Under the pieces are notes generated by a model that had not been told where the DNA came from, did not search any database, and worked only from the letters and a program-made list of their open reading frames with translations. Below are positions 1 through 64,000 of a stretch of DNA of 64,000 bases, piece by piece (positions within the stretch are counted from its first letter, which is position 1; the number at the start of each line of letters is the position of its first letter). The stretch is from Patescibacteria group bacterium (GTDB lineage: Bacteria; Patescibacteriota; Minisyncoccia; Phycocordibacterales; EsbW-18). The translations under genes were made by a program, and so were the position numbers. Location of the stretch: positions 24,985-88,984 of the forward strand of contig JBBTTA010000003.1 in the NCBI GenBank assembly GCA_038064475.1, in the 5' to 3' direction.

Positions 1-1201
1 TTTCTTTTTCTTCTTCGCCAATACAGATAATGTATGGAATTCCCTGCTTCTCTGCTGTCTTTATCTGTGCAGGAACCTTGCGCCCTGTGTAATCAACGGC
101 AACATTCACATCACTTGTGCGCAAATGATCTGCAACATCGTCAGCAAATGTGACAACATCTGCTTCGAGCACACATATATAGACATCAGTCGTTGAGGTA
201 AATGCGGGAAGTATTTTGTGAGTTTCTAGATAATCACGAATCGTCACATCTCCCATACCAAATCCAACACCTGATACTTTTTCAACATCAAAAATCGAGA
301 CGAGGTCGTCATAGCGTCCCCCACCGAAGAGTGCGCGGTTATTTTCATCACTCACATCAAACACTTCAAACACCATGCCGGTGTAGTAATCAAAACCACG
401 AACGATTGTTGGATCAAATGAGACGTTTGAAATACCTTTGCTTTTTAACATTTCCAAAAGTGCAACGAGCTCGCGCGCGCCGTCAGTGTTCAAAAGCGCT
501 TCCGGAAGTTTCGCGACGGCGCGCGCTTCCAAAATTGAAACTAACTCCCCTGTTCTATCTCCCACAATTTCTTCTGCGGCCTTTTCAAACGCATCTGCAT
601 CCATCTTCGCTCGCTTATCCATCAACTTCATGAGTTTTTGTGATGCATCGTCATCGAGAGCAAAAAATGTTCGCGCAATATCGTTGATGAGCTTGCGGTG
701 ATTCACATGAATTGTGAAATCAGAATTTTTTGCACCAAATGCATGCATAACAGCGTGTGCAACAGCGACAACTTCTGTATCTGCTTCAATTGTGTCACTT
801 CCAAACATGTCGACATTCAATTGCCAGTGTTCACGCAAACGTCCGCGCTGTGGTCGTTCATAACGGAAAAGGTTTGGAATCGAGTACCAACGAAGCGGTA
901 ATGGGAGATCGCGGCGTTTTGCAGCAACCATACGAGCAACGGTTGGCGTCATCTCTGGACGCATCGTCACATTACGCTCACCACGATCAATAAAGGAGTA
1001 TGTTTGTTCGTTAACGATTTCAGAACCCGTCTTTGCTTCGTAGAGAGCTGTTTCTTCGAGAATTGAAGCCCCATATTCAACGTAGCCATATCGCTCAACC
1101 GCCTTTCGCATTGTTGAGAATATGTAGTTCTGCACCGCCATGTCTTCTGGATAGAAGTCTCGCGTTCCTTTATAGGCTTCTGTCGATAGCCCCTTTTTCA
1201 T
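1..1201 (-). CDS. hisS: Histidyl-tRNA synthetase, C-terminal part cut by window edge
   Basis: Minus-strand ATG at 1201..1199 (RBS-like GGGG upstream) translates MKKGLSTEAYKGTRDFYPEDM... with class II HisRS-type motifs; frame open to position 1. Plus-strand ORFs 202..993 in the track are antisense artefacts. Confidence 0.8.
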   Translation of the reverse strand, partial: MKKGLSTEAYKGTRDFYPEDMAVQNYIFSTMRKAVERYGYVEYGASILEETALYEAKTGSEIVNEQTYSFIDRGERNVTMRPEMTPTVARMVAAKRRDLPLPLRWYSIPNLFRYERPQRGRLREHWQLNVDMFGSDTIEADTEVVAVAHAVMHAFGAKNSDFTIHVNHRKLINDIARTFFALDDDASQKLMKLMDKRAKMDADAFEKAAEEIVGDRTGELVSILEARAVAKLPEALLNTDGARELVALLEMLKSKGISNVSFDPTIVRGFDYYTGMVFEVFDVSDENNRALFGGGRYDDLVSIFDVEKVSGVGFGMGDVTIRDYLETHKILPAFTSTTDVYICVLEADVVTFADDVADHLRTSDVNVAVDYTGRKVPAQIKTAEKQGIPYIICIGEEEKE

Positions 1202-1272
1202 GGAAATACTATAGCATGACCAAAAACAAAACCGCCCATTTCGGGGCGGTTTTGTTAAACACGAGGGTTTGA

Positions 1273-1662
1273 TTACTTGAGAGTAACCTTACCACCTGCG
1301 TCTTCAATCTTCTTCTTGATTTCTTCTGCTTCTTCCTTCTTAACACCTTGCTTCACCATAGATGGTGCGCCGTCAACGATGTCCTTTGCCTCCTTGAGAC
1401 CGAGGGCCGCTACGTCCTTCACCACCTTGATAACAGCAATCTTGTTTTCACCTGCTGCGGTAAGTTCGATGTTGAATTCAGACTTTTCTTCTGCTGCTGG
1501 GCCTGCTGCTGGAGCTGCGGCTGCTGCAACTGCTGAAACGCCGAACTTTTCTTCGAATACCTTTACGAGTTCGTTCAAATCAAGAACGCTCATTTCTTCA
1601 ATCTTTGAAACGATGTCCTTGAACTTTGCAGGAACTGCTGCTGATTTTGTTTCTCCTTCCAT
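1273..1662 (-). CDS. rplL: 50S ribosomal protein L7/L12
   Basis: 129 aa, Ala-rich hinge [16 protein letters not shown]-terminal [22 protein letters not shown]...[24 protein letters not shown] typical of L7/L12. Confidence 0.95.
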
Positions 1663-1681
1663 AATATTTTCTAGAGTTTAA

Positions 1682-2185
1682 TTAATTTGACTTCTTATCT
1701 GCAACTGCCTGGAGCGCTATTGCGAAACGCTGCACAGGAGAGTTGATGATGTTCACAAACATTCCGAGAAGCACGTGTTGTGATGGGATTGTTGCGATCT
1801 CAAGCATCTTGGAACCCGTGAGGTATGCACCTTCAAAGATTCCGCCGACAATTGAAACGCGACCATCAAACTTCTTCTGGAATGCGTACACACCACGCGC
1901 TGGTGCTGTGATATCTGTTGTGTCTTTCTCAACTGGATATACAACAGCAATTTCGCCAGGCAATTCTGGTAACTCGCCCGCAACCTTCTTGTCTCCAAGA
2001 ACTTTACGAATGAGTGTCTTCTTGGCAACCATATACTTCACACCGTCATGACGAAGTGTTTTTCGCATCTCTGATGTGTTAGACACGGTAAGACCGTGGA
2101 AGTTTACGAATACCGCTCCCGGTTTGTCGAAGACCTCTTGAAGTTCTTTCAAGATGCCTCCTTTGATATCTCGTGTAATTGGCAT
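1682..2185 (-). CDS. rplJ: 50S ribosomal protein L10
   Basis: 167 aa directly upstream of rplL in the conserved rplJ-rplL order; L10-like sequence. Confidence 0.9.
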   Translation of the reverse strand: MPITRDIKGGILKELQEVFDKPGAVFVNFHGLTVSNTSEMRKTLRHDGVKYMVAKKTLIRKVLGDKKVAGELPELPGEIAVVYPVEKDTTDITAPARGVYAFQKKFDGRVSIVGGIFEGAYLTGSKMLEIATIPSQHVLLGMFVNIINSPVQRFAIALQAVADKKSN

Positions 2186-2345
2186 GTTTGTTAAATAAAA
2201 AAACGGCTAACAAAACCGTTTGGCCCTTTGACGGGACAGAGTAGATCGACCCCTCGGCCGGCTTGTGAATTAAGACCTTTCGATCGCCAGCTGTCTACGG
2301 TTCTGTAACGACTATACTACCCGAAAACCCGCCTAGGTCAAGGCA
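2186..2345 (-). promoter_or_regulatory. Possible rplJ 5' leader (L10-leader-like autoregulatory region), not structurally verified
   Basis: About 160 nt untranslated region upstream of rplJ containing hairpin-forming segments; only its position supports this. Confidence 0.2.
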
Positions 2346-2349
2346 TTTT

Positions 2350-2392
2350 GACTAGACGCTCAGCGTCTAGTCATTTTGGAGGCTTAGCCTCC
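2350..2392. repeat. Two adjacent perfect palindromes: gactagacgc-tca-gcgtctagtc and ggaggct-t-agcctcc
   Basis: Read directly; near-identical copy of the first at 39038..39060, and the second recurs twice inside the CDS at 27826..27868. Confidence 0.8.
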
Positions 2393-3385
2393 AAAAGTTG
2401 AGAGGAGTCCGCGTGAGTCAAGAAACGCTTGGCTTGTTGTAGCAGACATTGGGAACGGCTGACTTTGTTCGCTTGAAAGCGGAATGAGTTCGTAGGTGAC
2501 GTCTTCATCGATAGTTATTTTGATAGCAAGACCCGTCTGTACGTCGTCGTTCCAGTACTGATCGAAGATAAAATTACCTAATGAGTAGAAAATGGGTTTG
2601 TTGTTGTAGAGGCCGATGTCTTGCACAACGTGCGGATGTGCTCCGAAGATGACATCGACTCCGTTATCAATTAAGAAATGTGCAAATACCATTTGATCGT
2701 CGTTATGTGTCATCTCATACTCGTTGCCCCAGTGAATGACAACAGCGAGCGTAATTTCGGGAGGTACACTTTGCAACTCTTTTCTTAGTTCTTCTCTATC
2801 ATGTGACTGAATGGTTGTATCAAGTCCGATGAATGCAAGATTTGCGCGCGGCACAACATACACAGATCCCGTTTCTGTTGTGCCGCGCTTGCCGAACATC
2901 TCTACACCAGCGTCGGTAAGATATTTTTCTGTGTCTTTATATCCTTCTTTACCCTGATCAAACGCGTGATTGTTTGCAACACTTACGGTTTCAATGTTGT
3001 GTTGCGCAAGTGTTTCTGCAACTGACGGATCAAAACTAAATTGCATTGTGTTTGTGGCATCTCCATCACGTGTTGTGATAGGGCCTTCAAGATTTCCGAT
3101 GACCATATCAACAGAATTGAGAAGTTCCGTGATGTGTTCGAATGGGTGGTCATTGCCGTTTTTTCGCATGAGTGTGCGCACGTGACGACCAAGCATGATA
3201 TCGCCGACAACAAGAATCGTTGTCGGCTCTGGGTGAGGTGTGAGCGCTTCTCGAACAACTGTAATAGGAGCAGCCACAGCGGCAGGGATTTCAATTTCTT
3301 CCACATAAAATGAAAGAACCCTTGCGGCAATGCCAATAGCAACGAGAAATACCAACAGTATTTCAAACAATCGCCCAACCTTCAT
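2384..3385 (-). CDS. CapA/PgsA-like metallophosphatase (poly-gamma-glutamate synthesis family), membrane anchored
   Basis: Start chosen at MKVGRLFEILLVFLVAIGIAARV (TM anchor) at 3385; longer ORF to 3472 is possible. GDIMLGR, HWGNEY and FGAHPH calcineurin-like motifs. Confidence 0.7.
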   Translation of the reverse strand: MKVGRLFEILLVFLVAIGIAARVLSFYVEEIEIPAAVAAPITVVREALTPHPEPTTILVVGDIMLGRHVRTLMRKNGNDHPFEHITELLNSVDMVIGNLEGPITTRDGDATNTMQFSFDPSVAETLAQHNIETVSVANNHAFDQGKEGYKDTEKYLTDAGVEMFGKRGTTETGSVYVVPRANLAFIGLDTTIQSHDREELRKELQSVPPEITLAVVIHWGNEYEMTHNDDQMVFAHFLIDNGVDVIFGAHPHVVQDIGLYNNKPIFYSLGNFIFDQYWNDDVQTGLAIKITIDEDVTYELIPLSSEQSQPFPMSATTSQAFLDSRGLLSTFGG

Positions 3386-3484
3386 GAATGCATGATGACA
3401 TACTTTCAGAAAACAAAAACAGCTGCCGACGGCAACTGTTTTTGTTTGTGTTAAACACTCGGTGTTTAACATCTGGTATTGTCC

Positions 3485-3512
3485 TCTGTTCTCTGTTCTC
3501 TGTTCTCTGTTC
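3485..3512. repeat. Heptanucleotide tandem repeat (tctgttc)x4 between the surface-protein stop and capA start
   Basis: Four perfect units read directly, flanked by partial units. Confidence 0.9.
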
Positions 3513-6346
3513 TAGATTTCCCTGATGTCCGGTGATCCCTTCTCCGAATCATCGAGAACACTTGTGCAGTGAATATCCCCGCCGGCGCCTGGGGCATAGT
3601 CGATACCACCGTCACCGTCATTATCGAACCCGTCTGAACATTCAGTGACATCGCCCCCTGTGTCGTCATCCCCTTGTTCGTTATCGTCCAGCGCATCATC
3701 ACAGTGTGGATCATCGTCATTGTCTCCATCAATACCGTTTACACCATCCCAATCAACAAAGGTATCTGCATCATTGTCAGTACCGTCATTACACTGTGGT
3801 GCATTTACAAGAATCGTTACACTGTCACTCACATCGCCACTTTTATCTCCAGCTTCACACGTAATAGTGAATGTTGTATCACTTGAAAGCACTCCGGAAT
3901 CTTCTCCTTTCCCGCTATCATCACGACTTCCTGACCATGGAGGAATACCTTCGCTTGCTACACACGTTCCAGATGTAATTTCATTTGATTCCCATGTAAG
4001 TTCAACAACCGAATCAGTCCCTACAGGAGTTGGGTTGTCTGATCCATTGATCTTAAGATCAACTTCTGGTCCTCCAGGTGGAGGTGGTGGTGGCTCGGCA
4101 GTATAGGTAATCGTGTAGGAGATTGTTCCTCCACAATCAAGTGCTTGCGACGATGCTGGTGCAATTGATGGAGGAAGGTAGCCCTCGAGCGTTGGCACAT
4201 TTGAAAGAGTATAGTTACCTGCAAGTTGATCTGTGTATGTCTCTGAACTTTGGTTTATGTTTTCAGTAATCGTTCCACTTGGTCCAGACAATGACCATGT
4301 TGTTGGCACGTTTGATGACACAACAACTGTTCCCGCAGAACATGCTGGTTCTTCTTCTTCCACAGTAACGTAACAATTTGATGAGACGAGTGCATCACTA
4401 CCGACGTTCACTGTCTTCGTTCCTGTAGCAGAATATGAAACGGTAAATGAGGCCCCTGATCCGCTTGCAGGTGTTCCTCCAATTGCTGACCATGCATATG
4501 TGCTGTTTCCTCCTCGCGCCGTAAGCGTAACTGGTTGATTAACACCTACGGGTGGCTGACCGGCAGGCAAACATTCTGGACGAACACGTACCAGCACATT
4601 ATCGTTTACCCCCTGTACTGGTGGACCATTGCGTATGGCGTCACCAAAATAGTTGCGTCGAACAGTTGCTGCTGACACGTTTTGTGTTCCACTGTCTGCA
4701 ATTACTGCTACCCCCCAAAGTGTGTCGTTAGGGCTTGCTCCTTTACTTCGTGTTGTATCTGCACCCGAAGATGTCCACGATAGTGTTGGCACAACACCGT
4801 AGTTCACGAGAATTGATGTGCCATTGTACGCAACACCCGGAGCACTTGCACCAAGTTGGAATGTAAGAGGTGGTGGACCCGATGTAATGTTTATCGTACA
4901 TGCACCCGTCGCACCTGTGTCCGTGCGCGTAAAGGTGACCGTACGTGATCCTGTTGTTGTAAATGTTTTAGTGACAGATGATGCAGAACCGCTTGAGCCT
5001 GATGGTAAAATACCTGTCGTCGGAGAAATTGCCCATGTATGTGCCGCACCGCCGCTTGCTGTGAATGTCACACTATCTACATCTTCTTGTGCCGCTGTCG
5101 GGCCAGAGCATGTTACGTCTGTTGCGGGACAGGTGAGTGATTGTGGATTGTTCGAAAAAGCAACCCATTCATTCGTGTCTCCTTGTACTTCACCTGTAAT
5201 GCTATGAGCTACTCCTGTTGAAACAAGGCCAGCAAGGCTCGATGAGAATGTACATGATGCACCAACACAACCCGTTGCACCAGCTGTTGTTGATTTTACA
5301 AGTGTTCCATCAGAATAAATTCGAATCGGACGTGGTGCTGTTGTATCAACATCATCACCCCAACCAGTTACGGTACAATTTGCAAATGGTGGTGTGAATG
5401 CGCCTGTTGGCAAATCCCCCCCTCCAACCTCCACATTACACGTACTTGATTGTCCGTTCCGTGTCACTGTAACAACTTTTGTTCCTATTGTTGAATACGA
5501 AGTTGTACATGTTCCTCCTGTTGCACATGAACCTCCCCCCCCTGTATTCCATGTGTAGTACGGAGACGTTCCTCCGCTTCCTCCTGATGCTGTCACAACT
5601 GTATTTTGATCAGGGTTAACCAGAGAAGGGTTTGCTGAACATGATAGTGCTGATGGAGCCGTCACATTCACCGTAACGCTTTTATTCACCGTACCCCCAG
5701 GGCCTGTACATGACATTGAAAATGTCGTTGCGGTAGTGAGATCACTTGATGCATCGTTTCCTCCTGTTGCACTTCCTGTTGAAAACCCCGCACCCCCCGT
5801 TGCTGTACATGATGTTGTGTTTGTTGATGTCCACGTTAACGTTGTTGGTGTGTCTGATGTTACAGGGTTTGGAGACGCTGTAAGTGTTGCTGTTGGTGCG
5901 GGAGGGGCTGTAACAGTAACATTCACGGTCACTGAACCCCCTCCTTCAGGTGATGGATCTTCGACACAGTCACGATCAACACCGATAGCAAAGAGTGTGT
6001 CGGTTGTTAACACATCCGTTGTATACGAAAGCGTTCCAGGGTTTGTTGTGTACGTCAGTGTATGCCCAACAGGGTATGTGCGAGAGATATTGTATGGCGT
6101 AGCACCCGTACTCGAGTTGGTGAACGTGACAGGAAGTGTTGATCCTGATGATACGGCGATTGAATACACCGCATCGCGATTTCCTGCGCTGTTGGCATAC
6201 GTCGTCCCATTGATTGTCATACTCATGATAGGGACCGCCATTCCTGAACATACCTCTAGGGCACGTGCCGTGTTTGGGACCGCCATCCACACAAGTGCCA
6301 AAAGCGTACCGATACCAAGTAACGAATTTCGTACAATAGATTTCAT
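3512..6346 (-). CDS. Large secreted repetitive surface protein (944 aa), Thr/Ser/Gly-rich Ig-like repeats, C-terminal Asp-rich Cys-containing Ca-binding-like tail
   Basis: N-terminal signal peptide MKSIVRNSLLGIGTLLALVWMAVPNTARA; long low-complexity body; C-terminus CNDGTDNDADTFVDWDGVNGIDGDNDDD...CSDGFDNDGDGGIDY. Confidence 0.75.
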   Translation of the reverse strand: MKSIVRNSLLGIGTLLALVWMAVPNTARALEVCSGMAVPIMSMTINGTTYANSAGNRDAVYSIAVSSGSTLPVTFTNSSTGATPYNISRTYPVGHTLTYTTNPGTLSYTTDVLTTDTLFAIGVDRDCVEDPSPEGGGSVTVNVTVTAPPAPTATLTASPNPVTSDTPTTLTWTSTNTTSCTATGGAGFSTGSATGGNDASSDLTTATTFSMSCTGPGGTVNKSVTVNVTAPSALSCSANPSLVNPDQNTVVTASGGSGGTSPYYTWNTGGGGSCATGGTCTTSYSTIGTKVVTVTRNGQSSTCNVEVGGGDLPTGAFTPPFANCTVTGWGDDVDTTAPRPIRIYSDGTLVKSTTAGATGCVGASCTFSSSLAGLVSTGVAHSITGEVQGDTNEWVAFSNNPQSLTCPATDVTCSGPTAAQEDVDSVTFTASGGAAHTWAISPTTGILPSGSSGSASSVTKTFTTTGSRTVTFTRTDTGATGACTINITSGPPPLTFQLGASAPGVAYNGTSILVNYGVVPTLSWTSSGADTTRSKGASPNDTLWGVAVIADSGTQNVSAATVRRNYFGDAIRNGPPVQGVNDNVLVRVRPECLPAGQPPVGVNQPVTLTARGGNSTYAWSAIGGTPASGSGASFTVSYSATGTKTVNVGSDALVSSNCYVTVEEEEPACSAGTVVVSSNVPTTWSLSGPSGTITENINQSSETYTDQLAGNYTLSNVPTLEGYLPPSIAPASSQALDCGGTISYTITYTAEPPPPPPGGPEVDLKINGSDNPTPVGTDSVVELTWESNEITSGTCVASEGIPPWSGSRDDSGKGEDSGVLSSDTTFTITCEAGDKSGDVSDSVTILVNAPQCNDGTDNDADTFVDWDGVNGIDGDNDDDPHCDDALDDNEQGDDDTGGDVTECSDGFDNDGDGGIDYAPGAGGDIHCTSVLDDSEKGSPDIREI

Positions 6347-6536
6347 GGGACGTATAAATAGTTATAAACTCCTTTCAGTATAGTGCTAGACGAACCAAAA
6401 AATAAGAAGGTTATGCACATCCCATTGGAGGTGCAAAAAATTGCCCTACATTTTCGATGTCCTCTAACGGGACAGGGCAAAAAGAAAAGGCGCCCCGTGA
6501 AGAGACGCCTTGTATTGAAAAAAGAAGAGCTAGAGG

Positions 6537-7712
6537 TTAGTTGCAAGGAAATGCGGTGATGTCGCCGATCTGACCGAAGTTCAGGTCGAAGTTGGTGTAC
6601 CCCGTAACTTCCTGAGTCAGTGTATCGCGAATCGTAAGTGTGAAGCCAACGTTCGTGGTTGTTCCGTAGAACACCCAGAAGTAGCTGTTGAGTTCACACC
6701 CATTGATGATCTTCACCAACATCTCCTTATTGCTTTCCGTGAAGAAAGAGAAGAGACCGGATTCGGTCGAACCAGGAATAGCGCTCGGCGTTCCGAAGCC
6801 CGAACGACCGCCCCCCAACACTGTGTTGTACTCGACCTGGAGCTCAAAACGCTTGTCTAGAGAATTGTTGGAACTGTCGAGGCACATCACCGTATTGCTT
6901 GGAACGCAGGGCCCCAGAGGTGCGTCCATCTCGGCCGCAGCCAGAGGCGCTGCAACCTGAAGGACGAGCGTTGCCTGCTGGTTCGGACCAACGAGCTCAA
7001 TGTCGTTGTAGAAGACACCGGGCCCCGTAACTCGCTCCGCACTGTACCAACCGCACGGAGACGACTGCGTCATGTAGGCGGCAAAACCATCGCCACCACC
7101 GTCAGGGCACACATACATCGCGCGGTTGTTTTCGAGTCCTTCCGGCGGCGTCAGTGCTGTCTCTTCCTCGTGGTCGAGACAAACCGTGTGGAACAGTTCG
7201 TGAGCGTAAAGCCCTCCCAGAACAGCCCGACGAACTGTTGCATAAGGTCCACAGAGCATTGCACCACCACCGGTTGGGTATTCATCAACGACGAGTACTA
7301 CACGGTCAGCACCGTATTGGGCTCGAAGCGGATCCAGAATACTATAATCCATCGGAAACACGGGATCTTGCGACCAACGCACGACACCAACCTTCGGAAA
7401 GGTCAGCCAATTGTTGTTCGAGTTGTGGAGAATCTGATGCAGTCGCGCATCAGCGAGCTCAAGCTCGCCCATGAACGACGCCGTCGATTCAGCCGACCAC
7501 GAGTTCGGATACACCACGAGGGTGTCCACCCGAGTCGCTGTCGGAACCGTCATCTCGAAAACGCTGTTGTTCTCCTGGAGTCGCCGAAGCTCGACCAAGA
7601 GAGGAACGTTCTCGTCACGAATCACCTGATCCGTGAACTGGATGTTGGACGCCGCCAAAGGAGCGGCGAACAGGATGAGAGCCACGAGCGCAAAACGCTT
7701 GCTGATGTTCAT
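6537..7712 (-). CDS. Secreted zinc metalloprotease, metzincin-like (HELFHTVCLDH)
   Basis: Signal peptide MNISKRFALVALILFAAPLAAS; HExxHxxxxxH motif; GC content clearly higher than flanking genes. Confidence 0.7.
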   Translation of the reverse strand: MNISKRFALVALILFAAPLAASNIQFTDQVIRDENVPLLVELRRLQENNSVFEMTVPTATRVDTLVVYPNSWSAESTASFMGELELADARLHQILHNSNNNWLTFPKVGVVRWSQDPVFPMDYSILDPLRAQYGADRVVLVVDEYPTGGGAMLCGPYATVRRAVLGGLYAHELFHTVCLDHEEETALTPPEGLENNRAMYVCPDGGGDGFAAYMTQSSPCGWYSAERVTGPGVFYNDIELVGPNQQATLVLQVAAPLAAAEMDAPLGPCVPSNTVMCLDSSNNSLDKRFELQVEYNTVLGGGRSGFGTPSAIPGSTESGLFSFFTESNKEMLVKIINGCELNSYFWVFYGTTTNVGFTLTIRDTLTQEVTGYTNFDLNFGQIGDITAFPCN

Positions 7713-8090
7713 CGCTTTTCCTTTCTGCCGTCAATGTGGCGGCGCTTGTCCTCCGTAGCTTTACGCGTAGGAGGAATAGGTATTTCGGTTGAACAACTAT
7801 AATTGCATTTCAAGGTTTTGACCTTGAAAACTAAGCTCTTCTTGTAAAAGAACTACCCATACCTAGTATAGTCACTGGGCAGAAGAAAAGTACCTCCTGT
7901 CAAGGTTTTCTGTACTAACCTGTGGACAATTTCTACGGGTTAAAACAAGGCCTAGTAAAGAGCCAAAATGAGGCTCGAGGAGGAGAATCCCCTTCTATTC
8001 CCCAACGTACCACGTCTTCCCAACCCCGTCAATGAAAACCAGTCTCTTGGGGGGTCTCTTACCTATCTCCCATCTTCCATACTCTATCTT

Positions 8091-8669
8091 CTATTGAGTC
8101 ACCGGCATTGTGTATGCAACCTCAACAACTGCTTTACCGCTCTGTTGCAATGTAAGTGTTATGTTTACTGTCTCTCCATTACGCTGTGCAGAGAAGTTTG
8201 TGACAGGAAGTTCATCAATTGATCCGTCTTTCAATACAACCCATCCCCCGTCAACCAAAAGTCGGCGGTAGCCATCAACAACCTCATGAAATTCAAGTGT
8301 CGACATGTAGCGCGCGACGGGCATCTGTTCACCGCGACCTGTGTATGCGATTGAGTAGCTTGTTTCTATTGCTGCACTTGGTTCAAGGAGTAATTCTTGT
8401 GGAAATCCCGCAACAAGTGAGCCTGCAGGTGCATGCGTAATCGCATTCCCCTCCTCGTCATACGTTACCCCATCGTCTTTCCCTTTACCTAAAAACCAAA
8501 GGGCTCCGACAATGAGAAGAATAATGACAATAATACTCACTAATACAGATGAGCTTTTTCGATGAGACTCTGGAGCCATTCCCCCGCCCATTGGTGTCGT
8601 GGTATTCATGCCTCCGTCTGTAAGAGGTGTCGTCATTGGACTTGTGTGGCGCATGTCTTGCATTCCCAT
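8091..8669 (-). CDS. Hypothetical membrane-anchored protein
   Basis: 192 aa, TM segment VLVSIIVIILLIVGALWFL, no recognisable domain. Confidence 0.55.
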   Translation of the reverse strand: MGMQDMRHTSPMTTPLTDGGMNTTTPMGGGMAPESHRKSSSVLVSIIVIILLIVGALWFLGKGKDDGVTYDEEGNAITHAPAGSLVAGFPQELLLEPSAAIETSYSIAYTGRGEQMPVARYMSTLEFHEVVDGYRRLLVDGGWVVLKDGSIDELPVTNFSAQRNGETVNITLTLQQSGKAVVEVAYTMPVTQ

Positions 8670-8902
8670 ATATAAAAAGTGTTAGTAGTAGCTAGTATGA
8701 ATGGTAGCGGAATGTATCCCCCCAAACAACGCATTTTGTTGATAACTATTAGTACCGCAGTGTGACTTAAGTGGTTCATTGACAAAAAACTCTAGGGAAG
8801 TACTGTGGTTCTAGAAATGGTTCTCTGTCAGAAATCCTCATATTCGCGGGACATACTGTTTCGCGAAAAAGCGCCAACGGCGCAGAAGGAAGGAGTCCCA
8901 AA

Positions 8903-9124
8903 ATGAAGTTCGCACGACTGGAGTTCCGTGTCACCGACGAGCAGTTCAAGATCTCGTCCTACTCCGACCCGGGCGGCATCATCAAGACCTGTGTCGCGCT
9001 GGCCCGCACCCCCGAGGGCGTGGCGGTGCGTCACAGCACCGACCCCGACAAGAAGACGCTGTTCTTCAGCAACGACGAATGGACCGCCTTCACCCAGGGT
9101 GTCCGCGCCGGCGAGTTCGGCTGA
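8903..9124 (+). CDS. DUF397 domain protein (actinobacterial type)
   Basis: 73 aa; SSYSDPGG...CVALA...VRHSTDPDKKTLFFSNDEWTAFTQGVRAGEFG matches the DUF397 pattern; very GC-rich with a GGAAGGAG RBS 7 nt upstream. Confidence 0.75.
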   Translation: MKFARLEFRVTDEQFKISSYSDPGGIIKTCVALARTPEGVAVRHSTDPDKKTLFFSNDEWTAFTQGVRAGEFG

Positions 9125-9140
9125 TTTCGGCCCGAAGGCC

Positions 9141-9172
9141 CAGGGGGAAGCGCCCACACGCTCCCCCTTTTT
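9141..9172 (+). terminator. Rho-independent terminator after the DUF397 gene
   Basis: agggggaagcgcccacacgctccccc followed by ttttta. Confidence 0.6.
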
Positions 9173-9178
9173 ATTTTC

Positions 9179-9679
9179 ATGAAAAACATTGCATACATTA
9201 TTCCTGGATACGGAGAAAACTGTAACCTAAAACGCTACCAGGCTCTTTCGTCTATGCTCAAAACAAAAGGGTACACTGTAAAACCAGTAAATCCTGACTG
9301 GAAAAAACCACTTTCAAAACAATCTTTTCGAGTTCCAAAAAATGCCCTCGTAATCGGTTTTTCATTTGGTGCCATAATTGCATATCTTATTGCAGAAAAA
9401 TACACTTTCACAAAAGCAATCTTAGCTTCTCTATCCCCTCTCAATACCTACCCAAAGAAAACTATCATCAAGTATTTTTCAAAAGAGATTGGCCAAAAGA
9501 AAGCAATTGTATATGCCACAGACCTAAAAAAAATAAAAATCTCGCTAAAAAACCTATCCACCCCAACCATTACTCTTGCTGGAGAGTTAGAAAAAGGAAT
9601 GTCGGCCGACTTTCTCGTTCCAAAAACAAACCATATGATGACAAAGACGTATATCAACGCAATTGCAAAGCTAGTCTAA
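9179..9679 (+). CDS. Alpha/beta-hydrolase-like protein (GFSFG nucleophile elbow)
   Basis: 166 aa, GxSxG motif VIGFSFGAIIAY. Confidence 0.5.
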   Translation: MKNIAYIIPGYGENCNLKRYQALSSMLKTKGYTVKPVNPDWKKPLSKQSFRVPKNALVIGFSFGAIIAYLIAEKYTFTKAILASLSPLNTYPKKTIIKYFSKEIGQKKAIVYATDLKKIKISLKNLSTPTITLAGELEKGMSADFLVPKTNHMMTKTYINAIAKLV

Positions 9680-9807
9680 TCCTCAACTTGACATCTTCTC
9701 GTGCTTCGGTATACTTATAGTCACGAATACGGTTGATGAGAGGACTGCTCCGAAAGAGCGGTCCTCTTTCTTAAAAGCCCCAGCCGGTATCGATAACACA
9801 TACACCT

Positions 9808-11163
9808 ATGCCCTTCGATTTGAAAGCACTGAACGTTGTCTTGGAAGAACTCGAGAATGAACGCGGTATCTCAAAAGAAAAAACAATTGAAGCGATTGAA
9901 CACGCGCTTGCAACTGCATACAAAAAAGAATTTGGAAAACGCGATCAAGTTATTCGCGCGCATTTTGATATGAATGTCGGCACAACAGAATTCGAACAAG
10001 TAAAAACAGTTGTTGATGAAACAACAGTTCGCTTCAAAGAAGAAGGTGAGGAAGAAATCGAAACGAACGAAGGGCACATGCGACACAACGACACGATGTC
10101 AGAAGACGTTAGTGAAGATGGTGAAGTTCGTCTTCCACTCTTCTCTCCTGAAAAACACATGTTGCTTGCCGACGCACAAAAAATTAAGAAGGGTGCTGTT
10201 GTTGGAGATGAACTCATCTTCCCTCTCGACACAAAAGAAGATTTCGGACGCATTGCTGCGCAAACTGCAAAGCAGATGGTGATTCAAAAAATTCGCGAAG
10301 CAGAAAAAGAACACTTGTCGAAAGAATTCGGTGAGCGCGAAGGAGAAATTGTGTCAGGTACCGTGCAACGCATCGAGCGCGGAAATATTTTCGTTGACCT
10401 CGGACGTGCAGTTGGTGTGCTCGCATACGACGAACAAATCCCCGGCGAACGGTACCGTGCAGGTGAACGCATTCGCGCATACCTCTACCGCGTCGAAGAA
10501 TCTGCACGTGGCGTGTTCTTGCGTCTCTCACGATCACATCCAAACTTCCTCGTTCGTCTCTTTGAAAACGAATCCCCTGAAGTTGCACAAGGCACCGTTG
10601 AATTGAAAGCGATCGCACGTGAACCAGGTTCACGATCAAAAGTTGCGGTCTTCTCAAACGACTCACACGTTGATCCTGTTGGCGCACTCGTTGGTCAGCG
10701 TGGCGTACGCGTTTCAACCGTAATGTCAGAGTTGGGTGGAGAAAAAATTGACGTCATCGAATGGTCAGAAAATCCTGAACACTTTATTGAAGACGCACTC
10801 TCACCTGCAAAGATTATTTCTGTCGATATCACCGACGAAGAAGCACATCAAGCAGTCGTGCGCGTAACCGATGATCAGCAATCACTCGCAATCGGCCGCG
10901 GCGGACAAAACGTCCGCCTTGCCGCAAAACTCACCGGCTGGCGCATCGATATTCAGTCGACCAGCACAGCTGAAGGTGCTGAAAGTACACCCGTTGAGGC
11001 CTCTTCACCTGAAACAGAAATAGTGACAGAACCCGCCGAAGAAACTCCAACGGTATCAGCAGATCCAGAAACAGCTCCAGTGGCTGATGAAACACCAAAA
11101 GAAGAATCAACTCCTAGTGAAACAGGCAAACCAGCAACTTCAGAGGAGATAAAATTTAAATAA
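9808..11163 (+). CDS. nusA: Transcription termination/antitermination factor NusA
   Basis: 451 aa; N-terminal NusA domain, S1 domain (GEIVSGTVQRIERGNIFVDLG), KH domains (LVGQRGVRVS...IDVIEW), acidic C-terminal extension. Confidence 0.95.
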   Translation: MPFDLKALNVVLEELENERGISKEKTIEAIEHALATAYKKEFGKRDQVIRAHFDMNVGTTEFEQVKTVVDETTVRFKEEGEEEIETNEGHMRHNDTMSEDVSEDGEVRLPLFSPEKHMLLADAQKIKKGAVVGDELIFPLDTKEDFGRIAAQTAKQMVIQKIREAEKEHLSKEFGEREGEIVSGTVQRIERGNIFVDLGRAVGVLAYDEQIPGERYRAGERIRAYLYRVEESARGVFLRLSRSHPNFLVRLFENESPEVAQGTVELKAIAREPGSRSKVAVFSNDSHVDPVGALVGQRGVRVSTVMSELGGEKIDVIEWSENPEHFIEDALSPAKIISVDITDEEAHQAVVRVTDDQQSLAIGRGGQNVRLAAKLTGWRIDIQSTSTAEGAESTPVEASSPETEIVTEPAEETPTVSADPETAPVADETPKEESTPSETGKPATSEEIKFK

Positions 11164-11196
11164 AATCTTTCCTTGACTTACTAACTTCTACTTTAC

Positions 11197-11730
11197 ATGA
11201 ATTTGTGGCATGACGTCTCAACAGGAGACAATACACCGGACGAGGTGAACATTGTTGTTGAAATCAACAAAGGTTCAAAGAACAAATACGAAATCGACAA
11301 AACAACGGGACTCATCGCGCTTGATCGCGTGATGCACACGTCACAAGACTATCCTTTCGATTACGGTTTTGTTCCTCGCTCATACTGGCACGACAAAGAC
11401 CCTCTCGATGTGGTGGTGTTGACGACGCATCCATTGATGCCCGGTATCCTCGCTACGGTCCGTCCTGTCGCCATCATGAACATGCTCGACAACAATCAAG
11501 GCGACGACAAACTCATCTGCGTTCCTGTTGATGATCCTCGCTTTGAACACGTGCACGATCTCAAGGACATCCACAAACACACACTCAAAGAAATAGAGCA
11601 TTTCTTTTCAACGTATAAGAAAATTCAGAATAAGCCAGTTGAGGTGACTGGTTTCAAGGGTGTTATTGAGGCGAAGACCGCTCTCAACGAAGCGCTTGCG
11701 CTCTACAAAAAAGAATTTCCAAAAGCATAG
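11197..11730 (+). CDS. ppa: Inorganic pyrophosphatase (family I)
   Basis: 177 aa; VVEINKGSKNKYEID...DYGFVP...DPLDVVVL signature. Confidence 0.9.
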   Translation: MNLWHDVSTGDNTPDEVNIVVEINKGSKNKYEIDKTTGLIALDRVMHTSQDYPFDYGFVPRSYWHDKDPLDVVVLTTHPLMPGILATVRPVAIMNMLDNNQGDDKLICVPVDDPRFEHVHDLKDIHKHTLKEIEHFFSTYKKIQNKPVEVTGFKGVIEAKTALNEALALYKKEFPKA

Positions 11731-11866
11731 CTACAGAGCCACCGTGCACAAAAACACCCTGCATGAAGCGGGGTGTTTTTGTACTCCAGAGACATGCCTC
11801 ACGTAACCTTCACTTTTGCTACGTTCATATATACAATGTTTCCATACCAATATAATCATTACGTCT

Positions 11867-12469
11867 ATGAAAAAAGTATTACTTCTTATTGTCGGACTCG
11901 CACTTGTTACACCATTGGTGTTTGCTCGCGCGGAGGATGATGCAACAAGTTCATCAGTGTGGTCATCTGTTCGCAAAGCAAAAGATGTGAGCGCAGAAAT
12001 GCAAAAGCGTCAGGACCTCATGAAAGAAAACATAGAGGAACGCCGCGCAGAGTGGACAGAAAAGAAAGATGCAATACGAGAAGCCGCAGGTGTATTTATT
12101 TTCCGTATCAAAGCACACTTCGGTTGGGCAATTGAGTGGTTGCAAAACATTCACGACCGCATGCTTGCACAAGTTGAAAAGATTGAAGACGAAACAGATG
12201 CAGATCTCTCTATTGCAAAAGAACACCTCGATGATGCACAGACGCACATCAATGACGCCGCTGACGCCCTTGAAGATATTATCGTAATTGCTGATGAGGA
12301 CGATGAAGCAACAACAACCGTGAAAGACAAGGTTGCTGGCGTTCGTGCCCAATTTGCAACGGTAAAAGAGCACATCCAAGCTGCGCGCGAATCACTCCGC
12401 CTCGCAATGCAGGAGATTAAGGCAAACTGGCCAAAGAAAGATAGCGAAAGTGACGAAGATAGTGAATAA
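11867..12469 (+). CDS. Secreted coiled-coil hypothetical protein
   Basis: Start at MKKVLLLIVGLALVTPLVFARA signal peptide (ATG 11867); rest charged/helical. Confidence 0.55.
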   Translation: MKKVLLLIVGLALVTPLVFARAEDDATSSSVWSSVRKAKDVSAEMQKRQDLMKENIEERRAEWTEKKDAIREAAGVFIFRIKAHFGWAIEWLQNIHDRMLAQVEKIEDETDADLSIAKEHLDDAQTHINDAADALEDIIVIADEDDEATTTVKDKVAGVRAQFATVKEHIQAARESLRLAMQEIKANWPKKDSESDEDSE

Positions 12470-12503
12470 TACTAGTACCTTTACCCACTAATTAACTAGC
12501 AGT

Positions 12504-12743
12504 ATGGAAATGGAAACAAACATAATACAGCAACCAGCATCAAACAACGGTCCAGTTGTTGGAATCATTGTTGTGATTATCGTGCTTTTGGTTGGTGCAT
12601 TCTACTACTTCGGCGCACTCCGCCAGCCAATGTTGCCTGTTGAAGAAACAGCGACGACAACCGATGATTCTCTCGAGACAATCGAAGCTGATCTCGAATC
12701 AGGAGATCTCGACAATATCGACGCAGAGTTGAACGCGTACTAA
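12504..12743 (+). CDS. Small single-TM membrane protein
   Basis: 79 aa, TM VVGIIVVIIVLLVGAFYYFGAL, acidic tail. Confidence 0.5.
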   Translation: MEMETNIIQQPASNNGPVVGIIVVIIVLLVGAFYYFGALRQPMLPVEETATTTDDSLETIEADLESGDLDNIDAELNAY

Positions 12744-12762
12744 ACAAAAACGGTTCGCATCA

Positions 12763-12790
12763 AAAAATCCCGCCTCATGCGGGATTTTTT
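12763..12790 (+). terminator. Rho-independent (bidirectional) terminator
   Basis: aaaaaatcccgc-ctcat-gcgggatttttt. Confidence 0.75.
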
Positions 12791-12817
12791 GATGCTTATT
12801 TTCCAAACGCTTGTCGC

Positions 12818-13912
12818 ATGCTACACTCTCCGCACATGACAAAAGCAAACATCACCACAAACAACAATGCAACGGTAACTATTGAAGGCGAGCTCCCACA
12901 CGAAGCCCTCAAAAAGCACCGTGCCGCATCCCTAAAACACTTGGGAAGTAAGGTTAAAATCGATGGTTTTCGTGAAGGTCACATCCCTGAAAACATCCTT
13001 ATTGACCGCATTGGCGAATACACCCTCCTCCAAGAAATGGCCGAGCGAGCACTTTCTGAGCACTATCCCCTTCTTCTTGTTGAACATAAGATTGATGCAA
13101 TCGGCCGCCCTGATATTTCAGTAACAAAACTCGCAGCAGGAAATCCTCTTGGTTTCAAAATTACAACAGCAGTCATGCCTGTCGTTGAACTTCCCGACTA
13201 CGCAACGCTTGCAAAAGATGCAGCAAAGAAAATTGGAAATGAACCTGATCTCGTGACTGAAGAAGATATCGATAAAGTTGTCGGACAACTTCTAGCAGAG
13301 AAACAAAAAGCAGAATCAGAAAAAACAAATCCGCCAGCTGGCGGACAGAAAACAGAAAACAAAGAAGAACTTACAAAAATGACTGATGATGTCGCAAAAA
13401 CATTTGGTCCTTTTGAAAACGTTCAACAGCTTCGTGCAAAAATCCGCGAAGGAATGGAGGCCGACAAAAAACGTCAACACATTGAGAAAAAGCGCGTGGA
13501 AATCATGGAGGTAATCATGAATGAGACAAAAGTTGTCATTCCTGACGTTCTTATTGATGCGGAGTTAAACAAACTCATGGCACAAATCTCACACGACGTT
13601 GAACACATGGGTATGAAACATGAAGACTACCTCAAAGCGATCGGAAAAACTGATGAGGATTTGCGCAAAGAATTTCGTCCCGACGCAGAGAAGCGCGCGA
13701 AAAGTCAGCTTGTCTTGAATGCGATTGCGTCAAAAGAAAATATTAAACCAGATCAAAAAGAGTTGGACCACGAAGTTGAACACCTTTTGTCACACCACAT
13801 GCCAAAGGGCGCTTCCGTTGGTGAACGTGAACGACAATCAGCAACCATTTACGTTGAAACACTCATGACAAATCAGAAAGTCTTGGAATTTTTAGAAAAA
13901 CAAGGAATGTAA
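12818..13912 (+). CDS. tig: Trigger factor
   Basis: 364 aa, N-terminal ribosome-binding domain with GFREGHIPENIL; directly upstream of clpP (conserved tig-clpP synteny). True start may be the internal Met at 12836. Confidence 0.8.
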   Translation: MLHSPHMTKANITTNNNATVTIEGELPHEALKKHRAASLKHLGSKVKIDGFREGHIPENILIDRIGEYTLLQEMAERALSEHYPLLLVEHKIDAIGRPDISVTKLAAGNPLGFKITTAVMPVVELPDYATLAKDAAKKIGNEPDLVTEEDIDKVVGQLLAEKQKAESEKTNPPAGGQKTENKEELTKMTDDVAKTFGPFENVQQLRAKIREGMEADKKRQHIEKKRVEIMEVIMNETKVVIPDVLIDAELNKLMAQISHDVEHMGMKHEDYLKAIGKTDEDLRKEFRPDAEKRAKSQLVLNAIASKENIKPDQKELDHEVEHLLSHHMPKGASVGERERQSATIYVETLMTNQKVLEFLEKQGM

Positions 13913-13919
13913 GTCTCTC

Positions 13920-13980
13920 GTGTTAAACACTCAGTGTTTAACACGGTTGTTATTCTCTAATTCGTGCGAATTAGAGAATA
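13920..13980. repeat. Two adjacent perfect palindromes (gtgttaaacac-tca-gtgtttaacac; tattctctaattcg-tg-cgaattagagaata)
   Basis: Read directly; the first is a family member of the palindromes at 3450..3470 and 39065..39089 (shared core acactcNgtgt). Confidence 0.8.
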
Positions 13981-13989
13981 GTTGAGAAG

Positions 13990-14018
13990 TTGAAACTAAA
14001 GAAAATCTGGCGTACAAT
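13990..14018 (+). promoter_or_regulatory. Candidate sigma70-type promoter for clpP (TTGAAA-17nt-TACAAT)
   Basis: -35 ttgaaa at 13990..13995 and -10 tacaat at 14013..14018 with 17-nt spacing, about 50 nt before the clpP start. Confidence 0.4.
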
Positions 14019-14068
14019 GGTCTAAATTACAAGCTTGATTCGTGATTCTTAATTCTTGCTTCTATTCT

Positions 14069-14665
14069 ATGCTTATCCCAACAGTTATTGAGAAGTCCAC
14101 GTACGGAGAGCGCGCATATGACATTTACTCGCGCCTTTTGAAGGACCGCATTGTTTTCCTTGGCGGCTCAATTGATGACCACTCGGCAAATATCATCATT
14201 GCCCAGCTCCTTCACCTTGAATCACAAGACCCTGATAAAGATATTTCTCTCTACGTTAACTCTCCAGGTGGCTCTATTTCAGCAGGACTTGCCATTATTG
14301 ATGCAATGAACCACATCAAACCAGCTGTTTCTACGGTCTGTGTTGGTATTGCCGCTTCAATGGGTGCATGGATTTTGGCCGCAGGTGAGAAAGGAAAGCG
14401 TTTTGCCCTTCCCAATGCCGAGGTCATGATTCACCAACCTCTCGCATTCGGTGTTGAAGGTCAGGCAACAGATATTGCCATCAGCGCAGAGCACATCATC
14501 AAACTTAAGAAACAAATGGTTAAAATCTTGGCGGAGACAACAGGTCAGAGTGAAGAAAAGATCCAAAAAGACGTTGATCGAGACTTCTATCTCTCGGCTG
14601 AAGAAGCCAAGAAATACGGTGTCATTGACGAAGTAATGACGAAAAAGGGTCAAAAGAAGAAATAG
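14069..14665 (+). CDS. clpP: ATP-dependent Clp protease proteolytic subunit
   Basis: Start at [24 protein letters not shown] (canonical ClpP N-terminus); catalytic Ser (GIAASMGA) and His (IHQPL) motifs. Confidence 0.95.
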
Positions 14666-14668
14666 CAC

Positions 14669-14698
14669 AAAAAACCTCGCCGAAAGCGAGGTTTTTTG
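14669..14698 (+). terminator. Rho-independent terminator after clpP
   Basis: aaaaaacctcgc-cgaaa-gcgaggtttttt. Confidence 0.75.
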
Positions 14699-14898
14699 TG
14701 CGTTCCCTTGCCCTATTCTTCTCGAAAGCGTATGATGAGAACATTAGTACTTAGAGAACGCCGAACACTTGAACGAAACGAAAGGACACACCGTACTATG
14801 ATTTCCTCATCAACAATTGCTAAAACGCTTTTACACTCGCACGATTTTTGTCGTTTGGAACCATAGACATTTCAAGTGACGGCGGTTAATGAAACCGT

Positions 14899-16428
14899 AT
14901 GTCATTACAACTAGCATTCTTCCTCCTCGCAGTCACAGGAGTCGTTGGTGTTGGTTTGGGTTACTTCATCCGTTACCTCGTCGGACTTGGTAAGCGTGGA
15001 TCTGTCGAACTCGAAATCAAACGAAAACTTCTTGAGACACAGGAACAAGCAAATAAAATAATTCAGCAGGCAGAAGAAGAGGCGGCACAGACGATAGAGA
15101 TAGGTCGCGAAGAGTTGCGCGAACGCGAAGAGAAGGCCCTTAAGACAGAAGAACGCCTCATTAAAAAGGAGGAGCTTTTGGATAATCGTCAGCAAGACAT
15201 CGACGCGTCTGCAGAAGAACTGAAAGAAAAGGCTGAAGATATTGAAACACTTCGCGAAGATACCGAACACGTGAAGGCACAACACGAAGAGGCACTCGTG
15301 CGTGTTGCTCGTCTCACTGAAAACGAAGCACGTGAGATGTTGTTGCGTGAAATTGAAAAGAAACACGGAGAAGATCTCGTCATGCGCATGCGCAAACTTG
15401 AAGTTGGTGGCCGTGAACAACTTGAAAAGAAAGCGCAGGATATTCTGGTGACTTCAATTCACCGACTCGGCAACAATGTGTCATCAGACATCATGTCGTC
15501 GACAATCGAACTCCCTTCTGAAGACGTCAAAGGAAAGATCATCGGAAAGGAAGGACGCAACATCAAAGCGTTCGAGCGCGCATCAGGTGTTGAAGTGGTT
15601 ATCGACGATACACCAGGCTCAATTATTCTTTCCTCATTTGATCCTGTGCGTCGTGCAGTTGCCAAAATGGCCTTGGAGCGCCTCATAAAAGACGGGCGCA
15701 TCCAACCAGCGCGTATTGAAGAAGAAGTTGAAAAGTCACGTCAGGAAATCAATAACATCATTAAAGAAAAGGGTGAGCAAGCAGCGTACGAAGCTGGTGT
15801 GTTCAATCTTGATCCACGCATCATTTCAATTCTTGGACGACTTCACTTCCGTACAAGCTACGGACAAAACGTTCTCGCCCATTCGGTTGAGATGGCGCAT
15901 CTTGCCGGCATGCTTGCAGAAGAACTCGGAGGTGATGTTGCTATTGCGAAAGCAGGAGCACTCGTGCACGACATCGGAAAAGCAGTTGATCACGAAATTC
16001 AAGGCACACATGTTGAAATCGGACGTCGCATCTTGCAAAAGTTTGGTGCTGACGAGAGCATAGTGAAAGCGATGCAAGCGCATCACGAAGAATATCCGTA
16101 CGAAACAATTGAATCGATTATCGTGCAGGTTGCTGATGCTGTGTCAGGTTCTCGCCCCGGTGCACGACGTGACACCGTTGAAAACTACTTGAAACGCTTG
16201 GCTGACCTTGAAAATATTGCGAACTCATTTGAAGGCGTTGATAAGTCATACGCCATTCAAGCAGGACGTGAAATTCGTATCTTTGTTCGCCCAGAACAAG
16301 TGACTGACATCGAGGCACAAAAACTTGCGCGCGATATTGCAGGAAAGATTGAAGCGGAATTAAAATATCCGGGAGAAATAAAAGTAAACGTCATCAGAGA
16401 AAACAGAGTGATAGAGTACGCGCGATAA
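14899..16428 (+). CDS. rny: Ribonuclease Y
   Basis: 509 aa; N-terminal TM helix, coiled-coil, KH domain (GKIIGKEGRNIKAFE), HD domain (HSVEMAHLAG...LVHDIGKA). Confidence 0.9.
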   Translation: MSLQLAFFLLAVTGVVGVGLGYFIRYLVGLGKRGSVELEIKRKLLETQEQANKIIQQAEEEAAQTIEIGREELREREEKALKTEERLIKKEELLDNRQQDIDASAEELKEKAEDIETLREDTEHVKAQHEEALVRVARLTENEAREMLLREIEKKHGEDLVMRMRKLEVGGREQLEKKAQDILVTSIHRLGNNVSSDIMSSTIELPSEDVKGKIIGKEGRNIKAFERASGVEVVIDDTPGSIILSSFDPVRRAVAKMALERLIKDGRIQPARIEEEVEKSRQEINNIIKEKGEQAAYEAGVFNLDPRIISILGRLHFRTSYGQNVLAHSVEMAHLAGMLAEELGGDVAIAKAGALVHDIGKAVDHEIQGTHVEIGRRILQKFGADESIVKAMQAHHEEYPYETIESIIVQVADAVSGSRPGARRDTVENYLKRLADLENIANSFEGVDKSYAIQAGREIRIFVRPEQVTDIEAQKLARDIAGKIEAELKYPGEIKVNVIRENRVIEYAR

Positions 16429-16439
16429 AAAGAAAACCG

Positions 16440-16475
16440 CCCAGCTCCAGTTCAAAAACTAGGGCTGGACAGTTT
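16440..16475. terminator. Hairpin terminator; inverted copy of the dispersed element at 27541..27580
   Basis: cgcccagctccagttcaaaaactagggctggaca is approximately the reverse complement of the 27541 hairpin. Confidence 0.5.
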
Positions 16476-16488
16476 CGTTTTGAAAAGC

Positions 16489-16797
16489 TCAGAGACGATG
16501 TCGCTCTTTGTGGTACTTGAGCCACGCATCCGCCTGATGTTCGACACTCCCTGCGTCCTTGCACCGAACATTCATCTCCTCTGTCTTCGTATTGTCGAGA
16601 AGAAATGTATGGTCAGGAAGTGGGAAAATTCGAATATACTCGGTGGACATGTTCCCCAACTGCAATCGCCACTGCCCCGCAAGCCGTCTGTCCAAAAAGT
16701 CCTCGAAGGGCTGTACCCAGGTGAGCGCATGCTTGGTGATTGGCGGTGATGGCACAAGAGAAATCAAGTCTTCATTCCGTCTTGATGCTGGGCTCAT
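16489..16797 (-). CDS. Hypothetical protein
   Basis: 102 aa ORF, no recognisable domain. Confidence 0.4.
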   Translation of the reverse strand: MSPASRRNEDLISLVPSPPITKHALTWVQPFEDFLDRRLAGQWRLQLGNMSTEYIRIFPLPDHTFLLDNTKTEEMNVRCKDAGSVEHQADAWLKYHKERHRL

Positions 16798-16955
16798 ATA
16801 GCTCCTCTCTCGAAAAAGACCGTCTATCTAGGAACGTTGTACCTTATCCGCAGGTATTTTTCAATAGAGGGGCCAAAAATCACATTATTGAGCACACACA
16901 CTATATAAAAGAATTAAGCCGTTGGTCGCAGTGCGACCAACGGCTTTTCTTATTC

Positions 16956-17270
16956 TTATGCGCACGCATCCGCATGACTCTCAGCCTCAAATTCGGCATC
17001 GTTGTTTCTCTCGGATTCCCAACTCCGAATGATGCGCTCCACACCCTGAATTCCTCCAGTACAGAGCCAGACACTTCCCACATCACCTTCTCGTGTGCAA
17101 TCGTGGACTTCATGCATTCCACGGTTATCGACCTTCACGACTTGATAGATTTCTCTGCCGTAGTAGCTGTACGTCCATCCTCCATACCGACTCTGAGGAT
17201 TCCAAAGAAACAGCCTCCTTCCGTTCAGGGTTTCAACATAGAAGGCTTTTCCTTCTCTAATACTGGTCAT
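16956..17270 (-). CDS. Hypothetical protein
   Basis: 104 aa ORF followed (minus sense) by hairpin gccgttggtcgc-agt-gcgaccaacggc at 16921..16950. Confidence 0.45.
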   Translation of the reverse strand: MTSIREGKAFYVETLNGRRLFLWNPQSRYGGWTYSYYGREIYQVVKVDNRGMHEVHDCTREGDVGSVWLCTGGIQGVERIIRSWESERNNDAEFEAESHADACA

Positions 17271-17302
17271 TTAATCTCCCTCAATTGAAGATCACCTACT
17301 AA

Positions 17303-17482
17303 AAGTATACCCAGCACTAAAGCATTAACGAAATTGATGTTGGTAGTACACAACAGTTTAGTGCTGGGTATACATTGTACCCATATTTTAAGCCACAAAA
17401 TATGTGTTTTGGCGAAAAAACGGCCCTGTTAACGTATCCACACCTCCCTTGCGGCTCTATTTCAGGGTGGGTATACTTTTAC
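17303..17482. repeat. Three copies of an approximately 20-bp motif TTTAGTGCNGGGTATACTTT upstream of hup (one inverted, two direct), forming a 17-bp perfect inverted repeat
   Basis: aaagtatacccagcactaaa (17303..17322) versus tttagtgctgggtatac (17346..17362); partial copy agggtgggtatacttttac at 17462..17482. Confidence 0.7.
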
Positions 17483-17526
17483 TAGTCGAAAAAACAAGTA
17501 ATTTAAAGGTGTAATTCAATCATCGT

Positions 17527-17799
17527 ATGAACAAAGCAGCACTTGTAGAGAAGATTGCAGAATTCTGCAACACAAAAGCTGATGCAGAACGCGCAGTTGA
17601 AGCGCTCATCAGTGAAATTACTCGATCACTCAAGAGTGGTGAGGATGTTTCAATTGCAGGACTCGGTATTTTCAAAGTGAAGGATCGTGCAGCTCGCACA
17701 GCCCGCAACCCTCGCACAGGCGAAATGGTGAAGGTTCCTGCAACACGCGTTCCAAAGTTCAGCGCCGCAAAGGCATTGAAAGACGCAGTGAAGGGATAG
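17527..17799 (+). CDS. hup: DNA-binding protein HU
   Basis: 90 aa; MNKAALVEKIA...GLGIFKVKDRAARTARNPRTGEMVKVPATRVPKFSAAKALKDAV. Confidence 0.92.
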   Translation: MNKAALVEKIAEFCNTKADAERAVEALISEITRSLKSGEDVSIAGLGIFKVKDRAARTARNPRTGEMVKVPATRVPKFSAAKALKDAVKG

Positions 17800-17826
17800 G
17801 TTTAAGTTTTGTTTTTCTCACGCACA

Positions 17827-17862
17827 AAATCGCCCAAAGAAAATATTCGGGCGATTTTTTGT
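17827..17862 (+). terminator. Rho-independent terminator after hup
   Basis: aaaatcgccc-aaagaaaatattc-gggcgatttttt. Confidence 0.7.
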
Positions 17863-17917
17863 TTGAGAAAAATGCGCGCTTCCAGGGGCACGATTTCACT
17901 GCTATAATCACCAAATC

Positions 17918-17988
17918 GCGGGCATGGTTTAGTGGTAGAATGACTGCCTTCCAAGCAGTAGACGGGAGTTCGATTCTCCCTGCCCGCA
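17918..17988 (+). tRNA. tRNA-Gly (anticodon TCC), no encoded CCA
   Basis: Cloverleaf read by hand: acceptor gcgggca/tgcccgc, anticodon arm actgc-cttccaa-gcagt, T-loop gagttcgattctc. Confidence 0.85.
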
Positions 17989-18167
17989 CAAACAAAGAAA
18001 AGGCCGGCTACATGCCGGTCTTTTCTTATGTTTTGCGAGGCAGAGCAAGCAAACTACTTTGCTTGCGTGGAGAATCGAACGACGGAGCATGTTGCGAAGC
18101 AACAGCGAGTCGCGTCCAGCAGTACTTAGGAGCGAAGCGACTTAGTAACTGCGGGACATTCTCCCCC

Positions 18168-18563
18168 TTACCTAAACCATTCCCGCCCACCATGTGGCCA
18201 ACCGCGCATCAAGAGAAGCGCAAGCGGTGCACCCCAGTTTGCCCAGCGTTCAACGAAGTCCCATATAGGCTCGCCAACAATTGGTCGCATAAGCGCTGTC
18301 CAGAAGCCCCACAACACTGCCCACAAAAGAGCGATGCGAATCGGCTTCACAAGAACGAGAAGTGCAATCAATATATCCATGACACCAACAAGCGTCAAAA
18401 TAGTGAGTGCAGATTCACCTGTTGCACCAGTGAGTTGTGTGACCCATGGTATCCAAGACGCCTTGCCTTGGAGTGCAAACACACCGTGACCAAGAAATTC
18501 TCCAGCAACTGCGATACGAAGAACCCATTCAATTGCTTTTGTGTTCATTTTACGTCTATTCAA
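18168..18563 (-). CDS. Multi-pass membrane protein (DoxX/MauE-like, tentative)
   Basis: 131 aa, four hydrophobic helices. Confidence 0.45.
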   Translation of the reverse strand: MNRRKMNTKAIEWVLRIAVAGEFLGHGVFALQGKASWIPWVTQLTGATGESALTILTLVGVMDILIALLVLVKPIRIALLWAVLWGFWTALMRPIVGEPIWDFVERWANWGAPLALLLMRGWPHGGREWFR

Positions 18564-18598
18564 AATAATAAAAGACCACTTTTAGTGTACGCCGAATA

Positions 18599-18919
18599 TT
18601 ATTTTGAACGAGCGCTGATGTGTATAGCTTCTTCTGCCCATTTTTTAATTTCTTCTGTACTCTCTAAAACATCAGACGGCACTTCGTAATAATTTTTTAA
18701 TACTTGTTTTTCGTTTGGACGAAAACAATCCATATCCTTCGCAATATATTTCTCTCGTGTTTCTTCGTTTGTTTTAAAATACAAAACGCCATCAGCAATC
18801 ACCGCAAAAAAGATGCCTTCCGAATATATGCCATATCCCCCAAACATTTTACGCACGTGAATATCAGGAAGTCCTTCAAGTTGGTCAACAACAAAATCTT
18901 TAAATGAGTCGTCCGTCAT
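18599..18919 (-). CDS. TfoX N-terminal domain protein
   Basis: 106 aa, HVRKMFGGYGIYSEGIFFAVIADGVLYFK matches the TfoX_N pattern. Confidence 0.7.
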   Translation of the reverse strand: MTDDSFKDFVVDQLEGLPDIHVRKMFGGYGIYSEGIFFAVIADGVLYFKTNEETREKYIAKDMDCFRPNEKQVLKNYYEVPSDVLESTEEIKKWAEEAIHISARSK

Positions 18920-18955
18920 ATTTGGATATTAACTTAGTATTTTCCTCTCCATGTG

Positions 18956-19062
18956 AGTGAGCTTATCCTGTTGAAACGACTTGCGAGCGCGACGGCGCGA
19001 GCACGAGGAAAAATTCAGTAGAATTTTATCCGTGCGTTTCAAAAGGACTAAGCGAACAATTG
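18956..19062 (-). repeat. 107-nt structured element immediately 3' of tRNA-Pro; inverted copy of 20167..20274
   Basis: About 90 percent identical to the reverse complement of 20167..20274; 12-bp terminal inverted arms cctgttgaaacg/cgtttcaa(a/c)agg; internal hairpin with compensatory changes. Confidence 0.8.
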
Positions 19063-19133
19063 TCGGGGCGCCGAGAATCGAACTCGGGCTATTTGGTCCC
19101 AAACCAAACGTACTACCGCTATACTACGCCCCG
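19063..19133 (-). tRNA. tRNA-Pro (anticodon TGG), no encoded CCA
   Basis: Minus strand cggggcgtagtatagcggtagtacgtttggtttgggaccaaatagcccgagttcgattctcggcgccccga; anticodon loop tttggga. Confidence 0.85.
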
Positions 19134-19233
19134 AAAAACAACTACCGCACAAACGCGCATTGCCCTACCACTGGTCTCGACAACTATATCACCTGTGTTC
19201 CCATTTCTCCAGTTTTTAAAGCTATTTTCTACT

Positions 19234-19638
19234 TCAACTAAAATCCCCCACATTCTCCAATAGCTCAACCCGAGCTTTTTTTGAACTCTCATCAATCCAA
19301 ACAGCTATCACATCTATCTGATACGGTGTTTCAGGTGAAACGTTATGATCTAATAGGTATGTCTGAATGGCGCGCGCGAGTCTTTTAAGTTTTTCTTTGT
19401 GGACGTTCTCTTCTGGCCTAAATTCATCCATTTTCGTTTCACGTGAAACGAAGTCCTCTACCATTTCACATGAAACAGCTTTAACTTCAACAAATCTAAG
19501 TGTTTTTCCTTTCTTTGCAACAATATCTATTTCTCCCCATTTCCTTAGATAATTCCTATCCAAGATCTTAAAGCCTTGTTTCATGAGAAACGTTTTTGCT
19601 ATATTTTCCCCTAAAATACCTGTTTTTGACGATATCAT
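19234..19638 (-). CDS. YraN/UPF0102 family endonuclease-like protein
   Basis: 134 aa; GEIDIVAKKGKTLRFVEVKAV matches the YraN core (restriction-endonuclease-like fold). Confidence 0.7.
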   Translation of the reverse strand: MISSKTGILGENIAKTFLMKQGFKILDRNYLRKWGEIDIVAKKGKTLRFVEVKAVSCEMVEDFVSRETKMDEFRPEENVHKEKLKRLARAIQTYLLDHNVSPETPYQIDVIAVWIDESSKKARVELLENVGDFS

Positions 19639-20095
19639 TGTGTAAATAGGCTAGTTTCAACCCGTTAGAAGCTACTTCTATGGCGTTGAATGTTTAAATT
19701 TCATAAAAATAGGCATATTTTGGTGCTTCTAACGGGTTTCATGTGTAACGGTTTCACGTGAAACGTTTTTTATAAAAACCCTTATTTCCCAACGTATTAT
19801 TAAATATAAAGTTTTCATAAAGACATGTCTTTTACACATATCCCCGTACTTGTCCCCATTATACCCTTACAAAATAAAGTTTTTTTAAAGGACATGTCTT
19901 GACTAAGTCTTAATGTCCTTTTAGAGATTACAAAAACCTCTTCGAATATATTAAGGACATTCCTAACTCTACCCCCCAACACTTCAGACTCCTGCCATTG
20001 AATCAAAAATAGGGGACGCTACCTTTTTATATAAATGATTTTCTTCTCTTATATTAAATTTGTTGTATACTGGCCTTCGTGCAAAGAGTACTTTT

Positions 20096-20166
20096 GCGGG
20101 CATGGTTTAGTGGTAGAACACGTCCTTGCCAAGGACGAGACGGGAGTTCGATTCTCCCTGCCCGCA
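20096..20166 (+). tRNA. tRNA-Gly (anticodon GCC), no encoded CCA
   Basis: gcgggcatggtttagtggtagaacacgtccttgccaaggacgagacgggagttcgattctccctgcccgca; anticodon arm cgtcc-ttgccaa-ggacg. Confidence 0.88.
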
Positions 20167-20274
20167 CAAGACGTTCGCATGTTCCTGTTGAAACGCACGG
20201 ATAAAATGAAGCTTCATTTTTCCTCGTACTCGCGCCGTCGCGCTCGCAAGTCGTTTCAACAGGACAAGCTCACT
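20167..20274 (+). repeat. 108-nt structured element immediately 3' of tRNA-Gly(GCC); inverted copy of 18956..19062
   Basis: See 18956..19062. Confidence 0.8.
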
Positions 20275-20396
20275 CTACCGTTTAATACAAAAGGCAAAAC
20301 GGTAGATCCCCAGAACATTCGACTCTGTCTGTATAAGTTCTCCCTGCCCATGTACCTCGTGACCAGCTTCCTTGCGTAGTACACTTAGAATAGATT

Positions 20397-20471
20397 GCTC
20401 CCGTAGTGAAATGGATATCACGACAGGCTTCGAACCTGTTATTGGGGGTTCGAATCCCTCCGGGAGCACCA
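20397..20471 (+). tRNA. tRNA-Arg (anticodon TCG), CCA encoded
   Basis: gctcccgtagtgaaatggatatcacgacaggcttcgaacctgttattgggggttcgaatccctccgggagcacca; anticodon arm acagg-cttcgaa-cctgt. Track ORF 20275..20499 (minus) overlaps it and is rejected. Confidence 0.85.
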
Positions 20472-20511
20472 AAACAATTCTTGGCAGTTTACTCACCAAA
20501 CGCCAGTATCA

Positions 20512-21972
20512 ATGAAAGCAATCCCCAAAGAGGTTCGTGCAGTCGTCGCCCTTCTTCAACACAAGGGCTTTGAAGCATACCTCGTTGGAGGTTGTGTGCG
20601 TGACATCATTATGGATCGCACGCCAAAAGATTGGGATGTGACGACAAATGCAACACCTAAAGAAATTCAAGCAACGTTTCCACATACGTTTTATGAAAAT
20701 GAATTCGGTACTGTTGGTGTGGTGAATGATGACACAACAGACGAGACACTTAAAGTCGTTGAAGTAACGCCATATCGCAAAGAGGGGACATACACCGACA
20801 AACGTCATCCTGATTCTGTTGAGTTTGGAAAAGATCTTTCTGAAGACCTCAAGCGTCGTGACTTCACGATCAATGCAATTGCATACGATCCAATCGCTGA
20901 ACAACTCATTGATCCATTCAAAGGACACGCTGACATTGAACAGAAACTTATTCGCGCAGTGGGAAATGCAACAGAGCGTTTTGATGAAGACGCCTTGCGT
21001 ATGCTTCGCGCTGTACGCATCGCAACTGATCTTGATTTTGATTTGGAAAAGGAAACAGCGGCCGCTATCCAAAAAATGGCTAAAAATATAGCTCAAATCT
21101 CTGGTGAGCGTATTCGTGACGAGATAACAAAAATACTTCTTTCAAAACATCCTCGTCGTGGTTTCATCATGTTGCACGAGTTGGAACTCCTCACACATAT
21201 CATTCCTGAACTTGAAGCGGGTGTTGGTATCGAACAAAACCAAGCGCACTCGTTCCGTGTGTTCGAACACATCTTGGGAACGGTTGAAGCCTCGGCGACA
21301 AAAAATCTTTCACTTGAAGTGCGTCTCGCTGCGCTTTTTCATGACATTGCAAAACCACATACGCGCGCATTTGATGACAAGAAACAAGATTGGTCATTTC
21401 ACGGACACGAAGTTGAGGGATCAAAACTTGCAAAGAAACGCCTGCAAGAACTTCGCTATCCAAACACTGTCGTAGAAAAGGTGGTGAAGCTTGTGCGCTG
21501 GCACATGTTTTTCTCTGACACAGAATTGATTACGCATTCTGCAGTGCGTCGACTCATTCGAAATGTGGGAACAGAAAACGTTGAAGATCTTTTGATGCTT
21601 CGCGTCTGTGATCGTATCGGGACAGGTCGTCCAAAAGAACGACCATATCGACTTCGCAAATATCAGGCAATGATTGAAGAGGTGATGCGCGATCCAGTTT
21701 CTGTCGGCATGCTTAAAATAAATGGCACAACGTTGATGGGTATGGGAGAGAAGGCAGGACCACGTGTTGGGTGGATTTTGCACGCACTCCTTGAAGAAGT
21801 TCTTGAAGACCCGCAACTCAATACAGAAACGTGGCTTATGGAGAAGGCGGAAGAGTTCAGGAAGCTACCTCTAAGCGAATTAAAGCGTCTGGGTGAGGCG
21901 GGAAAGGACGCACGCGAACATGCAGAGGAAGGGGAGGTAAAGAAGGTTCGTTCGCGATATCACGTGGAATAA
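20512..21972 (+). CDS. cca: CCA-adding tRNA nucleotidyltransferase with HD domain
   Basis: 486 aa; N-terminal pol-beta NTase (GGCVRDIIMDRTPKDWDVTT), central HD motif (LFHDIAKP). Confidence 0.85.
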   Translation: MKAIPKEVRAVVALLQHKGFEAYLVGGCVRDIIMDRTPKDWDVTTNATPKEIQATFPHTFYENEFGTVGVVNDDTTDETLKVVEVTPYRKEGTYTDKRHPDSVEFGKDLSEDLKRRDFTINAIAYDPIAEQLIDPFKGHADIEQKLIRAVGNATERFDEDALRMLRAVRIATDLDFDLEKETAAAIQKMAKNIAQISGERIRDEITKILLSKHPRRGFIMLHELELLTHIIPELEAGVGIEQNQAHSFRVFEHILGTVEASATKNLSLEVRLAALFHDIAKPHTRAFDDKKQDWSFHGHEVEGSKLAKKRLQELRYPNTVVEKVVKLVRWHMFFSDTELITHSAVRRLIRNVGTENVEDLLMLRVCDRIGTGRPKERPYRLRKYQAMIEEVMRDPVSVGMLKINGTTLMGMGEKAGPRVGWILHALLEEVLEDPQLNTETWLMEKAEEFRKLPLSELKRLGEAGKDAREHAEEGEVKKVRSRYHVE

Positions 21973-22302
21973 CAAAACGCCCCAGACAAGCGTCCAGAGC
22001 GTGAGGTTTTTAGATGATTCCGTATGAGAAGCGAAAGCTCTCACAAAGCGCGTGAAATTAAATTCGAAACCGCGCCGGTTTCATCATATATGGCAAGGCG
22101 TTGCCTTGCCTAGTGAGCCGAAGCTCGGAAGTAAAGAACTATAGCGTTCTAAGGACATTGAGACCTGAGGTCCCAAGTAGGAGAAAAAGTAGTGGGGTAC
22201 TATATTTTGTTGTGCGAACATGTCCTTGAGAACTTCTGGTATCTATTCTAAAGGACACCCATACTCTGTGTAAAGGACATCTGTGGACATCCGAAAATAC
22301 CT

Positions 22303-23073
22303 TTATATACCAACCTCAATTTCTAAGGGACAATGGTCAGACCCAAAGACCAAGGGGAGTATTTCTGCCTTCTTCAGTTTTGGAACAAGATCTGGAGAAA
22401 CAAAAAAGTAGTCTATGCGCCATCCAACATTCCTATCTCGTGCGCGACTCTTCTGATCCCAATATGTGTACACTCCCGTTTTGTTCGGATAGAAGTGTCT
22501 GAAAGTATCTACGAAACCAGCGGCAATAACTTCATCAAGCCATGCTCGTTCTTCGGGCAAGAACCCCGTATTCTTTTCATTCTCTTTTGGACGAGCAAGA
22601 TCGATCTCTTCGTGGGCAGTATTGATGTCACCGCAGAAAATGACTGATTTTCCTTGTTTTACAAGGCTATTTACGTGTTTAAGGAAAGCATCATAGAAAC
22701 GAAGCTTATATTCGAGTCGTTCTGGGCCTTGGCCCCCGTTCGGGAAATAGCCATTGATAAGCACAAAATCCTCAAAAACGGCTTCAATAAGCCTTCCTTC
22801 TTCATCCAACCCATTCTCCAAGATGTCGTAGTGCACTTCGAGAGGCTTCTTCTTCGTGTACATTGCGACACCGCTGTAGCCCTTACGTCCTCGTGAGGAG
22901 TTAAAAAAGGGGAAATAACCTAGAGGCATTGCAACTTCGGGAGCAAGTTGCGCACTTTCGGCCTTTATCTCCTGTAAGCAGAGGATGTCTGGTTTTTCTG
23001 TTTCAAACCATTTCCAATAGCCTTGTTTATGGAGTGAGCGCAACCCGTTGATGTTCCACGAAACGATTCTCAT
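22303..23073 (-). CDS. xth: Exodeoxyribonuclease III
   Basis: 256 aa; MRIVSWNINGLRS...ILCLQEIK...GSDHCP ExoIII/AP endonuclease signature. Confidence 0.9.
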   Translation of the reverse strand: MRIVSWNINGLRSLHKQGYWKWFETEKPDILCLQEIKAESAQLAPEVAMPLGYFPFFNSSRGRKGYSGVAMYTKKKPLEVHYDILENGLDEEGRLIEAVFEDFVLINGYFPNGGQGPERLEYKLRFYDAFLKHVNSLVKQGKSVIFCGDINTAHEEIDLARPKENEKNTGFLPEERAWLDEVIAAGFVDTFRHFYPNKTGVYTYWDQKSRARDRNVGWRIDYFFVSPDLVPKLKKAEILPLVFGSDHCPLEIEVGI

Positions 23074-23228
23074 ACAGTAATTCTAACAGCATTCAGAGAC
23101 CGAGTCTCTAAATACACAGAGACTCGGTCTCTGGGTCTATCCCCAAACGTATTCGGTGTGGAAGTTGTTGAGGACTACAATGAATAGGTAGCTGAATTTG
23201 TAGTTTATTATCATTTTAGTGCACGGCT

Positions 23229-23501
23229 ATGAATATGCATATGTCAGGGAAGTGTTCGCACTCAAGAATTGCCGGAACTCTCGTTCTCATCGGTGCAATA
23301 AACTGGGGCCTTATCGGTCTCGGATATTTCTTCGGTGGCAATTGGAATGTGGTGAATCTTCTTTTGGGTAATTGGATGTGGCTTGAAGCAGTTGTCTACA
23401 TTCTCGTGGGTGTTGCAGGTGTCATCCGGCTTTTCGGATGTGTTTGCAAAGACCACAAGATGGCAGAAGGTGGTGCTCCAATGGGTGGAGGCCAGATGTA
23501 G
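23229..23501 (+). CDS. DUF378 family small membrane protein
   Basis: LVLIGAINWGLIGLGYFFGGNW...VVYILVGVAGVIRLF matches DUF378. Confidence 0.65.
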   Translation: MNMHMSGKCSHSRIAGTLVLIGAINWGLIGLGYFFGGNWNVVNLLLGNWMWLEAVVYILVGVAGVIRLFGCVCKDHKMAEGGAPMGGGQM

Positions 23502-23518
23502 AAAGTTTCAGCTCAAAG

Positions 23519-23554
23519 AAAAAATCCCGACGTCACGCCGTCGGGATTTTTTCG
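23519..23554. terminator. Bidirectional hairpin terminator
   Basis: aaaaaatcccgacg-tcacgc-cgtcgggatttttt, lying between convergent genes. Confidence 0.7.
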
Positions 23555-23562
23555 TATCTTTT

Positions 23563-24192
23563 TTAGTAGTAGATTCCGCGCAAAGCATTAATCCATGCAC
23601 TAATGAGCGATTGAAACGGCTCTGAAGGACCGTCATAAATGTCTCGAATCGGATCTCCAGTTCCTTGTATTCCTATTCCTCCACCACCTCCACCACCTCC
23701 ACCACCTCCACCACCTCCTTCTCCAGGGTCGGGGCCACCGTCTGCTGGTGGTTCCTCCGGTATCTCTTCACGCCATTCTTCTGTACATGTCCGATTCAAA
23801 AACCGGCTATTTGCACCAAAAAGATCGTGGGTTGGTCGAAGCTGTCCCCCTGTGCCATCTACTTCTGTACAAATACCTGTGTCTGCTTCACAAAGGTATG
23901 CATCCTCAAGAACGCCATTATCATTGCGTTTCAATGGACATACGGTTCCTCTCTGCCACACATACTCTCCTGACCGGTTCTTTGAACAGATGAAAGATGC
24001 CTCGAAACGCCCCGGGCCAACTGTCGTTGTTCCACACTGCACATCACAAAACTGTGCAGGCTCACACGAGTCTCCCACAAATGGGTTGGGGTATGGATAC
24101 CTACTGAAATCACCTGATGACTGAACTTCAATGGGCGCGGACGCAGCGAGAAACACGATAAGTGCAGAAATGGCGAGTAAGATTTGTTTCAT
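23563..24192 (-). CDS. Secreted Cys-rich protein with poly-Gly tract
   Basis: Signal peptide MKQILLAISALIVFLAASAP; 12 Cys; PGEGGGGGGGGGGGGGG run. Confidence 0.6.
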   Translation of the reverse strand: MKQILLAISALIVFLAASAPIEVQSSGDFSRYPYPNPFVGDSCEPAQFCDVQCGTTTVGPGRFEASFICSKNRSGEYVWQRGTVCPLKRNDNGVLEDAYLCEADTGICTEVDGTGGQLRPTHDLFGANSRFLNRTCTEEWREEIPEEPPADGGPDPGEGGGGGGGGGGGGGGIGIQGTGDPIRDIYDGPSEPFQSLISAWINALRGIYY

Positions 24193-24270
24193 AATGATGC
24201 GTTAGTGTTACCTCCTTATTCTACTTCCTATTTTCACCTGTGTGAAATGAGTTATGCCAATACACAAAGC

Positions 24271-25185
24271 TTAATTCGAACGCTTCCCGTGGAAATTCTT
24301 GTGTACTTCTTTCAAGTGCCTATCAGTCACGTGCGTATATATCTGTGTCGTGGCGATATTGGCATGTCCCAAAAGCGCCTGAACGCTTCTGATATCTGCA
24401 CCGTTGCCCAAAAGGTCGGTTGCGAACGAATGACGAATGATATGCGGTGTCACTTTTTTGCTGATACCTGCTTTAATCGCGTACTGCTTCACCAAGCGTT
24501 CAACCGAGCGGGGAGTGAGGCGCAAATCTGAGGAATTTTTCGCATTTTTGCCAAGTTGTGCGAATAACGCATCATCGGTATCCGCTCGTTTGTCCAGATA
24601 TTTCTTTACCGAAGTTTTAGCCACATCTGATACGAACACAACACGCACTTTGTCGCCCTTTCCGCGCACCGAAAACTCCCCGCGTGAGAAATCGATGTCG
24701 CGCGACAGAGACACAATCTCTGATACACGCATGCCTGTTGAGAAAAGAAGTTCGAGAAGCGCTTTGTCGCGAAGGGATTGAACATCTTCACCTGACGGCT
24801 GTGCGAGTAGTCGATCAAGGTCTGTGTGTGAGATAAGATCGAGATCTCGATCACCGGTTTTCGCGAGTTCAATAACTTCAGGTTGTACAGTCTTGATATT
24901 TTTTTTACGAAGATATTTGAGAAATGCTCGAAGCGCAATCAAATAATAGTTTTGTGTTTTCTTTTTGAGCGTATTGTCTGTTGTCTGTTGTCTGTTATTT
25001 GTTGTCTGTCTATTAAGCCACAAACGGTAGTCGCGAATAATTGATTCTGTAATGTCCGTTGGGGAAGAGATTTTCGCGTATTCAAAAAAGCGCGTAAGGT
25101 AGCGGTCGTAATTTTCGATCGTCTTAATCGAGCGTCCGCGTTCGATTTCGAGATATTCTAGAAACTCTCTTTTGTACTTTTCCAT
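24271..25185 (-). CDS. Tyrosine site-specific recombinase, XerC/XerD type
   Basis: Start at MEKYKREFLEYLEIERGRSIKTIENYDRYL; catalytic region RHSFATDLL...LLGHANIATTQIYTHV. Contains an in-frame heptamer repeat (see 24974..25008). Confidence 0.8.
   Translation of the reverse strand: MEKYKREFLEYLEIERGRSIKTIENYDRYLTRFFEYAKISSPTDITESIIRDYRLWLNRQTTNNRQQTTDNTLKKKTQNYYLIALRAFLKYLRKKNIKTVQPEVIELAKTGDRDLDLISHTDLDRLLAQPSGEDVQSLRDKALLELLFSTGMRVSEIVSLSRDIDFSRGEFSVRGKGDKVRVVFVSDVAKTSVKKYLDKRADTDDALFAQLGKNAKNSSDLRLTPRSVERLVKQYAIKAGISKKVTPHIIRHSFATDLLGNGADIRSVQALLGHANIATTQIYTHVTDRHLKEVHKNFHGKRSN
24974..25008. repeat. Heptanucleotide tandem repeat (ttgtctg x4 plus variant ttatttg) inside the recombinase CDS
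   Basis: Read directly; encodes QTTNNRQQTTDN linker on the minus strand. Confidence 0.9.
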
Positions 25186-25355
25186 GTTTGTTTGCCCGAG
25201 TGGCACTTGGAAGCTTCGCTTCCAAGTGTGTGCCGACACTACTTGCTTCGCAAGATCTGTCCGCACTATATATTGTGCGACGCTTCCTTTACTTTCACAA
25301 ACAATTCCTGTATAAAACCTACAGAAGGTCTACTCAGCCCGAAAAGGAGAAACGT

Positions 25356-25673
25356 ATGCCTATCTTGTCTTGGGTTCTCTTGGGAACCATTTACCTAGTC
25401 CTATACTTGCTCGTCGGAGGGGGTTTCGTTCACTTTGGCAGGTTTATACACCAGTCAGAGCCTGATAAAGATCCCTCTCTGCCGTGGCAAGACAAGTTGT
25501 TCTATGGACTGCTGAGGCCCGGACAATGCCTCGCGTGGACATGGCCTTTTTCAGTTGTAGGGCTGCTACTCATGCTGATTCTTTTCGTTTTCTATCGCCT
25601 GGCGCTAAGTATCGTGAGAGGGACTGTTGCTTCCTATCGATTCGTTGTCAACGGCTACGAGAAGCCGGCCTAA
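25356..25673 (+). CDS. Small 3-TM membrane protein (GC-elevated cassette)
   Basis: 106 aa from ATG 25356 with AAGGAG RBS; followed by terminator ccccgc-tatccat-gcgggg-cttcttttt at 25690..25716. Confidence 0.55.
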   Translation: MPILSWVLLGTIYLVLYLLVGGGFVHFGRFIHQSEPDKDPSLPWQDKLFYGLLRPGQCLAWTWPFSVVGLLLMLILFVFYRLALSIVRGTVASYRFVVNGYEKPA

Positions 25674-25841
25674 TCAACACCTACACCTACCCCCGCTATC
25701 CATGCGGGGCTTCTTTTTGTGCTACTTGCGTCCTGCATAAAAGTGTGCTAGTGTACTTACATGAGGCGTCGAGCCTCTATTTATACGAAAGGGTGGTATA
25801 CTCACCCGACGCAAGAGAGAAACGTTTTCAATACCAGCCAT

Positions 25842-26105
25842 ATGGCACTTACAAAGAAAAAGAAAGACGGCATCATAAAAGTCACACGACGCCACGACAC
25901 CGATACCGGTTCTCCGGAAGTTCAGGTGTCCCTTTTGTCACGTCGTATTGACGAGCTTTCAAAGCATTTGAAGAAGAATCGCAAAGACAAGCACTCACGT
26001 CGCGGCCTTTTGGGTCTTGTTGCAGACCGCCGTACACATCTTGAATATCTCAAGAAGAAGAATCCTGCCGTCTACGCAGATTTGGTAAAGAAAATTAAGG
26101 AATAA
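25842..26105 (+). CDS. rpsO: 30S ribosomal protein S15
   Basis: 88 aa MALTKKKKDGIIKV...DTGSPEVQVSLLSRRIDELSKHLKKNRKDKHSRRGLLGLVADRRTHLEYLKKK. Confidence 0.92.
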   Translation: MALTKKKKDGIIKVTRRHDTDTGSPEVQVSLLSRRIDELSKHLKKNRKDKHSRRGLLGLVADRRTHLEYLKKKNPAVYADLVKKIKE

Positions 26106-26172
26106 TCTCTCCTGTGCGTTTTTCATAATTATTTAGAATTCGAGTTGTATACTCGAGTTCGCCTCTATTTAT

Positions 26173-26736
26173 ATGAGTATCATTAAACACAAAGCACAGC
26201 GTGTCGCTGTCTATATCGACACACAAAACTTGTATCACAGTGCGCGCAATCTCTACGGAGCACGCGCAAACTTTGATGCAATCGTTAAAAATGCAATCGG
26301 AGATCGAAGTCTCGTGCGCGCAGTTGCGTACGTGATTTCAACAGAATCCGGTGAAGAAAAAACATTCTTTGAAGCACTTGAAAAAATGGGAATTGAAGCA
26401 AAGACAAAAGACCTTCAAATTTTTGCTGGTGGTGCAAAGAAAGCAGACTGGGATGTGGGGCTCGCAATCGATGCGGTGCAATTGGCACCAAAGCTTGATG
26501 CAGTCGTTCTTATTTCAGGCGACGGTGATTTTATCCCGCTTGTAAGGTATTTGCAGATTAATGAAGGTTGTCAGGTTGAAGTTGTCGCTTTCGGGCGCTC
26601 AACATCATCGAACCTTATTGAAGCAGCAGATCACTTTACTGACTTGGATGAAAATCCTCGCGAATACCTTATCGGTAATCGTTCACAACGTGGACGTGGT
26701 CGCGGCGGAAAACCAAAACAAAATCCGACCGAATAA
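26173..26736 (+). CDS. NYN-domain (LabA-like) predicted nuclease
   Basis: RVAVYIDTQNLYHSARNLYG...DWDVGLAIDAV...VLISGDGDFIPLV pattern. Confidence 0.7.
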   Translation: MSIIKHKAQRVAVYIDTQNLYHSARNLYGARANFDAIVKNAIGDRSLVRAVAYVISTESGEEKTFFEALEKMGIEAKTKDLQIFAGGAKKADWDVGLAIDAVQLAPKLDAVVLISGDGDFIPLVRYLQINEGCQVEVVAFGRSTSSNLIEAADHFTDLDENPREYLIGNRSQRGRGRGGKPKQNPTE

Positions 26737-26745
26737 TGTCGCATC

Positions 26746-26775
26746 AAAACCCCCTGTTACAAACAGGGGGTTTTG
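26746..26775 (+). terminator. Rho-independent terminator after the NYN gene
   Basis: aaaaccccctgtt-acaa-acagggggtttt. Confidence 0.7.
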
Positions 26776-26818
26776 ATGTATGGTAGATACGGAAGGTCTC
26801 TTACAGAAAGGGGAAGTG

Positions 26819-27205
26819 ATGGACAGCCCACAGCCCTTGGTACGACAGAGGGTGCGGAGGGTTATCGTATACATCCTTTGTTTTCTGGTGTTTCTGATTC
26901 TTGTGAAGATGCTTATCGCAAAACCAAAGGAGTCAAAGAAAGCCTTCAAGGCTCCAGCACCCATCGTGGAACCAGTGCTCCTCGAGAACGAAGCCGTCGC
27001 ATTCACATGTGGTGTCTACAGCAGAAAGCTTGGTAGCGGAAAGAAGTATGTCCAGTTCGGAATCCTCGAACGGCTCACTTCGATGCCCGTTATCCGAGAG
27101 ACTTCTCGCCGACCTCTCGTGGGAGAGCAGGTGAAGGTCGAGTGGCATTCAAACCCCACCAAGGTCTGGGTTTCCATCGACTTCGACGAGTGCCCGCCAT
27201 TATGA
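26819..27205 (+). CDS. Hypothetical N-terminally anchored membrane protein (GC-elevated)
   Basis: 128 aa from ATG 26819 (RBS AGGGGAAG); TM VIVYILCFLVFLILVKMLIA. Confidence 0.5.
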   Translation: MDSPQPLVRQRVRRVIVYILCFLVFLILVKMLIAKPKESKKAFKAPAPIVEPVLLENEAVAFTCGVYSRKLGSGKKYVQFGILERLTSMPVIRETSRRPLVGEQVKVEWHSNPTKVWVSIDFDECPPL

Positions 27206-27534
27206 TTTCCGTCTACGGAGATAACGGCAGCTTCACAAGAGAAGTCCCCTTCGGACGACACGGTTTCAAAAAAGTTGTGTACCGAAAGCGCTTGCTGCGC
27301 ATCATCGCTCCGGACGGGACAAAGTTCAAGATGGGGAGTGTCGTGCGACTTGTCATTAAGGAAAAACGCCGAAGCCATGGACTTGGAGAAATTCGCCTTG
27401 AGGCCCTTGGGCGAGTCGTCGACTTCGATGTACTGACCAAATCAACGATGGTTCTCCGTGTCTGTTTTTGGGAAAGCCGAAGGAAAAACATCCTTTCGGT
27501 AAGTCCTGCTGAGATTGTTCTTGTTTCGTATTGA
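27202..27534 (+). CDS. Hypothetical protein, ATGA-overlapped with preceding gene
   Basis: 110 aa; start ATG 27202 overlaps the TGA stop of the previous gene. Confidence 0.5.
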   Translation: MISVYGDNGSFTREVPFGRHGFKKVVYRKRLLRIIAPDGTKFKMGSVVRLVIKEKRRSHGLGEIRLEALGRVVDFDVLTKSTMVLRVCFWESRRKNILSVSPAEIVLVSY

Positions 27535-27540
27535 AGCGTC

Positions 27541-27580
27541 CAGCCCCAGTTCAAAAAACTGGAGCTGGACGCTTTTTTGT
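27541..27580 (+). terminator. Rho-independent terminator (dispersed hairpin family)
   Basis: cgtccagc-cccagtt-caaaaaa-ctgg-a-gctggacg-cttttttg. Confidence 0.7.
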
Positions 27581-27631
27581 TTTACATAGAAAAAGAACTG
27601 TAATTTGCTAAACTCAAAGGAGCACACCACC

Positions 27632-29155
27632 ATGGCTGATCAATCTTTTACACCACCATCATCAGGAGGAGCACAGGGAATGCCAACCGATCTTCCTTTC
27701 ACACCCACTCCATCTGCAGGTATCAAAACTATGCCGATGAGTCCATCTGAAGTACCTCAAAAACAAATTGAGGAAAAGCCAATTTTGCAAGAAATTACCT
27801 CTGCTCCACCTAACACAGCGCCCCTGGAGGCTAAGCCTCCAAGTCTTGGAGGCTTAGCCTCCAAGACTGAATTTGCTCCACTTCCACAAACACCTCAACC
27901 ACTTCAAACTCCTCCTCAACCACCAAACCGCATGACACACATCGTCATGCCACAGCCAATGCCGCCCATCCCAGCGCCTGTTCCTCAAGAACCTCAACAC
28001 CCCTCACAAATAGAGTCGTTCATTCCTGAACAAAGAAAACCTCAAATAGTTTCCCAACCAACACCTGTTCCACAAACACAACCTCGTGAAACAACAATTC
28101 CGATTCAAAAAATTCCTGACGTTCCTCGCACACCTGTGTCATACAGAGAACCAATTCTTGAAATAGACAAGGTACCGTTCGTTCCCGTGACACCACCGCC
28201 TCCACCTCCAAAACCCGCGCCACTTCCACCAAAAAACACAGCGATTCGCACACTGCAAAGCGACATTGCGGAAACAGTGCAAGGACGTGGTATATCTGTT
28301 GCCGATATTGCGCTTGCTGAACAAAAAAGATCAGCGGCGAGTGGCGAGCACACACACGAACCAAAACAACCAACCAACTGGTGGGCCGTTGGTGCGATGT
28401 TGTTTGTATTGTTGGGTGTCGGTGTCACTGCTTCTATTTTTCTCTTTGCACCAAAAACTCCTGTCGACATACTCGACACAGGATCTGGATCAAATTTTCC
28501 TGCAGACAAACAAACATCACTTGATGTGACCGAAATGACCTTTGATGGATTCACAAATACAGTGCGCGACACATTGTTTGCAGAATTTCGTTTGGGCACA
28601 TTGATGAGTGTCAGTCTTTTCGAACAGACAAACCTTGGAGAAAATATTTCAGTAAACACCGAACGGTTCTTTTCGATTACGAAAAGCCGTGCACCTGATC
28701 GGTTGATTCGCTCGCTTGAAAAAGAATTCGTGTTTGGTGTCGCAACCGTTGATACGCCGACAGGATTTCTTGTCTTCACCACACAAAACTTTGAGAATAC
28801 GTTCGCCGGAATGCTCGAATGGGAACCATTCATGGTTGATGACCTTCCTTTTATTGCACGCACGATTTTGCCTCCACCTATCATCACGCCTGAAGTCATC
28901 GTTGCAACAACAAGCACCTCGACACTCTCCGCTTCAACAACGCCGCCTATGGCGCCCGAGCCATTTGTCATACCTACTGCGGTCTTCAAAGATATTATTG
29001 TACAAAACGAAGATACACGTGCGGCTGTCTTGCCTGATGGCACCATTCGTTTGTTGTATTCATTCCCTGATAGAAACACACTCATCATTGCGCAAAGCAA
29101 AGAAACACTGACCCTTATTCTCGAGCGCATCAATACGGCACGCTTCACACGATAA
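27632..29155 (+). CDS. Pro-rich membrane-anchored hypothetical protein
   Basis: Start MADQSF at 27632 (RBS AAAGGA); long Pro/Gln-rich N-terminal region, one TM (WWAVGAMLFVLLGVGVTASIFLF), about 250 aa C-terminal domain. Antisense ORF 28105..29274 rejected. Confidence 0.6.
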   Translation: MADQSFTPPSSGGAQGMPTDLPFTPTPSAGIKTMPMSPSEVPQKQIEEKPILQEITSAPPNTAPLEAKPPSLGGLASKTEFAPLPQTPQPLQTPPQPPNRMTHIVMPQPMPPIPAPVPQEPQHPSQIESFIPEQRKPQIVSQPTPVPQTQPRETTIPIQKIPDVPRTPVSYREPILEIDKVPFVPVTPPPPPPKPAPLPPKNTAIRTLQSDIAETVQGRGISVADIALAEQKRSAASGEHTHEPKQPTNWWAVGAMLFVLLGVGVTASIFLFAPKTPVDILDTGSGSNFPADKQTSLDVTEMTFDGFTNTVRDTLFAEFRLGTLMSVSLFEQTNLGENISVNTERFFSITKSRAPDRLIRSLEKEFVFGVATVDTPTGFLVFTTQNFENTFAGMLEWEPFMVDDLPFIARTILPPPIITPEVIVATTSTSTLSASTTPPMAPEPFVIPTAVFKDIIVQNEDTRAAVLPDGTIRLLYSFPDRNTLIIAQSKETLTLILERINTARFTR

Positions 29156-29175
29156 GGTGTGCAAATATTACACCT

Positions 29176-29523
29176 ATGAATACCCCAATTACATTCGGCA
29201 ATATGGGCGAGGTAGCACCCCTGCATCGAGGCTGGGTTGTCGGACGCTTTATTGAAATGGAAAATCCATTGCACTCAACCGATGTTGAAATTAAATACCA
29301 CGTCGCAAAAAAGGGAGAGCACAATGAAGTTGTTGCTTCAAGTAAAGCACAAAGTCTCACTATTCTTATTCGCGGGGAGTTTAAAATTAGCTTTCCCGAA
29401 CAAAGCAAGGAGTTTATCCTCAAAAAAGAAGGTGATTTTATTTTTTGGAATCCCGGCATAGGACACGATTGGGAGGTGCGTGAGGATTCTTTGCTTATTA
29501 CCGTTCGCTGGCCTTCACTCTAA
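29176..29523 (+). CDS. Cupin-fold small protein
   Basis: 115 aa; GDFIFWNPGIGHDWEV cupin-like strand motif. Confidence 0.45.
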   Translation: MNTPITFGNMGEVAPLHRGWVVGRFIEMENPLHSTDVEIKYHVAKKGEHNEVVASSKAQSLTILIRGEFKISFPEQSKEFILKKEGDFIFWNPGIGHDWEVREDSLLITVRWPSL

Positions 29524-29715
29524 CTATAGGATGTACGTCCTACACTAAACGAGCCTTGCGCGAGAGGCGGTAATCATCTATCCTTGCTTGGTATGGATCC
29601 CGTTAGAGATATTCTTTTGAATGTTTCTCGGGCATACGAAATATAAGCATGGTAAGATAAACTGCTGTTACCAAATAATCAACGGAAACGCTCGGCGTTT
29701 CCTATCTCTAACGGG

Positions 29716-30060
29716 ATGGATACATCACATTTTAAACAAAAATTACTCGACGAAAAGATACGTCTCGAAAGCGAGTTGGGCTCAATTGCCAAAAAGGATC
29801 CCAATAACCCATCTGATTGGAGTGCGGTTACCGACGAGATTGATTCTGAACCATCTGCAGACAAAAACGATCGCGCAGATGCAATTGAGGATTTAGAGGA
29901 GAACACTGGCATCACGAACGAGCTTGAAGCACGCCTCAAAGATGTGAATGATGCGCTTGATCGTATTGAAAAGGGGACATTCGGCAAAGATGAGACTACA
30001 GGAGAAGACATTGCTCCAGACCGACTCGAGGCAAATCCCGCAGCACGAACGAATATCTAA
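29716..30060 (+). CDS. DksA/TraR-like protein lacking the Cys4 zinc finger
   Basis: Coiled-coil N-terminal part and C-terminal GKDETTGEDIAPDRLEANPAARTNI (DksA/TraR finger consensus with Cys replaced). Confidence 0.5.
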   Translation: MDTSHFKQKLLDEKIRLESELGSIAKKDPNNPSDWSAVTDEIDSEPSADKNDRADAIEDLEENTGITNELEARLKDVNDALDRIEKGTFGKDETTGEDIAPDRLEANPAARTNI

Positions 30061-30264
30061 ATACCAATATATAAAAGGCTTCCCCCGCGTCGCTAATCGC
30101 GAGTGCAGGTGTTTTTTGTTACTTCGAGGAAAGAAGCTCCATGAGAATCTGAGGAGCAAGCTTCTTTCCGAGATCGTCTTCCGTTCGTCTTAAAAACTAT
30201 CGGATGCTCGGCGTCCAATAGTTTTCTTTAATTTATTTTTATCTCGTGTGTGTATACTCCGCGC

Positions 30265-31809
30265 ATGTCATTCGCAAAAGTATACGGTGCGCAGGTGCAG
30301 ATGCTTTCTGCACACATTATTTCTGTTGAAATAGATCTTTCCCGCGGTTTGTATGCATTCACGGTTGTCGGACTACCCGACAAAGCGGTTGAGGAATCGA
30401 GAGATCGCGTAAGCGCAGCGATAAAAAACTCTGGATTCGATCCACCAAAGTCACGTAATCAAAAAATTGTGATTTCACTCGCACCTGCTGACATGAAAAA
30501 AGAAGGGCCGAACTTTGATGTTGCAATCGCGCTTGCATATCTTTTGGCGGAGGATGATATTCGTTTTAATCCTGAGAAAAAGTTATTCATAGGCGAGTTA
30601 TCACTCGACGGTGATGTGCGCGGTGTACCTGGAATCTTGCCTCTTGTGTTGAAAGCGCGAGAAAAAGGTTTTACCGAGGTGTTTGTACCGCACACAAACG
30701 CAGACGAAGCCGCTTTGGTTGAAAACGTTTCTGTCTACGCAATCACAACACTTAAAGAAGTCGTAGAACATCTGAATGAAAAAGAAAATGAAAAGATACA
30801 AAAGAAACTACTCCTACCCGTCACACCAAAACGGTACGAGCCACGTCACACAGAAACGCAGACCGATTTTCGAGATATCCGCGGACAAGAGTCCGCGAAG
30901 CGCGGTCTTATGATTGCCGCATCGGGCGGGCACAACATTGCATTGTGGGGCCCGCCTGGTACAGGAAAAACGTTATTGGCAAAAGCATTCGCTGGTATTT
31001 TGCCGCCACTAACATTCGAAGAAATGCTTGAGGTGACGAGTATTCACTCCGTCGCGGGGACGTTGCGCGAAGCGCTTGTTGCGTCCCCGCCATTTCGAAG
31101 TCCACACCACACGAGCTCATATGTCTCTCTTATCGGCGGCGGTTCAACACCAAAACCGGGTGAGATAACACTCGCACATCGTGGCGTATTATTTTTAGAC
31201 GAGTTTCCTGAGTTCGATAAACGAGTTATTGAAAGTTTGCGCCAACCACTTGAAGACCGTGTCATATCTGTGTCGCGCGCAAAAGGTTCGGCGCATTTTC
31301 CTGCAGACATTATTGTTGTTGCCGCACTCAACCCATGTCCGTGCGGTAATTGGGGAAGTAGTAGTCACACATGTATCTGCACACCACACTCACTCGCACG
31401 CTATGCGCGAAAATTGTCAAGCCCGATTATCGATCGCATCGATATGTGGATTGAAGTTGCATCTCTTGATCACGAGGTGTTGTCACGCAAAGCAGAAGGG
31501 GATACGACTGAAACAATTCGCGCACATGTTCTGTCTTCGCGAGAAAAAGCACAGAAACGTTTTTCAAAAACGCGGCTACGAAAAAATAGCGACATGTCGG
31601 TCAAAGATCTTGATTCCTTTGTTCCTCTTTCTCCTGAAACGAGAAGTGTGTTGAACGCGTCTGCAGCAAAACTTAATCTCTCTGCACGCGCATATCACCG
31701 CATCATCAAACTCGCACGTACGATTGCTGATATGGAAGATGCCGAGCATGTTGAGACACCTCACATTCTTGAGGCATTGCAGTACCGACCAAAAGCCTTC
31801 GGTGTATGA
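30265..31809 (+). CDS. comM: YifB/ComM family Mg-chelatase-like AAA+ ATPase
   Basis: N-terminal Lon-protease-like domain, Walker A GPPGTGKT, ChlI-type core, C-terminal helical domain; start taken at MSFAKVYGAQ. Confidence 0.85.
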   Translation: MSFAKVYGAQVQMLSAHIISVEIDLSRGLYAFTVVGLPDKAVEESRDRVSAAIKNSGFDPPKSRNQKIVISLAPADMKKEGPNFDVAIALAYLLAEDDIRFNPEKKLFIGELSLDGDVRGVPGILPLVLKAREKGFTEVFVPHTNADEAALVENVSVYAITTLKEVVEHLNEKENEKIQKKLLLPVTPKRYEPRHTETQTDFRDIRGQESAKRGLMIAASGGHNIALWGPPGTGKTLLAKAFAGILPPLTFEEMLEVTSIHSVAGTLREALVASPPFRSPHHTSSYVSLIGGGSTPKPGEITLAHRGVLFLDEFPEFDKRVIESLRQPLEDRVISVSRAKGSAHFPADIIVVAALNPCPCGNWGSSSHTCICTPHSLARYARKLSSPIIDRIDMWIEVASLDHEVLSRKAEGDTTETIRAHVLSSREKAQKRFSKTRLRKNSDMSVKDLDSFVPLSPETRSVLNASAAKLNLSARAYHRIIKLARTIADMEDAEHVETPHILEALQYRPKAFGV

Positions 31810-31867
31810 AAGCAATCACATTACAAACAGTATCCCAGCAAATTTACCTGATTCGCGGAAAACGTTC

Positions 31868-32374
31868 ATGATTGATAGTGATTTAGCAGAGTTGTATGGA
31901 ATATCAACTGGCCGTCTCAATGAGCAGGTTCGGCGCAATCATGAACGTTTTCCTTCCGATTTTATGTTTGAACTTACACCAGAAGAAACCCGCTGTTTGA
32001 AGTCACAATTTGTGACTTCAAAACCTTCCGTCTCTTTGATATTCCAAAGTGGAATATCAAAAGAGGAGGGTTTGATATCGCAATTTGCGATATCAAAGGG
32101 ACGTGGGGGCCGTCGAAAACCTCTATTTGCCTTTACCCAGGAAGGCGTTGCTATGCTTTCGAGTGTTTTGCGAAGTCCTCGTGCGGTTCAAGTAAACATT
32201 GCTATCATGCGAGCTTTTGTACGTCTCCACGAAATACTTTCAACACACAAAGAGCTTTCAAAACGGCTTAATGAACTTGAAAAGAAATACGATGATCGTT
32301 TCCGCATTGTCTTTGAAGCAATACGAAATATGATGCAACACCCCGAACCACCACAAAATAAAATTGGCTTTTGA
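31868..32374 (+). CDS. ORF6N-domain protein; the N-terminal 21 codons lie in another frame (31806..31871)
   Basis: MIDSDLAELYGISTGRLNEQVRRNHERFPSDFMFELT is the ORF6N core; upstream short ORF MKAITLQTVSQQIYLIRGKRS matches the ORF6N N-terminus and joins via a TCATGA overlap, implying a 1-nt frameshift or split gene. Confidence 0.6.
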   Translation: MIDSDLAELYGISTGRLNEQVRRNHERFPSDFMFELTPEETRCLKSQFVTSKPSVSLIFQSGISKEEGLISQFAISKGRGGRRKPLFAFTQEGVAMLSSVLRSPRAVQVNIAIMRAFVRLHEILSTHKELSKRLNELEKKYDDRFRIVFEAIRNMMQHPEPPQNKIGF

Positions 32375-32480
32375 TGTAACGCAAAACCCCGTCTACCGTA
32401 GGCAGACGGGGTTCCGGTCGTTTTGGATATTCTAGATCAAAACCTGTAGCACATGTACCCCACATGCTACTGGCTCCACC

Positions 32481-33506
32481 CTAGAATGGGTTTGTTGCAC
32501 CACGAACCTCAAAGTGCAGGTGCGTTCCTGTCGCTTTTCCTGTTGCACCCATGTACCCAACCACTTGTCCTTGTGTCACCGCATCACCAACTGAAACAGC
32601 GTTTGAGCTGTTGTGCGCATACAATGTTTGCGTACCGTTGCCGTGGCGAACTACCACATAGTTTCCATAGCCACCGTTCCAGCTTCCATCAGAACGACTG
32701 ATGATAACTTCACCAGCTGCAGCAGCGTAAATCGGTGCACCGTAGGCTGATGCAAGGTCAACACCGTTGTAGCCGTGAATACCCTGTGTACGCACACCTC
32801 CTGCAACTGGTCGCATGAAGTACCCCACATACGTTGGACCACTGTAGGTAAGTTTTGTTCCTGATGTTGGTGATATCTTTGGAGCAGCGACTTCACCGTT
32901 TGGAATGATAAGTTCCGTGCCAACAGCAAGCGCGTCGTCTGAGTGCAAACCGTTAAATTGTGCAATTTCGTCTATGTCACCACTATATTTCTTTGCAAGA
33001 GATGCCAATGTTTCACCTTTAACAACTACGTGTCGAACGCCCGTGATAGGAAGGATTACCAACTTATCACCTGGTTGAATAGCTTCTTTTGGACCAATGT
33101 CGTTTGCCCAGCGAATCGTATTCATCGTCACATCAAACATTGATGCAATCTGTGACAAGGTGTCCCCCTCGTGCACGACGTAGACTGAAATCTCACCTGG
33201 GTTCTCCGCAGAAATACCTTCGCCCTCTGGAATTGGGCTACCGTCAGCAGAAAGAGCTTCGCCGTCAACGATCGTAATATCACCACCACCGACAGCTACC
33301 TTTGGGTCTGGATTCTTTACGCCTTCCAGAAGAACTATTGTTTGAGAGTTGTATGTAGCACCAGCACCTTCGTCTGCGTCTGCGCGATGACCCAAAAAGT
33401 CAAAAAGGGCTGCGGTTGTTAAGCCTGGAGTAGCAATAAGGAGAATAGCGCCTATAGCCGTAAGATGCCGGGACGCATTCCAAACCGCATATTTTGTCCG
33501 ATCCAA
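32481..33506 (-). CDS. LysM-domain M23 family peptidase (secreted)
   Basis: TM/signal anchor, two LysM repeats (VVHEGDTLSQIASMF...; HVVVKGETLASLAKKY...), M23 motifs GVDLASAYGAPIYAAAAG...HLHFEV. Confidence 0.8.
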   Translation of the reverse strand: MDRTKYAVWNASRHLTAIGAILLIATPGLTTAALFDFLGHRADADEGAGATYNSQTIVLLEGVKNPDPKVAVGGGDITIVDGEALSADGSPIPEGEGISAENPGEISVYVVHEGDTLSQIASMFDVTMNTIRWANDIGPKEAIQPGDKLVILPITGVRHVVVKGETLASLAKKYSGDIDEIAQFNGLHSDDALAVGTELIIPNGEVAAPKISPTSGTKLTYSGPTYVGYFMRPVAGGVRTQGIHGYNGVDLASAYGAPIYAAAAGEVIISRSDGSWNGGYGNYVVVRHGNGTQTLYAHNSSNAVSVGDAVTQGQVVGYMGATGKATGTHLHFEVRGATNPF

Positions 33507-33901
33507 GAGCTTTTTCGCGGGATCGGAGTCTGGAGAAGAAAATCTTATATAGTATATCTAGATACTAAAGCCGCCGTTTCAATCATGCCCCCCGTGAAGG
33601 GCTACGCGTACAGTCATTCGGAATAGTATCCATTTTATAATTCATCTGCCATTCAGACAATGGACGTGGGAATTATCTGTGGGATAGTGGGGTACCCAGA
33701 AATGGCTCCGTTAAGCCACGTTTTTCAAAAATAAAGGTGGATTTTCTATTGACATAAATATTAAGAAATGGTGAAAAACGGGTTGGTTAGGCAAAAAGTA
33801 ACCTGAGGGAGGATTGACAGATGTGTATTTTGTGATATTATGGATACGAATGTTCCCAACCAAAGCGCTTTTGCTTTTGGTTCATCGAAACGGAGGATGG
33901 A

Positions 33902-34018
33902 ATGAGCAGATTCATCTTGTACTTCGCAATCGGATCCGCGCTGGCCTCGTTTTTCCTCATCAGCTACCGGCTCAGAGAGATTGGCGCCCACCTCAAGACA
34001 ATCGCCGAGAAGAAGTAG
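33902..34018 (+). CDS. Possible 38-aa single-TM peptide (GC-rich mini-cassette)
   Basis: MSRFILYFAIGSALASFFLISYRLREIGAHLKTIAEKK; GGAGGA 9 nt upstream; hairpin terminator cccacagaaagt-tccgcg-actttctgtggg at 34024..34060. Not in the ORF track (short). Confidence 0.35.
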   Translation: MSRFILYFAIGSALASFFLISYRLREIGAHLKTIAEKK

Positions 34019-34087
34019 CCTCGCCCACAGAAAGTTCCGCGACTTTCTGTGGGCTTTCTGTTTCTGAAGGTTTAACCTTCATTTTTT

Positions 34088-34122
34088 GTTTTCTGTTTTC
34101 TGTTCTTTGTTTTCTGTTCTTT
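34088..34122. repeat. Heptamer tandem repeat (gttttct/gttcttt, 5 units) upstream of the UvrD/PcrA gene
   Basis: Read directly. Confidence 0.85.
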
Positions 34123-34153
34123 GTTACATGCTACATGTTTCGCGTTTTCTGCT

Positions 34154-36109
34154 ATGATGCGCGAAACGATGTCGCCCAAACTCAATCCCGCACAACAAGA
34201 AGCTGTCGAACACAAAGATGGTCCGCTTATGATCATTGCTGGTGCTGGTACAGGAAAAACACGTGTCCTCACACACCGCATCGCACGTTTGATTGAAAAA
34301 GGTGTACTGCCAGAAAAAATTCTTGCAGTGACATTCACCAACAAAGCGGCGCGCGAAATGCGCGAACGTTTGCAAACATTGCTTGGCTATCCTCTTGAGA
34401 GATTTTCTTCACGCAATCCATCTCCATTCATCGGTACATTCCACTCACTTGGTATTTTGATTTTGCGCGAGAATGCAAAGTTGCTCGGCATGCCGGTTCA
34501 TTTTTCAATACTTGATCGTGATGATTCACTTTCAATTATCAAACGTGCGGCAAAAGGACTCTCACTTGACCCAAAACGATTTCCTCCTGCGGCAATTCTC
34601 AATACAATTTCAAAATACAAAGGAGAAACGGTGTCGTTTGAAGAGTTTAGAAATGAATATGCGCATGACACATTCACAAAAGCAGTTGCATCTGTGTGGG
34701 AGAGGTATGCATCCGAAGTGCACAAAGAAAAGGTATATGATTTTGATGATTTGTTGTCAGAAACTGTTTCACTTTTGAAAAAATATCCTGATGTGCTTTC
34801 GCAATACCATGAACGTTGGAATTATTTGCATGTTGATGAATACCAAGACACGAACACCGTGCAGTACGAACTCATTCGGCTCTTATCTGGGGCCGTAAAA
34901 AACGTTTGTATTGTCGGTGACCACGATCAGTGTATTTACACGTGGCGCTCAGCAGACATCAGAAATTTGGAGAAATTTGAGAAAGAATTTACGGGGACAA
35001 AAGTGGTAACGCTCGAAGAAAACTATCGATCAACACAAACCATTCTCACCGCAGCAAACGATGCAATTCGAGAAAACACCGTGCGCAAAGAAAAGAATTT
35101 GTTTACAAATGGACGCGATGGAGAAAAAATTGAAGTGTACATGGGAGCAAACGAAGTTGATGAGTCTGGTTGGATTGCATCTCGTGCACAGGAATTAATT
35201 GATAGTGGTGTGTCTGCACACGAAATTGCAGTATTGTTCCGTGCAAACTTTCTTTCACGCGCGCTCGAAGAAGGTTTTTTGAAAGCGCGCGTTGCATATC
35301 AGGTGCTGGGCGTACGATTTTTTGAGAGAAAAGAAGTGAAGGATGTGCTCTCATACATCGGCGCAGCGTTGAATCCTGAAAGCGCGACACATATTGCACG
35401 CATTATTAACACACCGGCACGTGGTATCGGAAAAGTAACGTTGTTAAAAATACTTTCACACGACACAAGTAGTATCCCTGCAAAAACACAAGAAAAAATC
35501 GCACACTTTAGATCTCTTCTCTTACGCATCGCGGAGTACGCACTCTCACACAAACCGTCAGAGACAATTGCATACACCATTAAAGAAAGCGGACTTGAAC
35601 ATGAACTCAAAGGAGAGGGGGACGATGGTGCAGAACGACTCGCAAACATTCGTGAACTTGTGTCTCTCGCAACACGGTACGACACCCTACCAAACGAAGA
35701 AGGTATTCGTGTATTTCTTGAAGAGGCAATGCTTGCGAGCGATCAAGATGCACTCAAAGAAAAGGAAGATACAGTCAAACTGATGACAATCCATGCCGCA
35801 AAAGGTCTTGAATTTGAACATGTGTTTGTTTCTGGGCTTGAAGAAGGCCTCTTTCCTAATGAACGAAGTGAAATGCGGGACAAACCCGAAGAACGTGAGG
35901 AAGAGCGCCGTCTTTTTTACGTTGCCCTTACACGCGCAAAGAAGCGTCTCCACCTTTCGTATGCGATGATACGTACGATATTCGGAAGTCCAACCGTAAA
36001 TACCCCTTCACGATTTTTGACAGAAATTTCTGAAGATTTGGTTGAAAATGCAACGCCTGATGATAGCGGATGGGGGCTCGGTGGACGCGAACTTCTCTCA
36101 AACTGGTAG
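34154..36109 (+). CDS. UvrD/PcrA-type ATP-dependent DNA helicase
   Basis: Walker A IIAGAGTGKTRVL, VTFTNKAAREM, DEYQDTN, helicase motifs through VALTRAKKRL; exact start uncertain (Met at 34121, 34154 or 34169). Confidence 0.9.
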   Translation: MMRETMSPKLNPAQQEAVEHKDGPLMIIAGAGTGKTRVLTHRIARLIEKGVLPEKILAVTFTNKAAREMRERLQTLLGYPLERFSSRNPSPFIGTFHSLGILILRENAKLLGMPVHFSILDRDDSLSIIKRAAKGLSLDPKRFPPAAILNTISKYKGETVSFEEFRNEYAHDTFTKAVASVWERYASEVHKEKVYDFDDLLSETVSLLKKYPDVLSQYHERWNYLHVDEYQDTNTVQYELIRLLSGAVKNVCIVGDHDQCIYTWRSADIRNLEKFEKEFTGTKVVTLEENYRSTQTILTAANDAIRENTVRKEKNLFTNGRDGEKIEVYMGANEVDESGWIASRAQELIDSGVSAHEIAVLFRANFLSRALEEGFLKARVAYQVLGVRFFERKEVKDVLSYIGAALNPESATHIARIINTPARGIGKVTLLKILSHDTSSIPAKTQEKIAHFRSLLLRIAEYALSHKPSETIAYTIKESGLEHELKGEGDDGAERLANIRELVSLATRYDTLPNEEGIRVFLEEAMLASDQDALKEKEDTVKLMTIHAAKGLEFEHVFVSGLEEGLFPNERSEMRDKPEEREEERRLFYVALTRAKKRLHLSYAMIRTIFGSPTVNTPSRFLTEISEDLVENATPDDSGWGLGGRELLSNW

Positions 36110-36233
36110 TTTCTTGCTTAAAGTGTGGCAGATTGGTAGTTTTTTGCTTGAAGTATGTTTAGTGTACCCACCCTTGCGATGTCGAGTGTCGAGCTACCTA
36201 TTGTAATCGATAGAACCCAGATATGGTGACTTC

Positions 36234-36269
36234 AACTTTCAATTTTGACGATCGTCAAAATTGAAAGTT
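36234..36269. repeat. 36-bp perfect palindrome aactttcaattttgacgatcgtcaaaattgaaagtt overlapping the stop of the PaaX-like gene
   Basis: Read directly; shares the ttcaat...gacgatcgtc...attgaa core with 36849..36878. Confidence 0.9.
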
Positions 36270-36828
36270 ACAGGGAAAACCTTTTCCTCAGGACTTCATC
36301 TGTGTCAATTTTTTCAATAACGATATAGGCAATTTGGTTTTCAATATTTAAGATCTCTCTGAGCGAAGCAATCACTTCGTCGCATGGAAAGGGCGTGATC
36401 CAAACGCTCCGTTGAAAATACACAAAACCACACCTTTTCAAAACATCTCGAACAAGCGTTCTCTTGCTCCTTTCTCCTTCTGATATATCAAATGCAACAG
36501 CCCGCCACTTGCCGTCCCAAGGAACTTTTTGACTTACTCGGATATCTTTTGTTTTGTACTTGCCCAACAAATCCCTGCCCGATTCGCTTAAAATCACCAT
36601 TGGTTTTCGGCCTTTCCGTGAAATAACAAGATGTCCTTTCTTTTCAAGACGTTGTATTGCTGTGGCAATTTGAATTTCTTGTTGTTTTGCTTTTCTTGCG
36701 TTCATTTTTCGAAGAGTTTTCAGAATCAATACAGCATTTGGAGCTAAGATGGCGAGGGCAACAATTCCCCCAAGAGCCACAAGGGAAAGGACTGTCTTTA
36801 CAACAACGCCTTTTTTAAATTTTTTCAT
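36268..36828 (-). CDS. PaaX-like regulator (N-terminal TM helix, winged-helix, C-terminal Cas2-like fold)
   Basis: 186 aa; AIQRLEKKGHLVISRKGRKPMVILSESGRDLL wHTH; WDGKWRAVAFDISEGERSKRTLVRDVLKRCGFVYFQRSVWITPFP resembles PaaX_C/Cas2-like. Confidence 0.5.
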   Translation of the reverse strand: MKKFKKGVVVKTVLSLVALGGIVALAILAPNAVLILKTLRKMNARKAKQQEIQIATAIQRLEKKGHLVISRKGRKPMVILSESGRDLLGKYKTKDIRVSQKVPWDGKWRAVAFDISEGERSKRTLVRDVLKRCGFVYFQRSVWITPFPCDEVIASLREILNIENQIAYIVIEKIDTDEVLRKRFSL

Positions 36829-36848
36829 GAACGGTATTAGATTTTTAA

Positions 36849-36878
36849 TTTCAATCTAGACGATCGTCTAGATTGAAA
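36849..36878. promoter_or_regulatory. 30-bp perfect palindrome tttcaatctagacgatcgtctagattgaaa, 21 bp upstream of the PaaX-like gene start (candidate operator)
   Basis: Read directly. Confidence 0.6.
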
Positions 36879-36969
36879 GTGTAGAGGAAAGAGATAAAAA
36901 AAATTTAAAGTTTTATTGGGGAAGAAAAATCAAAAAATTGAAATATAAAAGAGCGGTATACTATCTGAC

Positions 36970-37761
36970 ATGCAGCACCATCACGCAAAAAAACGACTCG
37001 GTCAGCACTTTTTGAAATCAACCAAAGCGCTCCATGCGATGTGTAACGCTGCGCACCTCTCACAGAATGATGTCGTACTTGAGATTGGTCCTGGGAAAGG
37101 AATTTTAACGCGCGAATTATTACAGAGCGGCGCACGTGTTGTTGCTGTTGAGAAAGATAGCGATCTTTTGCCGATCCTTACTGAAACATTTGTTGAAGAA
37201 ATAAAAAACAATCAGCTCACACTCATACATGGCGATGTGCGTTCGTTCGATCCAAACACACATGGGCTTGTTGAGGGAGAATACAAACTTGTCGCAAACA
37301 TTCCGTACTACATCACCGGAGAAATCATCTCCACATTTCTTGAACATGTTGCAGCTCCATCAACAATGATCTTGTTGGTACAAAAAGAAGTTGCTAATCG
37401 CATTGTTGCGCGAGATAAAAAAGAAAGTGTGCTTTCAATTGCAGTAAAAGCGTTCGGTACACCACGAAGTGTTGAGCGTGTTTCAAGAAAATATTTTTCT
37501 CCACCACCAAAAGTTGATTCTGCGATCATCGCAATCGAGAATATTTCACAAAAAAACTTCGCCTCTGTTTCGAAAAAAGAATTTTTCTCACTTCTTAAAC
37601 TTGGTTTTGCACAAAAACGAAAGAAGCTTGCGGGAAATATTTCGTCACGCATTTCAAAAGAAAAATTCGCAGCGTGGTGCGATGCGAATTCTGTTTCTCC
37701 CGATGTTCGTCCTGAAAATCTTTCAGTTAATCACTGGTTTTCTCTTGCGCAAATTCTCTAA
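36970..37761 (+). CDS. rsmA: 16S rRNA (adenine1518/1519-N6)-dimethyltransferase RsmA/KsgA
   Basis: GQHFL, VLEIGPGKGILTREL, NIPYYIT motifs. Confidence 0.9.
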   Translation: MQHHHAKKRLGQHFLKSTKALHAMCNAAHLSQNDVVLEIGPGKGILTRELLQSGARVVAVEKDSDLLPILTETFVEEIKNNQLTLIHGDVRSFDPNTHGLVEGEYKLVANIPYYITGEIISTFLEHVAAPSTMILLVQKEVANRIVARDKKESVLSIAVKAFGTPRSVERVSRKYFSPPPKVDSAIIAIENISQKNFASVSKKEFFSLLKLGFAQKRKKLAGNISSRISKEKFAAWCDANSVSPDVRPENLSVNHWFSLAQIL

Positions 37762-37773
37762 AACACGTTGATA

Positions 37774-38229
37774 TTACTGCATTCTTTGAAGAAGAGATGT
37801 TCCCATCCCGACGAGATATCCGTTCGCTCCCGGCGTCACTACTGAACATCCAGTTGAGCTAATTTCTGCACACACCGCATTTTGATACGGGAAGAAATTT
37901 CCGAGCACATTTACTTCATATCCCGGAATAATCATTCCGTATTCATACAAACGAGAAATAAATCCTGTGAGAAATCCAAAATCTACACCAAGACTTTCAA
38001 GCGCTTGCGCAAGATATGGCCAAATAATTGTGTACTGAACATTTTTACTAATGTCATGTACGGTAAAGATAATAAAACCACAACTACATGTGATGTAATC
38101 AACATCAACAAGATACCCGCCGAAGTTTGTAAGCAACTGTGCTTCACTCTTATGCACAGGAATCAAAAATGTCACAATAAAAAGAAAAGTGAGTGCAAGT
38201 GATTTGAAAATATGTTGTGTGCTGTGCAT
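37774..38229 (-). CDS. Secreted hypothetical protein
   Basis: Start taken at MHSTQHIFKSLALTFLFIVTFLIPVHKSEA signal peptide (38229); alternative upstream start at 38283. Confidence 0.5.
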   Translation of the reverse strand: MHSTQHIFKSLALTFLFIVTFLIPVHKSEAQLLTNFGGYLVDVDYITCSCGFIIFTVHDISKNVQYTIIWPYLAQALESLGVDFGFLTGFISRLYEYGMIIPGYEVNVLGNFFPYQNAVCAEISSTGCSVVTPGANGYLVGMGTSLLQRMQ

Positions 38230-38230
38230 A

Positions 38231-38968
38231 TTAATAAAATGTAAAAATAAATGGCATAAAGTTGCTTCGTCCCCCGACGGCATTCGTCACACCAATCTGA
38301 TATTCCATTTCAAACTGTTCTTCTTCATAAAAATCTGCGTTCTCTTCCAAAAATTCTTTTGGAAATGGTCCCTTGATCGTGACACGCATCGTCATGCCGT
38401 CAGCTGATGATACATTATTGAACTCCTCAAAGGCAGAGCCGACTTTGTTTCCTGTCGGAGAAAATCCGTACCCCTTGATTGTGACAACGGTGCCAACACC
38501 ACCTTTGCTCGGCGTAATCGACTGTATGGTTGGTGTGGTGCCCGTCGATCCCGTACTTCCACCACCAAATTTTGTACCTGTTGTGTTTGTGTACACCGTT
38601 ACACCTCCTGATGCCGAAGGTAGTGTTTCGCCTGACATGTGTGCTCGTGTGCGCTCTCCAAACACACCAGTACCAACCGTGAGTCCAATGGGGAAGAGAA
38701 TTTCTGTTGCGTGAAGTTCTTGATACTTCGAAACAGCCGCTGCAGTCAGAGGACCAAAATACGTACTTTCATATCCTGGAGAACCAATTCCTGATACAGA
38801 AACTTGTGTAAGTACGTTTGTATTCAGCACTTTTTGGAGTTCACGAACGTCTTCGCCCGTCGAACCAATCGTTAGTGTGCGCGAAAATACGGCCGCATGT
38901 GTGACTGAAATAGAAAAAAGAAGGATGAGTGCGAGAGAAAGAAGAGTTGTTGTACAAAATTTCTTCAT
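38231..38968 (-). CDS. Secreted protein with peptidoglycan-binding (PG_binding_1-like) and IPT/TIG-like domains
   Basis: Signal peptide MKKFCTTTLLSLALILLFSISVTHA; GSTGEDVRELQKVLN...GPLTAAAVSKYQ motif. Confidence 0.6.
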   Translation of the reverse strand: MKKFCTTTLLSLALILLFSISVTHAAVFSRTLTIGSTGEDVRELQKVLNTNVLTQVSVSGIGSPGYESTYFGPLTAAAVSKYQELHATEILFPIGLTVGTGVFGERTRAHMSGETLPSASGGVTVYTNTTGTKFGGGSTGSTGTTPTIQSITPSKGGVGTVVTIKGYGFSPTGNKVGSAFEEFNNVSSADGMTMRVTIKGPFPKEFLEENADFYEEEQFEMEYQIGVTNAVGGRSNFMPFIFTFY

Positions 38969-38977
38969 GTGGGGCTT

Positions 38978-39150
38978 ATTGTACTATACCCCGCACTAAA
39001 ATGGCTTATTTACTCGTCAAGGCGTTGCCTTGACGATGACTAGACGCCCAGCGTCTAGTCAAAATTGATAGACACTCGGTGTCTATCAAAAGAAGTCTTG
39101 TATTATCAACGCTTGCTCGTTGGAGATAGGTTTAGTGCGGGGTATACTTT
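38978..39150. repeat. Palindrome block: three consecutive 9-10 bp-arm palindromes with 3-nt spacers framed by an inverted pair of the 18-bp motif actataccccgcactaaa / tttagtgcggggtatact
   Basis: tcgtcaaggc-gtt-gccttgacga (39014..39036), gactagacgc-cca-gcgtctagtc (39038..39060), gatagacac-tcg-gtgtctatc (39065..39089), flanked by 38980..38998 and 39131..39150. Confidence 0.85.
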
Positions 39151-39155
39151 ACAGC

Positions 39156-40148
39156 ATGAATGGGGGTTCTCCGTCTTATTTTTTGCGAAGACACAGCAAA
39201 CCAATTGCACTTCTAATTTGTGTCGTTGCTCTTATCACCGCAACGGTTATTGCGCGCCAAACAGAGTCTTCAGGAGCTGGCTTTATTCTTAAAGCAGGCC
39301 CTCAGGCAACACGTGTTTCTGTCACTGAAGTAGATACTGACAAGGACGGCCTCAAAGATTGGGAAGAATCACTTTTAAAAACCAATCCAACCCTTATAGA
39401 CACCGATGGTGATGGCTTACATGACAAAGAAGATGTTGAAAAAGAAGAGGAGGAACGTCGTGAGGAAGAAGAAAGACGAATTTCTGAAAATGTGGCCGCG
39501 GTCCAAGAACCAGAAAATTGGAATGATTTAAGTTACTCTCAGCAAACATCCCGCCTCTTTCTTGCGCAGTATCTTTCGTACAAAGATCCGGGCGAACCTT
39601 TGGGGGATGATGAAATTACCTCGATTGTAGAAAATCTTCCTGAATACGAAGCGCCCGAACGAGTGTTTGTTCCATTTTCAGATGATGACATTGTCGTAAC
39701 AGAAGATAATTCAGAGAGTGCGCTTCGCGCATATGGAAATGCACTCGCACTTATTTTAGAAAAACCAGCAGATGGAGATACCCCGAACGAATTACTTGTG
39801 CTGCAATCATTTGCATCAAGTGAAAATGGAGACACATTCGTAGAACAAGTCGATGCTGTTGTAGCACAATATACGTATGTACTTGATCGTATGAAAGTAT
39901 TGCCAGTTCCTGACATGCTTGCTGATGAACATCTCTTGATCATGAATAGAATGGGAGTTGTTCGAAATGACTTTGAAGTGATGTTGAAACTTCAGAAAGA
40001 ACCTTTCGTCGCAATTGCTGCAATAAGCGCATACAGTCGAGACTCAAGCGACATGGCAAACGCCTTTGATGCACTGCGCGCTGCGTTTGATGAGAGCGGT
40101 GTCGAGTTTGAAGATTCAGAGCCAGGAATCTTGTTTGCACAAGAATAA
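39156..40148 (+). CDS. Membrane-anchored protein with Asp-rich Ca-binding-like repeats (first gene of the T4SS-like cluster)
   Basis: Start MNGGSPSYF at 39156; TM IALLICVVALITATVIA; DTDKDGLKDWEE / DTDGDGLHDKED repeats. Confidence 0.55.
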   Translation: MNGGSPSYFLRRHSKPIALLICVVALITATVIARQTESSGAGFILKAGPQATRVSVTEVDTDKDGLKDWEESLLKTNPTLIDTDGDGLHDKEDVEKEEEERREEEERRISENVAAVQEPENWNDLSYSQQTSRLFLAQYLSYKDPGEPLGDDEITSIVENLPEYEAPERVFVPFSDDDIVVTEDNSESALRAYGNALALILEKPADGDTPNELLVLQSFASSENGDTFVEQVDAVVAQYTYVLDRMKVLPVPDMLADEHLLIMNRMGVVRNDFEVMLKLQKEPFVAIAAISAYSRDSSDMANAFDALRAAFDESGVEFEDSEPGILFAQE

Positions 40149-40149
40149 T

Positions 40150-41922
40150 ATGTTGCGTTTCTCATCACAAAAAAGCCGCTCAACCCTCCTCACTATCATT
40201 GCGGGCTTTGCTATTTCGGTCTTTCTGCTTATACCGTTTGTACAAGTGTCAACGGTGAAGGCAGATTTTCAAGACAACCTCGAGGAGTGTGGTGAAGCCG
40301 CTCTCATTTCGCTTATCGGCATGCTCATTTCTGCCGCAGCAACACGTGTACCAATTGATGATTGGCCAAGTTGGATCAAAGAACAGGTGATGGACTGTGT
40401 CGCATGGGCAGCAAAGGCTTGGATCATCGAAGACATGACCGGACAAACCGTGGCGTATGTTCAAACTGGTATCAACGGAAATCCTGCATTCGTTCAAAAT
40501 CTTCGACAGCATCTCACACGACAAGCGGATGTCATTGCAGGATCATTCATCGAACAAACAGTTCCGTTTCTCTGTTCTCCATTCCAAGCTGACATCCAGT
40601 TAGCACTCATGAATTTGTATCGAAATGCAAAAGGTGTTGGATATTACCAATATGCAAGTTGTACACTCACCGAAGCAGTTGAAAATGTTGATGACTTTAT
40701 TGGCGGAGATTTTTCTGCGGGAGGATGGGAAGGATGGTTTGCGTTTGTTGGTGATCCGTACAACAACCCGATCGGCTCCTACATCGAAACATCAAACGAA
40801 CTTGCATCACGTTTGAATGCAGCAGCTGAGGAAGAAAGAACGGAGCTCGCATTTGCTAGTGGATTTTTGCGCAAAAAAACACAGACGTGTTATGCGTACC
40901 CTCCAGAAGGTCAGACTGGAGCTCCGCAACAATTTACAATACGAGATGGGCAATCTTTGGAAGAAGCTTTAGCAGAAGCTGGTATTGATAGTGCAGCTGA
41001 ATACGAGTGTGATCCTGCACAAACAATCACGCCAGGAGAGACGGTAAAATCTGGGCTTGAAAGTGTGTTCAAAACAAACCTTGACCAAGTTGTTGCTGCA
41101 GATGAGTTGAATGAAATTATTGCACTCTGGCTTGGGTATCTTCTCTCTGATGTATTGACTGGTGACGAAGGTCTTGCGGGATATACAAACGAAGACTTTC
41201 CTGAACACGAAGGTGTGACAGAAGACGGAGATCCGTACGAAGATGATTTGCCACCAATTCAAACAACATGTGGAACAGGAGGTTGGCTTGAAGCGGCTCC
41301 GGGCGTCACACAAGAGTTCGAACCATATCACTTCGAACGAAATGGTTTGGTACTTGATGCACAACCAGGCAATGCAAATATTGCATTTGAACTTGATACA
41401 CCAGCTGAAGCGGGTGAGTACTACACAAAAGTACAGGTAAGTATTGATGTAGAGATCGGACCTTGGTACGAACCAATGCCAACCGATTTTCACCAAATCA
41501 TGTATATCCAACGCGAAAGTAACCCAAACAATTACGACTGGCGTGAAAACAACCTTGGTATTTTGAACCTCCGTGGTCCTGGTCAAAATAAGTTTATTGC
41601 AGGACACAATTTGAATCTTACGATCGGTGATTGTACAAAATCAAAGAGCTCAAGCTTCTCGCCACAACAAGGTCAGCGTTACACATTCGTGTATGGATAC
41701 GACACAACACAAAGACTTGCGTGGGCAGAAGTAAAGCAAGGAAATCAGATTGTGACATCTGTTGGATTTAGCCCGACGGCAGAATTCATTGAAGCGATCC
41801 ACCCGTTGCATCGTGGCAATGAAGGGTTCTTCATCTCAATCGGTGGTCCAGACGGATACCACGCTCCTGAAGTGCCGATGTACGGATGGAAGTTCTACGA
41901 CCTCGTCGTCGACTTTGAATAG
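40150..41922 (+). CDS. Large secreted hypothetical protein (590 aa)
   Basis: Start MLRFSSQ at 40150 immediately after the previous stop; signal anchor LLTIIAGFAISVFLLIPFVQVSTVKA. Confidence 0.55.
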   Translation: MLRFSSQKSRSTLLTIIAGFAISVFLLIPFVQVSTVKADFQDNLEECGEAALISLIGMLISAAATRVPIDDWPSWIKEQVMDCVAWAAKAWIIEDMTGQTVAYVQTGINGNPAFVQNLRQHLTRQADVIAGSFIEQTVPFLCSPFQADIQLALMNLYRNAKGVGYYQYASCTLTEAVENVDDFIGGDFSAGGWEGWFAFVGDPYNNPIGSYIETSNELASRLNAAAEEERTELAFASGFLRKKTQTCYAYPPEGQTGAPQQFTIRDGQSLEEALAEAGIDSAAEYECDPAQTITPGETVKSGLESVFKTNLDQVVAADELNEIIALWLGYLLSDVLTGDEGLAGYTNEDFPEHEGVTEDGDPYEDDLPPIQTTCGTGGWLEAAPGVTQEFEPYHFERNGLVLDAQPGNANIAFELDTPAEAGEYYTKVQVSIDVEIGPWYEPMPTDFHQIMYIQRESNPNNYDWRENNLGILNLRGPGQNKFIAGHNLNLTIGDCTKSKSSSFSPQQGQRYTFVYGYDTTQRLAWAEVKQGNQIVTSVGFSPTAEFIEAIHPLHRGNEGFFISIGGPDGYHAPEVPMYGWKFYDLVVDFE

Positions 41923-41923
41923 T

Positions 41924-44107
41924 ATGAGTACAAACATTACAAAAATCCTTGGGGTGGTGATCGGAACATTCGCGATCTTTGTAATGTTTTTTGTTGTGGC
42001 TCCAGAGAAAGCAGAGGCCATTGAATGTCCTATTGGGCAAGTTGATGTTGGTGGAAGTTGCGTGGACTACGAAGAAAACCCCGAGGACGTCTCTTCTGCA
42101 AACTTAGACAACACAGAACAACCCCCAGAGTTTGGTTGTTCATTTAGTGCTTTTGATTTTTGGGGAGGTGTAAAAGGTTGTATGGCAGCCGTGTCTTACA
42201 CCATCATGTCCTTCTTTGCCATATTTCTTGGTGTTGCAGGACTCCTTCTTAACGGTGCGGTTGAGTTAACAGTTAGAAACATTGGTCCGTTTGTGAATGG
42301 TGTAGGGGATAGTGTTACTGGAATTGAACTTGCGTGGAAGTTGTTTAGAGATCTGGGCAATATCGTTATTCTTTTTGTGCTTTTGTTCTCTGCAATTGGA
42401 ATCATCTTCCGCACTGACAACATTGTTCCGCGCAAGACACTCGGAAAAGTAATTATTGCTGCGTTTCTTATTAATTTCAGCCTCTTCTTCACCAAAGCAA
42501 TTATCGATGTGTCGAACGTGTTTACGTTCACTATTCACAATGAAATTCAAAAAATCAGTGAAACAAATGACGATAATCTTGTCATTGGTGTTGCGGGCGC
42601 ATTCATGAATGGTCTAGATCCAATAACGATATACCGTAGTTTTCAAAAAGAGGCCGCTTTAGGAAAACCTGTTGAGAGCCATATTTTCCAACAAATGATT
42701 TTTGGGACCATCGTTCTGTTGGTAGCAACGTTTGTCTTTTTGGTCATGGCAGCGATGCTTTTGATTCGTTTTGTGATTCTTTTGTTCCTTTTGGTAACTT
42801 CTCCAATTGGTTTTGTGGGTGGTTTAATTCCTAAACTTCAAAAATATTCTACTGATTGGTGGAATGCTCTTCTTGGGCAAGCAATGTTCGCTCCAGTGTT
42901 GATGCTTTTTATACTTATTTCAATCTTGCTTATCAATAGCCCTGGTTTCAAAGACGCATTAAACTACAGTCCCGACTTAAAACTTGTTGATAGCAATGTT
43001 GGAAGTTTTCTTGGATTTGCTGGGAGTGGGGTAACAGGCATCATTCAATATGTTGTGGTGATTGGCCTTCTCATCACAGGACTCGTTGTTGCAAAGAAAA
43101 CAGCGGGAGATCTTGGAAAAGGCGCTGTCAGTTGGGTATCGAAGAAAGCAGGTTCATTGGCATTCGGTGCAACAGCAGCGGCAGGCTCGTATAGTATTGG
43201 AAGGTTTGGAGGAAAGCTCGCCGACTCACAATTTGCAAACACACTTCAGGGAAGCTCTAATTTTGCTGCGCGCCTAGTTGGTCGTGGTCTCATTAATACT
43301 GGAAAATGGACTGGGAAAAGAAGTTTCGATATTCGAGGAACATCTGCTGGAAAACAGTTGGATGCCGAAAAGGGTGCTTCTGGATTTATTGAGCGTGAAA
43401 AAGCAGAAAAGAAACGAATTGAGGAAGCGCGCAAAAAAATTAAACCTGATGACACAAGTGCAGCTGAACGTTTGGCTCTTAAGGCTGACCTTGAGTCGGG
43501 CAGCGTTGAGCGTGAAAAACTCAAGGCTGAGATCAAAAAACTTGAGGGTGTGGAAAAAAGCACTCTTACTACAGATGCTCAAAAAGCAGATGCTCGAGAA
43601 AAACGAGAGCGTCTTGAGAAAGAAAATGCAGTATGGCTTGCTCGCGAAGAGCGTTTGGACAAACTCGAAAAACAAAGTCCTGCTGTGCAAGAAGAGCGCC
43701 AGAAACAGGCACGAAAAGAAATTGCCGATTTGGCAAAAACACTTCAAAGCCATCAAATCCGTTTCGTTCAAGACATCATGAACGAAAAGAACGATGATAA
43801 ACGAAAGAAAATGCAGGATAGTCTAACTGGAAATGGGGCAAGGCTCGCAAAAGCAATTGAAAACCTTAGCGCTGCAAGTAAGAACATGGGTGATATCCAA
43901 AAAGCAGGTCAACTTGAATGGGCAAATCGTATGGCTAACGAAGGTGGTCCAATAAAGGCTGCTGCAGATAACATTAGAAAGGAGCTTAATAAATCAAAGG
44001 GTAAGAAAGCACTTGAGGATGCTATTGAGGGGATGGATAAAGAGGGCGGTGGAAAAGATAAGGGAGAAAAACCTGAAAGCGAAACACCTGCTCCAGATAA
44101 AAAATAA
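41924..44107 (+). CDS. VirB6/TrbL-like polytopic membrane protein with long charged coiled-coil C-terminal tail
   Basis: Start MSTNITK at 41924; at least 6 hydrophobic helices; about 330 aa Lys/Glu-rich C-terminal region. Confidence 0.55.
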   Translation: MSTNITKILGVVIGTFAIFVMFFVVAPEKAEAIECPIGQVDVGGSCVDYEENPEDVSSANLDNTEQPPEFGCSFSAFDFWGGVKGCMAAVSYTIMSFFAIFLGVAGLLLNGAVELTVRNIGPFVNGVGDSVTGIELAWKLFRDLGNIVILFVLLFSAIGIIFRTDNIVPRKTLGKVIIAAFLINFSLFFTKAIIDVSNVFTFTIHNEIQKISETNDDNLVIGVAGAFMNGLDPITIYRSFQKEAALGKPVESHIFQQMIFGTIVLLVATFVFLVMAAMLLIRFVILLFLLVTSPIGFVGGLIPKLQKYSTDWWNALLGQAMFAPVLMLFILISILLINSPGFKDALNYSPDLKLVDSNVGSFLGFAGSGVTGIIQYVVVIGLLITGLVVAKKTAGDLGKGAVSWVSKKAGSLAFGATAAAGSYSIGRFGGKLADSQFANTLQGSSNFAARLVGRGLINTGKWTGKRSFDIRGTSAGKQLDAEKGASGFIEREKAEKKRIEEARKKIKPDDTSAAERLALKADLESGSVEREKLKAEIKKLEGVEKSTLTTDAQKADAREKRERLEKENAVWLAREERLDKLEKQSPAVQEERQKQARKEIADLAKTLQSHQIRFVQDIMNEKNDDKRKKMQDSLTGNGARLAKAIENLSAASKNMGDIQKAGQLEWANRMANEGGPIKAAADNIRKELNKSKGKKALEDAIEGMDKEGGGKDKGEKPESETPAPDKK

Positions 44108-44115
44108 ATTTACGT

Positions 44116-44733
44116 ATGGATGAACAAGATTTTAATAAAGTAATACAAAACCGTTTAGCTGAACTACCAGAAAGTGTTCGGTCGGCAATTGCACATATAA
44201 ATTACCCTCAACAAGTTCAAAACCTGATGCAGCGCTTTCAGCTACGGCTCGATCAGGCGGGAATCGTTGATAGAGAAATTATGCTTGTTCTTCTAGGCAT
44301 GGAGCACCCCGACATACTCCTCAATAATCTTGTGCGTGAAGGCGGAATTGCGCGTGATGTTGCAACACAAATAGTTAATGATCTGAATGAAAATATTTTT
44401 AAAGCAATCAAACAAGATCTTGTGGAGACGTACACAAAAGATCAACTGGTTGAAGAAATTTTGGACCCAAATAAATCGAGAACGGTTTTGCCCGATAGAT
44501 CTGCCACACAAAGTACACCAAGCCAATCTCCTCAAGTGACGCTCGCACAACCAACCCCAACTCAACCAACCGGTATTGATCGTACGATGCCAAATGACAT
44601 TGCAAAAACAAAGCTTGAACAAAGCTTTCGTATTCCTCCTCAAACAACAACAGTTCCTCTGCATGGCGATATCCCAAAAATGACACCCCCCGCACGCCGC
44701 ACACTAGATCCCTATCGAGAACCCACGCAGTAG
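44116..44733 (+). CDS. Hypothetical protein
   Basis: 205 aa, Pro/Thr/Gln-rich C-terminus. Confidence 0.45.
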   Translation: MDEQDFNKVIQNRLAELPESVRSAIAHINYPQQVQNLMQRFQLRLDQAGIVDREIMLVLLGMEHPDILLNNLVREGGIARDVATQIVNDLNENIFKAIKQDLVETYTKDQLVEEILDPNKSRTVLPDRSATQSTPSQSPQVTLAQPTPTQPTGIDRTMPNDIAKTKLEQSFRIPPQTTTVPLHGDIPKMTPPARRTLDPYREPTQ

Positions 44734-44804
44734 GAGATGGAAGATAGAATATAGAAGATAGGAAAACTAAAATATATTTGATGTGTGTCGTGTAGAGTTT
44801 TTAG

Positions 44805-45182
44805 ATGGAAACTCCACTTAAGGATTTTACAAGCTTACGAGTGTGGCAACACTCTCGTCATTTTGCTGTAAAGATTTATAAAATTACCAGCGCATTTCCT
44901 CGAGATGAGATTTTTGGTTTAACGAGTCAACTTAGGCGTGCTTCCGTATCAATTGCTTCAAATATTGCGGAAGGTTTTGGCAGATTTTCGTTTAAAGAAA
45001 AAGTTCAATTCTACAATATTGCTCAATCCTCACTAATTGAAACGCAAAATCAGCTTATAATTTCAAAAGATGTCGACTATCTCCCTGAAAAAGAGTTTCA
45101 TATGGTATACAATGAGTCTGTGCTTATAGCGAAGATGTTATCTGCCCTCGTTAGGTCGTCTCGATCAAAATTTGGCTCTTAA
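44805..45182 (+). CDS. Four-helix-bundle protein (TIGR02436-like, the family often found in 23S rRNA intervening sequences)
   Basis: 125 aa; LRVWQHSRHFAVKIYKITSAFPRDEIFGLTSQLRRASVSIASNIAEGFGR pattern; flanked by inverted heptamer-repeat blocks 44735..44770 and 45186..45214. Confidence 0.7.
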   Translation: METPLKDFTSLRVWQHSRHFAVKIYKITSAFPRDEIFGLTSQLRRASVSIASNIAEGFGRFSFKEKVQFYNIAQSSLIETQNQLIISKDVDYLPEKEFHMVYNESVLIAKMLSALVRSSRSKFGS

Positions 45183-45217
45183 CCCATCTTCCATATTCCA
45201 TCTCCTATATCCAACTC

Positions 45218-45652
45218 ATGCGATTCGAAGTGCCACAATTTATTGAAGTCGAGGACAAAATATTTGGTCCTTTAACGTTCAAACAATTCGTCTACCTCGC
45301 CGGAGGTGGTGGTTTGTGTGTGATTATCTGGATTTTCGTTCCAAAAATCATCGGTATCTTTCTTATTCTCGCTGTTGCTGGTTTTGCGCTCGCACTTGCG
45401 TTCTACCAACCCAACAATAAGCCGTTTGTGGCTCTTCTTGAGGCCGCACTTCGCTATGGAACGGGAGGAAAGCTCTATATTTGGAAAAAAGAAGAGAAAA
45501 AGGCAGTGTCATCAGCAACTGCAGGTCAAAAGGCTCAAGATGCGGCCGCAAATCTCTCTGTCCCTCGTCTTTCAGACAGCCGTTTGCGCGATCTTGCATG
45601 GAGTCTCGATGTACATGACTCACTCTATAGCGATCAAGCAGAAAACAAATAA
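45218..45652 (+). CDS. PrgI/VirB3-like small membrane protein
   Basis: FIEVEDKIFGPLTFKQFVYLAGGGGLCVIIWIF matches the PrgI-family N-terminus; position before VirB4. Confidence 0.55.
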   Translation: MRFEVPQFIEVEDKIFGPLTFKQFVYLAGGGGLCVIIWIFVPKIIGIFLILAVAGFALALAFYQPNNKPFVALLEAALRYGTGGKLYIWKKEEKKAVSSATAGQKAQDAAANLSVPRLSDSRLRDLAWSLDVHDSLYSDQAENK

Positions 45653-45715
45653 TAGAAAGGTATTTCATACACAGAACGTGTTGTGGATGCTCATTCGTAG
45701 GTTAGAATAGAACTA

Positions 45716-46372
45716 ATGGCTCAAACAAAAGCCCAGTCGGCGCAGGCCTTTGTACCTGTGAAAGAAATTCGTAATGGTATTGTCGTTCTCAAAGACGGCT
45801 CTCTTCGCGCAATTTTGCTCGCTTCGTCATTGAATTTTGCCCTCAAGTCTGAAGACGAGCAATCGGCTATCATTTTGCAATTCCAAAATCTCCTCAACTC
45901 AGTTGAATTTCCAATACAAATCTTTATTCAGTCACGCGAACTCGATATTCGTCCGTACCTAGCACTCCTTGAAGCACAATTAAAAGAGCAGACCATCGAC
46001 CTCATTAAGGTACAGACACATGAGTACATCGACTTCATCAAAGGTTTCACTGAAAACGTTAATATTATGTCAAAGAGTTTCTTTATCGTGATTCCATACA
46101 GCTCCGCAATGATTAAAACTGCGGGTGGTATCAGTGGTGTCGTGGGCGGACTTGTTGGCACAAAAAAGAGTCGTGATCCAAAAGCAGCACTTGATCTCTT
46201 TGAGGAGGGGAGAAGTCAATTGGAGCAACGCGTCAGTGTTGTCTCACAAGGTCTCTCGCGCACAGGTATTCGCGTTGCACAACTTGGTACTGAAGAGTTG
46301 GTCGAGCTCTACTACAAATTATTTAATCCGGGTGATTCAGAAAAACCAATTAAACTTGGACCAACTTCATAA
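45716..46372 (+). CDS. VirB4-type ATPase, N-terminal segment (ends at in-frame TAA)
   Basis: VPVKEIRNGIVVLKDGSLRAILLASSLNFALKSEDEQ typical VirB4/TraC N-domain; same frame as the next ORF. Confidence 0.6.
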   Translation: MAQTKAQSAQAFVPVKEIRNGIVVLKDGSLRAILLASSLNFALKSEDEQSAIILQFQNLLNSVEFPIQIFIQSRELDIRPYLALLEAQLKEQTIDLIKVQTHEYIDFIKGFTENVNIMSKSFFIVIPYSSAMIKTAGGISGVVGGLVGTKKSRDPKAALDLFEEGRSQLEQRVSVVSQGLSRTGIRVAQLGTEELVELYYKLFNPGDSEKPIKLGPTS

Positions 46373-46375
46373 TCT

Positions 46376-48310
46376 ATGGCATTCCTCGATATTTTTAAAA
46401 AGAAAAAGAATGATGCGCTCGATATTGTTCCGGTGTTGCCGAAAGATATCTACGAAGCGGGTGTGCTGGAATTGCAAGATATAATTGCACCGTCAGCGTT
46501 GCGTATCACACCACGTGAACTATCACTCGGAGATAAAATAGTTCGCACGTTCTTTGTTATTTCATATCCGCGATTTCTTCCTGACAACTGGATTTCTCCA
46601 ATTATCAACCTCGACAAGGTGTTCGATATTTCTATTTCAATTATTCCTGTTGAAACATCGTCAGCGCTCAAAGATTTCCGAAAACGCGTTGCCGAAGTAC
46701 AAAGTCAGATTCACACACGTGAAGAAAAAGGTCTTGTGCGCGATCCGATTTTGGATGCTGCGTACCAAAACCTTGAGAACCTCCGTGATCAATTGCAGCA
46801 GGCAACAGAGAAACTTTTTGATGTTGGTCTCTACATCTCGATGTATGCAGATAGTGAGACAGAGCTTGATAAAATCGAGTCTGAAATCCGCTCAATTCTT
46901 GAATCTCGACTCGTGTATGTGAAGCCAGCACTCTTTCAACAGGAGCAGGGATTTAAGAGTGTGATGCCAATTGGAACGGATGAATTGGGTGTGCACTCAA
47001 AACTGAACACGTCTCCGTTGTCGAGTTTTTTTCCATTCGTCTCATTCGACCTCACGTCGGACAAAGGAATCCTGTATGGTGTCAATCGTCACAACTCAAG
47101 TTTGATTCTCTTCGATCGTTTTTCAATGCCGAACTACAACTCAGTGACATTCGCCACATCTGGTGCCGGAAAATCATACGCAACAAAATTGGAAATTCTT
47201 CGTACACTCATGTTCGACACTGAAGTGATTGTTCTCGACCCTGAACGTGAATACGAATACATGGCAGAAGCGATGGGTGGGCGTTACTTCAATATTTCTT
47301 TGACATCAGAACATCACATCAATCCATTTGATCTTCCTCCTGCACGTGAAGATGAAACTCCATCAAACGTATTGCGTTCACACATTGTGACGTTGGTTGG
47401 TCTTTTCCGCATCATGTTCGGCGGTCTCACACCTGAAGAAGATGCAATCATCGATCGCGCAATCACCGAAACGTACGCACTCAAAGACATCACCGGTGAA
47501 GCAGACTTCACCGGAACCGAACCACCACTTCTTTCTGACTTTGAATTGGTGCTTGCGGGTATGCAAGGAGCAGAATCACTCGTACAACGATTGTCGAAGT
47601 ACACGAAAGGAACGTGGGCAGGTTTCATCAACAAACCAAGTAACGTCGACATCAATAAAAAGTTCGTAGTGTTCTCGGTGCGTGACATGGAAGACGAATT
47701 GAAACCAGTTGCTATGTACCTCGTTGCAAACTACATCTGGAGCGCGGTGCGAAAGAATTTGAAAAAACGATTGCTCGTTATTGATGAGGCGTGGTGGATG
47801 ATGAAAGATGAAGATACTGCATCACTTCTCTTTGGTCTCGCAAAACGTGGACGAAAATATTACCTCGGTATTGCAACAATCACACAAGACGTCGGTGACT
47901 TCTTGCGCTCACCATATGGTTTGCCAATCATCACCAACTCTTCAATTCAGTTGCTCTTGAAGCAATCTCCATCATCTATTGATGTTGTGCAGCGCACCTT
48001 TAATCTCACTGACGAAGAGAAGTATTTGTTACTTGAGTCAGAGGTAGGAGAGGGAATCTTCTTTGCTGGTCTTAAACATGTGGCAATTAAGAGTATTGCC
48101 TCATATACCGAGGATCAAATCATTACATCCGATCCATCCCAAGTTTTGGCCCTCAAACAGGCTCGTACGGAATGGAAAAACACTAAGCGGGGTGCTGAAG
48201 CAGCAGGTGAAGTGGCTCCATTGCCTCCAATTCTTCCTCCAGCTCCAGCGGAACCCACAATTCCGCAAGCCCCAGGAACACCAAACACCGATCTTAAGGG
48301 TATTGTCTAA
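46376..48310 (+). CDS. VirB4-type ATPase, main segment with Walker A/B
   Basis: Walker A TSGAGKSYAT, Walker B RLLVIDEAWW, CagE/TrbE/VirB4 family architecture. Confidence 0.75.
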   Translation: MAFLDIFKKKKNDALDIVPVLPKDIYEAGVLELQDIIAPSALRITPRELSLGDKIVRTFFVISYPRFLPDNWISPIINLDKVFDISISIIPVETSSALKDFRKRVAEVQSQIHTREEKGLVRDPILDAAYQNLENLRDQLQQATEKLFDVGLYISMYADSETELDKIESEIRSILESRLVYVKPALFQQEQGFKSVMPIGTDELGVHSKLNTSPLSSFFPFVSFDLTSDKGILYGVNRHNSSLILFDRFSMPNYNSVTFATSGAGKSYATKLEILRTLMFDTEVIVLDPEREYEYMAEAMGGRYFNISLTSEHHINPFDLPPAREDETPSNVLRSHIVTLVGLFRIMFGGLTPEEDAIIDRAITETYALKDITGEADFTGTEPPLLSDFELVLAGMQGAESLVQRLSKYTKGTWAGFINKPSNVDINKKFVVFSVRDMEDELKPVAMYLVANYIWSAVRKNLKKRLLVIDEAWWMMKDEDTASLLFGLAKRGRKYYLGIATITQDVGDFLRSPYGLPIITNSSIQLLLKQSPSSIDVVQRTFNLTDEEKYLLLESEVGEGIFFAGLKHVAIKSIASYTEDQIITSDPSQVLALKQARTEWKNTKRGAEAAGEVAPLPPILPPAPAEPTIPQAPGTPNTDLKGIV

Positions 48311-48315
48311 ATACT

Positions 48316-48828
48316 ATGGACGAGGAACAGAAATCCCAAAGGCGAATATCGAACGTAACCGCCGTATTGATGGTTATTGTTGCGGTGGTTCTTGATCTTA
48401 TAAACCTCATTCCCGTTGTTGGTGTTTTGGTTGGTAATATCCTCGCTCTTTTAATATTCGGCTTGTGGTATCTCATGCTTGGAATCCCAATTATGGGGGC
48501 ACGGCAATTTGCACGGTGGGGAACAAGTTGGCTTATCGATACCATATCTGTTGGTTATCTCCCCGGCATTACGCTCGGTGCTATACTTATTATTGTAGTA
48601 ACACGTACCGAGGATAAGACCGGAATAAGCCTTATTGATAAGGTAAAGCCAACTTCGGCAGGAACGCTCAAAAACGCTCGGCGTGCGGCAAACCCAGAGA
48701 GAACATTACAAGCACGAGATCGATTGGAACGCCGATTGGCGCGCCGAGCACAAGAAAGTGAGGGTGCGGCAACAAAACCAAAAGAGCACCCCCAAATCAA
48801 AGACATTAATTACCCCAAGGCGGCATGA
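48316..48828 (+). CDS. Membrane protein, hypothetical (T4SS cluster)
   Basis: 170 aa, 3-4 TM helices, basic C-terminal tail. Confidence 0.5.
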   Translation: MDEEQKSQRRISNVTAVLMVIVAVVLDLINLIPVVGVLVGNILALLIFGLWYLMLGIPIMGARQFARWGTSWLIDTISVGYLPGITLGAILIIVVTRTEDKTGISLIDKVKPTSAGTLKNARRAANPERTLQARDRLERRLARRAQESEGAATKPKEHPQIKDINYPKAA

Positions 48829-49562
48829 CGTACGAATCAAGAATCAAGAATCAAGAATCAAGAATTTGCGTTTTGTTTTTAGCGTGCTTCTTGTTTCTTG
48901 CTTCTTGCTTCGTTTTCGCGCGGAGCGCGATAGCACAGAATACTGCAACAGTTGATTTGGTATGGGAAGCAAACTCCTACGTGCCACCGTTCTATAAAGG
49001 TAAAGCCTTAACAACAACCGATGGAGATGTTGATGTATATGCATTTGTTCCAAGTACGTTTGGCAATCCGCTACGCGCAACATATACATGGGAATTAAAC
49101 AGCCAAGTACTTGGCAGTCTCTCGGGTGTAGGTAGATCATCATTGCGTGTTTCAGGTTCTCCTTTTATTGATGATCGTGCAATTAGAGTGCGTGTTGTTG
49201 GAGAGAATGGTCGTGAGGGTTTTGGATATGTACGCATTCCGGCGGTAAAACCAACTATCATGGTCTATGTTGATTCACCACTTGCTGGTGTGCAATTTGG
49301 AAACGCTGTGGTTACTCGTTTAGAAGCACAAACAGAGACCGATCTTACACTAACCGCATACCCATACTTCTTTTCAACATCAGATCGCAATGAAAATCTT
49401 TCATATACATGGAATGTAAACGGTGTTGCGTCAGAAACACGAGGACCAACACTTGTTGCGCGCTCTGAAACAACAGGGACGTCAACGGTAAGTGTTGAGA
49501 TAAACAATGTTTCTAAGATTCTTGAGCGTGCTTCGAAGATATTCTCTGTCGTTCTACAATAG
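48825..49562 (+). CDS. Secreted hypothetical protein with heptamer repeat in its 5' coding end
   Basis: ATGA overlap with the previous gene; n-region MTYESRIKNQESRI followed by h-region CVLFLACFLFLASCFVFA. Confidence 0.55.
   Translation: MTYESRIKNQESRICVLFLACFLFLASCFVFARSAIAQNTATVDLVWEANSYVPPFYKGKALTTTDGDVDVYAFVPSTFGNPLRATYTWELNSQVLGSLSGVGRSSLRVSGSPFIDDRAIRVRVVGENGREGFGYVRIPAVKPTIMVYVDSPLAGVQFGNAVVTRLEAQTETDLTLTAYPYFFSTSDRNENLSYTWNVNGVASETRGPTLVARSETTGTSTVSVEINNVSKILERASKIFSVVLQ
48834..48868. repeat. Heptanucleotide tandem repeat (gaatcaa)x4 plus variant, inside CDS codons 4-14
   Basis: Read directly; the ATG is at 48825. Confidence 0.9.
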
Positions 49563-49601
49563 AGTTATAAGAATAGAAAACAGAGAACAGTATATACTCA
49601 A

Positions 49602-50486
49602 ATGATAAATTTCAAATTTCAAATTTCAAAAAAAGCTCCTTCTTTCTTTTTGTTATTTGTTATTTGTTATTTGTTATTTGTGATTACGCTCCCTGTGTTT
49701 GCACAACAAAACCCACCAACGGTAGATCTCCTTGTTAAGGATTTACCGGGAATTGGCCCTGCTACAGATCTTAAGGGCTTTCTTCAGGGAATATTTAAAC
49801 TCACACTTGGTATTGCGGTCACCGCCGCTATAGCAATCATTGTGTGGAATGGTATTCGCTACATGGTGAGCGATGCGGTTGGTGGAAAAGAGGATGCAAG
49901 GAAATGGATTGGAGAAGCGTTGTGGGGATTGGTACTCGCATTTTCTGCTGTGCTTATTCTTTCAACAATAAACCCACAGCTTACACAATTTGATTTTCTT
50001 ACAACACTGCAAGAAGTGCGTGAAGCTGCTGGTGGTCCGCCGGGGGGTCCTCCCCCTCCTCCACCTCCACCAGGAGATACTCCTCCGGACGGACAATTTA
50101 CCTATCAACCTAGAGTAGCTCCACAACGACTACATGCGTCTTCTCAACTAGAAACATTATTAAGTTGTATTGCAAACAGGGTTCCGGGAAATGTTGGAGA
50201 GATTTCGTCAATATCAGACGAAATGATTACGTCGGGTCAAAGAACCTTTGAGGAATGTGCCGCCGGTGGACAATCTGTTGGATGTGCCCACAGAGCGGGT
50301 TCGCTTCACTATGGTGGATTATTTTGTGTTGGACAGTCATATGCTGTCGACTTTGGAGACGAACAAAATATGAATGTTCTTGGTGATGCGGCCGTATTGT
50401 GTAACCCAAACGTTGCAGTAATAAACGAAGGAAATCATGTGCACATAAGTTTAGGAGATAGTGCGGGTTGTGGACCAGGAAACTAG
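49602..50486 (+). CDS. VirB2/TrbC-like pilin-type membrane domain fused to a C-terminal LAS/M15-like zinc-peptidase-like domain
   Basis: Signal peptide, two hydrophobic helices (LTLGIAVTAAIAIIVW; ALWGLVLAFSAVLILS), Pro-rich linker, C-terminal CAHRAGSLHYGG...AVDFGD...NEGNHVHISLGD (SxHxxG / AxD / HxH pattern). Confidence 0.45.
   Translation: MINFKFQISKKAPSFFLLFVICYLLFVITLPVFAQQNPPTVDLLVKDLPGIGPATDLKGFLQGIFKLTLGIAVTAAIAIIVWNGIRYMVSDAVGGKEDARKWIGEALWGLVLAFSAVLILSTINPQLTQFDFLTTLQEVREAAGGPPGGPPPPPPPPGDTPPDGQFTYQPRVAPQRLHASSQLETLLSCIANRVPGNVGEISSISDEMITSGQRTFEECAAGGQSVGCAHRAGSLHYGGLFCVGQSYAVDFGDEQNMNVLGDAAVLCNPNVAVINEGNHVHISLGDSAGCGPGN
49641..49675. repeat. Heptanucleotide tandem repeat (ttgttat)x4 plus variant ttgtgat inside the signal-peptide coding region
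   Basis: Read directly; encodes LLFVICYLLFVI. Confidence 0.9.
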
Positions 50487-50488
50487 CC

Positions 50489-51778
50489 ATGAAAAAAGCA
50501 CTCATCATCACGGGTATATTGTGTGTCATCATCGCAGGGGTGCTTGCGTTTTTGTGGTATTCATCAATCAAACCTTCTGCAACAACATCATCTGACGCCG
50601 GTTCGTCTGATAGAACCTTTTCACCATTCAGTTCATTTGTAGATTTTCTTACGGGAGACGACAGTGAAACAGAAAACACGGAACAGATAACAGATAACGG
50701 AGGGGAGTCGACAGCTCGTTCTGTGTATGATTTGTTGTCTATTACACCTGCGTACGAAGTAACTGACGCACTTGTTGCAAACGCAGTTATTGTATTCACA
50801 GGAACAACAACAGGAAATATACTTCGCTATGTGGAGCGCGAAACAGGACATATTTATGAACTATCACTTCTTTCTGGTGTCCTGCGACGCCTTTCAAATA
50901 CAACCGTGCCTCGTATTCAGGAAGCATATTTTGGAAATAACGGTTCTTTAATTGCACTGCAGTACTTGGGCGAGGATGGAGAAACAATAGAAACATTTGT
51001 GGGAAGCGTCACAACAACTTCTATTGAATCGTCGAGTGAGTTCACGGGAGATTTTCTTGCACAAAATATTCAAACCATAACACTCCATCCAACACAACCT
51101 GGTGTTTTCTACACTCTAAAAGCAGGTGGTGGTACTGCGGGGCGGTTGTTTGATCCCGTATCAAAACAGATTGCTTCTTTATTCTCGTCTCCGTTGTCTG
51201 AATGGACGGCTTTGTGGAATAGCGGCACAAACATTTATCTCCATACAAAACCCTCTTCGTCAGCTCAAGGTTTTGCATATGCAATCGCGCCTGGAAGCGC
51301 TACACCAGCGCGTGTTTTTACAAACACGTTCGGCATAACCCTTCTTCCAAACCCTTTTAATAAAAACATCCTAGTTGGATCCTCAAAAGACACACCAAAA
51401 ATGTCTCTTTTTAATAACACCGATGGTTCCACGGTGTCACTTGTGGGCACAACGTTCCCTGAAAAGTGTGTGTGGAAAACGGCAACGGTCCTTGTGTGTG
51501 CAATTCCAGAGTCGGCTTCTTCAATTGATTCATGGTACAACGGCAGTGTTTCATTTTCTGATAGTGTTTGGAAAATAAATGTTGAAACGGGGCTTACTGA
51601 TTTCTTGTTCGATAGCGAACAAACCCAAAAAGAATTTGATGCAACACATCTCTCAGTAAGTTCTGATGGGACAATACTTTCTTTTATAAACAAAAAAAAC
51701 TCACACCTTTGGGTTGCAAGTCTTTTACCTCGAACCGATACAATTGATGTTAATGCTGAATTTGAAGAAAATTACTAA
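50489..51778 (+). CDS. Membrane-anchored/secreted hypothetical protein (430 aa)
   Basis: Start MKKALIITGILCVIIAGVLAFLWY at 50489. Confidence 0.5.
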   Translation: MKKALIITGILCVIIAGVLAFLWYSSIKPSATTSSDAGSSDRTFSPFSSFVDFLTGDDSETENTEQITDNGGESTARSVYDLLSITPAYEVTDALVANAVIVFTGTTTGNILRYVERETGHIYELSLLSGVLRRLSNTTVPRIQEAYFGNNGSLIALQYLGEDGETIETFVGSVTTTSIESSSEFTGDFLAQNIQTITLHPTQPGVFYTLKAGGGTAGRLFDPVSKQIASLFSSPLSEWTALWNSGTNIYLHTKPSSSAQGFAYAIAPGSATPARVFTNTFGITLLPNPFNKNILVGSSKDTPKMSLFNNTDGSTVSLVGTTFPEKCVWKTATVLVCAIPESASSIDSWYNGSVSFSDSVWKINVETGLTDFLFDSEQTQKEFDATHLSVSSDGTILSFINKKNSHLWVASLLPRTDTIDVNAEFEENY

Positions 51779-51779
51779 A

Positions 51780-52505
51780 CTACTTTTTTTCCTCGAGTCG
51801 TTTACGAATTACATACTCTTGTCCAATAGAGAAGATGTTGCTTGTTGTCCAGTAGAGCGCGATCGATGCGGGAAGTGATGCGGAAATAAAAACAATAATG
51901 AGAGGAAAAATATATTTCATTTGGAAATGCATTCCTTTCATAAAATCTGCACCGAATGTTCCTTTCGCACCCGCTTGCGGTTGCACCGACTTCATCAAGA
52001 GTGCTTGAATAAATTGTGTAACACCAGCAAGGATTGCAATCGGAATACTTTTTATTGTCACATCAACAATTCCAAGAAAGAGTGTGCTTGCATGTGTTGG
52101 ACCTGACACAAATGAGTAAAGAAAATCAGGATTCACTACAGGTAGCCCTGATTTCAAGAACATAAAATAAAGGCCAAAAATAATAGGAATTTGGATACCA
52201 AGGAAGAAGATACTTGCAAAAGGATTAATCTTTTCGCGGCGATATACCTCCATTATTTTCATCGCCTGCTGTTGTGAATCGTTTTTGTATTGTGCACGAA
52301 GTGCATCAATTTCTGGTTGCACTTTCTGTGCGACCATCTGCGTTCGGAGTGATTTTTGAGCGAGTGGAAAAAGAACACAACGAATAAGAATCGTAAAGAA
52401 AATAACTGCAATACCAAGATCAGCCCAAGGAAACAGCTGCATTAAAAAGACGAGTCCGTTGTAGAGAGGTGTGGTGACAAGTGTTCCAAAAATTCCTGTA
52501 GACAT
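51780..52505 (-). CDS. yidC: Membrane protein insertase YidC (short form)
   Basis: 241 aa; FFTILIRCVLFPL...conserved YidC/Oxa1 core; rnpA-yidC synteny. Confidence 0.85.
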   Translation of the reverse strand: MSTGIFGTLVTTPLYNGLVFLMQLFPWADLGIAVIFFTILIRCVLFPLAQKSLRTQMVAQKVQPEIDALRAQYKNDSQQQAMKIMEVYRREKINPFASIFFLGIQIPIIFGLYFMFLKSGLPVVNPDFLYSFVSGPTHASTLFLGIVDVTIKSIPIAILAGVTQFIQALLMKSVQPQAGAKGTFGADFMKGMHFQMKYIFPLIIVFISASLPASIALYWTTSNIFSIGQEYVIRKRLEEKK

Positions 52506-52524
52506 ATGTATGATTTTACACCAA

Positions 52525-52845
52525 TTATGAGAGAAGGGAAGTTAGTTCTTTTTGAAGTGTTGTGTGTGTTTGTTCGTCTGTTTTTTTCTTCGCAAAGACC
52601 ACATATGTGTGTCCGGTGTCTTTTTTGAGAAGCGTGTGGAGTATGTGATACACACGACGACGAATAAGATTTCGTGTAACTGCTTTTGCTGCAACTTTTT
52701 TTAAAACAACAACAGCAAAACGTGATGGTTCGTTTTGTTGTATGTTGTTTTTTGTTACGGTGAGATACGTTCCTGTAACCCGTCGTCCGTTTTGTGTTGT
52801 TTTTGCAAACGTTCCCTTCGAAATTCGTTGTCGTTTGGGGAACAT
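52525..52845 (-). CDS. rnpA: Ribonuclease P protein component
   Basis: Basic protein between rpmH and yidC; start taken at MFPKRQRISKG (52845); longer ORF to 52884 would overlap rpmH. Confidence 0.75.
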   Translation of the reverse strand: MFPKRQRISKGTFAKTTQNGRRVTGTYLTVTKNNIQQNEPSRFAVVVLKKVAAKAVTRNLIRRRVYHILHTLLKKDTGHTYVVFAKKKTDEQTHTTLQKELTSLLS

Positions 52846-52852
52846 GAGGAGA

Positions 52853-52987
52853 TTACGCTGAAATTCGCTTGCGGCCTTTTGCACGACGACGCTTCAACAT
52901 ATTTTTTCCTGTCGAAGACTTCATGCGCTTACGAAATCCGTGTGTTTTTGCTCGTTTCTTCTTTTTTGGTTGATAGGTTCGTTTCAT
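52853..52987 (-). CDS. rpmH: 50S ribosomal protein L34
   Basis: Minus-strand [44 protein letters not shown]; not in the ORF track (short). Confidence 0.9.
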
Positions 52988-53106
52988 TGTGGTCTTATGT
53001 TGTTCTTTTTGAACGGTTACCCCCACATTATTAACATAGTTATCTCCCTTTCACAAGTTCCTGAAATGAATCTCACAGTTATAATAGTCTTCGTATTCTC
53101 ACCTAT

Positions 53107-54474
53107 ATGCATCAAGGACCAGAAACAATTGATATCCGTACCCTTTGGAAAGAAGTTCTTGATGGTATCGAACCTACCATCTCAAAAGCTATCTTCAAGA
53201 CATGGTTTAAAGACACCCATATCGTCAAAATAGAGGATGGTACGGTGTTTGTGGGTGTACCTCACATGATGAGTAAGGATTGGCTTTCTACGAAGCTGCA
53301 TAAGCCTATTTTGAAGGGTTTACGGGAACATTCTGATAGTATTCGGGCCGCAGAATACATTATTTCCACAAAAGCCCCTGATGCTTCCCAGTCATCGGTT
53401 ATTATTCCTTCATACTCAAATGGCGTAGGGGAACTACCTCTCAAAGATCTCTATATCAATAAACTTGATAACCTCAATCCTCGCTACACATTTGACTCTT
53501 TTATTGTTGGATCATTCAACGAACTCGCACACGCAGCGGCACAAGCAATCCTTGAGCGTCCCGGAGCTCGCTACAATCCATTTTTTGTCTACGGACAAAC
53601 AGGCCACGGAAAAACACACCTTATTCAAGCTCTGGGAAATGAAATAAAGAAGCGAAATCCTGAAAAAAGAGTGTACTACGTTTCGTCAGAGCGCTTTGCA
53701 CAGGATTTAGTGAATGCAATTCAACTCAACACGGTGGGTGCCTTCAAAGAAAAGTACCGAAAGTATGATGTCTTCATTATGGACGACGTACAATTCATTT
53801 CAAATAAAGAAAAAACACAAGAAGAGCTTTTTCATTTGTTTAATGAGATTTACGATAGGAACGGTCAGATTATTTTTTCTTCAGATAGACACCCAAACTA
53901 CATTCCAAGCATCGCAGATCGTCTTAAGTCGCGTTTTAACGCAGGTATGACAGTTGATATTCCTGCTCCTGACTCTGAATCTCGTGTTGCAATTATTCGT
54001 TCAAAAGCAGCGGAAAACAATGTAGTTCTTTCAGATGAGGTTATTCAACAAATTTCAACAACAATCGATGGCAATATTCGTGAGTTGGAAGGAATTGTGA
54101 ACTCGTTGATTGCTCATATGATTTTGAAGAAGAAAGATTTGACGGTGTCTGAAGTAAAAGAGGCAATAAAGAACAATATCAAACCAAAACGTCTTGTCTC
54201 TGTGAAGGATGTGGTAAAAATTGTGTCTGGTTTCTATAACCTCGATGAGGAAAGTATCTATAAAAAGAGCCGTAAAAAGGAGGTTGTGAAGCCTCGTCAA
54301 GTAATTATGTATCTCCTTCGTGAAGACTATAGTCTTCCGTATCCTGCAATTGGTGAGAAGCTTGGTGGTCGCGATCATACCACAGTGATTCACTCATACG
54401 AGAAGGTGTGTGAGGATTTAAAAACAGATCATCAGTTGGAACAAGAGATCACACAGCTCCGTGGAATGCTGTGA
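53107..54474 (+). CDS. dnaA: Chromosomal replication initiator DnaA
   Basis: 455 aa; Walker A GQTGHGKTHL, sensor/box VII motifs, C-terminal DNA-binding domain HTTVIHSYEKV. Confidence 0.95.
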   Translation: MHQGPETIDIRTLWKEVLDGIEPTISKAIFKTWFKDTHIVKIEDGTVFVGVPHMMSKDWLSTKLHKPILKGLREHSDSIRAAEYIISTKAPDASQSSVIIPSYSNGVGELPLKDLYINKLDNLNPRYTFDSFIVGSFNELAHAAAQAILERPGARYNPFFVYGQTGHGKTHLIQALGNEIKKRNPEKRVYYVSSERFAQDLVNAIQLNTVGAFKEKYRKYDVFIMDDVQFISNKEKTQEELFHLFNEIYDRNGQIIFSSDRHPNYIPSIADRLKSRFNAGMTVDIPAPDSESRVAIIRSKAAENNVVLSDEVIQQISTTIDGNIRELEGIVNSLIAHMILKKKDLTVSEVKEAIKNNIKPKRLVSVKDVVKIVSGFYNLDEESIYKKSRKKEVVKPRQVIMYLLREDYSLPYPAIGEKLGGRDHTTVIHSYEKVCEDLKTDHQLEQEITQLRGML

Positions 54475-54697
54475 GTTCACAGTGGAGATTATAATGAAAA
54501 ACCTGTGTATATGAATGGAGAAAAAATAACAAAACAATCCTATATGAAAAGTTATCCAAGTTTCTCTCACATACAAACAGATGTTGTTCTTTTTGTCAGT
54601 AGAGAAAAAAGTATTATGGTGTCACATATAAAAGACTTGTACACATATCCGACACCTTAATAGTAATAATAATTTTCTTATATATAAAATAATACGT
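54475..54697. other. Candidate oriC (dnaA-dnaN intergenic) with DnaA-box-like sites and AT-rich unwinding element
   Basis: ttatccaag (54553..54561, 7/9 to TTATCCACA), tgtgtatat; AT-rich tagtaataataattttcttatatataaaataata at 54661..54694; rpmH-rnpA-yidC / dnaA-dnaN synteny. Confidence 0.45.
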
Positions 54698-55798
54698 ATG
54701 AAATTCAGTGTGAATAAAGACAGTTTTCAAACAGCAGTACTTAAAGCAGAGCGAATGACAGGAAAAAACCTTTCGCTCCCAGTACTTCGTTGTGTACTCT
54801 TGAGTGCAGAAAAAGATTCTGTTGTTATTCGCGCTACAAACCTTGATTTGGGAATTGAAGTAACTGTACCTGCACAAGTACAGCAGACCGGTGTTGTTGC
54901 TGTGCCTGCAGATATTCTCGGAAGTCTTCTGTCGTCATCAGGAAACGGCGGTACACTCACTGTTGAGCAAGAAGGTAGTCATATTACAGTTACCACAACA
55001 CACAGCACCACAAACATAAGTACCTATCCTAGAGAAGATTTTCCACTTCTTCCGAAAGTAAACGATACAGAGATGTTTATTGTTGTAGGAAAAGAGTTTG
55101 CAACAGCTCTCAGATCGGTTGTGTGGGCCGCATCAATGGCAAGTATTAAACCAGAACTTTCGAGTGTGTATGTGTATGGAAACGGGGATGAGCTTGTATG
55201 TGTTGCTACAGACTCCTTTAGACTTGCTGAGAAGCGTGTGCGAGCAAAGACAGGAAAAGAATTTGAATCTGTTCTTATACCACTTAAAAACAGTATAGAA
55301 CTTATTCGTTATACTGAAGGACTCTCTGGAGATATAGCGTTTTTTGGAGATACACATCAAATTGCTTCAAAAACAGAAGACACATACATTACATCACGTG
55401 TTATTGATGGGGTGTTTCCTGATTACAAACAAATTATTCCAAAAGAACACAGTACAGAAGCTGTTGTATTAAAACAAGATCTCTCTGACACACTTAAACA
55501 ACTTCGTATTTTTTCTGATCAATTTAATAAACTCACTCTCACTATTAATCCAAAACTAAAAGAGTGTGTTTTAAAAACAACAAATAATGATGTTGGAGAC
55601 AGTACCGTAACACTTGATGCCGCGCTTACAGGAGAATCAGCAGAAATGCACTTTAACCACGCATATATTCTCGACGCACTCCAAGCAATTCATACAGACA
55701 GTGCAGCACTAAATTTAAGTGGTGTTGGAAAACCACTTACAATTCGTTCAGTAGGAGATACGTCGTTTTTGTACATTGTGATGCCAATGAATCGCTAA
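54698..55798 (+). CDS. dnaN: DNA polymerase III beta sliding clamp
   Basis: 366 aa, three-domain clamp. Confidence 0.9.
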   Translation: MKFSVNKDSFQTAVLKAERMTGKNLSLPVLRCVLLSAEKDSVVIRATNLDLGIEVTVPAQVQQTGVVAVPADILGSLLSSSGNGGTLTVEQEGSHITVTTTHSTTNISTYPREDFPLLPKVNDTEMFIVVGKEFATALRSVVWAASMASIKPELSSVYVYGNGDELVCVATDSFRLAEKRVRAKTGKEFESVLIPLKNSIELIRYTEGLSGDIAFFGDTHQIASKTEDTYITSRVIDGVFPDYKQIIPKEHSTEAVVLKQDLSDTLKQLRIFSDQFNKLTLTINPKLKECVLKTTNNDVGDSTVTLDAALTGESAEMHFNHAYILDALQAIHTDSAALNLSGVGKPLTIRSVGDTSFLYIVMPMNR

Positions 55799-55799
55799 T

Positions 55800-56057
55800 A
55801 TGTTTCACATCAAAGAACTTTTTGATCGGTACAAACATATAACCCCTCCAGATGCCTCTATACGCTCCGCTGTTGTGAAGGCACTAGCACCTTGGAACAT
55901 CCATACACAAGAGCGTTCTGTGCGCGTTATACACACTGTGGTGTACCTCGATATAGATTCAGTATCAAAGAATGTTGTTTTTTTAAATAAAAACAAAATA
56001 CTCTCTGTAATTGCAGAGAGTATTGGAAAAGAAGGTGTTGTTAAAGATATTCGTTAG
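55800..56057 (+). CDS. Small DUF721-like protein downstream of dnaN
   Basis: 85 aa; position and size typical of DUF721 proteins after dnaN. Confidence 0.4.
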   Translation: MFHIKELFDRYKHITPPDASIRSAVVKALAPWNIHTQERSVRVIHTVVYLDIDSVSKNVVFLNKNKILSVIAESIGKEGVVKDIR

Positions 56058-58219
56058 TTGTTTTTCTCCTCGTCATAAGAATCATTAGATGTTTGGATAG
56101 GAATAAGAGCATCTCCACCGAAACCTTGCGAGATGGCCCATGTGCGCACAGGAGCTTCCCAATACTTAAATTGAGGATCTGAAGAGGGGGTTGATGGTAC
56201 TGGTCCATCAGGATTATCTTTATCTACCCAATACAAAATTGAGTGTACATCTTGCTCGACATACCACTTTCCGTTTTTACGAGTTGTGTCTCCTCCCTGC
56301 CAAATACCTTGCAGTATTAGTTTTGAAGCATCTGATGGTTCAGGTGGAATAAACACACCACCAGGATATTTTTCAATCGCCAACTCCATCACACGATGCC
56401 ACATCGGTGCAATGATAAAACCAGCAACTTTCTTCTCCATTGGTGTGTTGTCATTATTTCCCGCCCACGCACCAACAGAAACACCTTTGGTGTATCCAAT
56501 AACCCACGCATCACGATAGTCGTTTGTTGTACCTGTTTTTACGGCGACACCATACCCAGGGAAGTTAAGTGCTGATGTTCCACCGAACGCAGGCGCACGC
56601 GCCACGTTATCAGAAAGAATATCAGAGATAGTACGCGCGATGTTTGGAGTTAACACCGTTGCACCAACTTCTTTAAACTCTTCAAGTACAGCACCTGTAG
56701 TATCTTCAACTTTTAAAATTCCTGTTATTGGAAAACGTACACCGTCGTTTGCAAATACACCATACGCCGCAGTCATTTCGAGAAGTGTTACTTCACCACC
56801 ACCAAGCACAAGAGTAAGACCGTAGCGAGATGCGTCGGTGAGGGTGGTGATACCCATATTGCGAGCAGTCTTGATTGATTCATTAATTCCAGCAAGGTAT
56901 AAGGCTTTTACCGCAGGAATGTTTACTGATTGTGCGAGCGCGTTGCGGATAGTCATAGGTCCTCGATACACACTGTCGTAGTTTCCGGGGCTGTAACATT
57001 CTCCGTCGCTTGTGAGATCGGATACAGGACACGCTGTTGAAAATTGTGTAGGAAGATCAAAGAGGATTGTGTCTGGTGTAAAACCTTTTTTAAATGCTGT
57101 TGCATATACAAACGGTTTGAACGAAGAACCTGGTTGTCGGTGGGCTAACGTTATATTTACATTTCCATCGATAGTTTTATCAAAATAATCACGTGAACCA
57201 ACCATGGCGAGAATCTGACCTGTTTTTGGGTCAGTTGCCACAAGACCGGCGTTTGATGCATTAAAATTCTTTTCATTCTCTAATGCACCTTCTAAAAATA
57301 TTTTTTGTGCTTCTGTTTGAAGTTCAAAATCAAGTGTGGTAATTACACGCAATCCCTGTTCTTCAATGACACGCTGACCGTATTTGCGTTCAAGATATTC
57401 ACGAATATAAAATACGAAGTGGGGTGCTTGGAGACGTGTATCTGGACGAGCTAAAAATTCAACTTCTTCAGCGACTGCCACATCATGTTCTTCTTCGTTG
57501 ATAAAACCGTACTCAAGCATTTTTGCAAGCACGAGGTTTTTTCGATCAGATAAAGCGTCCACATGATTACCATACGGAGAGTAGTACGTAGGCGACTGTG
57601 GAAGTGCGGCAAGGTATGCAGACTCGGCGAGGGTTAACTCACCTGCGTTTTTATTGAAAAAAGTTCGACTGGCCTCCTCGATACCGTACATGGTGCCACC
57701 ATAGGGTGCTTCGTTAAGATAGAGTGCCAAAATTTCTTCTTTTGAAAGTACTTGTTCGAGTTTGAGCGACAACACCCACTCTTTTATTTTTCGAGAAATT
57801 GTTTTTTCTTGAGTAAGGAGTGCGTTCTTTACCACTTGTTGTGTGATGGTTGAACCACCTTGGCTGTAGCCGATTGACGTGAGGTTTACTAAAACTGCAC
57901 GAATGATTGAAGAAATTTTAAGACCGTTGTGTTCGTAAAAATCAGCATCCTCAATTGCTACCGCGGCGTTTTTTGCATGGCGTGAAATGTCTTCAAAGGG
58001 AACAACAGTTCGTTGAATGTTTTCGTGAAGGTCGTAGAGAAGGTGTTCACCGGTTCGATCATAAATCTTTGTTGACTGTTCGATTTTTCGTTCTTCAAAC
58101 ACATCAAAGTCGGGGAGGCGGAGTGATGCGGCCCATAACAATAAACCACCAACAAAAAAGACTGCTACTGAGCCAACAAGCCAGAGCAAGGTTATATGTT
58201 TTTTGGTGAGTCGCGGCAT
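56054..58219 (-). CDS. Class A penicillin-binding protein (transglycosylase + transpeptidase)
   Basis: N-terminal TM, GT51 motifs EDADFYEHNG, GGSTITQQ; transpeptidase SxxK/SxN/KTG (KTGTTND). Confidence 0.9.
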   Translation of the reverse strand: MPRLTKKHITLLWLVGSVAVFFVGGLLLWAASLRLPDFDVFEERKIEQSTKIYDRTGEHLLYDLHENIQRTVVPFEDISRHAKNAAVAIEDADFYEHNGLKISSIIRAVLVNLTSIGYSQGGSTITQQVVKNALLTQEKTISRKIKEWVLSLKLEQVLSKEEILALYLNEAPYGGTMYGIEEASRTFFNKNAGELTLAESAYLAALPQSPTYYSPYGNHVDALSDRKNLVLAKMLEYGFINEEEHDVAVAEEVEFLARPDTRLQAPHFVFYIREYLERKYGQRVIEEQGLRVITTLDFELQTEAQKIFLEGALENEKNFNASNAGLVATDPKTGQILAMVGSRDYFDKTIDGNVNITLAHRQPGSSFKPFVYATAFKKGFTPDTILFDLPTQFSTACPVSDLTSDGECYSPGNYDSVYRGPMTIRNALAQSVNIPAVKALYLAGINESIKTARNMGITTLTDASRYGLTLVLGGGEVTLLEMTAAYGVFANDGVRFPITGILKVEDTTGAVLEEFKEVGATVLTPNIARTISDILSDNVARAPAFGGTSALNFPGYGVAVKTGTTNDYRDAWVIGYTKGVSVGAWAGNNDNTPMEKKVAGFIIAPMWHRVMELAIEKYPGGVFIPPEPSDASKLILQGIWQGGDTTRKNGKWYVEQDVHSILYWVDKDNPDGPVPSTPSSDPQFKYWEAPVRTWAISQGFGGDALIPIQTSNDSYDEEKNN

Positions 58220-58268
58220 CTAGATTTCGAGTATACCCCGTTGAGAGACCTTTTTCTATAGAAAAACA

Positions 58269-58303
58269 CCCCGCAGCACTTTGTGCTGCAAAGTGCTGCG
58301 GGG
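58269..58303. terminator. Strong hairpin (15-bp arms) between the acidic-protein gene and the PBP gene
   Basis: ccccgcagcactttg-tgctg-caaagtgctgcgggg. Confidence 0.6.
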
Positions 58304-58321
58304 TGAAACCCTTAGGTTTTA

Positions 58322-58531
58322 CTACTCATCAAGACCTCCCTCATCCATTTCGTCGGGGTCGTCCATTTCTGGATCTTCAACATCTTCGCTGGGCTCAACA
58401 GGGCGAGCCTTGTGAGGGGGTTCTTCAACCTCGTCCTCTACAGGAAGTGTATATGTGGCTGTGTCGTCATCGTCTCCAACTACCACGTCGTCATCAAGTG
58501 TAATACCTTGATTCAAAATATCATCAGGCAT
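58322..58531 (-). CDS. Small highly acidic protein
   Basis: Asp/Glu-rich; start ambiguous (58531 or 58576). Confidence 0.4.
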   Translation of the reverse strand: MPDDILNQGITLDDDVVVGDDDDTATYTLPVEDEVEEPPHKARPVEPSEDVEDPEMDDPDEMDEGGLDE

Positions 58532-58651
58532 GGTACAAAAATTCGTATTAGATAAGTAACAATTTTGTTTCCCCACAAGGGAACGTCATCTTTTTACCAA
58601 AACTACAGGGTGAGTCAATACCCTAAACAACACGAAGTGGATAAGTCAACT

Positions 58652-59128
58652 TTAGCGAGAATGAGAAACAAGTGCGGTAAGTGCCACTGCAATCGCATCA
58701 TATTCATCATCGCGCATTTTTTTATCGGGAATTTCAATAAGATGATGGAGCATTGCTGCGACATCTTCTTTTGATCCACGACCACTTCCTGCGACAGCAC
58801 TTTTTACTTGTTGTGGAGCAAATTCTTGTATCTGACAGTTTGCATTTTGTGCAACATACAAAAGAGCACCACGAACTTCAGCAACATGCATTGCTGTTTT
58901 TTGATTGTTACTGAAAAAAAGTGTTTCGAGTGCAATCACGTCGGGTGAAAATTGATCAATAACAGACACAATACGTTCAATGCCGGCATGAAGACGTTCT
59001 GCAAACGGAAGGTTCTTACCCGTTTCAAAACATTCTGAATGGAGGAGGGCATGTGTTTCTCGAGTACCTTCAAGAATTGCGATACCAAGTCTGTCGTATC
59101 CGGGATCTATACCAAGGACTCGAATCAT
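58652..59128 (-). CDS. ruvC: Crossover junction endodeoxyribonuclease RuvC
   Basis: Start MIRVLGIDPGYDRLGIAILE; catalytic Asp/Glu pattern. Confidence 0.9.
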   Translation of the reverse strand: MIRVLGIDPGYDRLGIAILEGTRETHALLHSECFETGKNLPFAERLHAGIERIVSVIDQFSPDVIALETLFFSNNQKTAMHVAEVRGALLYVAQNANCQIQEFAPQQVKSAVAGSGRGSKEDVAAMLHHLIEIPDKKMRDDEYDAIAVALTALVSHSR

Positions 59129-59144
59129 AAAGAAATAACAGATA

Positions 59145-59225
59145 ACAAAGAACAGATAACAAAAAACAAGGAACAAGACAGATTTTTCTGTTCTTTATTC
59201 TCTATTCTCTGTTTTTTGTTTTCTG
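59145..59225. repeat. Imperfect inverted block of heptamer-like repeats (aacagat/aacaaag ... tctgttc/tctattc) between yebC and ruvC
   Basis: Read directly; the two halves are approximate reverse complements. Confidence 0.7.
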
Positions 59226-59227
59226 TT

Positions 59228-59755
59228 TTAGGCTGCATTGGTGTAGATGTCTTGAATATCGTCGTGGTCGTGAAGGTCTTCCATAAGTGCACCAAGCTTT
59301 TCTTCGTCATCTTCCGAAAGTGTAACGGTGTTGTTTGGTGTGTACCCACCCTCGGCGTTTTTAGTGAAGGCCCACATGACAGATCCTTGTGTACCAAGTG
59401 ATGTGTTGTGTTCTGACAAGAGATGTTTTATTTCTTGCACCGTACGATTGTTGTTGTCGGTGAGTCCGGTGATGATGAGGGCACAGCCTCCGGGTCCGTA
59501 TGCTTCATACAGTACTTTTTCATCTGCCTGTGCACCCATGGCGGACGCAACAGCACGTTCAATATTTTCTTTTGGCATGTATGCCGCTTTTGCGTTTTCA
59601 ATTGCAGCACGAAGCATGGGGGAGTTTATGTCGCCTTTTGCAAGACGAGCCTCAACACGAATAAGTTTTGCGTATTTGGTGAAAAGCTTACTACGTTTTG
59701 CATCAGTCGCACCCTTCTTTTCTTTAATTTGTTTCCACTTATTGTGACCTGCCAT
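59228..59755 (-). CDS. YebC/PmpR family DNA-binding regulator
   Basis: MAGHNKWKQIKEKKGATDAKRSKLFTKYAKLI canonical N-terminus. Confidence 0.85.
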   Translation of the reverse strand: MAGHNKWKQIKEKKGATDAKRSKLFTKYAKLIRVEARLAKGDINSPMLRAAIENAKAAYMPKENIERAVASAMGAQADEKVLYEAYGPGGCALIITGLTDNNNRTVQEIKHLLSEHNTSLGTQGSVMWAFTKNAEGGYTPNNTVTLSEDDEEKLGALMEDLHDHDDIQDIYTNAA

Positions 59756-59941
59756 AAAAATGAGAATTAGGAATTAAGAATCATGAATCAAGGAAAATCC
59801 CATACCGTCATTCCGCCCTCTAGGCAGGTAAAGTATATCAAAATACACAAAAGGCGGAGAGGGCGGGGTTGCAAAAATATAGTCGTTTCACTCCTTATTT
59901 TTGGTAAGACGAAGGCCCGCTTGAGGCGGGCCCACTGAACA

Positions 59942-60295
59942 CTAGGAAGGTTTTAAAATTTTTCCTCGCATGTATCGCACGTGTTTGTGCAGGAAGCGTG
60001 CAACGACAACTCCCATGACGTTGCCACACACATAACCACCAAAAACTCCGAGAAGATAAACAAGCCAGTTTGTGTCCCGAATCGGACCAGGGTGGAACGC
60101 TGTTGCTGGGAAGATCGGAGCGATGAGGACAATCAGTGTGAAAAACATGCCAGAAATCTTTCTGATCCTGAGTTCGTCGATACAGACGGCGACGCTCGTT
60201 GCCAACACAGGCAACCAGAGATACTTGAGGGCAAGAAACAATCCCCACAAGATCCACTCTACGATGAACCAGCACGTCCCAGGCACGTCCTGCAT
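59942..60295 (-). CDS. Small membrane protein, hypothetical
   Basis: 117 aa, 3-4 TM helices; hairpin ggcccgc-ttgag-gcgggcc at 59913..59933 downstream. Confidence 0.5.
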   Translation of the reverse strand: MQDVPGTCWFIVEWILWGLFLALKYLWLPVLATSVAVCIDELRIRKISGMFFTLIVLIAPIFPATAFHPGPIRDTNWLVYLLGVFGGYVCGNVMGVVVARFLHKHVRYMRGKILKPS

Positions 60296-60343
60296 ACTTA
60301 CCCCCTTAGGTGTGAAGAGAACACGTCCTACAGTATTGTACCA

Positions 60344-61363
60344 CTACAGAAGTGTTCCTTGATTCTTTCCACGTACATGTAACTTTCCTTTTTCAGTGAT
60401 TGCACGACCACGGGGTGTGCGCTCAAGAAAACCTAATTGCATCAAATAGGGTTCCAATACTTCCTCAATTGTTGCGATGTCTTCAGAAAGGGAAGCAGAG
60501 AGTGTTGAAAGTCCGGCAGGACCACCATTAAAGTTTTCAATCAACACCGACAAGAGTTTTCGATCTGCTGTTGTGAGACCAACATGATCCACTCCAAGCA
60601 AATCAAACGCTTTTAAGGCAACATCAAGCGACAAAGGCTCTTTCGTGACCTGTGCAAAATCACGCGCACGCTTCAACAGATGATTTGCGGTGCGCGGGGT
60701 GAAGCGACTGCGTCGTGCAATTTCCCTGAATGCATCTTCCGACGCCTCAATACCCAACAAATGTGCAGAACGTCGTACGATGTCAAGAATTTCATCTTCA
60801 GTATAAAAAGCCAAACGGAATGTGCCTCCAGAAAATCGTGAACGAAGCGGTGACGACAACATTGCAACGCGTGTTGTCGCTGCAACAAGTGTGAATGGAG
60901 GAAGTTCAAGTTGCACGGTGCGCGCTGACGGACCCTTACCGATGATGATGTCGAGTCGCCCCGACTCCATGGCAGGGTAGAGCACTTCTTCAATCGCGCG
61001 ATTCAAGCGATGAACCTCATCGATGAATAAAATATCACCAGGAGAAAGATTAGTGAGGAGTGCGGCGAGATCACCCACTTTTTCAATTGCAGGGCCTGAG
61101 GTCACCTTCATGGTGCCACCTAATTCTGTTGCAATAAGATGTGCGAGGGTTGTTTTTCCGAGTCCGGCAGGGCCGTAGAGAAGCACGTGCTCAGGTGATT
61201 GGCCGCGTTCTTTGGCAGCTGCAAGTAAAATACGGAGGTTTTCTTTTATGTGAGGCTGGCCAATATATTCTTCCCAAACATTGGGACGCAATGCGGCGTC
61301 TAACGATGTGTCAGATGATGAAAAAGGGGGAGTCTTGGGGGTGCGTGGCGAGGGTCTTGACAT
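60344..61363 (-). CDS. ruvB: Holliday junction branch-migration helicase RuvB
   Basis: Walker A LLYGPAGLGKTTLA, Walker B ILFIDEVHRL, sensor motifs. Confidence 0.95.
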   Translation of the reverse strand: MSRPSPRTPKTPPFSSSDTSLDAALRPNVWEEYIGQPHIKENLRILLAAAKERGQSPEHVLLYGPAGLGKTTLAHLIATELGGTMKVTSGPAIEKVGDLAALLTNLSPGDILFIDEVHRLNRAIEEVLYPAMESGRLDIIIGKGPSARTVQLELPPFTLVAATTRVAMLSSPLRSRFSGGTFRLAFYTEDEILDIVRRSAHLLGIEASEDAFREIARRSRFTPRTANHLLKRARDFAQVTKEPLSLDVALKAFDLLGVDHVGLTTADRKLLSVLIENFNGGPAGLSTLSASLSEDIATIEEVLEPYLMQLGFLERTPRGRAITEKGKLHVRGKNQGTLL

Positions 61364-61429
61364 ATAAACTGGAACATGCTAAGATGCTCCATAGCGTTTC
61401 CCAAGGATTGGAAGAGACAAGCGACGCAA

Positions 61430-61600
61430 AAAGCGCGCAGTGTCGTAGGTTCCAGGTGAGAAATCTCTAAGTGAACATCATGCCTTCCCGCATGCGTGTG
61501 GTCCGTGAGGATCTGTTGGTTTTCCCGATTTATCGAGAAAGCGAACAGTCTCCTTAACAGACGGCGCGGCTTTGCTTAGAGATTTCTACTCTGCGAACAA
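61430..61600. ncRNA. Possible structured ncRNA in the 330-bp ruvB-pilB spacer (long closing stem); identity unknown
   Basis: gagaaatctctaag (61453..61466) pairs with cttagagatttct-c (61578..61592), enclosing about 110 nt containing further short stems; no ORF. Confidence 0.2.
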
Positions 61601-61693
61601 CTCACACTCCTCACTATACACCTTTCGAAATGTTTGCAAAGGGCTCCGCGCAATGCGGAGCCCTTTGTGTATCCTGTCAAACCTTCAAAATTT

Positions 61694-63373
61694 TTAATCA
61701 GTGATATCAATCACACGAATTACTTCTTCGAGAGATGTCTGTCCTTCCAAAATTTTTATGATGCCGTCTTGAGCCATCGTGAAGAATCCTTGCTCGGCGG
61801 AAACCTTCTTAATTTCGCGCTCACTTGGACTCATTTCAATCACGTCTTCGATTTTTGCATCCATAAATACGGCCTCAAATAAGCCCATACGGCCTTTGTA
61901 ACCCATACCACCACATGCAGGACACCCACCGCCAGACACCCACATATGATCGCGCTGAAGTCCTGTAATTTTTTCTTGTTTTGTTACTGTTTGAAGCACC
62001 GTATCAATTTGAATTTTTGTTTCTGCATCAATCGAAACTTCTTTTTTACATTTTTCACACAACTTACGCACAAGACGTTGTGCGAGTGCAACACTCACTG
62101 CAGAACCGAGCACGCGTGGATTAATTCCAAGATCAATCAATCGTGTGAATGCGCCCGCAGCAGAGTTGGTGTGCAATGTTGAGAACACCAAGTGTCCCGT
62201 AAGTGCGGCGTGAATTGCAATCTCTGCAGTTTCGTTATCACGAATTTCACCAACCATGATGACGTCAGGGTCTTGTCGAAGTGCCGCGCGAAGTCCTGAA
62301 GAAAATGTATATTCTTTTTCTGCATCAACTTGTGTTTGTACAACACCAGGAAGGTGGTACTCGATTGGGTCTTCAATTGTCAAAATTTTAATTTCTGGCG
62401 TGTGCACTTTGCGCAAAAAGGCGTAGAGGGTTGTCGTCTTACCAGATCCAGTCGGACCAGTGTTCAAAATAAGTCCATTTGGCTTTGCTATTTCTCGTAT
62501 AAGAACATCAAGGAGTTCTTTACGCATACCCAACACTTCAATAGATGCACTGATAGTGTCGGGGTTCAACACACGCATCACGATTGATTCGCCGTACTGT
62601 CCCGGAAGGATAGAGGTACGAATTTCAATATCTGCCTTACCCATGCGAATACTGAAACGACCATCCTGTGCTTCTTGTTGTACGTTCAACTTCAAACCGG
62701 AAAGCAATTTGATACGAGAAAGGAGAAGGCGATACGTTTCATGATCGAAGAAAATAACATCAGTCAAAATACCATCGAGACGCATACGCAAACGAACACT
62801 CGCTTCCTCTGGTTCGATATGGATGTCTGATGAATGTGTTGCAAGTGCACCTGCAACCAACACTTCAGCGATACGTGAGGTACGAAAGGCTTTTTTCAGT
62901 GTGAGTGTTTCTTCAATATGTTTTTTTACAGTCTCGATGTCATGTACATCAGCGACAAACTTTTCAATTTCGTCACTTGAAATATCGAGCATGCCGCGGC
63001 GGCTTGCTGTGGTTGATGCAAAGTCTTTGTATCGTTCCCATGCAAAGACAAGACTCTTTGTAGAGGTGAGAAAAACAGAAGGGGTAAAACCCTTATTTGT
63101 AAGGGCATCGAGCGCTTTTTGTGTTTCTGGATCGTTCGGAGAGTGAACGGCTACATCGAGTGCTTTTTCAGCAACATTAAACGCTGCAATGTGTGCTGCG
63201 CGCGCAACATCTTCATGAATGAGCACAAGGGCGTCGGGGCTAATTGAAATACTTGTCAGATCAACGTACGGAATACCGTACTTTTCCGACAACGTTTTCA
63301 TGACATCCTCTTCTTCTTGTTCGCGGAGTTGTTTATATTTTCGCTCCTGTTTTGATTCATTGAACTCGGGCAT
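61694..63373 (-). CDS. pilB: Type IV pilus assembly / T2SS-family ATPase (PilB/GspE-like)
   Basis: N-terminal GSPII-like domain, Walker A GPTGSGKTTT, Asp box, Walker B DPDVIMVGEIRD, His box, tetracysteine CEKCKK...CPACGG. Confidence 0.85.
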   Translation of the reverse strand: MPEFNESKQERKYKQLREQEEEDVMKTLSEKYGIPYVDLTSISISPDALVLIHEDVARAAHIAAFNVAEKALDVAVHSPNDPETQKALDALTNKGFTPSVFLTSTKSLVFAWERYKDFASTTASRRGMLDISSDEIEKFVADVHDIETVKKHIEETLTLKKAFRTSRIAEVLVAGALATHSSDIHIEPEEASVRLRMRLDGILTDVIFFDHETYRLLLSRIKLLSGLKLNVQQEAQDGRFSIRMGKADIEIRTSILPGQYGESIVMRVLNPDTISASIEVLGMRKELLDVLIREIAKPNGLILNTGPTGSGKTTTLYAFLRKVHTPEIKILTIEDPIEYHLPGVVQTQVDAEKEYTFSSGLRAALRQDPDVIMVGEIRDNETAEIAIHAALTGHLVFSTLHTNSAAGAFTRLIDLGINPRVLGSAVSVALAQRLVRKLCEKCKKEVSIDAETKIQIDTVLQTVTKQEKITGLQRDHMWVSGGGCPACGGMGYKGRMGLFEAVFMDAKIEDVIEMSPSEREIKKVSAEQGFFTMAQDGIIKILEGQTSLEEVIRVIDITD

Positions 63374-63451
63374 ACTCGTTCTAGTGTACCACTTTGTGTA
63401 TGAAAAAGATGAAGCCGCAGGCGCGTGGCGCGCCTGCGGCGGTGAAGGGAA

Positions 63452-63688
63452 TCAGATGTTGTACTCGTGACAGATCGTCTCGAGTTTCCTCGCGAGTGCG
63501 GGGAGATTAGAGCGACCCATGGCACTGGCGAACTCCACATCATTCCGAGCGTTGAGGATGTTGGCGTATGCCCTGTGATTCCTAGCTCTTGCGATCTTTT
63601 GTAGGACACCCGTCGCGAGATCCAGAACCAGCTTGACGTGAAGGCCAGCGACATCGAGCCCCGGCGCCTGTCGTACCAGCGCTTCCAT
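63452..63688 (-). CDS. Hypothetical small protein encoded by a GC-rich patch
   Basis: 78-aa ORF with AGGGGG 5 nt upstream; local GC clearly above flanks; no recognisable domain. Confidence 0.3.
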   Translation of the reverse strand: MEALVRQAPGLDVAGLHVKLVLDLATGVLQKIARARNHRAYANILNARNDVEFASAMGRSNLPALARKLETICHEYNI

Positions 63689-63793
63689 GAGACCCCCTTT
63701 CGGTTAGAACTGCGTTGTATGTAAAACAAGACCACCTACCGAAATTTGTACCATGTGCCGAAAGAGCGGTCAACATAATACGAGGTGTACAAT

Positions 63794-64000
63794 ATGTGGA
63801 TGACGACGGTTTCTATTACATCGCTTCCCGTGATGGATCAGTTTGCAAAAGATTTTTTGCTACGCATTTCTCCAACTGATACTGCGCGCGTCATTTGTTT
63901 ACAAGGGGACTTAGGTGCGGGTAAAACGGCATTTGTAAAAAGTATTGCGAAGGCATTTGGCATATCTGAGCACATCACAAGTCCGACGTTTGTTATTCAA
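63794..64000 (+). CDS. tsaE: tRNA threonylcarbamoyladenosine biosynthesis ATPase TsaE (N-terminal part, continues past the window)
   Basis: GDLGAGKTAFVKSIAKAFGI...TSPTFV matches the TsaE/YjeE P-loop region; RBS GAGGTG. Confidence 0.7.
   Translation, partial: MWMTTVSITSLPVMDQFAKDFLLRISPTDTARVICLQGDLGAGKTAFVKSIAKAFGISEHITSPTFVIQ

Follow-up and report, generated by a model that had tools for sequence, protein, structure and literature searches.

Inverted heptanucleotide arrays at gene boundaries of a groundwater Patescibacteria contig and their link to intervening-sequence protein genes

Genes and arrays in the window

The window analysed here, a stretch of 64,000 nucleotides from a groundwater Patescibacteria contig, carries arrays of 7-nt units at several of its gene boundaries and within some of its genes (Table 1). 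At 44731-45214, a gene for a four-helix-bundle '23S rRNA intervening-sequence protein' (IVP, also S23p) is inserted in a T4SS-like operon, after a 205-aa gene and ahead of a PrgI-like gene, with an array on either side. The encoded protein matches PF05635 (E=3.8e-38), TIGR02436 (E=2.4e-36) and PDB 2GSC (XCC0516, 5 chains; E=2.6e-17). The 5′ arm of this cassette begins on the TAG that terminates the 205-aa gene and the 3′ arm stops 3 nt short of the PrgI ATG at 45218, and the arms pair in the MFE and centroid folds of 44700-45240 alike. In two relatives whose PrgI is 84% identical, a TAA-T-ATG junction stands where the window carries the 484-nt cassette, which is thus absent there, and at a further locus an orthologous cassette encodes an IVP protein 74% identical to that of the window, with a left arm of the same unit type and of similar length and unit number.

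Table 1. Heptamer arrays and associated features of the window
Position	Strand	Feature	Units and remarks
3480..3513	-	Single 5′-arm-type array	GAACAGA x4.9 on mRNA (TGTTCTC x4.9 forward, 96% matches)
8056..8099	-	Single 5′-arm-type array	TAGAAGA TAGAGTA TGGAAGA TGGGAGA TAGG; unit type of the IVP 5′ arm
13345..13361	+	Array in trigger-factor gene	ACAGAAA x2.4; 18/28 matches, the threshold value
14034..14068	+	Single 3′-arm-type array	CTTGATT CGTGATT CTTAATT CTTGCTT CTATTCT; abuts clpP ATG at 14069
24974..25009	-	In-frame 36-nt array in tyrosine-recombinase gene	Encodes RQTTNNRQQTTDN, N-terminal part
34082..34125	+	Single 3′-arm-type array	TTTTCTG/TTCTTTG, TTTTCTG x5.3; period 7, 14 or 21
44731..44765	+	Cassette 5′ arm	Purine-rich, C-free: TAGGAGA TGGAAGA TAGAATA TAGAAGA TAGG
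44805..45182	+	IVP/S23p gene, 125 aa	PF05635, TIGR02436
45184..45214	+	Cassette 3′ arm	Pyrimidine-rich, G-free: CCATCTT CCATATT CCATCTC CTATATC C
48834..48911	+	Inverted pair (48834-48865, 48885-48911)	GAATCAA x4.6 + TGCTTCT x3.9; codons 4-29 of 245-aa ORF
49575..49590	+	Short purine-rich array, ~2.5 units	AATAGAA AACAGAG AACAG; below scan threshold, doubtful
49607..49685	+	Inverted pair (49607-49630, 49649-49685)	AAATTTC x3.4 + TTTGTTA x5.3; codons 3-28 of TrbC-like 294-aa ORF
50666..50702	+	Weak array	AACAGAT type; variable linker of 429-aa ORF
59133..59229	-	ORF-less hairpin, inverted pair (59133-59175, 59184-59229)	AACAGAA type + TCTGTTN type on mRNA; fills the 99-nt yebC-ruvC spacer
59763..59795	-	Single 3′-arm-type array	CTTGATT CATGATT CTTAATT CCTAATT CTCA on mRNA

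The hairpin between yebC and ruvC occupies the entire 99-nt spacer from the yebC stop codon to the ruvC ATG, with a 5′ arm of AACAGAA type and a 3′ arm of TCTGTTN type on the mRNA (fold -34.4 kcal/mol, z=-6.0, 1 mismatch per 7 nt). Relatives with an 83%-identical YebC have TAA-(1-2 nt)-ATG at this place; the hairpin is cleanly inserted into this minimal spacer, which offers no local seed. In one further locus, inverted heptamer arms enclosing an IVP gene occupy the same spacer. Upstream, the single array in the yebC leader ends 5 nt ahead of the yebC ATG (59755), and a relative with a homologous upstream region has a non-repetitive sequence of similar length in the last ~40 nt before the ATG. 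The orthologue of the 429-aa ORF has a linker of equal length without an array. In both of these cases, the arrays replace sequence of similar or equal length and are not insertions.

Two inverted pairs lie within signal-peptide codons. The pair at 48834 encodes the n-region and h-region of the signal peptide of the 245-aa ORF (fold -33.9 kcal/mol, z=-3.2), and in three relatives the orthologues carry array-free signal peptides of the ordinary kind, 24 and 34 aa long. The pair at 49607 encodes the signal peptide of the TrbC-like protein, with the AUG falling within the predicted stem (-25.4 kcal/mol, z=-7.3); its orthologues have 19-aa signal peptides, and one of the same three relatives has TTTTTGT at the position of the (TTTGTTA)x5 of the window, which, judged from this alignment, looks like an in-place expansion of local sequence. 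The short array at 49575 follows the 245-aa gene, in the spacer that separates its stop codon from the TrbC-like ATG.

Among the single arms, that at 3480 extends from the TAG stop codon of a 944-aa gene to ~12 nt before the PGA_cap ATG and is predicted to be unstructured, as is the array preceding clpP (z=-0.2), where no Shine-Dalgarno-like purine stretch was seen between array and ATG. The array at 8056 (8066 in the preliminary description) begins on the TAG stop codon of a 190-aa gene, and no convincing IVP pseudogene was found downstream of it (tblastn best E=0.16). The array at 34082 lies ~30 nt 5′ of the uvrD start (34154), after a terminator-like hairpin. Within coding sequence, the RQTTNNRQQTTDN-encoding stretch of the tyrosine recombinase is probably a tolerant segment, and its array is identical in an independent assembly; the trigger-factor array is probably a chance match or a minimal seed.

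These 7-base tandem repeats are real and far above chance level. By lag self-match (at least 18/28 matches), 16 period-7 arrays were found in the window, as against 1, 3, 0, 4, 0 and 0 at lags 5, 6, 8, 9, 10 and 11, respectively, and about none in shuffles. When 20 or more matches per 28-nt window were required, lag 7 gave 17 hits, lag 14 gave 9 and lag 21 gave 7, compared with 0-3 at the remaining lags from 4 to 22 and about none in shuffles, and a strict tandem scan gave five period-7 arrays, none at periods 5, 6, 8 and 10-15, and none in 30 dinucleotide shuffles. Mainly intergenic positions were observed for 9/16 arrays, the intergenic share of the window being 13.1% (binomial P = 5e-5), and four of the seven coding arrays fall in codons 3-29 of two ORFs, the reading frame being preserved across coding arrays. 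The preliminary description, which had proposed a systematic class of heptamer arrays at gene boundaries, almost always of 4-5 units, is borne out in these respects, the class being non-random, and each site it gave holds a period-7 array, among them those delimited here as 44731-44761, 45184-45214, the inverted pair 59133-59175 and 59184-59229, and 59763-59792. A specific repeat-generating mechanism, which it offered as an alternative, is plausible. Its claim that the units are related holds in part, in that unlinked sites share units of at least three families, namely CTGTTCTTTGTT (12 observed against 0.77 expected with at most one mismatch), which is common to the array ahead of uvrD and the 3′ arm of the yebC-ruvC hairpin, GAATCAAGAAT (12 against 2.6, likewise), and the GAAGATA type, common to the array at 8056 and the arms of the IVP gene. 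It had overlooked that most of the arrays are halves of inverted pairs folding into long stems, in which a mismatch recurs every 7 nt.

Intervening-sequence protein genes and heptamers across phyla

A survey was made of 80 metagenomic loci with IVP homologues, of which 72 had usable flanks. Lag-7 periodicity was found in at least one 100-nt flank in 55 of these and in both flanks in 24, and the density of lag-7 arrays was 7.5/kb in IVP flanks versus 0.31/kb elsewhere, with 0-0.13/kb for other lags. Measured by distance, the density was 4.3-4.6/kb within 150 nt of the IVP gene and 0.2-0.4/kb farther out, an excess of about 15-24-fold for 7-nt arrays in the flanks. The left arm extends to the ATG and the right arm begins at the stop codon, C making up 4% of the former and G 4% of the latter, with a median arm length of 4.3-4.4 units, a mode of 4-5 and a sharp drop above 5 instead of a geometric decay. 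Additionally, the IVP gene has the same orientation as the upstream ORF in 64/67 loci, with a median stop-to-ATG distance of ~32 nt. Arm duplexes reached z<-3 in 25/72 loci for cognate arms versus 7/72 for mismatched partners, statistically clear pairing being confined to about half of the IVP loci. Among plasmid IVP loci, from Nostoc, Calothrix, Pseudanabaena, Geminocystis, Azospirillum, Riemerella and other hosts, purine-rich and pyrimidine-rich flanks were present in 14/14, and at least 16/21 lag-7 matches in a flank in 12/14.

It is a cross-phylum rule that PF05635/TIGR02436 IVP genes are flanked by inverted heptamer arrays, and this link appears to be new to the literature. Arrays far from IVP genes amount to 0.27/kb on IVP-bearing contigs and 0.22/kb in the window, compared with 0.045/kb in 25 Patescibacteria yebC loci. 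The pair at 44.7-45.2 kb, of which the preliminary description had missed the wider setting, is the local case of this rule.

Candidate origins of the arrays

Building on the periodicity, pairing, geometry, filled and empty sites in relatives and cross-phylum IVP link established above, we propose, at roughly an even chance of being right, that the heptamer arrays are the arms of hairpin elements, a family akin to the intervening sequences (IVS) of bacteria. A full element would comprise a purine-rich array of ~4-5 imperfect units, the IVP gene and a complementary pyrimidine-rich array, inserted in sense orientation in a host transcription unit, exactly between a stop codon and the next start codon. 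The window would then hold one full element (44731-45214), three ORF-less versions (the yebC-ruvC hairpin and the two hairpins now encoding signal peptides) and ~5 half-elements, with purine-rich arms starting on stop codons and pyrimidine-rich arms just 5′ of start codons. The unit type of the ORF-less elements and single arms differs from that of the IVP arms, except at 8056, so that their descent from cassettes stays putative.

On the transcript, paired arms would form imperfect double-stranded stems of 28-35 bp, and published cases, namely the 23S IVS stem of Coxiella and the hmw1A 5′-UTR hairpin of Haemophilus, suggest that these may be RNase III substrates. Such cleavage would uncouple the adjoining cistrons and free the IVP message, and unpaired pyrimidine-rich arms would be leaders lacking both structure and a Shine-Dalgarno sequence. 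The 73 kb read contain no RNase III gene, so cleavage is put forward by analogy only. Efficient cutting by RNase III inside signal-peptide codons would be harmful, which, like the clear arm-to-arm pairing of only about half of the IVP loci, speaks against the hairpin-element reading, and the choice of 7 as the period lies outside this account. Two origins of arrays seem to be at work: discrete insertion and, where sequence is under little constraint, expansion of local 7-mers in place. The replacement arrays and the TrbC-like expansion are as compatible with a mutational process as with an element.

It is unlikely, in our estimate, that the arrays are merely a neutral by-product of polymerase slippage biased to 7-nt units, an idea of Mrazek 2007 as cited in PMC4692102, by which they would gather in poorly constrained sequence and the IVP link would be secondary, both arrays and IVP genes settling in tolerant spacers. 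An excess of heptamer simple sequence repeats (SSRs) has been reported for many bacteria, period-7 arrays also occur in Gemmatimonadota and Cytophagales loci, and those of the window are found in linkers, signal peptides, 5′-UTRs and spacers, two of them as replacements at similar or equal length and one, in the TrbC-like gene, as an apparent in-place expansion of a local TTTGTTA seed at the TTTTTGT region of the orthologue. However, slippage by itself yields no complementary inverted arms, and it is at odds with the peak of arm length at 4-5 units, the identical unit families at unlinked sites, the clean insertion of the seedless 99-nt hairpin and the density, exact stop/start geometry and fixed purine-then-pyrimidine order of IVP flanks.

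A reading that we regard as quite improbable takes the arrays for candidate binding sites of the IVP protein itself, a homopentameric four-helix-bundle ring that would bind one 7-nt unit per subunit, resembling TRAP, which binds tandem RNA triplets. Given one unit per subunit, 4-5 units would make one site, in accordance with the arm mode and with the pentameric homologue XCC0516; boundary arrays would mark the members of a post-transcriptional regulon, with autoregulation through the arms on either side of the putative factor's own gene. The ~6-fold array density on IVP-bearing contigs, without decay with distance from the gene, is consistent with such a regulon, as are the genome-specific heptamer words at more than 150 sites in Xanthomonas and Beggiatoa, and MacGregor proposed an unknown post-transcriptional regulator for TAACTGA arrays abutting start codons. 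On the other hand, a single IVP gene in the window stands against three or more unit families, the Coxiella authors conclude that expression of S23p is improbable (PMC4990558), and covariation of unit type with IVP sequence is equally expected if the cassette is co-inherited.

The tuning of promoter spacing or translation by hypermutable, length-variable SSRs (phase variation), as the preliminary description had it, is very improbable and, at the consensus level, largely refuted. In its favour, a change of unit number would shift frame or spacing because 7 is not a multiple of 3, heptamer SSRs ahead of hmw1A/2A in H. influenzae behave in this way, and Coxiella strains differ by one unit (2 vs 3). 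Against it, the units are imperfect (76-96% matches in most arrays), coding arrays stay in frame, independent samples yielded assemblies that cover most arrays at 99.7-100% identity with zero indels in the covered arrays, the orthologous left arm is similar despite 26% protein divergence, the adjoining genes are mostly housekeeping (clpP, uvrD, yebC, ruvC), and 4-5 units are far fewer than the at least 10 repeats of the Haemophilus hmw 5′-UTR hairpin. The arrays are not contingency loci on the sampled time scale.

Comparison with known repeat systems

Correia/NEMIS elements of Neisseria are small co-transcribed inserts bounded by inverted repeats, whose hairpins are processed by RNase III and whose sites are filled or empty between strains; their copies are nearly identical, end in defined terminal repeats and lie in a duplicated TA target. 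The window hairpins resemble them on paper, but have only periodicity and unit type in common among themselves, and no target duplication was seen at them. In H. influenzae, the (ATCTTTC)n array of hmw1A forms a 5′-UTR hairpin cut by RNase III (PMC12721329). At hmw1A/hmw2A, as in the window, a heptamer array makes one arm of a long hairpin; transcription and the RNase III substrate are known for Haemophilus. The hmw arrays differ in having at least 10 perfect units and in being phase-variable at a single adhesin locus, whereas those of the window are short, imperfect and stable.

The TAACTGA repeats of marine Beggiatoaceae, cyanobacteria and Bacteroidetes (PMC4679880) are similar in that 2-6 heptamers end a few nt from start codons, some overlapping the upstream stop codon, with Shine-Dalgarno sequences rare, housekeeping genes included and occasional in-frame arrays at protein termini. 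In Beggiatoaceae, however, a single unit is used genome-wide, inverted pairs are almost absent and no associated gene was identified. The GGGAATC repeats of Xanthomonas, the GGGGAYT repeats of Nostoc and the STRR repeats of heterocystous cyanobacteria (PMC4692102) share with the window 7-nt units, mostly ~4 per array, occurrence singly or as convergent inverted pairs in operon spacers and no tie to phase-variable genes. The X. campestris genome has 70-75 inverted pairs, one of them between groES and groEL, and the single or paired state of a site is usually conserved between Xanthomonas species. The Xanthomonas and Nostoc repeats are G-rich, with one unit per genome, and were read as G-quadruplex formers, in contrast to the AT-rich families of the window. 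That work makes no mention of an IVP link, although its table puts array #15, GGGAATC x4, over the start codon of XCC0516, the crystallised IVP.

A close parallel in layout is the 23S IVS of Coxiella burnetii, in which GACAGAT x2-3 precedes the S23p ORF, the terminal stem has 28 bp and the 5′ cut of RNase III falls at the first heptamer repeat, within the repeat-bearing stem (PMC4990558). As in the window, a PF05635 four-helix-bundle ORF lies within terminal inverted repeats forming a stem of ~28 bp, heptamers stand immediately 5′ of the ORF (GAAGATA and GAACAGA types in the window, GACAGAT resembling the GAACAGA unit of the array at 3480) and the element is in sense orientation within the host transcript. 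Unlike the Coxiella IVS, which resides in 23S rRNA helix 25 or 45, the elements of the window are hosted by protein-coding operons (T4SS-like, yebC-ruvC) and are accompanied by ORF-less versions and by single arms scattered at gene boundaries.

Heptamer arrays of the window and their gene context

The preliminary description had listed heptanucleotide arrays at gene boundaries along this stretch, and every one of its sites was recovered as a period-7 array. Tandem Repeats Finder returned 15 period-7 rows for the window, with the period-14 and period-21 rows re-describing part of the same arrays, and a strict scan yielded five period-7 arrays, none at periods 5, 6, 8 and 10–15, and no period-7 array in 30 dinucleotide shuffles. 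A lag self-match scan recorded 17 match windows at lag 7, nine at lag 14, seven at lag 21 and zero to three at each other lag, while a looser threshold detected 16 arrays at lag 7 versus 1, 3, 0, 4, 0 and 0 at lags 5, 6, 8, 9, 10 and 11, respectively, and about none in shuffles. An excess of heptamers over other unit sizes was thus borne out by both the tandem-repeat and the lag scans (16 versus 0–4 arrays). The same holds for their enrichment at gene boundaries, nine of the 16 arrays being mainly intergenic against 13% expected from the intergenic share of the window (P = 5e-5); four of the seven coding arrays fall in codons 3–29 of two adjacent ORFs. As for the proposed relatedness of the units, unit families do reappear at unlinked sites, but at least three separate families, not one, are found within 64 kb. 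The heptamer arrays of the window are a real feature and form a strict 7-nt class, with the 7-nt over-representation and the intergenic preference of heptameric long simple sequence repeats (SSRs) of the STRR type.

Exact protein matches assign the window to a 106.6-kb contig (Hain_H41_01um_R2_170) of 0.1-µm-filtered Hainich groundwater, with window position 1 at record position 26134. Coding sequence amounts to 87% according to the gene calls for this contig, which include tig-clpP, uvrD, a T4SS-like operon (PrgI, TraC-like, VirB4-like, TrbC-like), dnaA-dnaN, ruvB, yebC and ruvC. The window YebC is of the short form (175 aa), and its closest counterparts among species-representative genomes, 50–56% identical, come from Patescibacteria/Paceibacteria genome bins. 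The T4SS/conjugation-like operon is long and co-oriented, comprises the VirB4-like ATPase, a TrbC/pilin-like protein and several large ORFs without a Pfam match besides PrgI and the TraC-like protein, and adjoins yidC-rnpA-dnaA-dnaN in this ultra-small groundwater bacterium; its synteny is kept in three relatives (L163, L165 and L168). An Rfam scan of the window at the gathering threshold gave only four tRNAs and the L10 leader (RF00557, 46.9 bits), the latter at its expected place ahead of rplJ-rplL. The window showed no rRNA, and the RNase III gene rnc was not found in the 73 kb examined.

Additional repeats of other kinds were also observed. A perfect 9-nt repeat (CCTCCACCA x4.6) lies within a 209-aa ORF on the minus strand, and two of the three SNPs separating the window from an independent assembly (L064) fall in or directly beside it (23707, 23719). 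A 132-nt inverted repeat, 85% identical, overlaps tRNA-Pro and tRNA-Gly and their flanks. Near uvrD, an uncalled hydrophobic 38-aa ORF (MSRFILYFAIGSALASFFLISYRLREIGAHLKTIAEKK) with a GGAGG-type ribosome-binding site is followed by a strong terminator-like hairpin, shortly upstream of the uvrD heptamer array.

Hairpins, single arms and their stability

The arrays take three forms in the window: inverted pairs, a pair enclosing an ORF, and single arrays. In the inverted pairs, the purine-rich array comes first on the transcribed strand and is followed by the complementary pyrimidine-rich array. Each of the three ORF-less hairpins folds into a stem interrupted every 7 nt by a mismatch or small internal loop in the predicted structures, and the two arms of the cassette, 420 nt apart around the 125-aa ORF, pair in both the minimum-free-energy and the centroid structures. 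On the other hand, single arrays are predicted to be unstructured (z about 0).

Arrays, hairpins and neighbouring features of the window and comparison loci
Feature	Position	Fold (kcal/mol)	z
Full cassette	44731-45214		
Purine-rich 5' (left) arm of cassette	44731-44765		
IVP gene of cassette (+)	44805-45182		
Pyrimidine-rich 3' (right) arm of cassette	45184-45214		
Hairpin, yebC-ruvC spacer	59133-59229	-34.4	-6.0
Hairpin, start of 245-aa ORF	48834-48911	-33.9	-3.2
Hairpin, start of TrbC-like 294-aa ORF	49607-49685	-25.4	-7.3
Hairpin-encoded signal peptide, 245-aa protein	48825-48935		
Hairpin-encoded signal peptide, TrbC-like protein	49602-49705		
Single array	3480		
Single array	8066		
Single array, clpP	14034		
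Single array, coding, tyrosine recombinase	24974		
Single array, uvrD	34082		
Single array, coding, linker of 429-aa protein	50666-50702		
Single array, yebC	59763		
Array/hairpin site at yebC flanks	59228-59755		
L10 leader	2189-2318		
132-nt inverted repeat	18955-19085 and 20144-20275		
tRNA-Pro (minus)	19062-19133		
tRNA-Gly (plus)	20096-20167		
9-nt repeat	23678-23718		
Region of uncalled 38-aa ORF	33902-34054		
Terminator-like hairpin	34023-34054		
T4SS-like operon	39156-51778		
N-terminus read through IVP right-arm arrays	L102 577-668		
Gemmatimonadota inverted pair	L032 3421-3553		
Gemmatimonadota inverted pair	L042 5679-5775		
Gemmatimonadota inverted pair	L050 3730-3803		
Gemmatimonadota inverted pair	L052 18252-18515		
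Gemmatimonadota inverted pair	L055 8099-8233		

The geometries of single arrays match those of the cassette arms, whose 5' member starts on the TAG of a 205-aa gene and whose 3' member ends 3 nt before the PrgI ATG. Purine-rich single arrays (3480, 8066) start on the preceding gene's stop codon, and pyrimidine-rich ones stop at most 5 nt before the next ATG (clpP, yebC) or, at uvrD, about 30 nt short of it; the repeat tract reaches the ATG at clpP, and at yebC TTTTT separates the array from the ATG. No Shine-Dalgarno sequence was seen by eye at the clpP, yebC and PrgI arrays. The analysis demonstrated the predicted pairing into hairpins, a fixed order in which the purine-rich arm precedes the pyrimidine-rich one, and a regular placement of the arms relative to stop and start codons.

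It was observed that the five single arrays left of about 40 kb (3480, 8066, 14034, 24974, 34082) are pyrimidine/T-rich on the plus strand and the two to the right (50682, 59763) purine-rich on that strand, the cumulative GC skew having its minimum near 38 kb and dnaA lying at 53107. This pattern, which fits all seven single arrays, could reflect an effect of the replication strand on array composition or, in so small a sample (n=7), a coincidence; however, 5'-arm and 3'-arm classes defined relative to transcription account for the array geometry better. The preliminary description had also suggested that the arrays might tune promoter spacing or translation; read as contingency SSRs subject to phase variation, they found no support at the available resolution. 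Same-population assemblies from other samples, 99.7–100% identical and covering most arrays, contain no indel and hence no unit-number polymorphism in any covered array at the consensus level, and most arrays are imperfect (76–96% matches, 3–6 units), with the coding ones in frame within tolerant segments, rather than long perfect on/off tracts. In the orthologous cassette of L157 (IVP 74% identical, IVP-PrgI synteny kept), the left arm is built of the same unit type and differs by point changes only, its length being similar. Such arrays should not be taken in genome annotation for phase-variation switches, which are unsupported at this resolution. An intrinsic terminator was rejected for the yebC-ruvC hairpin, as none was called by a consensus scan of 58900–60100 and its stem of about 40 bp is AT-rich instead of GC-rich with a U tract, and an IVP gene remnant on the downstream side of array 8066 was dismissed because the best tblastn match (E=0.16) is not collinear.

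Comparison with relatives demonstrated insertion polymorphism. Two relatives whose PrgI is 84% identical (L163, L164) read TAA-T-ATG at the site of the 484-nt cassette, and four whose YebC is 83% identical (L167, L169–L171) read TAA-(1–2 nt)-ATG at the site of the 99-nt hairpin. In L015 (YebC 51% identical), the yebC-ruvC spacer is filled by an IVP gene between inverted AAATCCG-type arms. Other arrays seem to have arisen in situ: in L169, the final ~40 nt of the yebC 5'-UTR are of similar length and free of repeats, the array of the 429-aa protein has an orthologous linker of equal length at the same place, and L162 carries TTTTTGT at the position of (TTTGTTA)x5 in the TrbC-like gene. Heptamer arrays with unrelated units also flank yebC in four of the 25 distant Patescibacteria, the array density at these flanks being 0.66/kb vs 0.067/kb (Fisher P = 3e-4). 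An array or hairpin at the yebC flanks recurs in the window and in L014, L015, L020, L025 and L057.

Heptamer hairpins encode the entire signal peptides of two neighbouring secreted T4SS-like proteins, with the purine-rich arm giving the charged n-region and the pyrimidine-rich arm the hydrophobic h-region. These signal peptides measure 34–37 aa, and the orthologues of both proteins have ordinary ones of 19–34 aa without arrays. In a third case, in L102, the N-terminus is read through the right-arm arrays downstream of an IVP gene. The window clearly exemplifies how new signal peptides at the N-terminus can be encoded by a hairpin.

IVP genes between heptamer arms across phyla

The ORF enclosed by the cassette belongs to the four-helix-bundle "23S rRNA intervening-sequence protein" (IVP) family (PF05635, E = 3.8e-38; TIGR02436 "four helix bundle protein", E = 2.4e-36) and matches the crystallised XCC0516 (PDB 2GSC, five chains; E = 2.6e-17). 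A metagenome scan with the IVP alignment retrieved 80 loci (proteins 43–56% identical), 72 of them with usable flanks; since the scan patterns lie inside the protein, flank repeats were not selected for. Lag-7 periodicity (at least 15/21 matches) was present in at least one 100-nt flank in 55 of the 72 loci and in both flanks in 24, other lags seldom exceeding 14/21. Lag-7 arrays reached 7.5/kb in the IVP flanks vs 0.31/kb elsewhere in the same loci, and lags 5, 6 and 8–11 gave 0–0.13/kb. The metagenomic arms have a median of 4.3–4.4 units with a sharp mode at 4–5; C makes up 4% of left arms and G 4% of right arms. About half of the left arms reach within a few nt of the IVP ATG, and a similar share of the right arms begin no more than about 5 nt from the stop codon; the gap between the preceding stop codon and the IVP ATG has a median of ~32 nt, one arm length. 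The IVP gene is co-oriented with the upstream ORF in 64/67 loci and with the downstream ORF in 48/59. Duplexes of cognate arms reach z<-3 in 25/72 loci, compared with 7/72 for mismatched partners, and arm pairing that encloses the IVP ORF was found in L015 and in 25–36 of the 72 metagenomic loci.

Purine-rich and pyrimidine-rich stretches flank each of the 14 plasmid IVP genes examined, from Nostoc, Calothrix, Aulosira, Pseudanabaena, Geminocystis, Stanieria, Picosynechococcus, Anabaena, Leptolyngbya, Azospirillum and Riemerella, and 12 of these genes have a flank with at least 16/21 matches at lag 7. Several of the genes interrupt cas operons; on the cyanobacterial plasmids L151, L173 and L174, sense-oriented cassettes occur in the orders cas6-IVP-cas4, cas10-IVP-cmr3 and IVP-cas4. 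The Pseudanabaena flanks hold at least 14 units (CTAAAAG, CCAAAAG) in direct rather than inverted orientation. GC-rich Gemmatimonadota contigs carry inverted heptamer pairs as well, such as GGTGAAT/CTTCACC and AGGGGTT/ATCCCTA. A tblastn search for IVP homologues in phages gave no match. The metagenomic and plasmid loci demonstrated a cross-phylum association of heptamer arrays with IVP genes.

Arrays distant from the IVP gene are about six times denser on IVP-bearing contigs (0.27/kb) than in the 25 Patescibacteria yebC loci (0.045/kb), the window having 0.22/kb. A cis-proximity effect of IVP on other arrays was ruled out, as their density stays level between 150 and 2600 nt away from it, with no decay, which indicates that the excess is a property of whole contigs or genomes. 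In the yebC loci, a subfamily IVP HMM and phmmer found only the window gene and missed the Pfam-detectable L015 gene, so that the lack of a match in L011–L058 is weak evidence of absence.

Possible roles and comparison with known systems

Heptanucleotide repeats have been known from cyanobacteria since about 1990 and from many other bacteria since 2007. The present data connect three subjects, namely the origin of such repeats, the origin and spread of rRNA intervening sequences (IVSs), and the function of the TIGR02436/PF05635 protein, which is very widespread. In at least four phyla, IVP genes lie between inverted, mostly 7-nt periodic arrays and behave as sense-oriented inserts of ordinary operons, beyond rRNA, and the genomes carrying them also harbour gene-less hairpins and half-elements of the same build. 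Two testable hypotheses follow: that RNase III processes operon transcripts, and that IVP binds the heptamer arrays.

On the model of Coxiella and Haemophilus, the paired arms would act as RNase III-type stems on polycistronic RNA, and we infer that the pyrimidine-rich arms found singly provide leaders that are unstructured and lack a Shine-Dalgarno sequence. Given that IVP is a pentamer and the arms have 4–5 units, each subunit of the ring might, speculatively, bind one unit; about one 7-nt unit per subunit would explain both the 7-nt period and the 4–5-unit length. A broader and rather improbable proposal is that the scattered bacterial heptamer repeats are one IVS-derived system, with the pentameric IVP as a putative trans-acting factor that recognises and perhaps propagates the arrays. 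Such a system may cover the cyanobacterial STRR, Xanthomonas GGGAATC, Beggiatoa TAACTGA and the CPR arrays of the window; ORF-less hairpins and single arms would be its non-autonomous derivatives or regulatory sites, some of them presumably co-opted, for instance as signal peptides.

Among known systems, the S23p/IVP IVS element shares with the window cassette the PF05635/TIGR02436 ORF and the terminal inverted repeats that pair around it; however, that element occupies helix 25 or 45 of 23S rRNA, whereas the cassette is flanked by protein-coding genes within a T4SS-like operon. Two or three GACAGAT units and a degenerate GACAGAA precede the S23p ORF of the Coxiella burnetii 23S rRNA IVS, which has a terminal stem of 28 bp; the 5' cut by RNase III falls at the first of these repeats (PMC4990558). 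The H. influenzae hmw1A (ATCTTTC)n tract is likewise transcribed and forms a hairpin arm cut by RNase III (PMC12721329). X. campestris has 186 GGGAATC arrays, mostly of four units among the table entries examined, and 70 cases form convergent inverted pairs (Rehm et al., PMC4692102); according to their supplementary table, array #15 spans the start codon of XCC0516, the crystallised IVP, on which that paper makes no comment. MacGregor reported that TAACTGA arrays end one or a few nt from start codons, where Shine-Dalgarno sequences are rare (PMC4679880), and the arrays at clpP, yebC and PrgI do likewise, although the TAACTGA type is a single genome-wide word as opposed to the several unit families of the window. 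As in MITE-like Correia/NEMIS elements, the 99-nt hairpin and the 484-nt cassette have precise empty sites in relatives, but the window copies share only period and unit family instead of being near-identical, and no target-site duplication was seen at the two junctions (cassette and yebC-ruvC hairpin). A full-text literature search of incomplete coverage found no statement of a general IVP-heptamer rule, only the Coxiella paper (PMC4990558) joining both topics. The window feature is a variant of the known heptameric-repeat and IVS kinds.

Follow-up and report, generated by a model that had tools for sequence, protein, structure and literature searches.

The window, which denotes the entire 64,000-nt stretch of DNA analysed here, belongs to the MAG of an ultra-small groundwater bacterium of the Patescibacteria and carries a small DUF397 gene directly ahead of the gene of a putative mini serine hydrolase. 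As judged from sequence, this two-gene unit recurs across Patescibacteria, and it is previously undescribed. The account that we favor, at somewhat better than even chances, is a joint one: the gene would be a genuine Patescibacteria DUF397 in its slot of the module, swapped in as a cassette and probably encoding a modulator of the hydrolase, and a nearby HExxH gene would be a separate case, its elevated GC an old trait. The features concerned are listed in Table 1.

Table 1. Coordinates of the features in the window.
Feature	Position	Strand	Description
Repetitive surface protein	3512..6346	-	944 aa; weak PKD match; GC3 0.32
Terminator-like hairpin after the protease-like gene	6487..6511	-	10-bp stem, then TTCTTTTT
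Cys-rich zinc-metalloprotease-like protein, predicted secreted	6537..7712	-	391 aa; GC 0.554; GC3 0.64
GC-rich 5' flank of the DUF397 cassette	8843..8902	+	Approximate left edge of the atypical composition
Palindrome in the 5' flank	8856-8871
Hairpin GCGCC-AAC-GGCGC in the 5' flank	8871-8883
Shine-Dalgarno AAGGAG	8890-8895	+	7 nt ahead of the DUF397 ATG
DUF397 gene	8903..9124	+	73 aa; intact; Patescibacteria-type (F-type); GC 64%; GC3 0.89
Intrinsic terminator between DUF397 and hydrolase	9129..9177	+	Two hairpins and a T-run
Minimal lid-less alpha/beta hydrolase (putative), partner gene	9179..9679	+	166 aa; GC 36%; GC3 0.34

A DUF397-hydrolase module in Patescibacteria

The module is defined by a DUF397 gene, a terminator hairpin with a T-run, and a hydrolase gene on the same strand within ~110 nt. 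In its typical layout, a DUF397 protein of ~70-80 aa is encoded behind a strong ribosome-binding site and followed by an intrinsic terminator, and the gene of a ~165-aa hydrolase with a GFSxGA motif lies 0-30 nt on. The window shows this arrangement, as do 11 other distinct loci. The hydrolase is located 50-105 nt after DUF397 in L004-L009, L010-L013, L015-L017 and L019, and a hairpin with a T-run occupies the spacer of all 11 pair loci in which the spacer is readable. When loci are found via the hydrolase alone, DUF397 is directly upstream in 10 of 27 and absent in 17; 5'-truncated DUF397 remnants precede the hydrolase in L048 and L065. Patescibacteria loci hold one DUF397 copy each. As a whole, the linkage within the module is tight, its distribution patchy and its neighbours variable.

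So far, DUF397/BldB-type proteins have appeared only as enigmatic companions of XRE regulators, all of them in Actinobacteria. Measured against such pairs, the sequence-only reading had described the window gene as lacking a partner. An XRE/DUF5753 gene is indeed not found within the 64-kb window, where a profile built from eight actinobacterial partners, which it recovers at E 1e-96 to 1e-134, reaches a best E of 1.6. Among ~15 Patescibacteria loci, a small HTH_3 gene is found close by in only one (L055). Even so, to call the gene partnerless is misleading, because the next gene downstream, the hydrolase, is a conserved partner of another kind.

Composition and signals of the DUF397 cassette

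The encoded protein matches PF04149 with 48.8 bits (cut-off 24, E = 8.2e-13) over profile positions 5-55 of 55 and keeps all 13 invariant residues of the DUF397 alignment A1. The exact 73-aa protein is present in NCBI as a Patescibacteria MAG protein. The hallmarks of the domain are a CxE motif in strand 2 and an RDS motif ending strand 3 (Kaur et al. 2020, PMC7159879). In the window protein the first of these reads C-V-A, with an invariant C30 and without the Glu, a position that varies among Patescibacteria-type members (E, A, M, L, Q). In the second motif R43 and S45 remain, and H stands for D between them (VRHS), a change also present in Nocardiopsis proteins.

The DUF397 gene stands out as foreign in composition. 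It forms the GC-richest 222 bp of the window (GC 0.640; GC1/2/3 = 0.554/0.473/0.892); such GC is reached by 0.1% of 222-bp segments, and their maximum, 0.676, is located at this gene, compared to 0.446 (44.6%) for the window overall. The GC3 expected from the amino acids of the gene and the codon usage of the window is 0.35 +/- 0.055, and the observed value is ~0.90 (z = 10.1; for the 44 genes used as reference, the z-scores have a standard deviation of 1.9 and a maximum of 4.2). Preferred codons are GAC (5/5), GAG (4/5), GGC (5/6), AAG (5/5) and CTG (3/3), and four-fold sites hold C in 70% and G in 22% of cases. CTG, the codon for every Leu of the protein, does not occur at all among the native reference genes, and the CAI of 0.455, calculated against native rplL, rplJ, tig and clpP, is below those of all 40 other genes. 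The GC content of 60-65%, the bias towards GAC, GAG and GGC, and the atypical character of the gene within its genome had all been anticipated from the letters, and windowed GC and codon usage bear them out.

In a 30-bp profile, GC rises at the left edge from 0.40-0.43 to 0.67 at 8870. The right edge lies approximately at the terminator, with GC down to 0.20 at 9170, and the GC island consists of the DUF397 CDS and terminator only. The terminator comprises a GGCC-CGAA-GGCC hairpin (9129-9140), a second hairpin (9142-9168) and a T-run (9168-9177), and RNAfold assigns -24.1 kcal/mol to the 54-nt spacer. With its Shine-Dalgarno sequence ahead of the ATG and the hairpins and T-run after the stop codon, the gene is intact and equipped with a strong ribosome-binding site and its own terminator, as had been proposed. 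The stretch from T-run to hydrolase start, TTTTTATTT..ATG, is common to the window and L042, a locus without DUF397. No terminal inverted repeats, attC sites or mobility genes flank the cassette; the sole flanking repeat is a 10-nt direct repeat of 90% identity (8869/9148), compatible with chance, and the nearest integrase-family gene (24271..25266) is 15 kb off.

Ancestry of the DUF397 protein

Sequence comparisons place the window protein in a Patescibacteria-type DUF397 clade and not with the actinobacterial, XRE-linked type. Its closest relatives are P0002 (66% identity), L019 (62%), P0014 (59%), P0018 (58%) and P0017 (53%), and nothing closer than 66% is found among ~15 billion proteins. 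P0017 carries the name Candidatus Paceibacterota, and P0037 the name Candidatus Niyogibacteria. Patescibacteria-type matches at 59-66% identity, located on other Patescibacteria-like contigs, are nearly full length, whereas the best actinobacterial matches reach 45-52% and cover only the core domain, residues 15-72. In an NJ bootstrap of 200 replicates, the sister group is exclusively Patescibacteria-type in 186 and actinobacterial in none; with the halves taken separately, a Patescibacteria-type sister appears in 192 (N-terminal) and 147 (C-terminal) replicates. The type is marked by an extra N-terminal strand (FxVxDxxF), F in place of W before xxSS, and K(K/T)TLFF. The nearest taxa thus speak against the Streptomyces-type, actinobacterial origin suggested earlier.

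The partner hydrolase

The hydrolase ATG lies 1 nt beyond the T-run, and the gene is native-like in composition (GC3 z = -1.0, CAI z = 0.0). Homologues are annotated as alpha/beta hydrolases, several with PF12146; the window protein itself is below the Pfam threshold. Its AlphaFold2 model (pLDDT 93.7) returns 101 Foldseek matches to the PDB at E <= 1e-3, all of them alpha/beta hydrolases (TM 0.65-0.70), including esterases and thioesterases. The nucleophile elbow reads G60-F-S62-F-G64, and S62, E138 and H152 form a putative triad. Across 21-22 family members, G60, F61, S62, G64 and H152 do not vary, and E138 is conserved in at least 90%; as read from the secondary structure of the model, Ser, acid and His follow strands beta5, beta7 and beta8 in canonical order. 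The predicted structure is that of an alpha/beta hydrolase fold with a GxSxG elbow, of the serine esterase type and with putative catalysis. Neither a signal peptide nor an effector domain is found in the hydrolase.

The core, the elbow and the Ser/His/acid order are common to minimal alpha/beta hydrolases and esterases (YdeN/RBBP9 Ser_hydrolase, UPF0227, TesA-type thioesterases, cinnamoyl/feruloyl esterases), with weak profile matches to 2xmz, YdeN and RBBP9. Unlike these, the window enzyme has ~165 aa without lid or cap, and among them a link to DUF397 is peculiar to its family.

Mismatch between DUF397 and its hydrolase

Across the 11 loci other than the window, pairwise identities of DUF397 and hydrolase are strongly correlated (Spearman rho 0.80, p = 4e-13), whereas pairs involving the window give rho = -0.61, in a comparison of 12 loci and short proteins. 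The window hydrolase shares 46-56% identity with type A and 29-38% with others; the window DUF397 shares 40-49% with type A and 53-63% with types B/C. In the window, a type-A hydrolase hence follows a DUF397 that is not of type A and comes nearest to solo or type-B genes. Independently of composition, these identities indicate that the two genes are not cognate. Because this non-cognate pairing coincides with foreign composition, horizontal replacement is the best reading, and the combination of a type-A hydrolase with a non-type-A DUF397 of non-native codons points to replacement at the level of a cassette from an unsampled source. No donor was found: the closest protein stands at 66%, and synonymous sites compared to the closest relatives are at chance.

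In 14 of 15 loci, GC3 is higher in DUF397 than elsewhere in the locus (mean +0.185; Wilcoxon p = 6e-4), so part of the window signal may reflect gene-specific bias and not transfer. The earlier proposal of a very recent acquisition from a high-GC donor is therefore upheld in part. Atypical codons and the non-cognate hydrolase agree with acquisition, the bootstraps lend no support to an actinobacterial source, and "very recent" is not established, as almost all genomes examined have a GC3-rich DUF397 gene of this clade.

The protease-like gene and its neighbour

The sequence-only reading had also singled out the protease-like gene as GC-elevated, with a HELFHTVCLDH motif and a signal-peptide-like start. 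Both motif (H170-E-L-F-H174-T-V-C-L-D179-H180) and N-terminus are confirmed on the minus strand, and the gene is a synonymous-site outlier (GC3 z = 11.0). The protein belongs to an uncharacterised family and has no Pfam or NCBIfam match and no above-threshold PDB sequence match. In the family alignment A3, H170, E171, H174, D179, H180, E183 and six Cys are invariant, and the distant members P0006 and P0008 read HEFGHLQGKDH, that is HExxHxxGxxH, where the window has Cys for Gly. Two of six family members give sub-threshold matches to Reprolysin_5 (E = 5.8e-4) and Reprolysin_3 (0.045). The AlphaFold2 model (pLDDT 43, 6-sequence alignment) is unusable, and invariant M198 and M213 are Met-turn candidates by alignment only. 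The protein shares an uncharacterised, beta-rich C-terminal domain with proteins of 585-650 aa. With a HExxHxx(G/C)xxH motif including the third His, a Cys-rich sequence and predicted secretion, the protein resembles metzincins (M12 reprolysin/astacin-like); unlike them, it has Cys for Gly in the motif and no above-threshold match to a curated family.

Orthologues in two other contigs (L001 and L003) share 60-64% identity and the same GC3 excess. The gene order with the neighbour is the same in both, and the 944-aa surface protein is 52% identical over its full length to the gene after the protease orthologue in L001. Neighbour GC3 is 0.32 in the window and 0.36/0.28 in the orthologous neighbours. 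At conserved residues of the protease the same-codon fraction is 0.45-0.51 compared to 0.38-0.40 expected, similar to the neighbour gene, and synonymous sites are near saturation between orthologues. The view of this gene as a recent import does not hold, because it is co-inherited with its neighbour, with the same GC contrast, in two other lineages. We postulate a candidate secreted metalloprotease of metzincin-like type, inherited with the giant surface protein, whose elevated GC3 would be an old gene-specific trait.

Discussion

In the favored account, a ~330-bp cassette of ribosome-binding site, ORF and terminator stem (~8.85-9.17 kb) would have entered by recombination or horizontal transfer, its source being unsampled and rich in GC3, and would have replaced a cognate DUF397 or filled an empty slot. 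Such an event resembles xenologous (in situ) gene displacement, in which one gene of a module is replaced by a homologue of other ancestry and composition next to a native neighbour, except that the unit is unusually small. It differs from integron cassette, IS or transposon insertion in having no attC, terminal inverted repeats or nearby recombinase. The DUF397 protein may be a small protein-binding modulator, by analogy to BldB/Scr2-type proteins in Streptomyces. Because a terminator separates the two genes, its product would exceed the hydrolase and could tune or restrain the enzyme or its pathway.

An assembly chimera or contamination, with a high-GC fragment mis-joined into a low-GC contig, had been raised and is extremely improbable. 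The compositional boundaries are sharp, as would fit a mis-join, but the insert spans only ~330 bp with the same low-GC genome on either side. An ENA contig from an independent assembly of Hainich groundwater (L018) matches window positions 8857..15328 at all but 5 of 6472 bp, includes the right-hand junction, and joins the identical DUF397 CDS and terminator to the hydrolase, NusA and downstream genes. Its low coverage (cov 4), its start at 8857 near the left boundary (~8843-8870), and the three of five differences (8864, 8865 and 8884) within 28 nt of that end count for a chimera. Against it, the gene occupies exactly the DUF397 slot of the module in the right orientation, with the usual terminator spacer, and encodes a Patescibacteria-type protein. 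These last points also weigh against direct, very recent transfer of a Streptomyces-like DUF397 from Actinobacteria. In its favor, some Patescibacteria live on Actinobacteria, codon usage fits a genome of ~65-70% GC (AAG, GAG and CTG throughout), and the C-terminal TQGVRAGEF and VAVRHS motif is common to Nocardiopsis and other actinobacterial proteins. Yet convergence under GC pressure can give K-to-R and A enrichment, the N-terminal strand, F-for-W and KKTLFF are all Patescibacteria-type, actinobacterial matches begin only at residue 15, no bootstrap yields an actinobacterial sister, and no XRE gene accompanies the DUF397. We consider this origin very unlikely. It is also improbable that the pair constitutes a toxin-antidote or effector-immunity system, in which a harmful esterase/lipase is held by excess DUF397 as a stoichiometric inhibitor or DUF397 is itself the toxin (Makarova 2009). 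Two tightly linked genes, patchy distribution, variable neighbours and an internal terminator favoring the upstream product would suit such a system, as would the weak matches of three hydrolase homologues to a T6SS Tle1-like phospholipase domain (E = 3e-4) and the toxin-antitoxin prediction for XRE-DUF397 pairs (PMC2701414, as cited in PMC7159879 and PMC10364602). However, 17 of 27 hydrolase genes have no upstream DUF397 and two have truncated remnants only, the hydrolase of L018 carries a nonsense codon, the window enzyme lacks a signal peptide or effector domain, PADLOC returns no match, and 14 overexpressed Streptomyces DUF397 proteins were not toxic (PMC10364602).

A credible though unlikely alternative involves no transfer: DUF397 would be vertical, its GC3 raised across Patescibacteria by a gene-specific force, either selection on codons or mRNA, with the short transcript being highly expressed, or a recombination hot spot subject to GC-biased gene conversion. 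The near-universal GC3 excess and the restriction of the island to CDS and terminator agree with this. Furthermore, in the pooled other loci, C-ending codons are far more frequent in DUF397 than in the adjacent hydrolase (TTC 0.61 compared to 0.08, ATC 0.49 to 0.11, ACC 0.42 to 0.10), the excess extends to type-A pairs that co-diverge with their hydrolase, and the closest relatives L072 and L014 already stand at GC3 0.70-0.75. In contrast, the pair-type mismatch is confined to the window, the DUF397 gene has the lowest CAI of the window against native highly expressed genes, and ribosomal-protein genes of the same genomes are not GC3-rich (0.27-0.45). Within its clade, the window DUF397 also ranks first in GC1+2 (0.514), suggestive of a long stay under GC pressure. 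The clade-wide excess is explained neither by codon bias tied to expression, of the kind seen in ribosomal genes, nor by simple amelioration. More tentatively, and with the odds clearly against it, DUF397 genes may be exchangeable mini-cassettes, repeatedly swapped, truncated or lost before the hydrolase, with the GC3 excess due to import from GC-rich organisms or to GC-biased conversion; the sources would possibly be hosts of the Patescibacteria episymbionts, and the conversion could be recombination-driven at a hot spot.

The DUF397 domain has been described as actinobacteria-only (PMC7159879). Like the XRE-DUF397 pairs of Streptomyces (Scr1/Scr2, WhiJ/BldB-type; PMC6262351, PMC10364602, PMC10294661), the window has a small (63-98 aa), single-domain DUF397 with the core blocks SSYS, CV.VA, VAVR.S and EW.AF..GV..GEF, placed beside a specific partner gene, with protein-protein contacts presumed. 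It differs in its Patescibacteria host, in a downstream minimal alpha/beta hydrolase instead of an upstream XRE/DUF5753 regulator, in the terminator between the genes, in one copy per locus compared to tens of paralogues, and in the extra N-terminal strand, F for W and the non-conserved E of CxE (CVA). Xre-DUF397 was predicted to be a type II toxin-antitoxin module (Makarova et al. 2009, PMC2701414, via PMC7159879 and PMC10364602). The window module shares with it the appearance of a mobile two-gene unit, patchy and with variable neighbours; unlike it, the Patescibacteria pairs have no HTH antitoxin and their genes do not overlap. For the Streptomyces pairs, the predicted toxicity has been refuted.

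For annotation, the window illustrates that sharp GC islands in MAGs are not necessarily chimeras, and that "orphan" calls made by the actinobacterial paradigm can overlook another conserved partner. It would offer a clean example of gene replacement confined to one ~330-bp cassette, in a module that is otherwise stable. If the exchangeable mini-cassette reading were true, the locus would serve as a natural marker with which to trace gene flow or host association within this uncultured radiation, and a family regarded as specific to Actinobacteria would be seen to have a partner other than XRE. The simpler context of one DUF397, one small enzyme and a ratio-setting terminator could make the function of the domain testable, and it raises the direct question of whether DUF397 binds and modulates the hydrolase.

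Composition and signals of the DUF397 gene

The DUF397 ORF of the window has a GC content of 64.0%, compared to 44.6% for the window, with GC1, GC2 and GC3 of 0.55, 0.47 and 0.89, respectively. The GC-richest 222-bp stretch of the 64-kb window falls inside this ORF, and 0.1% of such stretches match its GC. Conditioned on the amino-acid sequence and the codon usage of the window, a GC3 of 0.35 +/- 0.055 is expected, compared to 0.90 observed (z = 10.1); among 44 reference genes, the GC3 z has a standard deviation of 1.9 and a maximum of 4.2. C accounts for 70% and G for 22% of four-fold sites, while Lys, Glu and Leu are encoded by AAG, GAG and CTG. CTG, ACC and GGC, all used here, are avoided in native highly expressed genes, and the CAI of 0.455 (z = -2.7) is the lowest among the genes tested. 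The GC island (limits ~8870-9170) comprises only the coding sequence and its terminator. An AAGGAG ribosome-binding site is located 7 nt 5' of the ATG, and the 54-nt spacer 3' of the stop codon consists of two hairpins and a T-run. Windowed GC and codon usage thus bear out the sequence-only reading of a GC-rich outlier gene with a ribosome-binding site and a terminator of its own.

Features of the window, with composition and annotation where available
Feature	Position	Strand	Remarks
DUF397 gene	8903..9124	+	PF04149, 48.8 bits against a Pfam cut-off of 24
Alpha/beta hydrolase gene	9179..9679	+	~165 aa
HELFHTVCLDH protein (protease-like)	6537..7712	-	55.4% GC, GC3 0.64, z = 11.0
944-aa surface protein	3512..6346	-	Asp-rich DxDxDG-like repeats at end, C-terminal ...GSPDIREI; both kept in the L001 orthologue
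Second small GC-rich cassette	63452..63688	-	78-aa ORF (MEALVRQAPGLDVAGLHVK...); GC 57%, GC3 0.66 (z = 5.1), CAI z = -3.7; SD upstream, strong GC-rich terminator downstream; no Pfam or PHROG match
PilB/T2SSE ATPase gene	61694..63373	-	Directly downstream of the 78-aa ORF
141-aa ORF	26780..27205	+	Atypical codons, GC3 0.61, z = 6.2; no Pfam match
NYN-domain gene	26173..26736		Adjoins the 141-aa ORF
Tyrosine recombinase	24271..25266		1.5 kb from the 141-aa ORF; Phage_integrase family, possibly XerC/D
L10 leader	2189..2318	-	RF00557, 46.9 bits, upstream of rplJ/rplL
Four tRNA genes	17.9-20.5 kb

A hydrolase gene follows DUF397

The ORF behind the terminator belongs to a family labelled alpha/beta hydrolase by the sources, of which 15 of 22 members match PF12146. 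The family shows no variation at G60, F61, S62, G64 and H152 and very little at E138. A Foldseek search with the AlphaFold2 model (pLDDT 93.7) returned ABHD10, Est1E, cinnamoyl esterases, TesA and BioH at TM 0.65-0.70, a predicted fold likeness to esterases and thioesterases. Homologous proteins of 160-193 aa are encoded 50-76 nt 3' of DUF397, on the same strand, in the comparison loci L004-L009, L010-L013, L015-L017 and L019. In 11 of 11 readable pair loci the spacer holds a GC-rich hairpin and then a T-run, with no more than ~30 nt between the end of this terminator and the start codon of the hydrolase.

Thirty metagenome loci were collected via the hydrolase alone, and the 27 with sufficient upstream sequence were counted. 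DUF397 is situated directly 5' of the hydrolase in 10, including two 5'-truncated remnants, and is absent in 17. Where DUF397 is missing, the hydrolase gene likewise tends to begin just behind a terminator, and this placement seems inherent to the hydrolase gene. In five loci of this kind (L042, L049, L057, L059, L066), a terminator-like hairpin or T-run precedes the hydrolase start by no more than ~25 nt. The remnants (L048:2835-2969 and L065:1674-1802) retain the C-terminal ~35-40 DUF397 residues and the terminator directly 5' of the hydrolase, pointing to decay or turnover of the slot; the GC3 of the L048 remnant is still high (0.68). Locus L058 contains three tandem hydrolase paralogues (1577-2056, 2977-3501, 3532-4020), with DUF397 upstream of the first only. 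Directly 5' of the DUF397-less hydrolases of L045 (1750-2023) and L046 (2730-3000) is a ~270-bp GC-rich, apparently non-coding and strongly structured stretch (-53 kcal/mol over 160 nt), which may represent either a decayed cassette or an unknown RNA. Rfam gave no match at the window locus, L014, the L045/L046 stretch or L072.

In contrast to actinobacterial pairs, in which DUF397 is accompanied by an XRE partner, the module of the window has a downstream hydrolase instead. No XRE/DUF5753 gene was detectable in the 64-kb window, either by a profile search or with the HTH protein of L055 as query. The claim that DUF397 is an orphan here therefore holds for an XRE/DUF5753 partner, but it had overlooked the conserved hydrolase. 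Among the Patescibacteria loci, a small HTH_3 gene was found in L055 only (300-524; XRE family, 75 aa, E = 1.7e-14); it precedes the DUF397-hydrolase pair by 315 bp and may connect it with the XRE association of Actinobacteria.

Ancestry of the DUF397 protein

At NCBI, the exact DUF397 protein and the protease-like protein are both recorded for a 'Patescibacteria group bacterium' MAG, on a 105.5-kb contig. Searched exhaustively with HMMER, 1.84 billion cluster representatives yielded 479 relatives at E <= 1e-3, with a maximum identity of 59%, and a word-indexed search added one further relative (P0002, 66%). Wherever names or context exist, the closest relatives are Patescibacteria: P0017 is assigned to 'Candidatus Paceibacterota' and P0037 to 'Candidatus Niyogibacteria', L019 is a MAG of 42.5% GC, and L004-L017 are low-GC contigs with gene content typical of small genomes. 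Proteins of Nocardiopsis, Actinomadura, Kibdelosporangium and Streptomyces show 38-52% identity, from about residue 15 onward only. The window protein carries all three marks of the Patescibacteria type (F-type), namely an extra N-terminal strand FxVxDxxF, F for W before xxSS, and K(K/T)TLFF. Its sister group consisted of Patescibacteria-type proteins only in 186 of 200 full-length neighbour-joining bootstraps and in 192 of 200 with the N-terminal half; an actinobacterial sister group appeared in none of the 200 full-length replicates. The protein nests with those of L072 and L014, followed by L019, L010 and L058. A mosaic of a Patescibacteria-type N-terminal and an actinobacterial C-terminal half was rejected, as the C-terminal half is still Patescibacteria-type (147/200).

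The actinobacterial-type origin proposed initially is thus not supported by the nearest taxa and the bootstraps, and a direct actinobacterial donor appears distinctly improbable. The C-terminal peptide TQGVRAGEF, common to the window protein and Actinobacteria, could have arisen through K-to-R/A drift under GC pressure. A GC-rich amino-acid composition exists among F-type matches (e.g. P0030, 54% identity), and all such proteins among the relatives found are too distant to be the donor. Phage and plasmid collections contained only distant actinobacterial DUF397 genes (<=52% identity over partial length). Exact-sequence look-ups of the window DUF397, P0169 and the upstream 192-aa protein retrieved no record, a PDB sequence search with the DUF397 family found no match, PADLOC gave none, and PHROGs matched only phrog_10815, which is DUF397-like with no assigned function.

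Mismatch between DUF397 and hydrolase types

In the 11 pair loci other than the window, DUF397 and the hydrolase are strongly correlated in pairwise identity (Spearman 0.80, p = 4e-13), and the pairs comprise type A (L044, L050, L051, L052, L054, L055), type B (L010, L019, L058) and type C (L004, L015). For pairs that include the window, the correlation is -0.61. The window hydrolase is of type A, with 46-56% identity to this type and 29-38% to the others, whereas the window DUF397 shares 40-49% with type A, 53-63% with types B and C, and 59-66% with the solo genes of L072 and L014. Furthermore, the hydrolase gene has the composition of native genes (GC3 z = -1.0, CAI z = 0.0), and the segment from T-run to ATG resembles that of L042, which has no DUF397.

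On balance, we regard the DUF397 gene as probably a horizontally replaced cassette within a Patescibacteria DUF397-hydrolase module. Recombination would have exchanged a unit of ribosome-binding site, ORF and terminator stem, or placed it in a vacant slot. Repeats, attC-like sites and mobility genes that might indicate a mechanism were not found at the locus, and neither a target-site duplication nor terminal repeats came out convincingly in the repeat search. No relative with an 'empty site' between the same flanks was found; NusA is nearby in L055 only, in a different arrangement, and the upstream 192-aa gene of the window shows no conservation with the upstream gene of L010.

GC3 excess across the clade and alternative explanations

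DUF397 exceeds the other ORFs of its locus in GC3 in 14 of 15 distinct loci (mean +0.185, Wilcoxon p = 6e-4), often every one of them. Pooled DUF397 genes differ from the adjacent hydrolases in TTC (0.61 vs 0.08), TAC (0.69 vs 0.18), ATC (0.49 vs 0.11) and third-position C (0.28 vs 0.09), and ribosomal-protein genes on the same contigs reach a GC3 of only 0.27-0.45. Type-A DUF397 genes, which diverge in step with their hydrolase, retain the excess. The hydrolase genes are AT3-richer than the rest of the locus in all pair loci, opposite to DUF397 (e.g. 0.22 vs 0.43 in L019 and 0.20 vs 0.33 in L010). The GC3 excess is poorly explained by ordinary expression bias or by slow amelioration following a single ancient transfer; candidate causes are repeated exchange of the cassette, biased gene conversion at a site prone to recombination, and selection acting on a transcript that is short and abundant.

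Since the excess is clade-wide, high GC3 alone cannot date the acquisition as very recent, as had been suggested, and synonymous sites are already at chance relative to the nearest relatives. The transfer itself is favoured by the pair mismatch and the CAI. A gene-specific GC bias without any transfer would account for the clade-wide pattern and is unlikely for the window gene; expression-linked codon bias as its sole cause was rejected, given the lowest CAI in the window and ribosomal genes that are not GC3-rich. An assembly chimera, the other possibility raised from the sequence, is barely credible: the insert of ~330 bp has one low-GC genome on both flanks and sits in a conserved gene arrangement. 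Moreover, L018, a 6472-bp Hainich groundwater contig from a separate assembly (ENA ERZ1292633, Hain_H41_02um_R1_12243), corresponds to window 8857..15328 with five mismatches and carries the identical DUF397 coding sequence, terminator, next gene, NusA, pyrophosphatase and trigger factor, and therefore supports the right-hand junction independently. The left junction (~8843-8870) lies outside the coverage of L018, which starts at 8857, and three of the five mismatches are at 8864, 8865 and 8884. A further G-to-T difference at 9206 converts hydrolase codon 10 from GGA to TGA; this is either an error due to low coverage (cov 4) or a variant in the population whose hydrolase is inactivated.

The protease-like gene and its neighbour

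The HELFHTVCLDH protein singled out by the sequence-only reading is real and GC-elevated, although its gene lies on the minus strand. It matched no curated family in Pfam or NCBIfam, and a PDB sequence search with the family gave no match. Six homologues have in common invariant H170, E171, H174, D179, H180 and E183, six cysteines and a signal-peptide-like N-terminus. The canonical metzincin motif occurs in two distant members (HEFGHLQGKDH), whereas the window subgroup has Cys for the Gly of HExxHxxGxxH; two members matched Reprolysin_5 and Reprolysin_3 below threshold. The AlphaFold2 model (pLDDT 43) was too poor for a fold search, and membership in the metzincins is therefore plausible only, as judged from these motifs. 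The NCBI model AAB458_02335 (338 aa) starts 3' of the conserved signal peptide, and the homologues back the 391-aa ORF.

In L001 and L003, the gene after the protease orthologue (60-64% identity by pairwise alignment) encodes a protein orthologous (52%) to the 944-aa surface protein, whose C-terminal peptide GSPDIREI may be a sorting or anchoring signal. In both loci GC3 is 0.54-0.64 for the protease gene vs 0.28-0.36 for its neighbour, and at conserved residues the two genes show similar codon identity, close to the chance level. The atypical composition is thus a long-standing trait of this gene and not the result of a recent import or mis-join.

Likely function of the module

The module comprises a strong ribosome-binding site, a short ORF, a terminator and an enzyme gene without room for its own promoter, a layout suggesting that DUF397 would be made in excess and the hydrolase by terminator read-through. 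DUF397/BldB-type proteins of Streptomyces are small oligomerising proteins that act with partner proteins, and their overexpression is not toxic (PMC10294661, PMC10364602). The co-divergence of DUF397 and hydrolase could reflect a physical interaction, but simple co-inheritance would account for it just as well. A toxin-antidote or effector-immunity unit is a weaker explanation, as most hydrolase genes have no DUF397 and the L018 variant (G9206T) has a nonsense codon in the hydrolase.

DUF397 has been treated as actinobacteria-specific and XRE-linked (PMC7159879, PMC10294661, PMC10364602), and none of the papers listed in our literature search linked it to a Patescibacteria/CPR term. The Patescibacteria DUF397-hydrolase module is previously undescribed, and its layout suggests that DUF397, produced in excess, may modulate or restrain the hydrolase.

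Follow-up and report, generated by a model that had tools for sequence, protein, structure and literature searches.

A three-way-junction element behind tRNA genes of Patescibacteria, probably an undescribed small structured RNA and possibly a small mobile element

A structured element of about 105 nt lies 5 or 6 nt behind two tRNA genes in a 64-kb stretch of Patescibacteria DNA (hereafter the window, meaning the whole stretch analysed), and the same module is found behind tRNA-Pro in four related groundwater Patescibacteria lineages. Judged from sequence, the element is probably an undescribed small structured RNA and possibly a small mobile element. The favoured reading, with a probability of roughly one half, is that it is a lineage-restricted spacer or trailer RNA that would be transcribed and folded within tRNA operons. 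In the copies compared, conservation by compensatory change spans a divergence at which the helix sequence is nearly randomised.

The two window copies form an inverted repeat with arms at 18955-19057 and 20173-20275 (103 nt each, 88% complementary, 1115 nt apart), which confirms the description in the first-pass annotation of inverted copies around yraN and an AT-rich region. Copy A (18955-19057, minus strand; covariance-model match 18952-19063, 99.2 bits with model R1) follows tRNA-Pro(UGG) (19062/19063-19133, minus strand; found by ARAGORN, with an Rfam tRNA score of 67.3 bits). It is separated from the discriminator base by the 5-nt linker CAATT (19058-19062). Copy B (20173-20275, plus strand; covariance-model match 20167-20278, 94.1 bits with R1) follows tRNA-Gly(GCC) (20096-20166/20167, plus strand; found by ARAGORN and Rfam) after the 6-nt linker CAAGAC (20167-20172). 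CCA is encoded in neither tRNA gene. The GTTCGC that starts the element is at +6 or +7 behind the two different tRNAs, in identical orientation. Similarity between the copies sets in just past the tRNA end with a common CAA, is clear from GTTCGC, includes a 36-nt identical run (read from the alignment) and ends at AGCTCACTC. A shared sequence of about 107 nt had been described as starting at the discriminator base; the repeat is real, at the length and similarity given above, but starts downstream of the two linkers.

Two probes of 24-33 nt each match exactly the two copies, with 0 matches expected by chance. When the covariance model is run without filters, these are the only copies in the window, and both lie within one 1.3-kb stretch. 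The arrangement is not an assembly artefact, since an identical YraN protein is encoded on 14 contigs, 4 of which are 50-200 kb long, and the layout is the same in both inspected contigs with flanks (L001 and L002), which come from two different samples.

Both window copies fold into a three-way junction made up of a closing helix of about 21 bp and two hairpins, with fold z-scores of -4.2. In copy A, part of the closing helix pairs 19035-19046 with 18967-18978, and hairpins P2 and P3 are at 19007-19031 and 18987-18998 (all on the minus strand). In copy B, 20184-20195 pairs with 20252-20263, and P2 and P3 are at 20199-20223 and 20232-20243 (all on the plus strand). The base of the closing helix is a conserved GUUCGC/GCUCAC pairing with a tandem U-C/C-U mismatch. 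One hairpin has 10 bp and a URCU-type loop; the other (P3) is short and has an invariant CGUC loop. The terminal arms had been given as 12 bp. cctgttgaaacg and cgtttcaacagg are perfectly paired in copy B, but copy A has ccttttgaaacg with one mismatch, and the arm helix is real but longer than claimed, with GC...GC and GU...AC among the pairs at its base. The tip of P2 differs between the copies in a compensatory manner (aaaattc-tact-gaatttt versus aaaatga-agct-tcatttt), as had been described.

The same fold is found in the relatives. All seven tRNA-linked sequences give this three-way junction as an independent minimum-energy structure, and RNAalifold recovers it with double changes in 30 of 38 pairs. 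Among eight copies from about five lineages, gathered only around yraN and cca and aligned by fitting to the model, 95.3% of pair cells are standard pairs and two-sided changes are found in 29 of 40 pairs. Sliding the partners by 1-3 columns gives 9-14 two-sided pairs, and none of 500 shuffles reaches the real value. The first-pass annotation had proposed a covariation check on further copies and had taken the compensatory differences as a sign of a conserved fold rather than a decaying duplicate; with the relatives added, that view is strongly upheld.

Identity between lineages is 30-60% in paired columns and 63-91% in unpaired columns (loops and junctions). The helices vary with compensation while loops and junctions stay, so that the fold of a single strand is what is conserved. 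This identity pattern is that of a folded single strand that would be read through its loops; a repeat in decay or a protein site on double-stranded DNA would not show it. Simple palindrome homogenisation is an inadequate explanation, since non-palindromic features are kept (the U-C/C-U mismatch pair, the junction CACG, and the CGUC and UGCU loops). In a joint transcript, the tRNA cloverleaf and the element fold independently of each other. A protein-coding reading was rejected, since L005 closes the reading frame left open in the two window copies.

A search for further copies, suggested in the first-pass annotation, found them in related lineages, though there is no third in the window. Seven of the eight clear copies lie in a tRNA operon spacer on the strand of the tRNA, 5-6 nt past it or past a tRNA 3' fragment (L008), a placement from which they would be transcribed with the tRNA. 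The linkers in the relatives are CAACC, CAATC or CCACC, the last being an encoded CCA followed by CC. In a fifth lineage (L016), a clear copy lies away from any tRNA and is accompanied by a weaker, tentative convergent second copy. The module is missing from closer and more distant relatives examined, and its distribution is patchy. One relative has the most similar cca gene (85%); its tRNA-Gly to tRNA-Arg spacer is the same but lacks the element. In this comparison, copy B is lineage-specific. A second, different conserved structure is present in tRNA-Gly spacers of the same genomes, and this clade thus seems to place structured RNA-like sequences in its tRNA operon spacers habitually.

Among the three candidates of the first-pass annotation, a structured tRNA trailer or processing element fits best. 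Its offset and orientation are the same behind two tRNAs, no terminator follows it and its helices covary; its transcription and processing we infer. Several observations weigh against a spacer RNA. The best L016 copy has no upstream tRNA, and the element is patchy among close relatives and duplicated in the window, as mobile DNA behaves. The 21-bp closing helix is static and offers no apparent switching mechanism, and the sample of eight model-aligned copies is small. Neither the counts of G-U versus A-C pairs nor the fold energies of these eight copies give a strand-specific signal. Wobble is unusually rare (about 2%; 6 G-U and 6 A-C among 317 cells), one-sided changes are few, and the antisense strand folds slightly better in seven of the eight copies. 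The absence of a strand signal would fit equally well if the fold were used as single-stranded DNA.

The main rival to a spacer RNA is a MITE-like element seeking tRNA ends. Such an element would be non-autonomous mobile DNA (MITE-, REP- or PATE-like) whose folded single strand is acted on in trans by a transposase or recombinase, and its preferred insertion sites would lie just past tRNA 3' ends (ACCA/ACAA). This is possible but rather doubtful. The unit is enclosed by terminal inverted arms of 12-13 bp, extendable to about 21 bp, its pairing is nearly pure Watson-Crick with no strand bias, and its two copies are at two different tRNAs of one genome. ACAA or ACCA precedes every copy, including the tRNA-less L016 copy. 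The empty tRNA-Gly to tRNA-Arg spacer of the relative described above and the L016 copies, whose non-tRNA site is empty in L013 and L015, also favour mobility. In L008-L011, the tRNA-Pro 3' end is partially duplicated beside the element, which makes this tRNA end an insertion hot spot.

Other observations are not congruent with mobile DNA. The flanks of copies A and B and of the L005, L012 and L016 copies share no direct repeat, and no target-site duplication is visible. A transposase would need ends that are conserved, yet the arm sequences of the lineages are completely different. The tRNA-Pro copies in four lineages share their position and have diverged by compensatory change, which argues for long residence under selection, not recent spread. 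The number of copies is two in 64 kb, both in the one 1.3-kb stretch. Among the genes called in the surrounding 20 kb (about 10 kb on each side), there is no IS-type transposase, and the only recombinase is an Xer-like integrase. Viral, phage and plasmid collections gave no match to the element, and all 34 loose-pattern matches in viral sequences fail the covariance model. The earlier suggestion of a MITE at tRNA 3' ends is partly supported by the second tRNA copy, by the one or two L016 copies away from tRNAs and by patchiness, but there is no multi-copy evidence in the 64 kb, no transposase in the surrounding 20 kb, no visible target-site duplication and no conservation of arm sequence.

An unlikely variant is an element of a new kind that seeks tRNA 3' ends and copies itself there. 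It would act as folded single-stranded DNA on which an unknown recombinase works, or else as an RNA that is itself active in catalysis or processing at the junction of tRNA and trailer (a self-cleaving motif releasing the tRNA 3' end would be one example). Such an element would explain the fixed 5-6-nt offset behind two unrelated tRNAs, the ACAA or ACCA and the repeated rearrangement breakpoints at the boundary between tRNA and element. The hammerhead, twister-sister, pistol, hatchet, GEMM and SRP families were rejected as identities, with no Rfam signal and unfit core sequences.

Database searches returned no known family. With Rfam 15, the families that reach the gathering score in the window are tRNAs and an L10 leader, the element has no credible match at E<=10, and the relatives' loci give no family match for the element. 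A metagenome-wide search with the pattern GTTCGC..CTCGnnnCGTC..AGCTCAC returned at least 117 stretches, and all of those read are chance matches in high-GC DNA. A scan of a genome collection with exact motifs (tRNA T-loop plus both element ends; species representatives) gave four matches, all by chance, and did not recover the species of the window. A protein database was queried with the spurious frame across the element, as copies might have been miscalled as genes, and nothing was found.

The segment between the two tRNAs (19134-20095) contains yraN (19234-19638, minus strand; PF02021) and the AT-rich region upstream of it. In L012, L013, L015, L016 and L138, yraN is flanked by DnaA boxes (TTATCCACA). 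The AT-rich region (19639-20095) has six GTTTCACGTGAAAC-type palindromes and three GGACAT motifs and is the likely site of the yraN and tRNA-Gly(GCC) promoters. The GGACAT repeats reported earlier are present, with three in 19890-19960, but are not above chance in the whole window (30 found, 29 expected). The relation of the window's arm sequence (TTGAAACG) to the GTTTCACGTGAAAC palindromes of yraN was judged coincidental, since the arms are unrelated in sequence in other lineages. The AT-rich region was also considered as a replication origin and rejected; the window contains no DnaA box and its GC-skew minimum is near 38-39 kb.

Downstream of copy A (18599-18954, minus strand) are a conserved 21-nt stretch, ACATGGAGAGGAAAATACTAA (18934-18954), and tfoX (18599-18919; PF04993). 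Downstream of copy B (20276-21972, plus strand) are a hairpin without a U-tract, tRNA-Arg(UCG) (20397-20471) and the gene of the CCA-adding enzyme (20512-21972). A terminator scan found no terminator-like site after copy A or copy B and none before the next gene. Promoter-like sites are present upstream of tRNA-Pro and of tRNA-Gly, and read-through into tfoX or into tRNA-Arg and cca is therefore expected.

The same features bear on whether the element is an unusual terminator or barrier at the end of a tRNA transcription unit. A very stable helix directly behind a tRNA would suit this role, L005 has a U5 run about 10 nt past the helix, and the convergent L016 copies could each terminate for the other. 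The U5 run is found in L005 only. Neither window copy is followed by a U-tract, the scan is negative, and copy B lies between two tRNAs of one apparent operon. These genomes use ordinary terminators elsewhere, for example after tRNA-Gly(UCC), and a terminator has no need of two conserved inner hairpins and junction bases. A terminator function is very unlikely.

YraN is a transformation D-loop nuclease (bioRxiv 10.1101/2024.02.06.579203), which places the element in a competence neighbourhood. In the window, L012 and L139, tfoX is on the same strand about 35-45 nt past the element, with the conserved 21-nt stretch and no terminator between them. The element could be a cis-acting leader of this competence regulator gene, that is, a structured mRNA 5' end that remains after tRNA removal and controls stability or translation. 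The tfoX/sxy genes of Vibrio and Haemophilus are controlled via structured 5' UTRs, and the adjoining yraN is in keeping with such a role. The distribution of the element is not. Copy B precedes tRNA-Arg and cca instead, the L016 copy has no downstream gene, and in L005, L140 and L008 no tfoX lies near the element, which there faces the end of yraN. No Rfam riboswitch matches, c-di-GMP-I included, and the loops are URCU and CGUC where that aptamer calls for a GNRA tetraloop and receptor. The closing helix (P1), at about 21 bp, is too long for a switch. A tfoX leader is quite improbable.

The two copies might also be the arms of an invertible segment, in which a flip of the block of tRNA-Pro, yraN, AT-rich region and tRNA-Gly swaps what follows each tRNA. 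The arms are inverted, long and similar, with the 36-nt identical run, and short contigs end at the repeat. The orientation of tRNA-Pro and element relative to yraN also differs between lineages: they share a strand with it in the window, L012 and L139 and are on the opposite one in L005, L140 and L008. The lineages with the flipped orientation have a single copy, so this repeat did not produce their inversions. Flips of tRNA blocks are also seen without the element (L013 versus L016; L145 versus L142). Since tRNA blocks reorient in relatives with one copy or none, the comparative data need no invertible segment. The segment contains only yraN and has no adjoining invertase; the nearest tyrosine recombinase (Xer-like) lies at a distance of about 5 kb, and its conservation extends to relatives that lack the repeat. 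One orientation is seen in L001 and L002; three further long contigs were grouped by neighbour genes, a grouping that is blind to inversion. Covarying inner hairpins would be superfluous in recombination arms. This reading is scarcely probable.

In the favoured reading of a spacer RNA, the element would be made as RNA on the tRNA precursor. Processing of the tRNA 3' end would then cut the element from the tRNA, with RNase Z as the enzyme for tRNA genes that lack CCA; the long helix may instead be cut by an endonuclease, for instance RNase III or RNase Y. The product might persist as a stable small RNA, or it might act in cis as an insulator of processing and stability for the downstream RNA (tfoX mRNA at copy A; tRNA-Arg and cca at copy B). 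Copy B would have arisen in this lineage when the module was copied, at the level of DNA, to another tRNA, and the inverted pair bracketing yraN would be a by-product of that origin.

To our knowledge, almost nothing is known of the non-coding RNAs of Patescibacteria. If the element is an RNA, an uncultured Patescibacteria clade has an undescribed structured motif that covariation strongly supports, and bacteria offer a case in which a sizeable folded RNA travels as passenger on a tRNA precursor. If the element is mobile DNA, a non-autonomous element has made an unusual target choice in settling so precisely behind tRNA 3' ends. The competence-gene setting (yraN, tfoX) is a concrete place to seek its function. 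The practical value is moderate, since the family seems to be narrow; under either reading, the sequences and the covariance model provide a testable handle.

Several known systems resemble the element in part. Plant tRNA-snoRNA genes produce one precursor that is split by RNase P or RNase Z. MALAT1-mascRNA is likewise a dicistronic precursor, of a tRNA-like RNA and a non-coding RNA (PMC8457004). The element resembles these dicistronic genes, known from eukaryotes and viruses, in layout alone, as they belong to another domain of life and to other RNA classes.

Integron attC sites are conserved in structure and variable in sequence and are used as a folded single strand, and long attC sites have branched tips. 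The element shares the conservation of structure with variable sequence, but its ends, GTTCGC ... GCTCAC, fit the RYYYAAC/GTTRRRY boxes on neither strand, no intI is called nearby and there is no cassette array. In rRNA and tRNA operons, RNase III processing stems enclose the mature RNA. Like them, the element has a nearly perfect helix of about 20 bp with small conserved mismatches in the spacer of a stable-RNA operon, and it could separate neighbouring RNAs. Unlike them, it encloses just two small hairpins and sits behind the tRNA, and its cleavage is hypothetical. The Correia/NEMIS, ERIC, RUP and REP/BIME elements, which are transcribed bacterial MITEs and palindromic repeats, occur in many copies, have conserved ends and are often flanked by target-site duplications. 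The element is like them in size (about 100-150 bp), long hairpin-forming terminal arms, intergenic position in operons, duplication and patchiness. It is unlike them in having only two copies in the window, lineage-variable ends, no visible target duplication and covariation at a fixed tRNA position.

The 3'ETS-leuZ RNA of E. coli is short and mostly unstructured and base-pairs with Hfq-bound sRNAs. The element, known here from sequence alone, differs in being a 105-nt three-way junction in which helices, not a seed sequence, are conserved. The concept of small RNAs derived from tRNA operon spacers, of which 3'ETS-leuZ is an example, has been reviewed (PMC8166272). Like 3'ETS-leuZ, the element lies in the spacer right behind a tRNA and on the same strand, is selected though outside the tRNA, and would be transcribed with it and released by tRNA-processing nucleases.

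The tRNA-Pro(UGG) gene (19063-19133, minus strand) and the tRNA-Gly(GCC) gene (20096-20166, plus strand), neither with an encoded CCA, are each followed by a copy of one structured element, copies A and B. The inverted pair of about 107 nt reported in the first-pass annotation is real; the repeat finder places its arms at 18955-19057 and 20173-20275 (103 nt, 88% complementary, 1115 nt apart). The element does not begin directly at the discriminator base, as had been stated, but after a 5-nt linker (CAATT) behind tRNA-Pro and a 6-nt linker (CAAGAC) behind tRNA-Gly. As described, the arms enclose yraN (Pfam UPF0102, 19234-19638) and an AT-rich stretch, which carries GTTTCACGTGAAAC-type palindromes; both tRNA genes also lie inside. 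Probes from both halves of the element match exactly copies A and B, with 0 matches expected by chance, and an unfiltered covariance model finds no third copy in the whole window. The contig derives from Hainich groundwater metagenomes. Fourteen yraN-bearing contigs, four of them 50-200 kb long, encode an identical YraN, and the layout is identical on both inspected contigs with flanks (two samples).

Each copy, on either strand, folds into a three-way junction (z about -4.2 against shuffles). The closing helix has about 21 pairs and contains a tandem U-C/C-U mismatch, with the conserved ends GUUCGC and GCUCAC at its base. It encloses two inner hairpins, the 10-bp P2 and the short P3 with loop CGUC. 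In a joint transcript the tRNA cloverleaf and the element fold separately. The differences between copies A and B are mostly compensatory, with two P2-tip base pairs altered on both sides and an A-U pair of the outer helix replaced by G-C. No Rfam 15 family matches at E values up to 10. The element is thus confirmed as a conserved three-way-junction module without a known family.

Eight copies from about five lineages, all located near yraN or cca, were aligned by fitting them to the structure with the model as guide. Standard pairs make up 95.3% of the pair cells, and double-sided changes affect 29 of the 40 pairs (69 cells). In 500 shuffles the observed pairing and double changes are never reached; when the partners are slid by 1-3 columns, pairing falls to 38-47% and 9-14 pairs show double changes. 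RNAalifold, unaided, recovers the same structure with 30 of 38 pairs compensated. Between lineages, identity is 30-60% in paired columns versus 63-91% in unpaired columns (44% versus 78-83% for L005, a relative's locus, compared with the window). Such a pattern marks a single strand that folds and is read through its loops and junctions. A double-stranded protein-binding palindrome is excluded, and so is a decaying duplicate, the reading against which the first-pass annotation had argued from the compensatory changes alone; the original observation is stronger than was visible from the window alone.

Relatives' loci were gathered through YraN homologues and later CCA-enzyme homologues. The element linked to tRNA-Pro(UGG) is present in four other lineages: in L005-L007 (YraN 77%), grouped with L140 (64%); in L008-L011 (69%); and in L012 (67%), grouped with L139 (72%). 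These copies share with those of the window the ends GTTCGC and AGCTCACT, the junction CACG, the P3 region CTCGnnnCGTC and the loop types. Helix sequences are unrelated across lineages (closing helix CCACAAAAAUAAC/GUUAUUUUUGUGUGG in L005 versus CCUGUUGAAACG/CGUUUCAACAGG in the window), and independent folding of each relative's copy gives the same shape. The element is absent from L138, and no copy lies at tRNA-Pro in L013, L015, L016 or L145.

The main rival, a small mobile, MITE-like element that prefers tRNA 3' ends, was among the original candidates and is rather unlikely. The element does behave as a discrete unit: copies A and B are similar from just past the tRNA end through AGCTCACTC and no further. 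Copy B also has no counterpart in L141-L143, the relative with the closest cca gene (85%), where the tRNA-Gly(GCC)-tRNA-Arg spacer is similar in length and different in content. L016 carries a clear copy (53 bits with a model from seven copies, 91 bits with a second model) at a different site with no adjacent tRNA, flanked on one side by the yraN promoter region and on the other by an RNA-like region that lies downstream of exoIII; a second copy, degenerate and weaker, converges on it from 8 nt away, and the corresponding position is empty in L013 and L015. Every copy is preceded by ACAA except those of L008, L139 and L140, which have ACCA at this point and whose tRNA therefore carries an encoded CCA. 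In L008-L011, the intact tRNA-Pro and the element are separated by a 57-nt insert and by 30 nt that repeat the 3' end of tRNA-Pro (L008, 2944-3030), a typical scar of site-specific integration into a tRNA gene with the insert mostly lost. A mobile nature is nevertheless ranked second, because neither a target-site duplication nor an IS-type transposase gene was found near the element, its end sequences vary between lineages, and the tRNA-Pro copies, all in an equivalent position behind the tRNA, have clearly co-evolved for a long time.

A minor alternative takes copies A and B as the arms of an invertible segment. They share a 36-nt identical run through which recombination could occur in principle, and lineages differ in how tRNA-Pro and its element are oriented with respect to yraN. 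However, tRNA blocks also flip in relatives without the element, possibly by recombination between similar tRNA genes.

Downstream of copy A, on the same strand, come tfoX and a 126-aa gene; copy B likewise precedes tRNA-Arg and the CCA-adding enzyme gene. A role as terminator is also a minor alternative; the terminator scan finds no terminator-like site between either copy and its next same-strand genes. In the window, L012 and L139 the element lies immediately 5' of tfoX, separated from it by a conserved stretch of 21 nt, ACATGGAKAGGAAAATACTAA (window 18934-18954, minus strand; L012 1508-1528). This stretch is kept although the element helices have fully diverged, and may serve tfoX as a promoter or leader signal. 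The element has no tfoX behind it in the other four contexts, and a dedicated tfoX leader is therefore unlikely as a general role and ranks as another minor rival.

Competence is regulated by tfoX family genes, and YraN acts on the transformation D-loop; the neighbourhood is therefore competence-related. YraN was recently shown to be the ssDNA endonuclease that resolves this D-loop with the ComM helicase (bioRxiv 10.1101/2024.02.06.579203). Nearby genes also include many for RNAs and for RNA enzymes (tRNAs, cca, RNase Y). All six copies (0-2 mismatches) of the 14-bp palindrome GTTTCACGTGAAAC in the 64-kb window, against 0.5 expected, fall at 19328-19765, within yraN or a short distance upstream of it. 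The three coding-region copies inspected fall on V-S-x-E codons. L005, L012, L138, L013, L145 and L016 have the palindrome at matching places, and it therefore looks like a conserved DNA site, possibly a regulator binding site for the competence gene yraN. The GGACAT repeats noted earlier in the AT-rich region do cluster, with AAAGGACA, upstream of yraN (19800-19960) and downstream of exoIII (22150-22290). Their total in the window equals chance expectation; matching intergenic regions of relatives hold similar motifs.

Other features occur around these loci. A region of about 280 nt between exoIII and yraN (L013 9510-9800; L015 9440-9770; L016 9230-9540) is RNA-like, preceded by a TATACT box and followed by a terminator; it is annotated as a 63-96-aa ORF, matches no Rfam family and shows no similarity to the window by BLAST. 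A GC-rich, structured-looking stretch of about 290 nt behind yraN (L012 939-1230; L138 1117-1400) likewise matches no Rfam family; the window lacks it. Perfect DnaA boxes (TTATCCACA/TGTGGATAA) flank the yraN region in L013 (~9470 and ~9880), L015, L016, L012 and L138, and none occurs anywhere in the window. In L015, adjoining reverse transcriptase (RVT_1) and bAvd genes (544-1906), about 8 kb from yraN, suggest a diversity-generating retroelement. An ordinary ribosomal protein L10 leader lies at 2189-2318 of the window (minus strand; RF00557, 46.9 bits).

A second conserved structure stands behind tRNA-Gly (UCC or GCC) and its terminator in the window (~18069-18165) and in relatives (L141 ~4005-4135; L145 ~9735-9845, minus strand; L005 2180-2256). 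Its closing stem, GGAGAAUCGAA...(G)AUUCUCC, surrounds two hairpins and resembles a reverse-complemented tRNA T-arm. Three of the four copies keep GCCGGAGG and GAGGCGGGGUCG, which have diverged in the window copy; neither Rfam nor ARAGORN gives a match.

The likeliest of the original candidates is a structured tRNA trailer. At a probability of about one half, the element is transcribed as an RNA of tRNA operon spacers or trailers and is either released in the course of precursor processing or used in it; it would insulate processing or stability, or persist as a stable small RNA. Four points favour RNA made on the tRNA strand: orientation and offset are constant behind two different tRNAs, the element sits inside apparent transcription units, asymmetric mismatches and loops are conserved, and tRNA-Gly spacers of the same genomes contain the second, unrelated conserved structure. 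The 317 pair cells comprise 296 Watson-Crick, 6 G-U and 6 A-C pairs (A-C being G-U on the opposite strand), one-sided changes are few, and the antisense strand folds slightly better in seven of eight copies. A typical RNA family is expected to have more wobble pairs on one strand, and the fold may possibly be used as single-stranded DNA, as in some transposition and recombination systems.
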